From: a virus
Lineage: Duplodnaviria; Caudoviricetes
Virus record (IMG/VR): IMGVR_UViG_3300032295_001534
Coordinates: 1-25,488 of that record
Strand: one strand, 5' to 3'
Length of the DNA stretch: 25,488 nt
The notes beneath the pieces were generated by a model. The model did no database searches. It saw nothing but the letters and a program-made list of their open reading frames with translations, and was not told the DNA's origin. Below are positions 1 through 25,488 of the stretch, piece after piece. The position numbers and the translations under genes are program-made. Within the stretch, counting starts at the first letter, position 1. The number at the start of each line of letters is the position of its first letter.

Positions 1-1
1 A

Positions 2-139
2 GTTATTATTTTCGGACTATTAACGGGTTTAATTATGTTTGGAATAGTGGGAATGTGGAGAGAAATTGATACAACAAATCCCTTTAAATGGAATGAATAT
101 CAAATTAGTGAAACAACCTTTAAACAACAAGAACAATGA
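2..139 (+). CDS. 3' end of small membrane protein (partial), ends TFKQQEQ
   Basis: Open frame from window edge: VIIFGLLTGLIMFGIVGMW...ETTFKQQEQ*; the TGA overlaps the next ATG (ATGA). Confidence 0.7.
   Translation, partial: VIIFGLLTGLIMFGIVGMWREIDTTNPFKWNEYQISETTFKQQEQ
115..138 (+). repeat. Junction repeat copy 1 (AACCTTTAAACAACAAGAACAATG, perfect)
   Basis: Identical to 318-341 and 13348-13371; ends in the ATG of ORF 136. Confidence 0.95.
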
Positions 140-342
140 AAACAGCAGTAGAATGGTTGTATGAGCAGATGCCTAAAAAAATACAGCCACATTACAAGAA
201 ACAACTTGAGCAAGCCAAAGTAATGGAAGAACAACAAAAAGTAGAGTTTGCTCTTAGAGCTTACGGAGAGAAACTTTCAACAGGCAAAGGCCTTGTTGAG
301 ATTGTAAATAGTATGAGAACCTTTAAACAACAAGAACAATGA
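136..342 (+). CDS. TAVEWL-family small protein
   Basis: MKTAVEWL...QAKVME...TFKQQEQ; paralogs at 6370, 9277, 9647. Confidence 0.85.
   Translation: MKTAVEWLYEQMPKKIQPHYKKQLEQAKVMEEQQKVEFALRAYGEKLSTGKGLVEIVNSMRTFKQQEQ
318..341 (+). repeat. Junction repeat copy 2 (perfect)
   Basis: aacctttaaacaacaagaacaatg; ATG at 339. Confidence 0.95.
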
Positions 343-497
343 CAATATTTATATTAATTATATATAGCATTGCTACATTTAGAACTATCGTTCCATTAGG
401 CAACAAAGAAGAATTTACATTAGCGAACATAATATTTGCTAGCGCTCATATTGTAGCATTATGGTACTTGTTTGATTTACTAGTCACATTAAAATAA
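339..497 (+). CDS. Small membrane protein, 52 aa (not in ORF track)
   Basis: MTIFILIIYSIATFRT...IVALWYLFDLLVTLK*; two hydrophobic stretches; starts at the repeat ATG and fills the gap. Confidence 0.75.
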   Translation: MTIFILIIYSIATFRTIVPLGNKEEFTLANIIFASAHIVALWYLFDLLVTLK

Positions 498-503
498 AAT
501 AAC

Positions 504-1157
504 ATGAGAAAGAACAGCAATTTTGAACACAACAACATATGCACAAGAGGAAGTGTAATGTTAAAATACTTCATTGAAGAAATGCAAGAAAAGGGATGGG
601 CAGGGAAATGCTGTATAACAGGAGATGATACACATTTGTTTTACTGCATAGATGAAAAAGGATATCTTAGATGCGGTGTTAGTACTGGCAATAATCACAT
701 TGTAAAAGATTCAGAATTCATTGAGTACTATAGAGATATGCTAGCGCCTATTGAGTCAGAAGAAAAAGGAGAAATCTATGCAGTGACGCGTACTCAATTT
801 AAGAAGATACATGACGTGGCATGTGATAAATGGAAAAAGACCCTTACCGACTGGTGTAATGAGCAGACATTTGGCGAGGTATTAAAATTTTCACGCAATG
901 TAGTTGAGTCTATGCTTGCTGCCTCAGGACCTTCACAGAAACAAGTTATCCTATCTGTATTTGATACATACGAAGAAGATAAAAAATTAGATCTTTCAAG
1001 TATGTCATTCAAGGGCGATGTGTTTGATATTTATGGTACTGATGCGCTTATTGCAATAAATACTGATACCAATAACTCTTCCATTCTTAATGATGAATAC
1101 ACTTGGGAGATCACCAATGAAGGAGGCCGTCAAATATTAACACCAACAAGAAAATGA
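504..1157 (+). CDS. Hypothetical phage protein
   Basis: 217-aa ORF with A-rich start context. Confidence 0.8.
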   Translation: MRKNSNFEHNNICTRGSVMLKYFIEEMQEKGWAGKCCITGDDTHLFYCIDEKGYLRCGVSTGNNHIVKDSEFIEYYRDMLAPIESEEKGEIYAVTRTQFKKIHDVACDKWKKTLTDWCNEQTFGEVLKFSRNVVESMLAASGPSQKQVILSVFDTYEEDKKLDLSSMSFKGDVFDIYGTDALIAINTDTNNSSILNDEYTWEITNEGGRQILTPTRK

Positions 1158-1348
1158 AACAAAATCAAGCAAGAATACCAAGTGTAGGAATACTTTACCT
1201 GTACACAATGATTATTGTCACTATCATATTTGCTATGACAAGCTGTGCAAACACAAAGAAGTACTACAATTGTGATGCTTACAAAACTCATTACAAACCA
1301 ATCAAGGCAGAGAAGCACCGTCACGCTCTTTGCGATGCTTACAACTAA
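1154..1348 (+). CDS. Small putative lipoprotein
   Basis: Hydrophobic signal ending AMTS-C; CDAY occurs twice; ATGA overlap. Confidence 0.65.
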   Translation: MKQNQARIPSVGILYLYTMIIVTIIFAMTSCANTKKYYNCDAYKTHYKPIKAEKHRHALCDAYN

Positions 1349-1350
1349 CA

Positions 1351-1629
1351 ATGATAAAGAATCATAAAGAATTATTAGATGAAATAAGTAAGAATCCACA
1401 CCATGTATCATTCATAATGTCTGCAATAATCGACAAAGTGAATTGGACAGAAAGTAATCGCAGGCACATACTTAAGAACGATGAAGAATTTAAAATAAAT
1501 GGTGATATACCTGATTTTATTAGCGGAAGTAATTGGGTCCTTGCTAGTGATGAAATTAAAATTATTGTAAACAAGTTTTTAAATCCATTTAGTTATGAAC
1601 ATAGAAGCACTAAAAGAAAACATACCTAA
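1351..1629 (+). CDS. Hypothetical protein
   Basis: Track ORF 1330..1629; ATG at 1351 after the previous stop is the better start. Confidence 0.7.
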   Translation: MIKNHKELLDEISKNPHHVSFIMSAIIDKVNWTESNRRHILKNDEEFKINGDIPDFISGSNWVLASDEIKIIVNKFLNPFSYEHRSTKRKHT

Positions 1630-1873
1630 GCAACATAGGAAAAAAATAATTGCCCTAGCGATGTACTACACTAGGTATTGGAGTATAAATCCTGAAGATG
1701 TAGTCTTAGCTATGCTTAGCAACAGAGTGGATTGGCATCATAAAGTTCACAACGGTTTAACATCGGAGGGAGAAATGGATTCACGTATCACCAGATTTTT
1801 AACGGGAAACAGTACAGAAGTGCCAAGACGTTTCAGGTGGAGTGATTCTTACTTTGAAAATTTACAGCCATGA
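1595..1873 (+). CDS. Hypothetical protein (MNIE family)
   Basis: N-terminus resembles the next ORF (MNIE...YY...DSR). Confidence 0.75.
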   Translation: MNIEALKENIPKQHRKKIIALAMYYTRYWSINPEDVVLAMLSNRVDWHHKVHNGLTSEGEMDSRITRFLTGNSTEVPRRFRWSDSYFENLQP

Positions 1874-2208
1874 ACATAGAGCAATTTAAAAAGTTTAAAA
1901 AGAAGAAAGAGTTTGTTGCTTTTGTTCTTTACTATTCTAATAACCGTACTTATGAGAATTCATTGATGTACATCTTTTATAAATCTGATGACTTAGAATG
2001 GACAGGTAGAAGAGCATATAATAACGTACATTCATTTAATGACTCTGACAGCAGGGTGAGAGCTTTTATACGCTCATCAGGAACAGATCAAGCACTATTA
2101 AATGATTTAACTCCTTGGCCTAGCTCTAGACTATATGGTTTAAGCAAGCAAGAGAATAGTAGCCGAGGTTTTTTGAGACTATTTAATGATCTAGATTTAC
2201 CATTTTAA
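1870..2208 (+). CDS. Hypothetical protein with SSB-like acidic C-terminal tail (DLDLPF)
   Basis: 112 aa, ATGA overlap, ends NDLDLPF. Confidence 0.75.
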   Translation: MNIEQFKKFKKKKEFVAFVLYYSNNRTYENSLMYIFYKSDDLEWTGRRAYNNVHSFNDSDSRVRAFIRSSGTDQALLNDLTPWPSSRLYGLSKQENSSRGFLRLFNDLDLPF

Positions 2209-2259
2209 GGGATAGCCGAACCCCTTCAATAGTAGGCACAATTAAATTTTATAACTACC

Positions 2260-3735
2260 ATGATTAATAGAAATCTTTTACCTTTAGACTTTGTAATTAA
2301 AAGAGACGAAGAACACGAACTATGGCCTGAGTTTTTAACATGGCTAAACGAAGCATTCGAAGGAGTACTACCCAAAGTTAAATTCGAGGGCGAAGTAGAT
2401 GGGTATTATGGCCTCATTGAGGATTGCCCAATCATTATGCCAGAGCCTGACACTGCAGACGTACTCACGTTAGAAGAATGGATGTCTGTAATTAACGGAC
2501 AAGACATTGATTTTATCGAGACATACAATTGCGAATCTCATCCAATTACTAGATGTGTAATCATTAGTGATTCCGCTCCGCATGGCGGTAAGTATGCCTT
2601 AATCAGAGAGTGCGTTAGTATCAACTATCCTGATTGTATAGGCTACGCACTTAAGAGTGACTGCCAACAGTTATTAGATGGCAGATGGATGCTAGAGAGT
2701 CATGCTGATGAAGATGACAATATCGTGTTCTCTGACGAGCATGGTAGATTAATGGATTCAACTTCAGAGACCGCTGTTTTCACAGAGGATGAGGAGTGGA
2801 TAGATACCAGTTATCACAACGACTATATTCGTATTGAATCAAATGGAGTTTACTTTTCATCTAGTAGTGCGGCTGAAGATCATGGCTACTACTACAGTGA
2901 AAGAAAAGATTGTTGGATGCATGAAGATGATCAACCTGAATGCGTAGAGGATTGCAATGCTGGTTATCATCACCTATCTAGAAAAATTAGATTCAATGAC
3001 TCCGCAGAGTTCACCATTGGATTCGAGATTGAGAAAGAAGATGATGATGCAGGTATGATTCACTATCAAAAATTGTACAACGAAACAGGTTGGTGCAAAG
3101 AAAATGACAGCAGCCTTAACGATGATGGCTATGAATTAGTCAGCCCTGCCTTCAATCTTCAAACAGATGATTTAGACAGAGAAATCAACGCAAGCGCAGA
3201 CCTTCAGGCTCTAATCAATGCTGACTTCTCAAATAGTTGTGGTGGCCACATCAATGTTGGTTCTCCTAAGTATTCGACAGAGCAGTTATTCGAGGGCTTA
3301 TCAGGCTTCTTTCCGCTTCTGTATGCGCTTTATGATGGTCGATTGGACCGTGACTATTGCAAGGCCAAGAAAAAGCACAGATACTACGAAAAAGACAAGT
3401 ACTCATCAGTGTACATTCGTGACAAAGTTGTTGAGTTCAGAATCTTCAGTGCGGTATCTAGTGTCAACAACTTACTATGGAGACGTGACTTAATTCGCAT
3501 CATGTGTGAAAACTTCAACAAGTCTGAGGTTGATGTGCTTCGTATGATGGTAGATAGTCGCAGCAAGCTGTATAAACATCTTCGCAAGGTTTATAATCAA
3601 GACAAGTTGATTGACAAAATCGAAAGCTTCGTATTGTATTGTGACCAATTCAACAACAAGAAGCTACCAAAAGTTGATGTTAGCAAAATCAAAGCTGACA
3701 ACTTAGAAGAAGCATCTAGCTCTTTAGCAATCTAA
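2260..3735 (+). CDS. Putative amidoligase (COOH-NH2 ligase, Amidoligase_2-like)
   Basis: Motifs IGFEIE, DSSL..GYELVSP, SCGGHIN, KYSSV, VEFRIF; adjacent to a class II GATase. Confidence 0.8.
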   Translation: MINRNLLPLDFVIKRDEEHELWPEFLTWLNEAFEGVLPKVKFEGEVDGYYGLIEDCPIIMPEPDTADVLTLEEWMSVINGQDIDFIETYNCESHPITRCVIISDSAPHGGKYALIRECVSINYPDCIGYALKSDCQQLLDGRWMLESHADEDDNIVFSDEHGRLMDSTSETAVFTEDEEWIDTSYHNDYIRIESNGVYFSSSSAAEDHGYYYSERKDCWMHEDDQPECVEDCNAGYHHLSRKIRFNDSAEFTIGFEIEKEDDDAGMIHYQKLYNETGWCKENDSSLNDDGYELVSPAFNLQTDDLDREINASADLQALINADFSNSCGGHINVGSPKYSTEQLFEGLSGFFPLLYALYDGRLDRDYCKAKKKHRYYEKDKYSSVYIRDKVVEFRIFSAVSSVNNLLWRRDLIRIMCENFNKSEVDVLRMMVDSRSKLYKHLRKVYNQDKLIDKIESFVLYCDQFNNKKLPKVDVSKIKADNLEEASSSLAI

Positions 3736-3766
3736 TTAATAATCAAACAAACTAAAAAATAAAAAA

Positions 3767-4657
3767 ATGTGTATAGCAATTCTTAATACAAAAGGTACAA
3801 CACTTAAGAAAGATACCCTAAATAATTGTTGGGTAAACAATGGCGATGGCGCAGGTATCTTATATATTGACGACAACAAAAAGCTAGGGGTGTTCAAAGA
3901 AATGAATAGCTTTGAGAACTTCTACAAAAATTACATCGAAATCAAGCAGAAGTATGGTAAGCGCAACATTGTATTGCACTTCCGTATATCTACTCATGGC
4001 CGTGTAAATGAGACAAACTGCCACCCATTCATTACTAATGACGACATTGGCTTTGTTCACAACGGTATGATTTACGATGTTCCTGAATCTCTTGAGTACT
4101 CAGACACTTATATGTTCAATGAGTCTATCCTTAAGAATCTTAAGCCTGGCTTCGAGTATAACGAGACTATCCTAGGTATGCTTGAGGCGTTTATCGGATC
4201 AGGTAGTAAGCTTATATTCCTCAATAAGGAAAATGAATTCTTTATCGTTAATGAGCGAGCAGGACACTGGAATCTAGGATGTTGGTTCTCTAATACATCT
4301 TATCAACAAGTCAATAATTGGTATGACTTCGGAGGTACTCGCAAGTACAAAAGCACACCTAGTACAGGTTACACTTGGGGTGCTAACTCCAATTGGGGCG
4401 CCAAGGATAAAACCTATTCATCAAGCGTCTTCAATGAGGAAGAAGAGGGAGAGTTCGCTACAAATATGTGCACTGATTGCGGATGGATGCTAGTCACTGA
4501 AGCTGAGATGAAAAATGGAGTATGTGAGTTTTGTGAACACGAAAACCATGCCCAAGATGACTTGTGTGGATTATGTCAAGAAAACGAAGCAACTGAGTTA
4601 ATCACTGAATTCAACGCTTCTGTATGTAAGACCTGTAAAACTAGTCTAGGAGCATAA
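3767..4657 (+). CDS. Class II (Ntn) glutamine amidotransferase with C-terminal Cys-rich domain
   Basis: N-terminal M-C, NGDGAG, HFRISTHG, NCHPF, HNG, SDT; four CxxC pairs at the C-terminus. Confidence 0.88.
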   Translation: MCIAILNTKGTTLKKDTLNNCWVNNGDGAGILYIDDNKKLGVFKEMNSFENFYKNYIEIKQKYGKRNIVLHFRISTHGRVNETNCHPFITNDDIGFVHNGMIYDVPESLEYSDTYMFNESILKNLKPGFEYNETILGMLEAFIGSGSKLIFLNKENEFFIVNERAGHWNLGCWFSNTSYQQVNNWYDFGGTRKYKSTPSTGYTWGANSNWGAKDKTYSSSVFNEEEEGEFATNMCTDCGWMLVTEAEMKNGVCEFCEHENHAQDDLCGLCQENEATELITEFNASVCKTCKTSLGA

Positions 4658-4673
4658 TCACTATCAATAACAC

Positions 4674-4702
4674 GGGGGTTCTAGCGAATCCCCTTTATCT
4701 TT
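4674..4702 (+). terminator. Intrinsic terminator
   Basis: GGGGGTTC-TAGC-GAATCCCC 8-bp stem followed by TTTATCTTT. Confidence 0.65.
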
Positions 4703-4708
4703 AAAATT

Positions 4709-4942
4709 ATGATGAGTATAGAAGACTTTAAGCGGATTCCGGTAAACGATAGAATAATGGTCATCGCTAATTGCTTACATAGACATAGGGAAGATGGCGC
4801 TCTTTTAAGAAGGGTAGCTACATCGTTTTCTGCTGCTGATTTCTTAAACAAATCATCGGTTTGGGATGAAACGCCTCAAGGTCATGATTATTGGGATTCA
4901 TTACACAGAAAACTTTACAGAATTGATGAACTATGGGCATAA
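4709..4942 (+). CDS. Small protein, tandem paralog family (FK.IP..DR...IAN; W..TPQG..YW)
   Basis: Motifs shared with 4933, 5157, 5378 and partly 8035. Confidence 0.8.
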   Translation: MMSIEDFKRIPVNDRIMVIANCLHRHREDGALLRRVATSFSAADFLNKSSVWDETPQGHDYWDSLHRKLYRIDELWA

Positions 4943-5163
4943 AGGAATTTAAAAGAATACCTGCTGAGGATAGGGTGTACATTATTTCTGAGTTTATTAA
5001 GCAACACAATGAGTACACAATGGCAAGAGTATTTAAAGAAGAAGTTACCGCATATACATTTGTTGACTCGGTGTCATGGGGTCATTGCCACAAAGACCCA
5101 AATCACATGGTAGATATTTATAATAAAATAGCTCCATTTCATTTAAAAAGAAGGCAATGGTAA
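4933..5163 (+). CDS. Small protein, tandem paralog family
   Basis: MGIKEFKRIPAEDRVYII. Confidence 0.8.
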   Translation: MGIKEFKRIPAEDRVYIISEFIKQHNEYTMARVFKEEVTAYTFVDSVSWGHCHKDPNHMVDIYNKIAPFHLKRRQW

Positions 5164-5357
5164 AAGAAATAAAAGAACTTCCTCCTAAGGTTAGAGTGGA
5201 AATGATTGCTAATCTAATGAAGGATAGGGGTCAAGAATTGGGTCTTTTGGATTTAAATTACCTTATTAAGGGTAGATGTTTAGGTGCAATGTTTGGCTTT
5301 AGCGGGTCACCTCAAGGATCTAAATACTGGAGACATCATGCTGACCGGTGGCGTTGA
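5157..5357 (+). CDS. Small protein, tandem paralog family
   Basis: IKELPPKVRVEMIANL...FSGSPQGSKYW. Confidence 0.8.
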   Translation: MVKEIKELPPKVRVEMIANLMKDRGQELGLLDLNYLIKGRCLGAMFGFSGSPQGSKYWRHHADRWR

Positions 5358-5377
5358 AACAAATAATAATTACAATC

Positions 5378-5611
5378 ATGACAATATTACAATTTAAGAA
5401 TCTAAATCCTGACGAAAGAATAAAGTTCATAGCTAATTTAATTGATTATAGGGGTGATGATAATATGATTACATGCTGGAAAAGATCTAATGATATAATG
5501 CGATTCATTGATCAACCTTCTTGGATATCTCTTCATTCGGGAAGAGCTTTTATGGTTCCTATTTGGAATAGGCTTTGTGAAAGTTATGACCACGAAACAA
5601 GACAAGTTTAA
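5378..5611 (+). CDS. Small protein, tandem paralog family
   Basis: ATG at 5378 gives MTILQFKNLNPDERIKFIANL, which aligns with the paralog N-termini. Confidence 0.75.
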   Translation: MTILQFKNLNPDERIKFIANLIDYRGDDNMITCWKRSNDIMRFIDQPSWISLHSGRAFMVPIWNRLCESYDHETRQV

Positions 5612-5620
5612 ATTAACATT

Positions 5621-5887
5621 ATGACTTACGAAGAATTTATTAACAACTTCAAGCCTATAACAAACAACATAACTAACAATGCGCCTTATGGTGGGTATAT
5701 GTTTGAAACATTTGGTGCAGAGCTTGACTTTGTAAAGCAACACAAAAACAAAAACATATGGACAATCATGGATGATGACTCTATACTTGCGGGATACCAC
5801 ATTGTAAATAGAATGGGGTATATCATTTGCGAGGTAGACAATCATGATATGGACATGGAAATAACTGATTTTGATGAGGAGATTTGA
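5621..5887 (+). CDS. Hypothetical phage protein
   Basis: 88-aa ORF with A-rich start. Confidence 0.8.
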   Translation: MTYEEFINNFKPITNNITNNAPYGGYMFETFGAELDFVKQHKNKNIWTIMDDDSILAGYHIVNRMGYIICEVDNHDMDMEITDFDEEI

Positions 5888-6065
5888 GAATATACTTTAC
5901 TTATTTGCAGGGATTGCGATAGGTATGCTATTGGCTACAACGATGTATGAAAAAGAAATAGAAAAGATATACAGCATTGTAGAGATACCAAAGGTTGGCG
6001 ATATGAGTGACTGCGCTAACGAAAGAGAGATAGGTTATTACGAACACTTAATGCGCACAAAATAA
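5871..6065 (+). CDS. Small membrane-anchored protein
   Basis: N-terminal hydrophobic helix ILYLFAGIAIGMLLA. Confidence 0.7.
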   Translation: MMRRFENILYLFAGIAIGMLLATTMYEKEIEKIYSIVEIPKVGDMSDCANEREIGYYEHLMRTK

Positions 6066-6087
6066 CCTTTAAACCACAATAACAATG
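6064..6087 (+). repeat. Junction repeat copy 3 (AACCTTTAAACCACAATAACAATG)
   Basis: 22/24 match; ATG at 6085. Confidence 0.9.
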
Positions 6088-6351
6088 AAAGAGAACATAG
6101 GATTTATAGATGATGAATTTGATTTAGAATCACTTAGAAATGTACCAACAGCAGAAGAGTTTTTAACTGAAAAAGGTTATCCTGGATTTGCTAAACATAC
6201 TCTCATAAAGGAGTGGATGAAAGAATTTGCTAAACTTCATGTAGAAGCAGCATTAAAAGCAGCAAGTGAATCTGAAAGTGACGGTACATTTGGTAGAATG
6301 ATTTACCCTAATTCAATCTTAACTTGTTATCCAATTGAAAACATTGATTAA
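6085..6351 (+). CDS. Hypothetical small protein (PTAEEFL...EFAKLHVEAALKAASE)
   Basis: Bounded by junction repeats. Confidence 0.85.
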   Translation: MKENIGFIDDEFDLESLRNVPTAEEFLTEKGYPGFAKHTLIKEWMKEFAKLHVEAALKAASESESDGTFGRMIYPNSILTCYPIENID

Positions 6352-6372
6352 ACCTAAACAACAATAACAATG
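6351..6372 (+). repeat. Junction repeat copy 4 (AACCTAAACAACAATAACAATG)
   Basis: 2-nt deletion plus 1 mismatch; ATG at 6370. Confidence 0.85.
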
Positions 6373-6600
6373 GAAACAGCAGTAGAATGGTTAATTGACG
6401 AGTTATTTAATTATGATAATGGCGCTAGTGAGTATTTTAGCAAAGTTGCAATTTATAACCACGCAAAAAGAATAGAGAAGGAGCAACATCAAGAAACTTG
6501 GAATGTAGCACATCAAGCAGGTAGATTTGAGGGTAAAGGTATTGCAGAAGAAAATTGGCAAACATTTCAAGCACATTGGGAGGATAACTTTAAACAATAA
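6370..6600 (+). CDS. TAVEWL-family small protein
   Basis: METAVEWL...HAKRIEKEQ...NFKQ*. Confidence 0.85.
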   Translation: METAVEWLIDELFNYDNGASEYFSKVAIYNHAKRIEKEQHQETWNVAHQAGRFEGKGIAEENWQTFQAHWEDNFKQ

Positions 6601-6608
6601 GAATAATG
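6586..6608 (+). repeat. Junction repeat copy 5 (AACTTTAAACAATAAGAATAATG)
   Basis: 1-nt deletion plus two C>T changes; ATG at 6606. Confidence 0.85.
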
Positions 6609-6869
6609 AAATCACTAAAATTATTATATTACAGATTTAAAGTCATTAAACGATCACAAGCATTAGAACTTGGTTTGGAGTTCAGTAATAACGTACATGG
6701 GGACGCAATAAATCATTTGAATTGCAGAAGTATTTGGGTGGATTCTAAAGGTAGAACTTATAGAGTTCATGAATTAGAAAAGACTAAACATCACGAACTA
6801 TGCAAGTGTGGTTGGCGAAAAATTGGTGGATATAGTTGCCAAAGAACTGATTGTAATCAAAACATCTAA
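6606..6869 (+). CDS. Hypothetical small protein with Cys-rich C-terminus
   Basis: Bounded by junction repeats; CKCG...CQRTDC. Confidence 0.75.
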   Translation: MKSLKLLYYRFKVIKRSQALELGLEFSNNVHGDAINHLNCRSIWVDSKGRTYRVHELEKTKHHELCKCGWRKIGGYSCQRTDCNQNI

Positions 6870-6887
6870 ACAACAAGAAGAACAATG
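6861..6887 (+). repeat. Junction repeat copy 6 (AACATCTAAACAACAAGAAGAACAATG)
   Basis: Core TAAACAACAAGAA..CAATG with an extra GAA; ATG at 6885. Confidence 0.8.
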
Positions 6888-7115
6888 AGTAAAGAATTCG
6901 AATACCTAGTTGGCAAGAAGATATCAGGAGTAAGGTATATGACTGATCAAGAGGCTAATGACTTTGGCTTCTATAAGAAACCATTAGTAATTGTATTTGA
7001 GGGTGGAGACTTTATGCTTCCAGTAGCAGACGATGAATGCAATGATGGTGGTGCAGCACTATTCTTTGAGCGGCAAAGAAACGGATATAAGGAAACATTA
7101 ATCTATACTACATGA
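6885..7115 (+). CDS. Hypothetical phage protein
   Basis: LVGKKI..VRYMT..EA...DDECNDGGA. Confidence 0.85.
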   Translation: MSKEFEYLVGKKISGVRYMTDQEANDFGFYKKPLVIVFEGGDFMLPVADDECNDGGAALFFERQRNGYKETLIYTT

Positions 7116-7282
7116 GTACATATCACATATTCTACACACGTAAAAACCAACTGCCTAGTGGCGTAAATATCTCTGCAATAAATGAGGTAGATGCAATAAC
7201 TAAGTTTACTTCTGAGCATCAGTACGATGAGATAGTATACATAGCTAAACAAGAAACACTATGGTCTCTTCGAAAGAATTAG
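7112..7282 (+). CDS. Hypothetical 56-aa protein (not in ORF track)
   Basis: ATGA overlap; MSTYHIFYTRK...WSLRKN*. Confidence 0.65.
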   Translation: MSTYHIFYTRKNQLPSGVNISAINEVDAITKFTSEHQYDEIVYIAKQETLWSLRKN

Positions 7283-7302
7283 TAACACCTAAATCAAATA
7301 AT

Positions 7303-7746
7303 ATGAACACAAGAGTTTTTAAAACAAATGAAAAGTATTTAAACTTCCTAACTGATGTGTATTCATCTGCATCTAATGATGGAAAGTTTAAAATGCGAGC
7401 TATTCTTAGTAAGTATAAGATGAGTGGCAGGGTATCATCTATCATAATGGATCGTGGTATCATTAAGAAATATAAGTCTGCTGAGACAGGAATAATGTAT
7501 AGATGGAATACTCGCCAGCCAGATATAAGAATTGCCAACGCAGTAAGAAAAGCCCTTAACGAGGAGACATACAGCAATAAACTAAGGCTAGATGCAGAGA
7601 GAAACAATAAGACAGTTGCTGTTAAGAAAACAGAAGTTAAGAGTAAGAAAGTAGAGGTTAATAGAAGAAGGCCCACTCCTAAGAAAGAGGTTGTAACCAA
7701 TAAGGAGTTCAGCTTCATGTGGGGATTAATCAAAATCAAGTACTAA
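7303..7746 (+). CDS. Basic hypothetical protein
   Basis: Track ORF 7261..7746; ATG at 7303 has the better context; Lys-rich. Confidence 0.75.
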   Translation: MNTRVFKTNEKYLNFLTDVYSSASNDGKFKMRAILSKYKMSGRVSSIIMDRGIIKKYKSAETGIMYRWNTRQPDIRIANAVRKALNEETYSNKLRLDAERNNKTVAVKKTEVKSKKVEVNRRRPTPKKEVVTNKEFSFMWGLIKIKY

Positions 7747-7910
7747 TGGTAACAACTGAAGAGATTGTAGATATAGCTAACTATCTACACATGGATATTG
7801 ATGATCAAATAATTGAAGAAACTAAAAGATTGTATTACGAATCATCTTTAACTGATGGATTGAATAAACATGAGGTTATAGAAGGCATATTGTACTACTT
7901 AGTTTCATGA
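7746..7910 (+). CDS. Hypothetical small protein
   Basis: TAATG overlap at 7744-7748. Confidence 0.7.
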   Translation: MVTTEEIVDIANYLHMDIDDQIIEETKRLYYESSLTDGLNKHEVIEGILYYLVS

Positions 7911-8026
7911 GTAGGAGAATAATAAAAACATCAATTGCAATACTTGTAAACTCACTCTTATTAGTAGTATACATATCTTCTATTGTGTCTTTTATATATA
8001 GAGTTATTACTAGAAATAATCATTAA
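7907..8026 (+). CDS. 39-aa membrane peptide (not in ORF track)
   Basis: ATGA overlap; MSRRIIKTSIAILVNSLLLVVYISSIVSFIYRV... Confidence 0.55.
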   Translation: MSRRIIKTSIAILVNSLLLVVYISSIVSFIYRVITRNNH

Positions 8027-8034
8027 ATTAGAAC

Positions 8035-8421
8035 ATGAAGATAATAGATTTACTACTTGAAAGGTTGCCCAATAATTATGTAGAACTAATAATAAACAAC
8101 ATGGATGATTTCAATGTGGCATACAAAGAAGAAGGTACGCTTGCTTCTGTAGAACTCATGACGTTGTTTGATTGGAATGAGTCTCGTGAGGGCTATGACT
8201 TCTGGAATAGAGTTTACTTATACTTAGTCGGTGAATCAGAACTGCCACAACTGCCAATAGAAATTAAATATAAACCATCATCTGTTCTTATGATGAGGGA
8301 TGGTATGTACGTTATGAATACTGGAGGATCAGGACTAAATATAAAGTATGATGTGATTATGCATGAACTTAAGAACTCAAATGCCAAGGCACGAGAGCAG
8401 GTTCTTCTATGGCTTAATTAA
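8035..8421 (+). CDS. Hypothetical protein with FDW..S.EG.DFW motif
   Basis: Motif related to 4709/5157 (W..TPQG..YW). Confidence 0.8.
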   Translation: MKIIDLLLERLPNNYVELIINNMDDFNVAYKEEGTLASVELMTLFDWNESREGYDFWNRVYLYLVGESELPQLPIEIKYKPSSVLMMRDGMYVMNTGGSGLNIKYDVIMHELKNSNAKAREQVLLWLN

Positions 8422-8461
8422 AATTTTTCACTATCAAATTTTTTTATTCAAAAATGTTTTA

Positions 8462-8469
8462 TACATTTG
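8462..8469 (+). promoter_or_regulatory. Bacteroidota-type -7 promoter element (TACATTTG)
   Basis: Matches TAnnTTTG at the start of a 450-bp intergenic region; no clear -33 TTTG. Confidence 0.6.
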
Positions 8470-8532
8470 TAGTGTCGAACTCCACTTTCGATATCTAGTT
8501 TTAGCATTATATCATGGTAGATATATATAAGA

Positions 8533-8568
8533 CCCTAGTCGAAGTGGAGAAGCGGCTAGGGTTTTTTT
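8533..8568 (+). terminator. Intrinsic terminator within putative attenuator leader
   Basis: CCCTAGTCG / CGGCTAGGG stem followed by T7. Confidence 0.8.
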
Positions 8569-8570
8569 AT

Positions 8571-8860
8571 GCCCTATTACATACGGGTGTTGTATACCAT
8601 TGAACATCTTTACCAAAAACAATGTCTCACAATGAACGCTTGTTCGATAAATAAAATCTCGCTCTGTCTGAACGCTTGACAACGAGTACTGCATACTGAA
8701 AGGTAAAAGAACAAGTGAGCCAAATAACCTAAGTCGAAAGACTGAATTAATAAGAAGAGGTCGCAGAGGGAAGTGTCATTGGTGGGAGTATCTCTATTCA
8801 AGTAAGAGATTTAAGTGCTGTGTGGTATATGCAGTATAAAAGCGAAGCTATAACTAATAA
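8571..8860 (+). ncRNA. Candidate structured non-coding RNA
   Basis: No credible ORF; several 6-9 bp long-range complements and an AGTC-GAAA-GACT tetraloop hairpin. Confidence 0.35.
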
Positions 8861-8868
8861 GTAAAACA

Positions 8869-9108
8869 ATGGATATAAAACTAGAAAGATTAAGTCCTGA
8901 AGACATAGCATTCAACTTATCCTTTATGTTCTACAAGGATGAAGATGTTACAGGAGTTAAAGCGTATGAGTTCGCTACAAAAAGCCTACACGCAATAATA
9001 GAAGCATTCCATAGACAAGGACTTGAACCACCTGAAGAGTACAGAGAAGCAGGAGTTATATTGTTTATGAGATTGTCAGAAGAAATAGAAAAAGATGGGG
9101 TTCATTAA
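8869..9108 (+). CDS. Hypothetical protein
   Basis: 79-aa ORF. Confidence 0.75.
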   Translation: MDIKLERLSPEDIAFNLSFMFYKDEDVTGVKAYEFATKSLHAIIEAFHRQGLEPPEEYREAGVILFMRLSEEIEKDGVH

Positions 9109-9280
9109 GTATACAATATCTTGGATCAGTCAGAATCTAGCTATTCCATTCTGGTCTATCGGACATATACACCTTATGACTACAGTCTATGAAGACATAT
9201 ACGAGGTGTTAATGTCATTTGGCATGAATGTAATAGTTGCGATAGGATTTATTATTGACTATAAAAAATCATTAGAATGA
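9095..9280 (+). CDS. Small membrane protein
   Basis: Hydrophobic; WISQNLAIPFW..GHIHL. Confidence 0.75.
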   Translation: MGFIKYTISWISQNLAIPFWSIGHIHLMTTVYEDIYEVLMSFGMNVIVAIGFIIDYKKSLE

Positions 9281-9498
9281 AAACAGCAGTAGAATGGTTG
9301 GAGAGTGAGATTTTGGAACATTACTCACCTTTTGACAATAAACTTTTATACGAGGCTATACATAAAGCTAAGGAAATGGAGAAGAATCGGATTATTGAGG
9401 CACACTTTAATGGCTGTGAAACAGGTGAAATGTTTAATAATGAAAATAGAGCATTTATAACTGACTCAGAAGAATATTATAACAGAACATTTAAATAA
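9277..9498 (+). CDS. TAVEWL-family small protein
   Basis: MKTAVEWL...KAKEMEK...EEYYNRTFK*. Confidence 0.85.
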   Translation: MKTAVEWLESEILEHYSPFDNKLLYEAIHKAKEMEKNRIIEAHFNGCETGEMFNNENRAFITDSEEYYNRTFK

Positions 9499-9509
9499 CA
9501 AGAACAATG
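9486..9509 (+). repeat. Junction repeat copy 7 (AACATTTAAATAACAAGAACAATG)
   Basis: 22/24 match; ATG at 9507. Confidence 0.9.
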
Positions 9510-9650
9510 AAGTTAGAATTTAGAACACAGTTTAAGAAAAGTAAAGAGGGCAATATACACTTTAGTTTTTTATCAGTCAGTTTTGGGAGCAATGCTTTCT
9601 TAATTGCAATCTTAGGACTAGTATTTATCTTTAAACAACAAGAACAATGA
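9507..9650 (+). CDS. 47-aa protein ending IFKQQEQ (not in ORF track)
   Basis: Runs exactly from repeat ATG to next repeat TGA: MKLEFRTQFKKSKEG...LVFIFKQQEQ*. Confidence 0.75.
   Translation: MKLEFRTQFKKSKEGNIHFSFLSVSFGSNAFLIAILGLVFIFKQQEQ
9627..9649 (+). repeat. Junction repeat copy 8 (ATCTTTAAACAACAAGAACAATG)
   Basis: Last 21 nt identical to consensus; ATG at 9647. Confidence 0.9.
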
Positions 9651-9907
9651 AAGAAGAAACACAATTAACAGCAGTAGAATGGTTGGTTGATGCCCTTAAT
9701 AAAGAAATGGGATTAATATCTTTTGTTCCAAATGCAGATGAAGAATATAAGAAGGAATTATTTAATATTATTCAACAAGCAAAAGAAATGGAGAATTCTC
9801 AAGCGACAGAATACGCAAAATGGTCTCTTGGTATCTATGAACTTCACGCTCGGTTTTTTACATTTTTAGAATGGATTAAAGATGAGCCTAAAGATGACGA
9901 ACAATGA
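9647..9907 (+). CDS. TAVEWL-family small protein
   Basis: QLTAVEWL...QQAKEME...PKDDEQ*. Confidence 0.85.
   Translation: MKEETQLTAVEWLVDALNKEMGLISFVPNADEEYKKELFNIIQQAKEMENSQATEYAKWSLGIYELHARFFTFLEWIKDEPKDDEQ
9885..9906 (+). repeat. Junction repeat copy 9, degenerate (AGCCTAAAGATGACGAACAATG)
   Basis: Keeps CCTAAA and GAACAATG with the consensus spacing; ATGA overlap. Confidence 0.5.
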
Positions 9908-10074
9908 AAACAGAAAAACCAACACAGAAACAATTAGACTATATTAAGTCTATTGAGGAAAATACAGGAATTATTTTTACAGGAATAACTAAAGAAGAAG
10001 CCTCAAAGTATATTTCCGCAAATAAGAACCACCCAGGAAATCAGAATGAGTGGGCACTTGTTAATGGATATTAA
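9904..10074 (+). CDS. 56-aa protein, DUF3072-like (not in ORF track)
   Basis: PTQKQLDYI...ITKEEASKYI pattern. Confidence 0.65.
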   Translation: MKTEKPTQKQLDYIKSIEENTGIIFTGITKEEASKYISANKNHPGNQNEWALVNGY

Positions 10075-10092
10075 TTAACAACAAGAACAATG
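10075..10092 (+). repeat. Junction repeat copy 10, 3' part (TTAACAACAAGAACAATG)
   Basis: 16-nt core identical; its ATG (10090) is out of frame with ORF 10095. Confidence 0.8.
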
Positions 10093-10094
10093 AT

Positions 10095-10313
10095 ATGGAA
10101 TACGCTTATACACCAAAAGAAAAAGCAAAAGAGTTAATAGATAAGTATTATACTCAACTACCAGACTTTGCGGGTTATCATGATTTAGAAACAGCCAGAC
10201 AATGTGCATTAATTGCAGTTGATTTGTTAATGAAAGAGGCTTATCGTCAAAATGATTACGAAGGATTTATGGCACATTGGAAAGAGGTTAAACAAGAAAT
10301 AGAAAAGCAATGA
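10095..10313 (+). CDS. TPKEKA-family small protein
   Basis: TPKEKA...ARQCALIAVD...WKEVKQEIEK. Confidence 0.85.
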   Translation: MEYAYTPKEKAKELIDKYYTQLPDFAGYHDLETARQCALIAVDLLMKEAYRQNDYEGFMAHWKEVKQEIEKQ

Positions 10314-10528
10314 CACCAAAAGAAAAAGCAATACAGTTGGTAGGTGAATTTATAGACCAAGTTTCATGGGGTAGACTTGAACACAAATATCAATGTGATG
10401 AAAATGCTAAACAATGCGTATTGATTTTAGTTGACGAGACATTAGAGGCGTTAAGTGAAAATCAGTGGCAGAATCGTAATCAAATTGCTTACTATAAAGA
10501 AGTTGAATTAGAAATTAAAAAGTTATGA
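10310..10528 (+). CDS. TPKEKA-family small protein (tandem paralog)
   Basis: MTPKEKA...AKQCVLILVD...YKEVELEIKKL. Confidence 0.85.
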   Translation: MTPKEKAIQLVGEFIDQVSWGRLEHKYQCDENAKQCVLILVDETLEALSENQWQNRNQIAYYKEVELEIKKL

Positions 10529-10875
10529 ATGATTGGAGTAGCGCCTGGGAAAGAGCAATGAAAGAAAGGCTTAAGGAACGCACAGAAAAGCTGCACGTTA
10601 GCACTAGTCATGGAAAGATTAGTGATGGATTTCTTAAACACATTGAAGAGATGGGAACAGCTGAGAAGCCAATCAAGATAGAGACAATCAAAGATCCTGT
10701 CATTGAAATGCTTAAGCAAAAGTTTGATGAACGCAGTCAAGTAGGTATCAATAAATACGGTACGACACTAGCTGAAAACAATGATGATGACTTCCTTATG
10801 CATCTATTAGAGGAGCTTATGGATGCCTCAGCTTACATAATGAAAATCATCTCAAAAAGGAATAATTCTAAATAA
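10525..10875 (+). CDS. Hypothetical phage protein (helical MazG-like motif)
   Basis: RSQVGINKYGTTL...HLLEELMDASAY. Confidence 0.7.
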   Translation: MNDWSSAWERAMKERLKERTEKLHVSTSHGKISDGFLKHIEEMGTAEKPIKIETIKDPVIEMLKQKFDERSQVGINKYGTTLAENNDDDFLMHLLEELMDASAYIMKIISKRNNSK

Positions 10876-10879
10876 ATTA

Positions 10880-10910
10880 TTTGCAATTCAAACTTTAATT
10901 GCTATATTTG
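10880..10910 (+). promoter_or_regulatory. Bacteroidota primary-sigma promoter
   Basis: TTTG (10880-83), 19-nt spacer, TATATTTG (10903-10): exact -33/-7 consensus upstream of the recombination/replication operon. Confidence 0.85.
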
Positions 10911-10928
10911 TAGCAAATCAAATAACTT

Positions 10929-11213
10929 ATGAACAAGAAGACAGGTATTCGAGACCTAATGAAATCGAAGCGATATGGCGCAATCCATCTCAAAGAAGCT
11001 CTAATTGAACGTAATGTTCCTGGCAATTGGGAGGCCTATCAAAATGTTTACAACCTAATGTCCGGAAGAACTCCTCGCGATTCTTATGCCTTCATTGTAA
11101 TTGCAGATATGCTTGGTGAAGACTTAAGGGATATCCTGATGAGATATTCTACCGTACAGAATGAAGTAATGAATTATACAAACAAAGAATTAGAACAAGA
11201 TTTTAACTGGTAA
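10929..11213 (+). CDS. Putative XRE-type HTH regulator
   Basis: YQNVYNLMSGRTP...IADMLG..L.DI pattern; first gene after the promoter. Confidence 0.55.
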   Translation: MNKKTGIRDLMKSKRYGAIHLKEALIERNVPGNWEAYQNVYNLMSGRTPRDSYAFIVIADMLGEDLRDILMRYSTVQNEVMNYTNKELEQDFNW

Positions 11214-11215
11214 TT

Positions 11216-11431
11216 ATGAGCAAAGAACAATTAGTACACCTATTAATGCAGACCGATGGCGATAGCTTTAAATTTGAACTTCAAGGGAAAAGAAGTGATG
11301 TAATTTCAGCATTTCTATATGCAATGAATGATGAGCCTGCATTCGCTGACTTATTAAAAGCTTGTGTATCATTCCATGAATCAAAGGAGTATCAAGAAGC
11401 ATTCTTAAATAAAGTAAAAGGAGACGCATAA
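11216..11431 (+). CDS. Hypothetical protein
   Basis: 71-aa ORF in operon. Confidence 0.75.
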   Translation: MSKEQLVHLLMQTDGDSFKFELQGKRSDVISAFLYAMNDEPAFADLLKACVSFHESKEYQEAFLNKVKGDA

Positions 11432-11432
11432 T

Positions 11433-12422
11433 ATGAATTTAAACGAACTAACAAGACCACTAGATATTAGTGACATCGACTTTCGAGTACAGTCAATTAA
11501 TAATGGTGGCTATGCTACGATTCTAGCATACAAAGATGCACGTGTAGATATGGCACGATTAGATGCTGCCGTTGGTCCATTAGGTTGGCAGCGTAAGCAC
11601 GAGTTTATTAACGGTAAGTTATTCTGCCACGTAGGCTTATGGAATGGCGCTGGTGATTGGGTATGGAAATCTGACGTAGGTACTGAGTCAATGACTGAAG
11701 CCACCAAAGGTGAATCTTCTGACTCATTCAAGCGTGCTTGCTTCAATTGGGGTATTGGCCGTGAGTTGTATGACTATCCTTTAATCTCTGTCAAGCTTAA
11801 TGACAATGAATGGTCAAAGGATGGTGGTAGACCTAAGCAAACGTACAACCTTAAGATTCGTGATTGGACATGGTACTCTGAGTTCACTGATGGTCGTGTA
11901 TCATTCCTTGCTGCTAAAGATGAGAATGGTAAGCTACGATTCAAGTGGGGCGAGATGAAACCTAAGCAAGCTGAACCTGAGTTCAAGCCTGCATCAGCAC
12001 CTGCTGAAGTACAAGATGATTTACAGCCTGATGTACAACCTGCTCCAGTGCAAGTACCTGATGAAGCTAACGTGAAAGGTATACTTAAGCCACAAGCTGA
12101 TGAATCTGATCCTGAGCGTGATGCATTAGTTGCTGAGTACAATCAGTTGTATGGCAAGAATCCTGATAAGCGCATGAAGAATGAGACAATCAAGAAAGCT
12201 ATCCAAGATAAGGTAGATGAGATTCTTGATGAGGGATTGACTGAAGAAGAAGTTGAAGAGGAAAACATCTCTGATTACTTTGATAAGGTTAAATCAATTA
12301 CTGATCCTAAGCAGTTCATTCAATGGGCTAAGGATACTGTAGCTAAGTTCCCTGATGCGCCACAAGATCACGTGGATATGTTCAAAGAACTATGTAATGC
12401 TCACTACAAATCTATTATGTAA
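11433..12422 (+). CDS. Rad52/22-like single-strand annealing protein (Sak family)
   Basis: LAYKDAR...RLD..VGP.GW, WVWKSDVG.ES, KGE.SD.FKRA...WGIGR.LY; Pro/acidic linker and C-terminal extension. Confidence 0.88.
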   Translation: MNLNELTRPLDISDIDFRVQSINNGGYATILAYKDARVDMARLDAAVGPLGWQRKHEFINGKLFCHVGLWNGAGDWVWKSDVGTESMTEATKGESSDSFKRACFNWGIGRELYDYPLISVKLNDNEWSKDGGRPKQTYNLKIRDWTWYSEFTDGRVSFLAAKDENGKLRFKWGEMKPKQAEPEFKPASAPAEVQDDLQPDVQPAPVQVPDEANVKGILKPQADESDPERDALVAEYNQLYGKNPDKRMKNETIKKAIQDKVDEILDEGLTEEEVEEENISDYFDKVKSITDPKQFIQWAKDTVAKFPDAPQDHVDMFKELCNAHYKSIM

Positions 12423-12775
12423 TGGAGTTTACAATTGAACAAGAACGCCTAGCGTATACTTTGAAGAGACGAATGCTTAAAATGGTTGAGGATTGCTCAA
12501 CTACTGAGTGCAGGTCTTCATTAAGTATTATGCGTCAAGATGTTATTAACATACTTGAGTTGCTAGGATCTAAAGACATGAGTTATTTTGATTTATTTGT
12601 AAATATAGAAGAAGAAAAAATGGGAGAACAAACATTTGAAGAAGCAGTAAAGCCATTAATGAAATGGTTATGTGAGAACAAGCATCCGCACACAACAGCA
12701 ATTGTAACTGGCAACCTTGCAGAGTTAGTTGAAGGTGTTGAAAGCGTGAAGACAGATGAATTTATTGTAGACTAA
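12422..12775 (+). CDS. Hypothetical protein
   Basis: C-terminal FEEAVKPLMKWL.EN.HPH domain; possible internal start at 12620. Confidence 0.7.
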   Translation: MEFTIEQERLAYTLKRRMLKMVEDCSTTECRSSLSIMRQDVINILELLGSKDMSYFDLFVNIEEEKMGEQTFEEAVKPLMKWLCENKHPHTTAIVTGNLAELVEGVESVKTDEFIVD

Positions 12776-12786
12776 ACAATAATATT

Positions 12787-13269
12787 ATGATTGATATCTT
12801 TAAAGAAGATAGCAATGGAATGGTTATAGCCTTGGATAATTTGTCTAAGGCTAACCTTTCTAATATAGCTAACGAAATCGTAAAGACCTCTGTTGATGGA
12901 GGATACGAAGACCCAATTGAAGCTTACGTTAAAGCTAAGGGTATTGCAGAAATTGCTGATCAAATCATGAGCGGACTTAAGCACTATGCTATCAAGGATG
13001 CGTATAAGTTTGATAAAGATCAGAAAGTATTAGGTTGCTCGGTTGTTGTTAAGAACACACCTACTACCTACGACTACTCCCATAACGATGAATGGTCTGA
13101 GATAAATGACCAAATCGCATTACTTAAGGAACGTCAGAAAGAAATCGAGAAGCAGATGATTCAGGCTATGTCAGTTGCCCAGTTGATTGATAACGATGGC
13201 GTAGTAGTTGAGCCTGCTGTGATTAAGAAAGAAGGATCAGAGACAATACAAATTACAATACCAAGATAA
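12787..13269 (+). CDS. Hypothetical phage protein
   Basis: 160 aa, coiled-coil segment, codon usage like the core genes. Confidence 0.8.
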   Translation: MIDIFKEDSNGMVIALDNLSKANLSNIANEIVKTSVDGGYEDPIEAYVKAKGIAEIADQIMSGLKHYAIKDAYKFDKDQKVLGCSVVVKNTPTTYDYSHNDEWSEINDQIALLKERQKEIEKQMIQAMSVAQLIDNDGVVVEPAVIKKEGSETIQITIPR

Positions 13270-13349
13270 TGGAAATAGGAACATCAGTTGCTATATTAAT
13301 CATATGTGTAACATTGTTAATAGCACACGAAATCAGAAATCATAAATAA
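13269..13349 (+). CDS. 26-aa hydrophobic peptide (not in ORF track)
   Basis: TAATG overlap; MEIGTSVAILIICVTLLIAHEIRNHK*; stop overlaps the repeat. Confidence 0.5.
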   Translation: MEIGTSVAILIICVTLLIAHEIRNHK

Positions 13350-13371
13350 CCTTTAAACAACAAGAACAATG
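13348..13371 (+). repeat. Junction repeat copy 11 (perfect)
   Basis: aacctttaaacaacaagaacaatg; ATG at 13369. Confidence 0.95.
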
Positions 13372-13590
13372 AAAGGATTTAAAGTAGGTTGCTCACCTAT
13401 AACGAGTGATATTTACGCAGGAAATGTTAATGACAAAGGTATGTGGGTTGGAAAAAAACACAATGTAACCGATACAGCAGTTGGGGCAGTTGCTCAACAT
13501 TTACTACAATTAAACGAAGAGATGAAATTTGGCTACAAGGGTAAGGAATATGTACTTCAAGTAGTAGAACTAAAACAACAAGAACAATGA
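13369..13590 (+). CDS. Hypothetical small protein ending LKQQEQ
   Basis: Bounded by repeats; SPITSDIYAG...K.NVTD.AV.AVAQHL. Confidence 0.85.
   Translation: MKGFKVGCSPITSDIYAGNVNDKGMWVGKKHNVTDTAVGAVAQHLLQLNEEMKFGYKGKEYVLQVVELKQQEQ
13568..13589 (+). repeat. Junction repeat copy 12 (AACTAAAACAACAAGAACAATG)
   Basis: 17-nt 3' core identical; ATG at 13587. Confidence 0.9.
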
Positions 13591-13820
13591 AATCAGAAGA
13601 ATTTGTAAACAAACAAAAAGAAAAGTACGGTAACTTTGGAATAGTCTATCCACCATCAACCGATAAAGAAGCTTTTTCGGCCTTAACAGAACATTTCTTA
13701 GGAAAGGATTGGTATACTGCTAACCCTGTTAATTCAGAACAAGTTAATACAGAAATTGTAGCTCTTATATTTGATAAGACTCAACCAAAGAAATGGTATC
13801 AAAGATTATTTAACCTTTAA
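13587..13820 (+). CDS. Hypothetical small protein
   Basis: Bounded by repeats; YPP...FLGKDWY..NP...EQVNTE. Confidence 0.85.
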   Translation: MKSEEFVNKQKEKYGNFGIVYPPSTDKEAFSALTEHFLGKDWYTANPVNSEQVNTEIVALIFDKTQPKKWYQRLFNL

Positions 13821-13835
13821 ACAACAAGACTAATG
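13812..13835 (+). repeat. Junction repeat copy 13 (AACCTTTAAACAACAAGACTAATG)
   Basis: 22/24 match; ATG at 13833. Confidence 0.92.
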
Positions 13836-13958
13836 AAACTAAACAGAGATCAACGCATGGAAGAAGCGGGTGCTTATGGCACTATGTTTATCATTAGCGT
13901 AATCGTTATTGCGATAATTATAGCGACTATAACAACAATATTTAATCTATGGAATTAA
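13833..13958 (+). CDS. 41-aa membrane peptide (not in ORF track)
   Basis: MKLNRDQRMEEAGAYGTMFIISVIVIAIIIATITTIFNLWN*. Confidence 0.65.
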   Translation: MKLNRDQRMEEAGAYGTMFIISVIVIAIIIATITTIFNLWN

Positions 13959-14128
13959 ATCAAGGAATAAGAGATAACATGATTAATGAAATCAAAGAAT
14001 TGAATGATGACATTAATAAAATAAACAAAGAGATAAAGAGTCTTCAAGCCAAAAGAGACAGAAGAAAAAATAAAATAAAAGCTCTTGTATTAATCCTAAG
14101 TAACCAACTAGAACTAGATTTAGATTAA
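13949..14128 (+). CDS. 59-aa coiled-coil protein ending QLELDLD (not in ORF track)
   Basis: MELNQGIRDNMINEIKELNDDINKINKEIKSLQAKRDRRKNKIKALVLILSNQLELDLD*; fills the gap exactly. Confidence 0.7.
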   Translation: MELNQGIRDNMINEIKELNDDINKINKEIKSLQAKRDRRKNKIKALVLILSNQLELDLD

Positions 14129-14129
14129 A

Positions 14130-14657
14130 ATGGAAGAAACCAAAAAAGAAGAAGTCGTTAATCCCGACACAGTAAAACTACTTCGTGCTGTAATGAAAGT
14201 ATCTTCATCGCTTAATGACCTTGATGATTTGATATACCAAGGCGATTACTTTAAGTATCAATTCAAGCGTGAGGCATCAAAGTGGATGGTACTAATGGAA
14301 TACCATACCAAGACGCTGATGAACTCTCTCGTGGAAGAAGATCACACTCTACTGCAAGAGATTTATAATTCATTAGAAGAATCATCTCAAGGGGTTTCAG
14401 CTGGAAAGAAGACATCACTTATATTATTCTACGCTAAACTTAAAAGTTGTCTGAATGACCTAGACAAGATGGAGGATAATAGAGATGCTTTCTATCCTAG
14501 ATTCATCCGAGTACATACTGAAAAGGTAGTTAAGGAGATGGAGAAGCAGCACTACTCAATCATTCATACTATTGATGCTGATGGTAAAGATGTCAACCAC
14601 ATCATTAAATTCTTCGATGAATTTACTGAAACAATTATGACTTATTCAGAAAAGTAA
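14130..14657 (+). CDS. Hypothetical protein with two similar halves
   Basis: KVSSSLNDLDDL...FKYQF vs KLKSCLNDLDKM...FYPRF. Confidence 0.8.
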   Translation: MEETKKEEVVNPDTVKLLRAVMKVSSSLNDLDDLIYQGDYFKYQFKREASKWMVLMEYHTKTLMNSLVEEDHTLLQEIYNSLEESSQGVSAGKKTSLILFYAKLKSCLNDLDKMEDNRDAFYPRFIRVHTEKVVKEMEKQHYSIIHTIDADGKDVNHIIKFFDEFTETIMTYSEK

Positions 14658-14691
14658 TTACATTTACCGCCCCGGTATTAAAAACAAACAT

Positions 14692-15006
14692 ATGAGTTGG
14701 GAAGATTGGTTATTGAATAATGGCCATGTCAAGGGAGTTACTGCTTATGATAAACTAATGGAACTCGCAGTCAGTTCCTACGATATGACATCAAAGAGCA
14801 GGAAACAAAATAGAATGGATATGAAGCACTACTTGGTGCTATGGTGGGTAGAGAATAAAGAAGAGTTCTCGACTTACAACTCAACCATTGCCTTGGGTAA
14901 GTTGCTTGGCACTGATCATTCAACCGTTATTCATTTTATGTACCATAGAAAGAAAACAATTAACTATGAAAAGAATGTAGAGTGTATTAAGGACTTTTTA
15001 AATTAA
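14692..15006 (+). CDS. DnaA C-terminal-like HTH protein
   Basis: S..ALGKLLG.DHSTVIH resembles the DnaA domain IV signature. Confidence 0.6.
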   Translation: MSWEDWLLNNGHVKGVTAYDKLMELAVSSYDMTSKSRKQNRMDMKHYLVLWWVENKEEFSTYNSTIALGKLLGTDHSTVIHFMYHRKKTINYEKNVECIKDFLN

Positions 15007-15011
15007 CTACC

Positions 15012-15428
15012 ATGATTTACAAAAATTTAGAGAATGTACTGGATAGAATATTCGGTCCGTTCTCAGAGGAGAGAACATTGATCCTCAACGCAGTCAAGAA
15101 AGATGTCGAGTCCGCATCTCCAACAGCCTCAGGCAATGACGTGGAGAAAATACTTAACATCTTTAACGAGGTGTTCCAGAAGAAATCTAGAGTAATTACC
15201 AAGAAGGTAATGAATAGATACAAGGAAGTACTCAAGCACTTTTCCCTGCAGGACATCAAGTCAGCAATGGAGAATGCTAAAGCAGATGAATTCCATTTAG
15301 AGAACAACTACAAGTATTGTACTATAGAATACTTCTCTAGGATGGAGCAAATTGATAAGTGGACCAATGTATCTACCGAAGAAAAGAAAAGCGACTTTGT
15401 GATGCCAAAATTTAATGTAAGGGGGTAA
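15012..15428 (+). CDS. Putative replication-associated protein (initiator/loader-like)
   Basis: Directly upstream of dnaB; helical domain of the type found at the C-terminus of phage replication proteins. Confidence 0.5.
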   Translation: MIYKNLENVLDRIFGPFSEERTLILNAVKKDVESASPTASGNDVEKILNIFNEVFQKKSRVITKKVMNRYKEVLKHFSLQDIKSAMENAKADEFHLENNYKYCTIEYFSRMEQIDKWTNVSTEEKKSDFVMPKFNVRG

Positions 15429-15429
15429 T

Positions 15430-16812
15430 ATGAATCAGATGCAGCTACGCTCAGAGCAAATAGTCTTACACTCTATGCTTATGCACCCCTCTACCATTCA
15501 CGACATTATGGGTAAGGTATCTTCGGATATGTTTGTCACACCCATAAACAAAGTAATCTTTGAAGCTGCATACGAACTTTATTTATCTCAAGAACCGATT
15601 AATGTCATAGCACTCAGTCAGGTGCTGATGAAGAAGAACACGATGTATAAGCGTGATTCTATCTCAGAGGTTTCTAACATCGTATCTATGGGTGCTGTTG
15701 GATCTAATGAATTAAGAAGTTCAATATACTTTTTGGTAGCAGAAAGTGTGCGTCACGAACACATTGATCTAGCCAAGAAGATAGAGAAGATGTCCGCTGA
15801 TGATTCATATGATCCTCAGAGCGTGATAAACACACTACAGGCACACATCACGGATAATAAGTTCAAGTCTATCATCAGGAAGAAAGATTTCGATAACGAA
15901 TCACTACTCCAAGAGTTAGACAAGAAAATGCTTGATGCTTCAACGAAAGAGGGTGTAAGCGGTATAGAGACTGGATACAAAAGGTTCGATGTCCTGACAT
16001 CAGGTATGCAACCTACTAACCTTATCATCATTGCTGCACGACCTGCTATGGGTAAAACACAGTACGCCTTAGGGCTAATGAAACACGCATCCATTCGAAA
16101 TAACTACAAAGGCCTATTCATATCGTGTGAGATGGATGAGGTTCAGGTTATGAAGAGAGTTATCTCTGTTGATAGTGGCATCCCCGGATATCACATCAAA
16201 CGTGGTAGACTTGAGACACGTGAGATCATGCGTTACGAGAAATCAAAGAAGCGAATCATCAATTCGAACATGAAGATCGTTGCAGGTTCTTTCACGATTA
16301 CTGATGTACTCTCAATGGTCTACAAGATGAAATACTCTGAAGGACTTGACTACGTTGTCATAGATTACATTCAGAAGATACAAAGCCCAGGTGCTCAGAA
16401 CAGGACCAATGAAGTAGGTGATGTATCTAGGAAGCTTAAGGATATGGCTAACGAACTTAAGATACCTGTCATAGCATTGGCTCAGTTATCTCGTGCGGTA
16501 GAACACAGGACTGATAAGAAACCTATGTTGTCTGACCTTAGGGAATCAGGCGATATCGAACAGGATGCTGACATTGTTATGTTCTTGTATCGTAATGGCT
16601 ACTATATGTCTCCTGAGGAAAAGGATAACAATCCTATGGCAGACGATGGGTATGCAATCATTGCAAAGCATAGAGATGGAGAACTTGAGGACATACACCT
16701 TAGGTTTGATGCGAACATTCCTGCTTGGAAGAATCCATATGATTCTGATGAACCTGATGAAGATTACGTTCAGACAGCACTAAGACCTAATAACGACTTT
16801 GATATATTCTGA
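15430..16812 (+). CDS. dnaB: Replicative DNA helicase
   Basis: IIAARPAMGKT (Walker A), VIDYIQ, LAQLSRAVE.R.DK.P.LSDLRESG.IEQDAD, KHRDG. Confidence 0.97.
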   Translation: MNQMQLRSEQIVLHSMLMHPSTIHDIMGKVSSDMFVTPINKVIFEAAYELYLSQEPINVIALSQVLMKKNTMYKRDSISEVSNIVSMGAVGSNELRSSIYFLVAESVRHEHIDLAKKIEKMSADDSYDPQSVINTLQAHITDNKFKSIIRKKDFDNESLLQELDKKMLDASTKEGVSGIETGYKRFDVLTSGMQPTNLIIIAARPAMGKTQYALGLMKHASIRNNYKGLFISCEMDEVQVMKRVISVDSGIPGYHIKRGRLETREIMRYEKSKKRIINSNMKIVAGSFTITDVLSMVYKMKYSEGLDYVVIDYIQKIQSPGAQNRTNEVGDVSRKLKDMANELKIPVIALAQLSRAVEHRTDKKPMLSDLRESGDIEQDADIVMFLYRNGYYMSPEEKDNNPMADDGYAIIAKHRDGELEDIHLRFDANIPAWKNPYDSDEPDEDYVQTALRPNNDFDIF

Positions 16813-17125
16813 TATGTTTGACATTTTTGAAGAGAAACCTCAGCCAAAGATATATTGTGCTGACGTTACGATAAGCGTAAAGATTCCACAACGTGGTAAG
16901 CAAAAGAAGTATGATTCTAAAACAATCAAGCTATACAAGATTCCATTAGTCATGAATGATGGCGATATTGCTACTGATCACCAGAAGAAAGTGCTATTCA
17001 AAAAGGTTCATGAGAATAAGATTGGCAAGGGCAAATATGAAGATATGATTTTCTCGATAGTATCAATTGATAATATCAAATATATGTCAAATTTATCTTA
17101 TAAGTTTGATTATTTAATTCATTAG
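16813..17125 (+). CDS. Hypothetical protein
   Basis: Track ORF 16799..17125; the ATG just after the dnaB stop (MFDIFEEK...) is the likelier start, coordinate approximate. Confidence 0.7.
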
Positions 17126-17149
17126 TGTAAACAATTTTGTTTACATTTG
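17126..17149 (+). promoter_or_regulatory. Palindrome overlapping a -7 promoter element
   Basis: TGTAAACAA-TT-TTGTTTACA (17126-45) overlaps TACATTTG (17142-49). Confidence 0.6.
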
Positions 17150-17165
17150 TTAAAAATATAATAGT

Positions 17166-17807
17166 ATGGAGCGTCAAATTTTACAAGTATTGGAATTCCA
17201 GAAGGCATTTAATGTCAGTATGCCATCTGAGCCAAAGATGTTACCTAGAAAAAGAGCAAAACTACGTCAGTCATTGCTCCAGGAAGAGGTAACTGAATTA
17301 GCAGAAGCAAAGAATTTACTCGATGTTGCAGATGCAATCTGTGATATCCTGTACATCACCTATGGTACGGCACATGAATATGGTCTTGCTGATCGTCTAG
17401 TAATGTTGTTTGACGAGGTTCACCGATCAAATATGTCTAAGATGGGACCTGATGGTAAGCCTTTATTCCGTGAAGATGGCAAGGTAATGAAGCCTGAGAC
17501 ATACTCAGAGCCTAAACTACGACCTATCATCGAAAGAAACTTCTCCGTATATAAAGAAAGCAAAGCAATGAAAGATGCTGCTGAAATTATGGAGGCGATT
17601 GCTAATGAGGAAAAGAACCTCTTAAATGATCGAATAGAGAACAAGTTAAGGAAACACCTTACTTTATGGGATAAGTTCCTGTATTGGCTCTTAAATAAGG
17701 CTGAGAACAATCTTAAGACTAAGATCGAGGTTAAGTATCCACAGTCTATCTATGGCGAAGTAGTAGTCAATATTTATGGCAAAGATTACCCAATCCAAAA
17801 CGTCTAA
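17166..17807 (+). CDS. MazG-like NTP pyrophosphohydrolase (dUTPase/PRA-PH-like)
   Basis: LLQEEVTEL, VADAICDILY, EVHRSNMSK, REDGKVMKP. Confidence 0.9.
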   Translation: MERQILQVLEFQKAFNVSMPSEPKMLPRKRAKLRQSLLQEEVTELAEAKNLLDVADAICDILYITYGTAHEYGLADRLVMLFDEVHRSNMSKMGPDGKPLFREDGKVMKPETYSEPKLRPIIERNFSVYKESKAMKDAAEIMEAIANEEKNLLNDRIENKLRKHLTLWDKFLYWLLNKAENNLKTKIEVKYPQSIYGEVVVNIYGKDYPIQNV

Positions 17808-18168
17808 GTACGGCAATAAGAAAATTGAGTTAGATGGTGTCAAGTTTGATTCCAAGCTGGAATTATTCTGTTACCAACAATTTAAGAGTTTGGGGCTAGA
17901 ATTCGACTTTCAGAGAACAATACTCTTGCAGGAAGGATTTAGATTCAAAGGTAAGTGGATACGACCTATTACTATGATTGTAGACTTTGTACTTCATCAC
18001 AATGGACAAAAGATCTACATAGATACAAAAGGGTTCGCTACCGAGACATCTAAGCTGAAATACAAGATGCTAAAGTTTTATGTAAGAGAAGATTCTACTG
18101 CTGATGTGGTTTGGCTACACTCCCAAAAAGAAGTCAAAGAGTTTTTATTTAATTTATTAAAGTTATGA
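17776..18168 (+). CDS. DUF1064-family PD-(D/E)xK nuclease
   Basis: SKYGNKK...DG..FDSK.E, VDF, DTKG. Confidence 0.85.
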   Translation: MAKITQSKTSKYGNKKIELDGVKFDSKLELFCYQQFKSLGLEFDFQRTILLQEGFRFKGKWIRPITMIVDFVLHHNGQKIYIDTKGFATETSKLKYKMLKFYVREDSTADVVWLHSQKEVKEFLFNLLKL

Positions 18169-18581
18169 GTAGTGTAAACAAAGTAGTCCTACTGGGAAAT
18201 GTAGGTGGAGTTGAAGTTAAAAGCTTCGAGAATGGTAAGAAGTTAGTTCAGTTGTCATTGGCAACGTCTGACGGTTACAAAAAGGGTGATAAGTGGGAAG
18301 AGAAAACAGAGTGGCATCGCTGCATCTTTGCTATCCCTGCCCTTGCTGAAAGAGCAGCTGCAATTCAAAAAGGTGATAAGATCTATGTTGAAGGAAGCAT
18401 TAACACAAATTCTTGGACAACCAAAGATGGTGAGAAGAAAGAGATCAAAGAGATTTCTTGTACAATGTTCAAGACGTTTGTAAAAGCTAAGACAGAGCAA
18501 AAAGAATTCAATCAACCTAAGACAACCGTTACTGAAAGTAAGAGCGATTGGACTCAGGAGTCGGATGATATTCCTTTCTGA
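18165..18581 (+). CDS. ssb: Single-stranded DNA-binding protein
   Basis: VNKVVLLGNVG, LATS, TEWHR, KGDKIYVEG, C-terminal DDIPF. Confidence 0.95.
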   Translation: MSSVNKVVLLGNVGGVEVKSFENGKKLVQLSLATSDGYKKGDKWEEKTEWHRCIFAIPALAERAAAIQKGDKIYVEGSINTNSWTTKDGEKKEIKEISCTMFKTFVKAKTEQKEFNQPKTTVTESKSDWTQESDDIPF

Positions 18582-18613
18582 TGTAAATAAGTAACCAATT
18601 AAATCAATAAAAA

Positions 18614-18985
18614 ATGCAAGAGAAATCGCTGCACAACACCACTGCAAATGGTGCAAAAAAGAATGTTAAAGACATTCAATTTTGGGGAGACGGAGACACT
18701 TTCCGTTTAATTTCTAAAGCTTCATCTGAGGCAGAGGGATGGATGAAATCAACTAAGGCTATGCCGGTAGGCAACTCAGTTGTTATTCAGGTAACAACGC
18801 AACAGCGCAATCCTGATGGAAGCTATTCAGTTGCTGAGGCACTAACAACAGTTGATAATGTTATCATCTGCGAGTACAAAGTTGGCGACACTGTAGAGGC
18901 AAGAACTATTATCCCAAGAACTCAGGAGCATGAGGGAGTTCACGTCACAGCAGTTAGAAACGTAGCTTTAGAAACAGCTGAGTAA
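18614..18985 (+). CDS. Hypothetical phage protein
   Basis: 123 aa; GWMKSTKAM, VIQVTTQQ. Confidence 0.8.
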   Translation: MQEKSLHNTTANGAKKNVKDIQFWGDGDTFRLISKASSEAEGWMKSTKAMPVGNSVVIQVTTQQRNPDGSYSVAEALTTVDNVIICEYKVGDTVEARTIIPRTQEHEGVHVTAVRNVALETAE

Positions 18986-19083
18986 AGCTTGCCACTGACG
19001 AGTGGAACGTAACCTGCCGGTCTTAATTGCTCGCGGTTCTCATCGTAGGGAGATAGGTTAGCCTTCCGAGGAAAAAGGCACAT

Positions 19084-19209
19084 AGTCAGGTGGCGGAATT
19101 GGTAGACGCAAAAAAACTGTAATGAGGTATGTCCAATCCTCACATTAAACAAAAAGGGTTACAACGCAGAAGTGCGGAAGCGGTACAGGTTCGAATCCTG
19201 TCCTGACTG
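19084..19209 (+). ncRNA. tRNA-like RNA 1 (class II-type D arm, no canonical anticodon arm)
   Basis: Acceptor AGTCAGG/CCTGACT, D arm GCGGAATTGGTAGACGC, T arm ACAGG-TTCGAAT-CCTGT; 75-nt middle. Confidence 0.75.
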
Positions 19210-19256
19210 CAAAAGGTATAGGCGCACTAACTTCCTTATTTCTAATAGAACGCAAT

Positions 19257-19411
19257 CACGGAGTGGCGGAAAGCAATTGGATACTGTTCAGTTGTGGGGA
19301 GACGCTAGTACTTGAAAATGCAATAGAATAGGGTATCAGCTGTAACCGCCTATTGAGCAGAAGTAGAAACAAGGGATAAGCTCCATGCAGGTTCGAGCCC
19401 TGCCTCCGTGG
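19257..19411 (+). ncRNA. tRNA-like RNA 2 (hairpin in D loop, expanded middle)
   Basis: Acceptor CACGGAG/CTCCGTG, GCGGAAA...GGGGAGACGC, T arm GCAGG-TTCGAGC-CCTGC; 81-nt middle. Confidence 0.7.
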
Positions 19412-19429
19412 CAAATTGATTCAACATAA

Positions 19430-19514
19430 GTGGTAAAAATTGCCACATACGTAATAACAAAATGTAAACTTATAAGCTTACAAAACAAATAGAAATTTAA
19501 ACCTATAAGCTTAA
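19430..19514. repeat. Cluster of short imperfect palindromes and a 16-bp direct repeat
   Basis: GTGGTAA-AAA-TTGCCAC; TAAACTTATAAGCTTA (19465) and TAAACCTATAAGCTTA (19498). Confidence 0.6.
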
Positions 19515-19518
19515 TTAG

Positions 19519-19767
19519 ATGAACGAAGTAGTAAAGTTTAGAGAGAGACTTAAAAAGATTGGCATAGAGATAGAGCTAGAAGGTAACGCGCCCTGGATAT
19601 ATCTTAAGTCAGTTAACGGAAACAAAGTGGAGCGAGAAGATTGGGTTAATGCTAATCACGGTTACTGCGTAGCTTGGTATCCAGTTTGGCACAGGGATGA
19701 AGTTCAGATGAATTGGCAGGACATTAAGTTAACTTTTAAGTTAATCAGGAAGTATAGAAATGTCTAA
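19519..19767 (+). CDS. Hypothetical phage protein
   Basis: RLKKIGIEIEL.GN.PWIYL..VNG. Confidence 0.8.
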   Translation: MNEVVKFRERLKKIGIEIELEGNAPWIYLKSVNGNKVEREDWVNANHGYCVAWYPVWHRDEVQMNWQDIKLTFKLIRKYRNV

Positions 19768-19781
19768 TATACTATGCATAA

Positions 19782-19895
19782 TCGGTAAAAATCCGAATAA
19801 ATAGCTAATATATTACGCAATTCGCGAATCAAGAATTATACGCAAAAGGATATAAATATCCGTATATAGACGAAATTATACGCAAACACATATAA
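19782..19895. repeat. Second cluster of short palindromes and direct repeats
   Basis: TCGG-TAAAAAT-CCGA, TAATATATTA, ATTCGCGAAT, TTATACGCAAA-N4-TATAA twice (19836, 19876). Confidence 0.6.
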
Positions 19896-20149
19896 TGAAT
19901 GGCAAAGTACAATGTTGGACTTGTTACAAGTTTAAAGCGCTCGATAAATTCGACCAAAATAGACGAGAATACAATCTTAAAAGCCGAAAAGGAACTCTGT
20001 TCAGCTGTAAGAGATGCACACGAGCAAGAGTGCTGCGTGAATTACGAGCAGTGCGATACGACTTCGGAGAGCGAAAGTTTGTAGTACACCACTTTAAGAA
20101 TAAAAGCCAAGCCTTAAAATTTATAAAGAATGAAAGCAACACTAATTAA
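19895..20149 (+). CDS. Small zinc-binding basic protein
   Basis: CWTC...K....F...CKRC. Confidence 0.7.
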   Translation: MNGKVQCWTCYKFKALDKFDQNRREYNLKSRKGTLFSCKRCTRARVLRELRAVRYDFGERKFVVHHFKNKSQALKFIKNESNTN

Positions 20150-20681
20150 AGTTGATTCAGTTTATCACTTATGGTTAAATCCTAATACAAAAGACAAGGA
20201 GCACATCGCTTCAGACAATCCAATTGTAGATACTCGTGGTGTTGACCTGAGAAAGTATAAATTATCCAAACAAAACTGTGATGAGATATTTGGAGTAGTT
20301 ACACCTGAAGCCATGATGAGAGATATCGAATCTAATTGTGAGGTGACAAAAGAAGGGTTTATTGTTGGCTTTCAAACAGCTATGTTATTGATTAAAGACA
20401 AGCAGTTTACTTTGGAAGATGTCAGAAAAGCAATTGCGTATGGTGAAAACTTTAGAGATATGGATGAAGGAAAAGTTCCATACCAAACATTTGTTGAATT
20501 TATCCAATCCCTTCAACGACCAACAGAAATTGAAGTTGAGGTTGAGATGGAAACTAAAAAACAATTAGTCAATGGTTATGAAAATCAACCTGATAATGTT
20601 GTAGGTTTTGTTGCTAAGTATAAATACATATTAGTTCCGAAACTTGATGAAGATGGATGTTTAATACTTAAAAAATTATGA
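20130..20681 (+). CDS. Hypothetical phage protein
   Basis: 183 aa; KLSKQNCDEIFG, FTLED, PKLDEDGCLILK. Confidence 0.8.
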   Translation: MKATLIKVDSVYHLWLNPNTKDKEHIASDNPIVDTRGVDLRKYKLSKQNCDEIFGVVTPEAMMRDIESNCEVTKEGFIVGFQTAMLLIKDKQFTLEDVRKAIAYGENFRDMDEGKVPYQTFVEFIQSLQRPTEIEVEVEMETKKQLVNGYENQPDNVVGFVAKYKYILVPKLDEDGCLILKKL

Positions 20682-20902
20682 AAGCAACAATAGAGTTCAA
20701 TGAGTACGATGAGTTGGTTGATGCAATAAACGGTTGGAAATGGAAGAATGCAATGTGGGAGCTTGATCAACAGATGCGTAAGGTAACCAAACATGGGCAA
20801 CACAACGGTAGGGACGCTACTGAAGCTGAGATTGAGATTACTGAACATTGGAGAGAAACGCTCAGGAAATTAATTAATAATGATGGATTAAACTTTGAAT
20901 AA
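20678..20902 (+). CDS. Hypothetical protein
   Basis: ATGA overlap; AING.KW...WELDQ.MR. Confidence 0.8.
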   Translation: MKATIEFNEYDELVDAINGWKWKNAMWELDQQMRKVTKHGQHNGRDATEAEIEITEHWRETLRKLINNDGLNFE

Positions 20903-21135
20903 TGACGGAATACGAATTAGAATTGAATTCTCAGGATCTAGGAGAGATTATTGAGATACTTCGGGTGCAACACTTCAGGATGCACGCTGAACCATTCGCT
21001 CAGAAAATCGGAATGAAAGAAAATGTTCTGCTATCTGTAGAAGAAGGTCGAGGACCACACGGATTACTCGCCTTAAAGAAAATTAATGATACCTTCCACA
21101 ATGTGAAGGTTACATTTAAGGTACAAATTAATTAG
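20902..21135 (+). CDS. XRE-family HTH protein
   Basis: LGEII..LR....M....FAQKIGM....L..VEEGR. Confidence 0.7.
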   Translation: MTEYELELNSQDLGEIIEILRVQHFRMHAEPFAQKIGMKENVLLSVEEGRGPHGLLALKKINDTFHNVKVTFKVQIN

Positions 21136-21269
21136 CGACCTTGCCCTATGTTTCGCTTAACGTAGTTCTTAGAACCCTTAATTTTAGAAGACTTGGATTT
21201 CGCATGAGTTCCAGGTCTTTTCTTTTTAGGAGTTTCTAATTTAGTGCCAGTGTTAATCTGCTTTGCCAT
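21132..21269 (-). CDS. 45-aa highly basic protein ending GQGR (not in ORF track)
   Basis: MAKQINTGTKLETPKKKRPGTHAKSKSSKIKGSKNYVKRNIGQGR*; TAATG overlap with the upstream gene. Confidence 0.8.
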   Translation of the reverse strand: MAKQINTGTKLETPKKKRPGTHAKSKSSKIKGSKNYVKRNIGQGR

Positions 21270-21550
21270 TACTTAAAGAATTTGCGTTTTTTGTCAGCAC
21301 GATTCTTAGATTGTGACTGACTAATGGTTTTAGTTTTAGACGTGTGTGCTACATCTTTGCCATCATGATTACCATGAGTTCCATTTTCACGATTAATCGC
21401 CTGTAGAACGGCTCTATATCGCTTTCTAGAGGGTGTATCTTGATACTTAGTATCGTAAGCTACCTTTTTCTTACGAGCTTCAGGGTTCTCTTGATAGTAT
21501 TTAGCACTTTTTGACTTACCTGTCTTTGTGCCTGCTAACTTATTTCTCAT
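21269..21550 (-). CDS. Basic protein with degenerate HNH-like motif
   Basis: DGKDVAH...SQSKNRA. Confidence 0.7.
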   Translation of the reverse strand: MRNKLAGTKTGKSKSAKYYQENPEARKKKVAYDTKYQDTPSRKRYRAVLQAINRENGTHGNHDGKDVAHTSKTKTISQSQSKNRADKKRKFFK

Positions 21551-22110
21551 GGTCTGAAAGTTTTTTTATAGTCCTCTAAGCGGTTAAGCCAACCTTGTAA
21601 GAATTTAGCGTTCTTTCCTTTTGAAATAGCTCTAAAGAATCTTTCTCTTTCAGCAGTTAAAGCATCAAATAATTTTCTAGGCTCAATTGAATTTGCAGCC
21701 GCAATGGTTTTTGGACCAATCTTTCCGTCTACAGCGCATTTTACACCGCAGTCATTTATAGCTTTCTGTAATGATTTTACAGCTTGATATGGACCTGATC
21801 CCCAAGCCATACCTGTAACGAATATAGCGATGTTTACAGAATCGTAATCATCACCCTTAACTTTATCCCAATAGCCTTTCTTAAATACACGGAACCAGTC
21901 TTCTGATGACATCTCAAAGAATTCTTTATCCTTGTTCTTTCCGTAGAATGAAACCCAAGCTGAATAAGTAATACCTATGTTGGTGTGCCACCCTGTCTTT
22001 CCTTGAAAAGGTGTAGGGCATGGATATGAAGAAGCAGAGTCAGCCTTATCTCTAGATAGACCGCCTTCCCACTTCTTTGTAAACTTAATATATCGATCTA
22101 TGATTTCCAT
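21547..22110 (-). CDS. Endolysin, glycoside hydrolase family 108 with C-terminal peptidoglycan-binding domain
   Basis: WEGG...TNIGIT, VDGKIGPKT, FLQGWLNRL. Confidence 0.9.
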   Translation of the reverse strand: MEIIDRYIKFTKKWEGGLSRDKADSASSYPCPTPFQGKTGWHTNIGITYSAWVSFYGKNKDKEFFEMSSEDWFRVFKKGYWDKVKGDDYDSVNIAIFVTGMAWGSGPYQAVKSLQKAINDCGVKCAVDGKIGPKTIAAANSIEPRKLFDALTAERERFFRAISKGKNAKFLQGWLNRLEDYKKTFRP

Positions 22111-22544
22111 TTGTCGCTTTCGGTTTTTAGGCCTGTAACAAACTTCTTAAATGAAGCAAGAATATCCTTGCCTGTTACATCTTTGTAGTTCTCGTTGATG
22201 CTTTTCACTTCTGTAAAAACTAAAAATAGAGCTATCGCTTTTGTTAGCAACAACTCTACTGAAATGAAATGGGCAATAATATCGCCTGCAATGTACTTCT
22301 CTACTAAGAAGAAAAATGAAATGGCTCCTGCATATATACAAGCCTTAACAGCTGTTCTGTAGAATCCTTGACTTTGGATTACATCCCAAAATTTAGCATC
22401 TGTATTTTCTCTTCTTTTATAGGATCTCCAAACGCCAAAACAAACGTCTAAAAGAATAGCAATAAGGGCGATAGTCATTAGGGGCTTCACCGGAGCGAAG
22501 ATAGTAAGGATTCCAGACAAAGCAAGTAGTATGTTAGTTTTCAT
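22098..22544 (-). CDS. Holin
   Basis: Several TM segments, LD..FGV, EVKSINEN; directly upstream of the endolysin. Confidence 0.8.
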   Translation of the reverse strand: MKTNILLALSGILTIFAPVKPLMTIALIAILLDVCFGVWRSYKRRENTDAKFWDVIQSQGFYRTAVKACIYAGAISFFFLVEKYIAGDIIAHFISVELLLTKAIALFLVFTEVKSINENYKDVTGKDILASFKKFVTGLKTESDKWKS

Positions 22545-22969
22545 ATCAATTTTCTATATAACTTATAGATAAAGTATACAATAGCAAAAATAATCAAAAA
22601 TGCTAATGTATTGTTTAGGAGCTTCTTCCACCAAGGGTACTTCTCAAATGTCCTAATAGGCACTTTACGCTCTACTATTTTAGTTATATAGACTGGATCG
22701 CATTTGCCTTGCACGTAAACTTTTTTCTCTTTAGGTACGTACCAGGTCTTAACTGTCACTCTGTCTTTGGTGATAGTGATGGTATCAGTCAATTCTTTTA
22801 ATGTGACCACAGTGTCAACCTCAACTTTTGGTATGTAGATTGATATTGTGTCACGAACAGTGACTGTGTCTGTTGTTAAAAGGTATGGGTACTTAGTTAT
22901 TAACCTCGTAAATCTTCTTTGTGGACTACAAGATACAATCAGGATAACAAAAGGAATTAAGTACTTCAT
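22541..22969 (-). CDS. Lipoprotein, possible unimolecular spanin
   Basis: Lipobox IVS-C, DT-rich beta region, C-terminal TM; lies in the lysis cassette. Confidence 0.6.
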   Translation of the reverse strand: MKYLIPFVILIVSCSPQRRFTRLITKYPYLLTTDTVTVRDTISIYIPKVEVDTVVTLKELTDTITITKDRVTVKTWYVPKEKKVYVQGKCDPVYITKIVERKVPIRTFEKYPWWKKLLNNTLAFLIIFAIVYFIYKLYRKLI

Positions 22970-23863
22970 TTAATATATCTTCTGAAGTGTAAATAAATCG
23001 CTATATATACTATTTGAAACATTTGCCGCAAACCAAGCTGCTGTTATGTCAAACTTATTATTAATAGTTGCATCAAATGTATCTTCGTTAAGATATATAA
23101 AGTTAGATGACTCAAATATATTTGTCCCATTCTTAAGATAAGAAAATTTTAAGTTGGTTGATATTTTAGCCACCCCGGATTCACCTATACTTCTAACTGT
23201 AAAGTTAACACTAATTTCAAAAGGTCTATTTGTGGTTGCGCCCAAGGTAATTACTGACAAAGAAAGTGTAGTGGCAAGGTTATTAAAGCCAACCCTAAAG
23301 CCAATTACTTGAGATGCTAAACAATTTAAATATCCACTTAAATTTGCAGAAAAGGAGTCACCTACTTTTAAAGTATTTGCAGGAAATATGATTGACCCTT
23401 CACTTCCATAATTTCTCAACTCAGACTCCATACAATCTAATGACTCAACTACACCACCATCGTCAAGAACACTTTCTTCAAAGTTAACATATATAAGCGA
23501 CTTAGCCTGAGTTGTATTTGTTACCGGAACACTCTTTGCTGTCTGGGCAAAGTTACCTCTTGGAGCAGAAGAGTAGTCGGGTATATTTAATGAGTTGTTG
23601 ACAAGTGTAGACGGACCAGAAGATCCAACTGTCGTTAATGTAATCTTGTCTTGCTTTGATGAATCTAATGACGATACATCACCATTTAGCGTATTTATGT
23701 TATTATTAGCAGCTGAGATATCGGAACTGTGCTTATTTGTAAGTTTCGATAATGCAATAATATCATCAATATTCTTATTAGCAGTAAGGCCGTTAAGGAG
23801 TTTCTTTCCCTGCGGTCCTACCGGTGAGCTAGTGCGTTTAGATTTAGGTCTAAATGCCATCAA
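22970..23863 (-). CDS. Putative virion/tail-associated protein
   Basis: Short coiled coil then Ser/Thr/Asn-rich beta domain; late operon. Confidence 0.55.
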   Translation of the reverse strand: MMAFRPKSKRTSSPVGPQGKKLLNGLTANKNIDDIIALSKLTNKHSSDISAANNNINTLNGDVSSLDSSKQDKITLTTVGSSGPSTLVNNSLNIPDYSSAPRGNFAQTAKSVPVTNTTQAKSLIYVNFEESVLDDGGVVESLDCMESELRNYGSEGSIIFPANTLKVGDSFSANLSGYLNCLASQVIGFRVGFNNLATTLSLSVITLGATTNRPFEISVNFTVRSIGESGVAKISTNLKFSYLKNGTNIFESSNFIYLNEDTFDATINNKFDITAAWFAANVSNSIYSDLFTLQKIY

Positions 23864-24209
23864 TCAATATTTTCGGTTCATAAGGAAACTCTTCTTTAAC
23901 ACTATGACCAGCGAATGCGTGCTTTGGGTTCTTAGGCTCTACTAAGTTAGCACCAAAATCATAAACTTCAGTACTCATTACGTCATAATGATAGCCATCA
24001 GCATATACGGGCGGAGTTACTATCTGCATACCATCCATTACGGGAGGGGTTAACATAATTTTTCCGATAGTTACCACAGCTTGTACGCCATTACCATAAG
24101 CCAAAGTTATTTTCTCGTCAATACCTTTAGTTTCGACTAATATGCCTTTTGACTTCAAATCTTCAATTCCTTCCTGTTCGTTATTGTAACAGAGCTTAAA
24201 AATGTTCAT
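23850..24209 (-). CDS. Hypothetical tail-associated protein (intact copy)
   Basis: MNIFKL.Y...DL..KG.L...GVQAVV.IG...GYHYDVMS...PKNPKHAFAG. Confidence 0.8.
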   Translation of the reverse strand: MNIFKLCYNNEQEGIEDLKSKGILVETKGIDEKITLAYGNGVQAVVTIGKIMLTPPVMDGMQIVTPPVYADGYHYDVMSTEVYDFGANLVEPKNPKHAFAGHSVKEEFPYEPKILIDGI

Positions 24210-24802
24210 ATTCTTATAAAATTTAGTCCTTTTGTTTTACCTCTTGCTATTGGTCTATCGTGAACACTATTTCCATTTACCGTACGATAGCTAGCGTTAA
24301 ATATTTCAACAGCCTCCCACATATAACAAATGGTGTTTGTTGTAAGTTCTTTTACTTTCATTGATGCTTGTCTCCAAGCCTCTTTTTGCCTTTGGCGAGT
24401 AACTTCACTTATTTGTATTCCTTTTTCTTTTCTTGTTCGCGATATTTTTTCTCTAGTTTCTTTATCGTGAACTCTACCTACCGAATAAGATATAAGCATC
24501 TCTTTCAGTTTTGCTTTTGTTTCTTCTGTATGTTTGAAACCAAAAGCACCTTCGCCGCCTAAAGTCATATTGCATAAGTTTTCTACACCTATTGAAGCAA
24601 TGAGGAATTTCTCCATTTCTTTAGCCGCTTCTAAACTTAGGTTTTCAGATATAATATCAACCTTTAAACCGTGTTTATTGTATTTGCGTTTCCAATAATC
24701 ATTTCTGTTTATTGTGTTGTACGCCCTTTTTACATCATTACCAATACCAACGTAAAAAATATCGTTGTTATCAGGTATTTTATGTATGTAAACTACTGCC
24801 AC
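24206..24802 (-). CDS. GIY-YIG-like homing endonuclease with NUMOD3 motifs
   Basis: VVYIH...FYVGIG...RA, E...I, NMTLGGEG, KHTEETKAKL / HDKETREKIS. Confidence 0.8.
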   Translation of the reverse strand: MAVVYIHKIPDNNDIFYVGIGNDVKRAYNTINRNDYWKRKYNKHGLKVDIISENLSLEAAKEMEKFLIASIGVENLCNMTLGGEGAFGFKHTEETKAKLKEMLISYSVGRVHDKETREKISRTRKEKGIQISEVTRQRQKEAWRQASMKVKELTTNTICYMWEAVEIFNASYRTVNGNSVHDRPIARGKTKGLNFIRI

Positions 24803-24951
24803 CCTATCTCAACAACTGCTTGAACTCCGCTTCCGTATGCTTCGTGTTTTTCTCCGTCTATTCCTTCGACCTCGATTAGCACCCCTTTTGCGTAAAGGTC
24901 AGCAACTGCGGCGGCCTTGTCTGAATAAGTCAGTTTAAATACATTTGTCAT
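24793..24951 (-). pseudogene. Truncated duplicate of the 5' half of gene 23850..24209 (52 aa)
   Basis: MTNVFKLTYSDKAAAVADLYAKGVLIEVEGIDGEKHEAYGSGVQAVVEIG-WQ*; aligns with MNIFKLCY...AYGNGVQAVVTIG. Confidence 0.85.
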
Positions 24952-25487
24952 ATGCTTGAAAGTTGTTGAAGTTGAGCGTTAGTTAGTCGAGTAGTCCAAA
25001 GTGCAGCGGCTTTCATTTGTTGCTTTTGAACTCCAGTAACACCTTGCCATTTATTCATTGCAACTTGGTTCATACCGCTTGGTATTGCAGTTGCACTTGT
25101 GTTTGAGTCAAGAAGTGTCCCATTAGCATACATTGCGAAGTCTCCGTTTTTATATCCGACTGCAATTTTATTGTTATTCGTTATGTTTAATGGAGCACCT
25201 AAATTAACAAAAGACGAGCCATTATTTATATAGCAATTTATATACCCACTTGAATGAACATAGTACAAAAGAACTGCAACGCTTGTATCGTTAGCAAATG
25301 TACCAAATATCCATAAGTCATTGCCAACGGATTGAGTTGTTCCGATACCCTCCCAAAACAAAGTTCCCTCTGTTTGTCCTATAAGCGAACTAATACCAGT
25401 CTTTGAAATAACATCTGCGTTTCGTGTTACACTTGCAGAGGTTGTAGGTATGTATGAAGTAGCGTAGCTTCCTGCTTCGAGTTGTGC
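24948..25487 (-). CDS. C-terminus of tail/fibre protein with LamG/ConA-like domain (partial)
   Basis: Frame open to the window edge: AQLEAGSYATSYIPTTSASVTRNAD...EGTLF...KIAVGY...YANG...RLTNAQLQQL. Confidence 0.8.
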   Translation of the reverse strand, partial: AQLEAGSYATSYIPTTSASVTRNADVISKTGISSLIGQTEGTLFWEGIGTTQSVGNDLWIFGTFANDTSVAVLLYYVHSSGYINCYINNGSSFVNLGAPLNITNNNKIAVGYKNGDFAMYANGTLLDSNTSATAIPSGMNQVAMNKWQGVTGVQKQQMKAAALWTTRLTNAQLQQLSSI

Positions 25488-25488
25488 G

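Follow-up and report, generated by a model that had tools for sequence, protein, structure and literature searches.

Integrons hold arrays of single, mostly unknown small ORFs that stand between copies of a repeated site and are reassorted as units. For phages, the boundary (linker) sequence model of mosaicism, whose original papers are reportedly those of Clark et al. and of Susskind and Botstein, has so far been without large natural examples. In this model homologous recombination at short conserved intergenic sequences creates mosaic junctions; boundary sequences are not found at most mosaic boundaries (PMC3029335). In T4-type phages, PeSL (promoter-early stem-loop) elements are repeated next to small ORFans of the variable regions and do not occur in core modules; genes are gained, lost and replaced at the element, no integrase is identified, and expression signals come with the element, whose end is the start codon. 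A PeSL combines a stem-loop with an SD and a sigma-70 promoter, and the formation of mini-circles has been shown (Arbiol et al. 2010, PMC2839356; Comeau et al. 2014, PMC4122927). Further, the start-associated sequence (SAS) of cluster K mycobacteriophages is a short asymmetric repeat that stands in one orientation before the ATG of non-structural genes and is rare in the host. It has an SD core 3-7 bp before the start, lies mostly after gaps >50 bp and goes with the same gene families; in the available part of that paper no role as a crossover site is stated (Pope et al. 2011, PMC3203893).

Here we describe a 19-bp junction in a phage sequence of 25,488 nucleotides (the window, by which we mean the whole stretch analysed). 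It marks the exact points where genes differ across phages, and is therefore likely a shared connector for swapping ready-to-translate genes. Our preferred reading, which we hold to be fairly probable, is that the junction marks mini-gene differences between related and unrelated freshwater phages, likely acts as a short homology shared for recombination and is likely also the translation start of the incoming gene. It resembles PeSL in position and gene turnover, in having no identified integrase, and in its probable expression signals with the start codon as their end. However, it measures 19 bp, lacks both hairpin and SD and extends over the stop of the upstream gene; it is known here from assembled contigs, and is letter-for-letter common to phages with unrelated replication genes. 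With the SAS it has the short, one-orientation form before an ATG in common, but the SAS-type SD-containing 13-mer 3-7 bp before the start is absent from the motif. Short conserved homology at mosaic joints, which the boundary model calls for, is found here; the difference is that two standard junctions cover hundreds of boundaries across lineages, and carry start and stop codons. In contrast to integrons, carriers of the junction are without IntI and without an attC-type hairpin, and exchange takes place at more than one site type. By analogy, shuffling at the junction would be of the T4 PeSL or boundary-sequence kind, but the junction is neither a PeSL nor an integron. Hundreds of junctions from unrelated phage lineages narrow the crossover interval to 19 bases, which makes the boundary-sequence model directly testable.

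The preliminary description of this DNA had proposed a 24-bp repeat on the + strand in four clusters, and this is borne out. At up to three mismatches there are seven matches in the window vs none in 100 shuffles. At up to six of 24 mismatches 12 copies are found on the + strand (115, 318, 6064, 6349, 6585, 6861, 9486, 9626, 10069, 13348, 13566 and 13812) and none on the - strand, compared to a mean of 0.14 and a maximum of 1 in 50 shuffles. The copies starting at 115, 318 and 13348 are perfect; the variant copies exist as described, but some of their positions had been 1-6 bases off because of small indels. A further copy at 9885 is weak (4/17 core mismatches), and one at 6779 is very degenerate (seven mismatches). 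The features are as follows.

115..139, + strand: junction repeat, perfect copy; the upstream ORF (…TFKQQEQ, then stop) ends in an ATGA overlap
136..342, + strand: cassette gene of the MKTAVEW family, 68 aa
318..342, + strand: junction repeat, perfect copy
339..497, + strand: small gene after the last cluster 1 repeat, 52 aa
6064..6888, + strand: cluster 2, with repeats at 6064, 6349, 6585, (6779) and 6861 and genes at 6085, 6370 (MKTAVEW family) and 6606
6785..6888, + strand: unit of 81-82 bp fused to gene 6606, with 83-87% blastn matches to seven loci
9277..10528, + strand: cluster 3, with MKTAVEW gene 9277, repeats at 9486, 9626, (9885) and 10069 and genes at 9507, 9647, 9904, 10095 and 10310
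11433..12422, + strand: Sak / Rad52-like single-strand annealing protein (PF04098, 27.8 bits vs cut-off 20.3; phrog_1097)
13348..13836, + strand: cluster 4, with repeats at 13348, 13566 and 13812
13369..13590, + strand: cassette gene, DUF7446, 73 aa (PF24233, E 5e-19)
13587..13820, + strand: cassette gene of 77 aa with a Pfam match to Tad8, a family of type II Thoeris inhibitors (PF25189, 58.2 bits vs cut-off 27)

The nine unit lengths reported earlier (203, 285, 236, 279, 140, 257, 186, 218 and 246 bp) are reproduced from the ATG positions, and the ATG starts the next ORF at 12 of 13 copies, as had been stated; at the exception, the ATG at 10090 opens a frame of 15 codons and the actual gene start is 10095. 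That each unit holds one small, mostly unrelated gene is generally right, but three of nine units, those at 136, 6370 and 9647, belong to a single family of paralogues (MKTAVEW), and the 6779 copy divides unit 6606-6885 into two fused units. The repeat of 24 bp is also longer than the exchange unit: all junctions have in common a core of 19 bp, TAAACAACAAGAACAATGA (spanning -15..+3), and the leftmost AACCTT goes with the upstream gene, outside the exchange-relevant part. Besides the ATG, the junction carries a stop in two of the frames, or in all three where -22 is a T.

When 57 hand-listed + strand starts in the window are compared with the 17-nt core, 12 lie within two mismatches, one has four and 44 have five or more. 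The annealase, DnaB, SSB and GATase genes are among these 44, so the claim that no copy precedes a core gene holds in the window. In relatives the gene behind the last array copy is sometimes conserved or larger, as at L131:12675, with a DUF3127 gene behind the type A junction, and with ThyX and GATase behind the sister junction described below. The label 'amidoligase' for 2260-3735 is unsupported, with neither a Pfam nor a PHROG match, and ARAGORN found no tRNA.

The repeat had been proposed as a crossover site for captured cassettes. Gene gain and loss are seen at it, and the same cassettes recur in other arrays. Near-identical strains (97-99%) keep both flanks and carry different DNA between the repeats (X2 record 9, X7 record 27, X6 record 8, X8 record 14). 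The X2 record matches 2195-6063, has 222 other bases at cluster 2 and resumes at 6891. The cluster 3 site is empty in loci L126 and L127 and holds one gene in L128 and L134. Cluster 4 has the same flanks with other inserts in X6, X7 and X8 contigs and in L126-L138; the orthologous site ranges from no extra gene in L138 to an array of nine copies in L126. In X3 and X5 the window's cluster-4 cassettes have zero cover, which is left out of the count since the site is not bridged by any one contig. Window positions 1-141 are 97-99% identical to L007, L008, L038, L039 and L116, and the match ends at the 115..139 repeat. Further, L013 carries a copy of gene 339..497 (82% identical) ahead of a repeat, L007, L038 and L065 carry unit 9899-10093 at 94-95% identity, and Tad8-like units, 91-92% identical, stand between repeats with other neighbours in L335, L336 and L337, where the matches end at the downstream repeat. 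In L335 the Tad8 unit is directly preceded by a unit 81% identical to 136..342.

Across phage loci, 519 junctions give 511 distinct pairs of upstream and downstream neighbours, with at least two partners in 70 of 72 upstream and 62 of 64 downstream families. Partners switch at the motif in 26/27 and 29/29 families and at non-motif small-gene junctions in 37/151 and 49/157, where the loci were selected by the motif, the pairs are not independent and the control gene calls are crude. The control junctions were scored offset-tolerantly and by families, and noisy large-gene controls were set aside. These phages also have a high background of switching away from the motif (25-33% at non-motif junctions), and clusters 3 and 4 switch at a bare ATG junction on their left edges. 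Although unequal crossover could produce them, no within-locus duplicate unit is found among 277; short joints (side under 30) were not taken to indicate circles. Among relatives as well as among unrelated phages, gene content changes at the repeat.

Left of -15 the bases track the upstream gene (0.66-0.93 shared vs 0.26-0.69), and right of +3 they track the downstream gene; by this measure gene content is shown to switch inside -15..+3. A sister junction (…TFKSE, then stop) behaves like the main junction. Genes of the MKTAVEW paralogue family, which is mosaic, usually have one of the two as their 3' end, and 106 of 166 end in junction-encoded tails. A box of about 30 bp inside the MKTAVEW genes also exchanges, as 20 of 24 pairs that share the N-part differ in the C-part, and 20 of 293 units are mixed between A and B junctions. 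Exchange at this box and the mixed units favour homology over one recognition site, and swaps at other shared boxes speak for short-homology recombination and against a single site-specific system; we infer that short homology is the likely mechanism. A tblastn search with the 9277 MKTAVEW protein against cultured phages gave no match, and an atlas search gave unnamed viral clusters only.

The exact 21-mer is found in about 260 viral stretches from unrelated phage lineages. The motif is phage-restricted and common to several of these lineages, and a literature search on motif and peptide strings found no paper (supplements being outside its scope). The adenines at -13, -12, -6 and -3 are present in 11 of 12 motif starts vs 7 of 44 other starts in the window, and adenines at these positions are reported for F. 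johnsoniae initiation (PMC6847099). Substitutions in variants avoid the A sites (29/85 vs 52% expected, p=0.001). Peptide-level selection on KQQEQ is ruled out: first codon positions vary most among the 85 substitutions, and only five are synonymous A>G third-position changes. The junction likely also serves as translation start region of the incoming gene, and the earlier suggestion of a crossover site that is at the same time a Bacteroidota initiation region is consistent with both the switching of gene content and the Flavobacterium-type adenine pattern. In sequence the motif resembles an (AAN)n run, with TTTAAA as its sole palindrome, and the ATG is part of it. Sigma-70-like sites are not enriched (56 vs 59.7), one weak 9/12 match overlapping the 9486 copy, and none of seven terminator-like sites lies inside a repeat. 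A Bacteroidota promoter consensus has a single match, away from the repeats, with 1.1 expected; at this chance level it gives no evidence on the host.

Under short-homology recombination, phage annealases or host enzymes would recombine at the shared junction. The origin of the junction would be the 3' end of MKTAVEW genes, an abundant family whose head-to-tail arrays would have given the first repeats; foreign genes would have been joined once by microhomology at TAAA or ATGA, after which replacement, insertion and deletion between copies would have spread them. We propose that the junction stays uniform because every exchange renews it, while selection for A-rich Bacteroidota-type initiation would shape the variants that persist. 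Sak is present in the window's group of phages, and the protein at 11433..12422 is a candidate catalyst of the exchange. Sak4 is found in 8 of 21 records and Sak or Sak4 in 12 of 21. The uniformity (241 of 303 near-copies exact, partly by ascertainment) across unrelated phages, with two discrete junction types and no continuum, could also reflect a dedicated sequence-specific recombinase or nuclease, from the host or an unrecognised phage protein, that acts on the 19-bp core and moves circular, integron-like cassettes. Minimal pairing lengths are 23-27 bp for Red-beta and 31-34 bp for RecA (PMC3945230). The core is shorter, and only copies also sharing AACCTT or the MKTAVEW head reach these lengths; five carrier records, four of them at least 90% complete, show no Sak, Sak4, Erf, RecT or RecA. 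Both points speak against short-homology recombination and for a dedicated enzyme. Such an enzyme is nevertheless unlikely. In agreement with the earlier label integrase-free, PF00589 is over cut-off in 0 of 25 records (control 14/14), and there is no PF00239, RVT_1 or Y1 over cut-off in 21-25 carrier records. The motif is without AGGAG and RNA folds of five junctions (top strand) are no better than shuffles (z -0.1 to +1.7, 5/5), as expected from the earlier description of neither stem-loop nor SD. As swaps are also seen at degenerate copies, 9885 among them, and at the unrelated box inside genes, and hairpin and integrase are missing, integron-like holds only as an analogy.

The fit to the F. 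johnsoniae adenine pattern, A sites conserved beyond mutation bias and frequent switching at non-motif junctions would all agree with a motif that is merely a strong initiation or coupling signal or a regulator site, where illegitimate recombination delivers genes and selection keeps those landing at borders. The preliminary description had named a plain strong initiation context as the alternative. We consider this quite unlikely: the exact 21-mer is nearly absent from prokaryotes (2 GTDB stretches in 185,579 genomes) and the motif from window core genes, switching is about 96-100% at the motif vs 25-31% elsewhere, homology between otherwise dissimilar loci begins and ends at the motif, and exact C and G positions go beyond the known adenine rule. 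The motif is no generic start context. Finally, every carrier of the exact motif is a metagenome assembly, and unrelated reads might have been joined through a short repeat. It is most improbable that this assembly artefact explains the reshuffling, since a second assembly of the likely source run (X1) gives 130-6567 and 8640-14500 without differences, and X3 and X5 (runs from two studies) share an alternative cluster 4 arrangement at the same record positions with 409 letters between. Also, 241 of 293 units are filled by intact single ORFs and the arrays sit in records rated 94-100% complete by CheckV.

The junction offers a function-blind way to harvest accessory genes. No Pfam match is found for 246 of 253 scanned cassette families, and the Tad8-matching cassette of the window is a predicted anti-defence gene (a PDB search with the protein gave no match); together these make the pool a lead for new anti-defence proteins. 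The 6785..6888 unit has TGC where TGA is expected, with frames shown for L025, L079 and L010, so that, as read from the sequence, the upstream protein would gain a C-terminal tail rich in Cys (C-x-C…C-x4-C). A wider picture is doubtful: Bacteroidota freshwater phages of many families would share an open cassette pool, plausibly rich in counter-defence, with two junction standards derived from a selfish MKTAVEW family, small circles moved by a dedicated enzyme outside known recombinase families, and special units adding C-terminal tails to upstream proteins. A bench system is offered by elemoA, a cultured Flavobacterium phage in which a related pair of genes meets at a similar junction.

The window, a 25.5-kb virus record with genes for a GATase, a Sak/Rad52-like annealase, DnaB, SSB, endolysin and holin, contains twelve copies of the repeat at six or fewer mismatches, all on the + strand, compared with a mean of 0.14 after shuffling. 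Our scan bears out the perfect 24-mers that the preliminary description placed at 115, 318 and 13348; its unit lengths between repeat ATGs, and its rule that the ATG opens the next ORF in 12 of 13 copies, hold on recheck. It was also right that the motif is missing before core genes: the 12 array genes are the only ones among 57 listed + strand starts that come within two mismatches of the motif core, while core-gene starts are 6-11 mismatches away.

At 117 of 120 unique exact junctions the sequence reads ATGA. In 73 of the 120 the stop codon of the upstream ORF is the TGA of ATGA; in 24 it is the TAA within CTTTAA, and in 15 it lies immediately 5' of the repeat. Stops are found in at least two frames at 288 of 298 junctions. 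Of 293 units running from repeat to repeat, with a median length of 208 bp, 241 are filled by a single ORF, and the remaining 52 contain two genes, read-throughs or very short frames. Folding and promoter and terminator scans gave no hairpin, promoter or terminator at the junction. In the window, A at -13, -12, -6 and -3 is seen in 11/12 motif starts versus 7/44 other starts; these positions are positive initiation determinants in F. johnsoniae, according to PMC6847099. Of 85 substitutions in near-copies 29 fall on A sites, where strain differences predict 52% (p=0.001).

The repeat is very probably a site of exchange. As proposed earlier, syntenic relatives were compared, and their gene content changes at the repeat sites (locus L126 and Logan contig sets X2, X6, X7 and X8). 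L126 matches the window to 13269 and again from 13827, with 96% identity across the next 4.8 kb; between these flanks it has nine copies of the motif along with ten different genes. At this cluster-4 site (13348-13836) the related loci L131, L133 and L134 have five, six and four copies, L135 a single gene and L138 none, and the site of cluster 3 (9277-10528) is empty in L126 and L127. Further, Logan contigs of 97-99% identical strains span repeat sites carrying other DNA; X1, which may be the source sample, was excluded from the independent contigs. X2 record 9 departs from the window at 6063 and rejoins at 6891 (222 bases replace 827), X7 record 27 departs at 13374 and rejoins at 13809, and X6 record 8 and X8 record 14 depart at 13370-13375 and rejoin at 13818, the X6 insert of about 1.9 kb holding four inner motif copies. 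X4 record 20 departs at 9303, the end of a MKTAVEW head and not the motif.

Between otherwise dissimilar loci, BLAST matches to the window also begin or end at the repeat (1-141, 6785-6888, 9899-10093). Counting the sister motif in, 519 unique junctions join 380 upstream and 404 downstream families in 511 distinct pairs. With loci selected via the motif and pairs that are non-independent, partners switch by family (matched gene calls) in 26/27 and 29/29 at the motif and in 37/151 and 49/157 at other small-gene junctions, and pairwise in 71/72 and 66/68 versus 94/293 and 115/352. Closely related loci supply only four motif pairs, all switched. Base sharing places the crossover interval at -15 to +3 (221 and 167 pairs).

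The exact 21-mer occurs in an estimated 260 or so IMG/VR stretches, extrapolated from at least 125 returned from 30 of 64 parts. In 596 Gb of GTDB genomes only two stretches have it: one, on a 1.2-kb Flavobacteriia MAG contig, lies in an array of the usual kind, and the other is a lone copy in a Prevotellaceae MAG. The 99 non-redundant loci hold 271 copies, and the opposite strand has none. Carriers include 41-67 kb primase-polymerase phages, phages of about 118 kb with Sak4, and 124-174 kb phages; one complete 174-kb record has 22 clustered copies. The window's annealase is found in only 6 of 24 records and a close DnaB in 5 of 24, and the motif is absent from two relatives of the window, G003 and G004.

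The system had been called integron-like and integrase-free. The latter agrees with the lack of a tyrosine recombinase above cut-off in all 25 carrier records; the former holds only as an analogy, with no IntI in those records and no attC-type hairpin at the junction. Shuffling works as in PeSL cassettes and likewise the boundary-sequence model, but the motif lacks the promoter and stem-loop of PeSL. We regard the junction system as a variant on this known shuffling, with features of its own; motif and peptide strings gave no match in the literature searched, most subscription journals and supplements being outside its scope. Resolvase (0/24), reverse transcriptase (0/24) and Y1 enzyme (0/21) were also negative. 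Of 21 records, 12 have Sak or Sak4 and three give weak ATPase matches; six have no annealase match, five of these being negative for RecT and RecA too. The five, G015 and G017-G020, are 52-67 kb primase-polymerase phages with arrays, in which Sak, Sak4, Erf, RecT and RecA were undetected. Because several unrelated boxes act as crossover sites, short-homology recombination is favoured as the probable mode: phage genes would swap at short shared homology, the motif being one of several boxes. Against this, the motif core is below the 23-27 bp quoted for Red-beta in PMC3945230, and one carrier group shows no visible catalyst. The whole junction-exchange model is, in our judgement, fairly likely. 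Separately, DnaB of L131 (record G001) is split within an 804-aa frame, possibly by an intein, and the annealase gene of L134 (G006) has an interruption of about 1.1 kb, a possible intron or homing element.

The cluster-4 site of L129 carries the sister junction AACCTTTAAATCAGAATAAGATG (…TFKSE*), estimated at about 350 viral stretches. Both junction types occur together in 18 loci, and in 20 of 293 units the two ends are of different types. MKTAVEW-family genes end in FKSE in 69 and in QQEQ in 37 of 166 cases; they are mosaic and swap also at a conserved internal box (20/24 pairs). This suggests that the junctions originated as 3' ends of this family and have since been taken over by unrelated genes. 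The family (about 70 aa; built on three conserved DNA boxes, its segments being reassorted) has no Pfam or PHROG match; the window has members at 136, 6370, 9277 and 9647, with a box at about 9770-9795. In Flavobacterium phage elemoA a MNTAVEWL gene is followed by a relative of MKIEITHY, the commonest cassette, and a junction resembling the sister type is present twice. Because of this pair and the A-rich, SD-less starts, the host is likely Bacteroidota. A second small family that is abundant next to arrays is represented at 10095-10528 by a tandem pair of MTPKEKA paralogues (phrog_21441). At 4709-5611, where the motif is absent, four short genes resemble one another in their heads (…EFKRIP…) and suggest a further small paralogue array.

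Among 324 downstream families, 71 are MKTAVEW/MTPKEKA-like; the Pfam scan covered the other 253, of which seven match. The gene at 13587-13820 matches Tad8, a predicted inhibitor of ThsA, the type II Thoeris effector, according to PMC13728456. Its unit recurs at 91-92% identity with different neighbours in L335, L336 and L337. Good repeat copies flank it in L335 and L337, and its upstream copy in L336 is degenerate; the unit immediately 5' of it in L335 is related to the cluster-1 cassette of the window. Judged from its sequence, a mobile unit of 81-82 bp that begins with ATGC would replace the TGA stop of the gene before it with a Cys codon, giving the preceding protein a Cys-rich tail (C-x-C…C-x4-C):

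Cys-tail unit, positions
Window 6779-6888, fused to gene 6606
L025:7088-7180
L079:319-400
L010:50-131

Its upstream flank family has seven different downstream partners.

The region 19080-19410 looked tRNA-like by eye, and ARAGORN found no tRNA. Many loci with the motif have counterparts, 83-93% identical, of the non-coding stretches 18990-19090 and 19411-19514, often directly 5' of arrays.

Follow-up and report, generated by a model that had tools for sequence, protein, structure and literature searches.

The closest described systems to the RNA gene analysed here (E1, a tRNA-like shell that carries a middle part which we call the cargo) are RNA1 and RNA2 of phage T5 (AY543070, 30501-30644 and 32959-33083, respectively), which like E1 are phage-encoded and which are annotated as 'tRNA-like stable RNA with unknown functions'. 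RNA1 shares with E1 an acceptor-like stem, an almost identical D loop and a T arm, and where a tRNA has its anticodon arm, RNA1 too has a long folded middle. The middles of both T5 RNAs differ from that of E1 (our cargo model R1 had no match in the T5 region, L451) and they lie in a tRNA cluster, whereas E1 lies among small accessory genes behind a sponge gene; the T5 record, with which the comparison was by annotation and sequence only, mentions no cargo swapping and no shell-less form. A looser kin is species 1 RNA of phage T4 (rnaC; AF158101, 70908-71046), also a small stable phage RNA with a T arm and an acceptor-like strand at its end and no anticodon arm; it differs from E1 in lacking the Leu-type D arm and in having an unrelated middle. 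The tRNA-like shell architecture is known from T5 RNA1, and what appears to be new here is the cargo module, its swapping among shells and its shell-less form.

The arrangement also resembles the engineered 'tRNA scaffold' for recombinant RNA, in which a cargo replaces the anticodon arm and host enzymes process and stabilise the product; E1 would be a natural, evolving version of it with interchangeable cargos. A further likeness is to the 'enigmatic' tRNA introns of Lak megaphages, i.e. over-long phage tRNA-like genes with conserved inserts (10.1101/356790, in its accessible part). Unlike in those genes, no excision of an E1-type insert gives a tRNA and the insert also occurs without a tRNA; an overlap of the cargo with the Lak Tyr(GTA) insert is possible. 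A catalogue of viral structured RNAs (PMC10690425, in the part available) names five tRNA-like candidates and holds 8,495 unnamed models; a motif search in three of its six supplementary files did not find the cargo, which may be among the unnamed models. We found no publication that describes the shell family, the cargo or the shell-less form.

Anatomy and setting of the locus

The stretch of DNA analysed (the window) comprises all 25,488 bases of an IMG/VR virus record; its completeness is estimated at 16%, and besides the features of Table 1 it encodes DnaB, SSB, an Erf-like protein, a MazG-like protein, an endolysin and a holin. The MazG-like nucleotide pyrophosphohydrolase gene (17166-17807, + strand) lies three genes 5' of the Lockin gene and may join a counter-defence module.

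Table 1. Features of the E1 locus (window positions)
Feature	Position	Strand	Basis
Predicted Lockin-family immune-signal sponge gene (123 aa), directly upstream	18614..18985	+	phmmer, ESM Atlas
U0, conserved element, putatively structured, between Lockin stop and shell	18992..19079	+	5' pattern matches; fold inferred
E1, whole tRNA-shaped RNA gene (shell and cargo)	19084..19209	+	sequence; Rfam tRNA score
E1 shell, 5' half: acceptor strand 19084-19090, Leu-type D arm 19091-19109	19084..19109	+	sequence, D-stem covariation
E1 cargo module	19110..19184	+	74-variant alignment, covariation, model R1
Cargo, A-rich lead (A7)	19110-19116	+	
Cargo, CUGUAA hexamer	19117-19122	+	
Cargo, P1 (5-bp hairpin)	19123-19127 / 19138-19142	+	
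Cargo, pseudoknot of the P1 loop	19132-19134 with 19156-19158	+	covariation
Cargo, A-rich strand	19143-19155	+	
Cargo, P3 hairpin	19165-19176	+	
Cargo, linker	19177-19184	+	
E1 shell, 3' half: T arm 19185-19201, acceptor strand 19202-19208, discriminator G19209	19185..19209	+	sequence; T-stem variants
E2, a further tRNA-shaped RNA; its conserved cargo is a different one and its D-loop hairpin is optional	19257..19411	+	T-/D-arm scan of window

The 7-bp acceptor (7/7 Watson-Crick pairs, U3-A70 among them), the Leu-type D arm, which has the U8, A14 and G18G19 features of tRNAs, the perfect T arm (5/5 pairs), the A7 run and both hairpins of the middle are all found where the original prediction had placed them. 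The A7 run comes directly after the D arm and there is no 5-bp/7-nt anticodon arm. That no canonical cloverleaf is present was also borne out: ARAGORN called 0 genes in the window, and the Rfam tRNA model (RF00005) matched E1 with 36.6 bits (gathering threshold 29, E 1.9e-4) around an insert of 68 nt, a match that is more than chance. As a decoding tRNA, E1 was rejected, since it has the acceptor, D and T features and fails on the anticodon arm. The discriminator (G73) is followed by CAA. The missing CCA, although indeed absent, turned out to carry no information, as among ordinary tRNAs called by ARAGORN in the loci fetched for comparison (see below) CCA was encoded in 15 of 91 and absent in the other 76. 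The folding energy of E1 (z = -1.08) is not significant by itself, so that the case for its structure rests on covariation.

Several other RNA classes were considered and rejected. tmRNA has a G3-U70 acceptor pair and a tag reading frame and is detected by ARAGORN and Rfam; the window has U3-A70 and neither program made a tmRNA call. Type III antitoxins are tandem pseudoknot repeats beside a toxin gene or match a ToxI model of Rfam; the cargo is present as a single copy in each record searched, no ToxI-type Rfam match was found and there was no such toxin family among 104 genes adjacent to cargo-family elements, which speaks against an antitoxin or a mimic of one. Bacterial Y RNAs of the YrlA type have a permuted order of arms and an adjacent Ro60 gene; the order in E1 is normal and no Ro60 was found among the 104 neighbours. 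Likenesses to pistol, hatchet, hairpin and twister ribozymes, to tmRNA pk1 and to ToxI were dropped, as there was no Rfam signal for them.

Three features of the locus were absent from the original prediction: the upstream Lockin gene, U0 and E2. U0 is predicted to consist of a hairpin, a multi-stem domain and a terminal hairpin that ends 4 nt 5' of E1; its 5' pattern recurs in eight viral contigs, in some of them away from Lockin, it has no Rfam match and its folding z is 0.94. By eye, 4 nt in the loop of its first hairpin are complementary to a downstream loop, a possible kissing loop. The cargo pattern of E2, which neither ARAGORN nor Rfam detected, was found in six viral contigs, one of which carries it on another acceptor stem and five of which lack the D-loop hairpin. 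The cargos of E2 and E1 have in common an A-rich/UGY start and the word GCAGAAGU, and an internal loop of E2 is possibly loop-E-like, as judged by eye.

As regards the host, DNA near-identical to the window was found chiefly in freshwater sequencing runs, and tblastn with its DnaB and annealing protein gave no informative match. The homologous loci point to Bacteroidota as the host group, through their neighbour genes, among them PF21825 ('crAss001_48') and one with a type IX secretion signal domain, and through the motif TAnnTTTG, which we take to be the Bacteroidota promoter element and which stands a few bases 5' of several cargo-family elements (observed without a chance control). Scans for sigma-70 promoters and terminators gave matches at chance level only.

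A conserved cargo and its shells

Pattern scans for the cargo in phage and metagenome contigs gave 98 distinct rows, of which 21 were dropped as chance (fewer than four P1 pairs) and three as cut off or duplicate, leaving 74 distinct versions. In the alignment of these, 93.4% of the cells are paired (98.6% in P1, 92.3% in the two core pseudoknot pairs and 100% in P3), and sliding the partners lowers the pairing to 27-44%. Two-sided changes were found in 79 cells against 12.9 +/- 3.1 in shuffles, a comparison that ignores relatedness. With a slightly wider pattern, nine fully Watson-Crick variants of P1 were seen, and with the wider pattern the pseudoknot pairs are formed in 65 of 73 members against 42.6 +/- 2.3 in shuffled sets, again with relatedness ignored; counted over distinct types they are formed in 20 of 26, a value reached by 0 of 2000 shuffles, against 8.6 +/- 2.1 in the shuffled sets. 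On E1 itself, model R1 scores 93.8 bits at 19110-19182.

The first patterns had fixed conserved words, and a second scan was run without the 5' hexamer as a criterion. It gave 62 distinct rows, 28 of which passed the stem filter, and after removal of one chance match and one that was cut off, 26 members remained, with CUGUAA in 23, CUGUAC in two and CUGCAA in one. Support is weak for three base pairs between the hexamer and the strand that precedes P3 (76.6% paired, no two-sided changes). We observed that conserved bases lie in loops and junctions and that the variable ones are the paired ones and covary. For this reason we read the cargo as a folded binding surface and not as a guide RNA, which had been among the earlier suggestions. 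The CGCA-GAAG-TGCG hairpin had been regarded as resembling a variable arm; it lies 8 nt from the T stem and is also present in copies without tRNA arms, which contradicts that view.

Searches outside these contigs yielded little. When the region, E1 and the cargo were compared by BLAST with 50,697 annotated phage records, only short matches to tRNA arms were obtained and none of full length; a shell-less copy of the cargo is present in one unannotated gut phage record. An exact-pattern scan of 185,579 prokaryote genomes gave three matches and no clear member, model R1 with strict filters (run without a positive control) found none in 151 genomes from the same phylum as the Bacteroidetes bin G001, and on 98 other shell loci it found no additional cargo. 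A short contig of a Syntrophothermus bin has a cargo-like match of 33.6 bits with broken stems (L178:777-845, - strand). In the window and in 20 member loci, tRNA was the only Rfam family that matched at these places, and the cargo family is absent from Rfam.

The shell was searched for independently, with a pattern made of the E1-type D arm, 58-88 free bases and the T loop. From 13 of 64 parts scanned we estimate about 620 viral stretches with this pattern, of which 120 were fetched. Although pairing is no part of the pattern, 103 of the 120 have an acceptor with at least 6/7 pairs and a T stem with at least 4/5. Between them these 103 have 61 acceptor sequences, and their middles, 82 of them distinct, fall into 69 BLAST clusters; the acceptor type of E1 alone holds 20 of these clusters, and only three of the 82 middles contain a structure like an anticodon arm. 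A minority of the matches are other things, for instance a span over two tRNAs or Leu(UAA) genes with a short insert; L004:1501-1618 and L080:1501-1611 are tRNA-Leu(UAA)-like with an insert of 40-55 nt in the anticodon loop, far below the length of a group I intron. A short recurring element with a GGAAAGAC core stands directly 5' of many shells (L372:2370-2990, L461, L123, L129 and L165).

Among homologs detected by their cargo, the shell is maintained. The acceptor has at least 6/7 pairs in 52 of 55, with about 25 different sequences, and is damaged in the other three; D stems are full in 43 of 47 and covary over five sequence types; and the 15:48 contact is A15:U48 in 46 of 47, with C48 in all three D arms of the G15 type. 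Hairpin insertions in the D loop are tolerated. These observations sustain the earlier proposal of a selected tRNA elbow that carries a cargo. At the ends, U is found at -1 in 40 of 53 shells and in 55 of 91 ordinary tRNAs of the fetched loci, and 22 of 53 shells end in CAA, which is also the commonest ending of these ordinary tRNAs (33/91). The discriminator is A73 in 37 of 53 shells.

Another finding was that the cargo is bound to no particular shell. Of its 74 versions, 56 have a T arm, i.e. they lie in tRNA shells with many acceptor stems, and 18 do not; most of these 18 are closed by a long plain helix, for instance in gut phage contigs of about 97 kb, near a terminase gene, and in lake phages. 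In L299, L312 and L337 the acceptor-like stem is kept and both the D and the T arm are gone. A tRNA gene lies within 290 nt of seven of 17 shell-less copies versus seven of 49 copies in shells. In L209, L293, L315, L318, L262 (L365) and L162, the shell-less cargo lies near a CUA-anticodon tRNA and a tRNA-Met or tRNA-Thr, which suggests that these are stop-codon-recoded phages.

Conversely, one slot accepts different RNAs. Three relatives whose Lockin is 94-97% identical retain U0 and the flank downstream and have other tRNA-shaped RNAs in the E1 slot, and one of them keeps E2 without its D-loop hairpin; in other contigs U0 is followed directly by E2, by another shell or by no shell. The slot is bridged by 69 and 192 other letters in contigs of runs X17 and X2, respectively. 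Contigs of the RNA library X19 span parts of relatives of U0, E1 and E2, although contigs cannot show transcription, ends or level. Because the same cargo is found on many shells and on plain helices, and because relatives refill the slot with other tRNA-shaped RNAs, the shell is the carrier and the cargo the conserved function. The expectation of a hypervariable middle holds for the slot, which varies between close relatives, and fails for the cargo itself, which is not hypervariable junk but a conserved module found across unrelated phages.

Neighbouring sponge genes

The product of the ORF upstream of U0 matched Lockin in PDB entry 9p8l (phmmer, E 6.6e-26 over residues 1-83) and, in the ESM Atlas, PF26760 Lockin (score 0.91), and from its sequence it is a predicted sponge of Thoeris signals. 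According to the accessible part of 10.1101/2025.07.12.664507, Lockin, Sequestin (PF21825) and Acb2/Tad1 all are proteins that act as sponges for nucleotide signals of immunity, and the Lockin family binds 3'cADPR or His-ADPR and blocks Thoeris. Relatives of Lockin are encoded by 500 viral stretches. Lockin is no fixed partner of the cargo family: it is found in one of 77 cargo-family loci, and shells were seen near about five of 80 Lockin loci (three by pattern, two by eye).

For sponge genes as a group an association was found. Pfam sponge families matched five of the 104 ORFs adjacent to cargo-family elements (four PF21825 Sequestin and one Acb2/Tad1, the Lockin of the window not being counted) versus none of 197 non-adjacent ORFs of the same loci, the latter being 150 sampled from 168 distant ORFs plus all 47 nearer ones (Fisher p 0.005; 0.013 after merging two related loci). 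For shells with other cargos the numbers were two of 114 adjacent versus one of 150 ORFs (150 of 172 used), which is not significant (p 0.58), and with both groups pooled p was 0.006. The remaining 99 of the 104 adjacent ORFs matched no known sponge family, and among the 104 neighbours there was no common downstream gene and no fixed gene neighbour. We regard the adjacency as modest evidence, no more than guilt by association at an accessory hot spot; strongly expressed accessory spots may simply attract both sponge genes and non-coding RNAs. Two further loci may be mentioned. In L064:1636-2090, Tad2-like and Acb2/Tad1 genes stand in tandem directly 5' of a shell with an unrelated cargo, and in L006:1987-3015 a gene with a Ro60 vWA domain stands directly 5' of a long tRNA-like element, an unrelated shell.

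Candidate functions of the cargo

We propose that E1 is a tRNA-shell carrier of a conserved cargo that is excised by the tRNA enzymes of the host, and that the cargo binds a target in the host, most likely a component of its defence. To this reading as a whole we assign a probability of roughly 45%; that E1 is a carrier with a cargo is, taken alone, very probable. By analogy with established tRNA biology, RNase P would cut the 5' end of E1 from the phage transcript, a 3' nuclease would trim after the discriminator and the CCA-adding enzyme would complete the end, as for the ordinary CCA-less tRNAs of these phages. The same cuts would also release U0 and E2, and processing would give an abundant and stable carrier RNA; in the shell-less form, a plain helix close to tRNA genes would take over the task of the shell. 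The cargo would then act in trans as a compact binding surface for a protein or a small nucleotide ligand, and its target would be a defence component, an idea that receives indirect support from the neighbouring sponge genes. For phage RNAs in counter-defence there is a precedent, unrelated in form (10.64898/2026.06.01.729453, as far as accessible).

A bolder version, which we consider rather speculative, is that phages run a natural tRNA-scaffold expression system that carries exchangeable RNA effectors and in which the cargo is an RNA sponge of an immune nucleotide signal or jams a defence protein. As a sponge, the cargo would be an aptamer with a riboswitch-like pseudoknot pocket, i.e. an RNA counterpart of Lockin, Sequestin, Acb2 and Tad1.

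The same carrier and cargo could, with a lower probability than a defence target but as a serious contender, address the translation or RNA machinery of the host (the ribosome, a tRNA-modifying enzyme, a nuclease or an RNA chaperone) and favour phage expression. The cargo family has no fixed gene neighbour; copies without a shell are found within tRNA clusters, where in several phages from gut and lake their neighbours are a tRNA with a CUA anticodon and a tRNA-Met; and the hexamer CUGUAA is identical to positions 32-37 of a tRNA-Tyr(GUA) loop. Such a mimicry is weakened by the one member with CUGCAA and the two with CUGUAC and by the lack of an anticodon stem framing the hexamer, and the enrichment of sponge genes beside cargo-family elements speaks against a target in translation.

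That the tRNA shape itself is the function, with the cargo secondary, is unlikely; the shape would then be a decoy for defence toxins that cut or modify tRNAs, a sponge for a synthetase, or a processing signal by which the Lockin mRNA is released. The elbow and acceptor are strictly maintained and shells carry at least 69 kinds of middle; A73, frequent in the shells, and the Leu-type D arm could suit LeuRS; and nucleases of Septu and retron systems that cleave the variable loop are countered by a phage tRNA-Tyr (PMC13096335, in its accessible part). The copy in the window, however, has G73, and conservation of the cargo equals that of the shell and extends to the 18 versions without tRNA arms. 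Decoy and punctuation are disfavoured because neither would need the cargo, and the decoy or synthetase sponge of the original prediction is thus disfavoured as the main function.

It is improbable that the cargo is a cis-acting switch or ribozyme, i.e. a preQ1-I-like aptamer or a self-cleaving RNA that governs downstream genes. The cargo may fold like the preQ1-I riboswitch, with which it shares a small H-type pseudoknot, a 5-bp P1 closed by G-C, a first loop that starts with U and an A-rich third loop or strand (PMC11625349, in the part available). Nevertheless, it is not a member of that family: RF00522 did not match E1, no Rfam riboswitch or other family besides tRNA was found on the 20 member loci, and the cargo has an extra 5' hexamer and 3' hairpin and is not the leader of queuosine-pathway genes. 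The specificity cytosine (AC or UC) that, in the same source, precedes the 3' strand of P1 is missing, as the loop ends in AC in 14 of 77 cargos and in AU in the window. CUGY at the hexamer can pair with GCRG, the first strand of P3, in all of 76 cores. This pairing would compete with P3 and is a hint of two alternative states; nearest-neighbour energies, on the other hand, prefer the P3 state in 71 of 71 cores. The cargo moreover is enclosed in a shell or helix and, as noted, has no common downstream gene.

Still less credible is an intron-bearing tRNA that is spliced into a decoding tRNA. In the accessible part of 10.1101/356790 long pseudo-tRNAs of Lak phages, one of them Tyr(GTA), are read in this way, the cargo starts with a Tyr-like loop sequence, and the long shells L004 and L080 resemble Leu(UAA) with a short insert. 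A single excision, however, restored a 5-bp/7-nt arm in none of 50 members, the intron mode of ARAGORN called 12 of 55 with mixed isotypes among the matches listed, and the module occurs outside any tRNA. In RNA-library contigs (four libraries, each searched in small share) no long-sided joint marked a clean removal; the joints seen over the middle have short sides or intervening letters and are present in DNA runs too, for which reason we attribute them to other members of the family and not to splicing.

A decayed tRNA pseudogene or attachment-site remnant, for which one could cite the failure of ARAGORN, the folding z of -1.08 and the three damaged acceptors among 55 homologs, is refuted by compensatory changes in every stem of shell and cargo over dozens of unrelated contigs, as the original argument against random decay had anticipated from the intact elbow.

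For the 'tRNA-like stable RNAs' that were annotated without a function in T5 and T4, the E1 locus identifies shells of this kind as carriers. The same cargo moves from shell to shell and to plain helices, many cargos can occupy a single slot, and hundreds of phage contigs hold such shells, unseen by ARAGORN. The 74-member covarying motif, absent from Rfam and located beside immune-signal sponge genes, is a candidate both for an RNA counter-defence of a new kind and for a new ligand- or protein-binding fold. If the cargo is indeed an RNA sponge, the other cargos, dozens of them, would amount to a collection of RNA counter-defences that has yet to be read.
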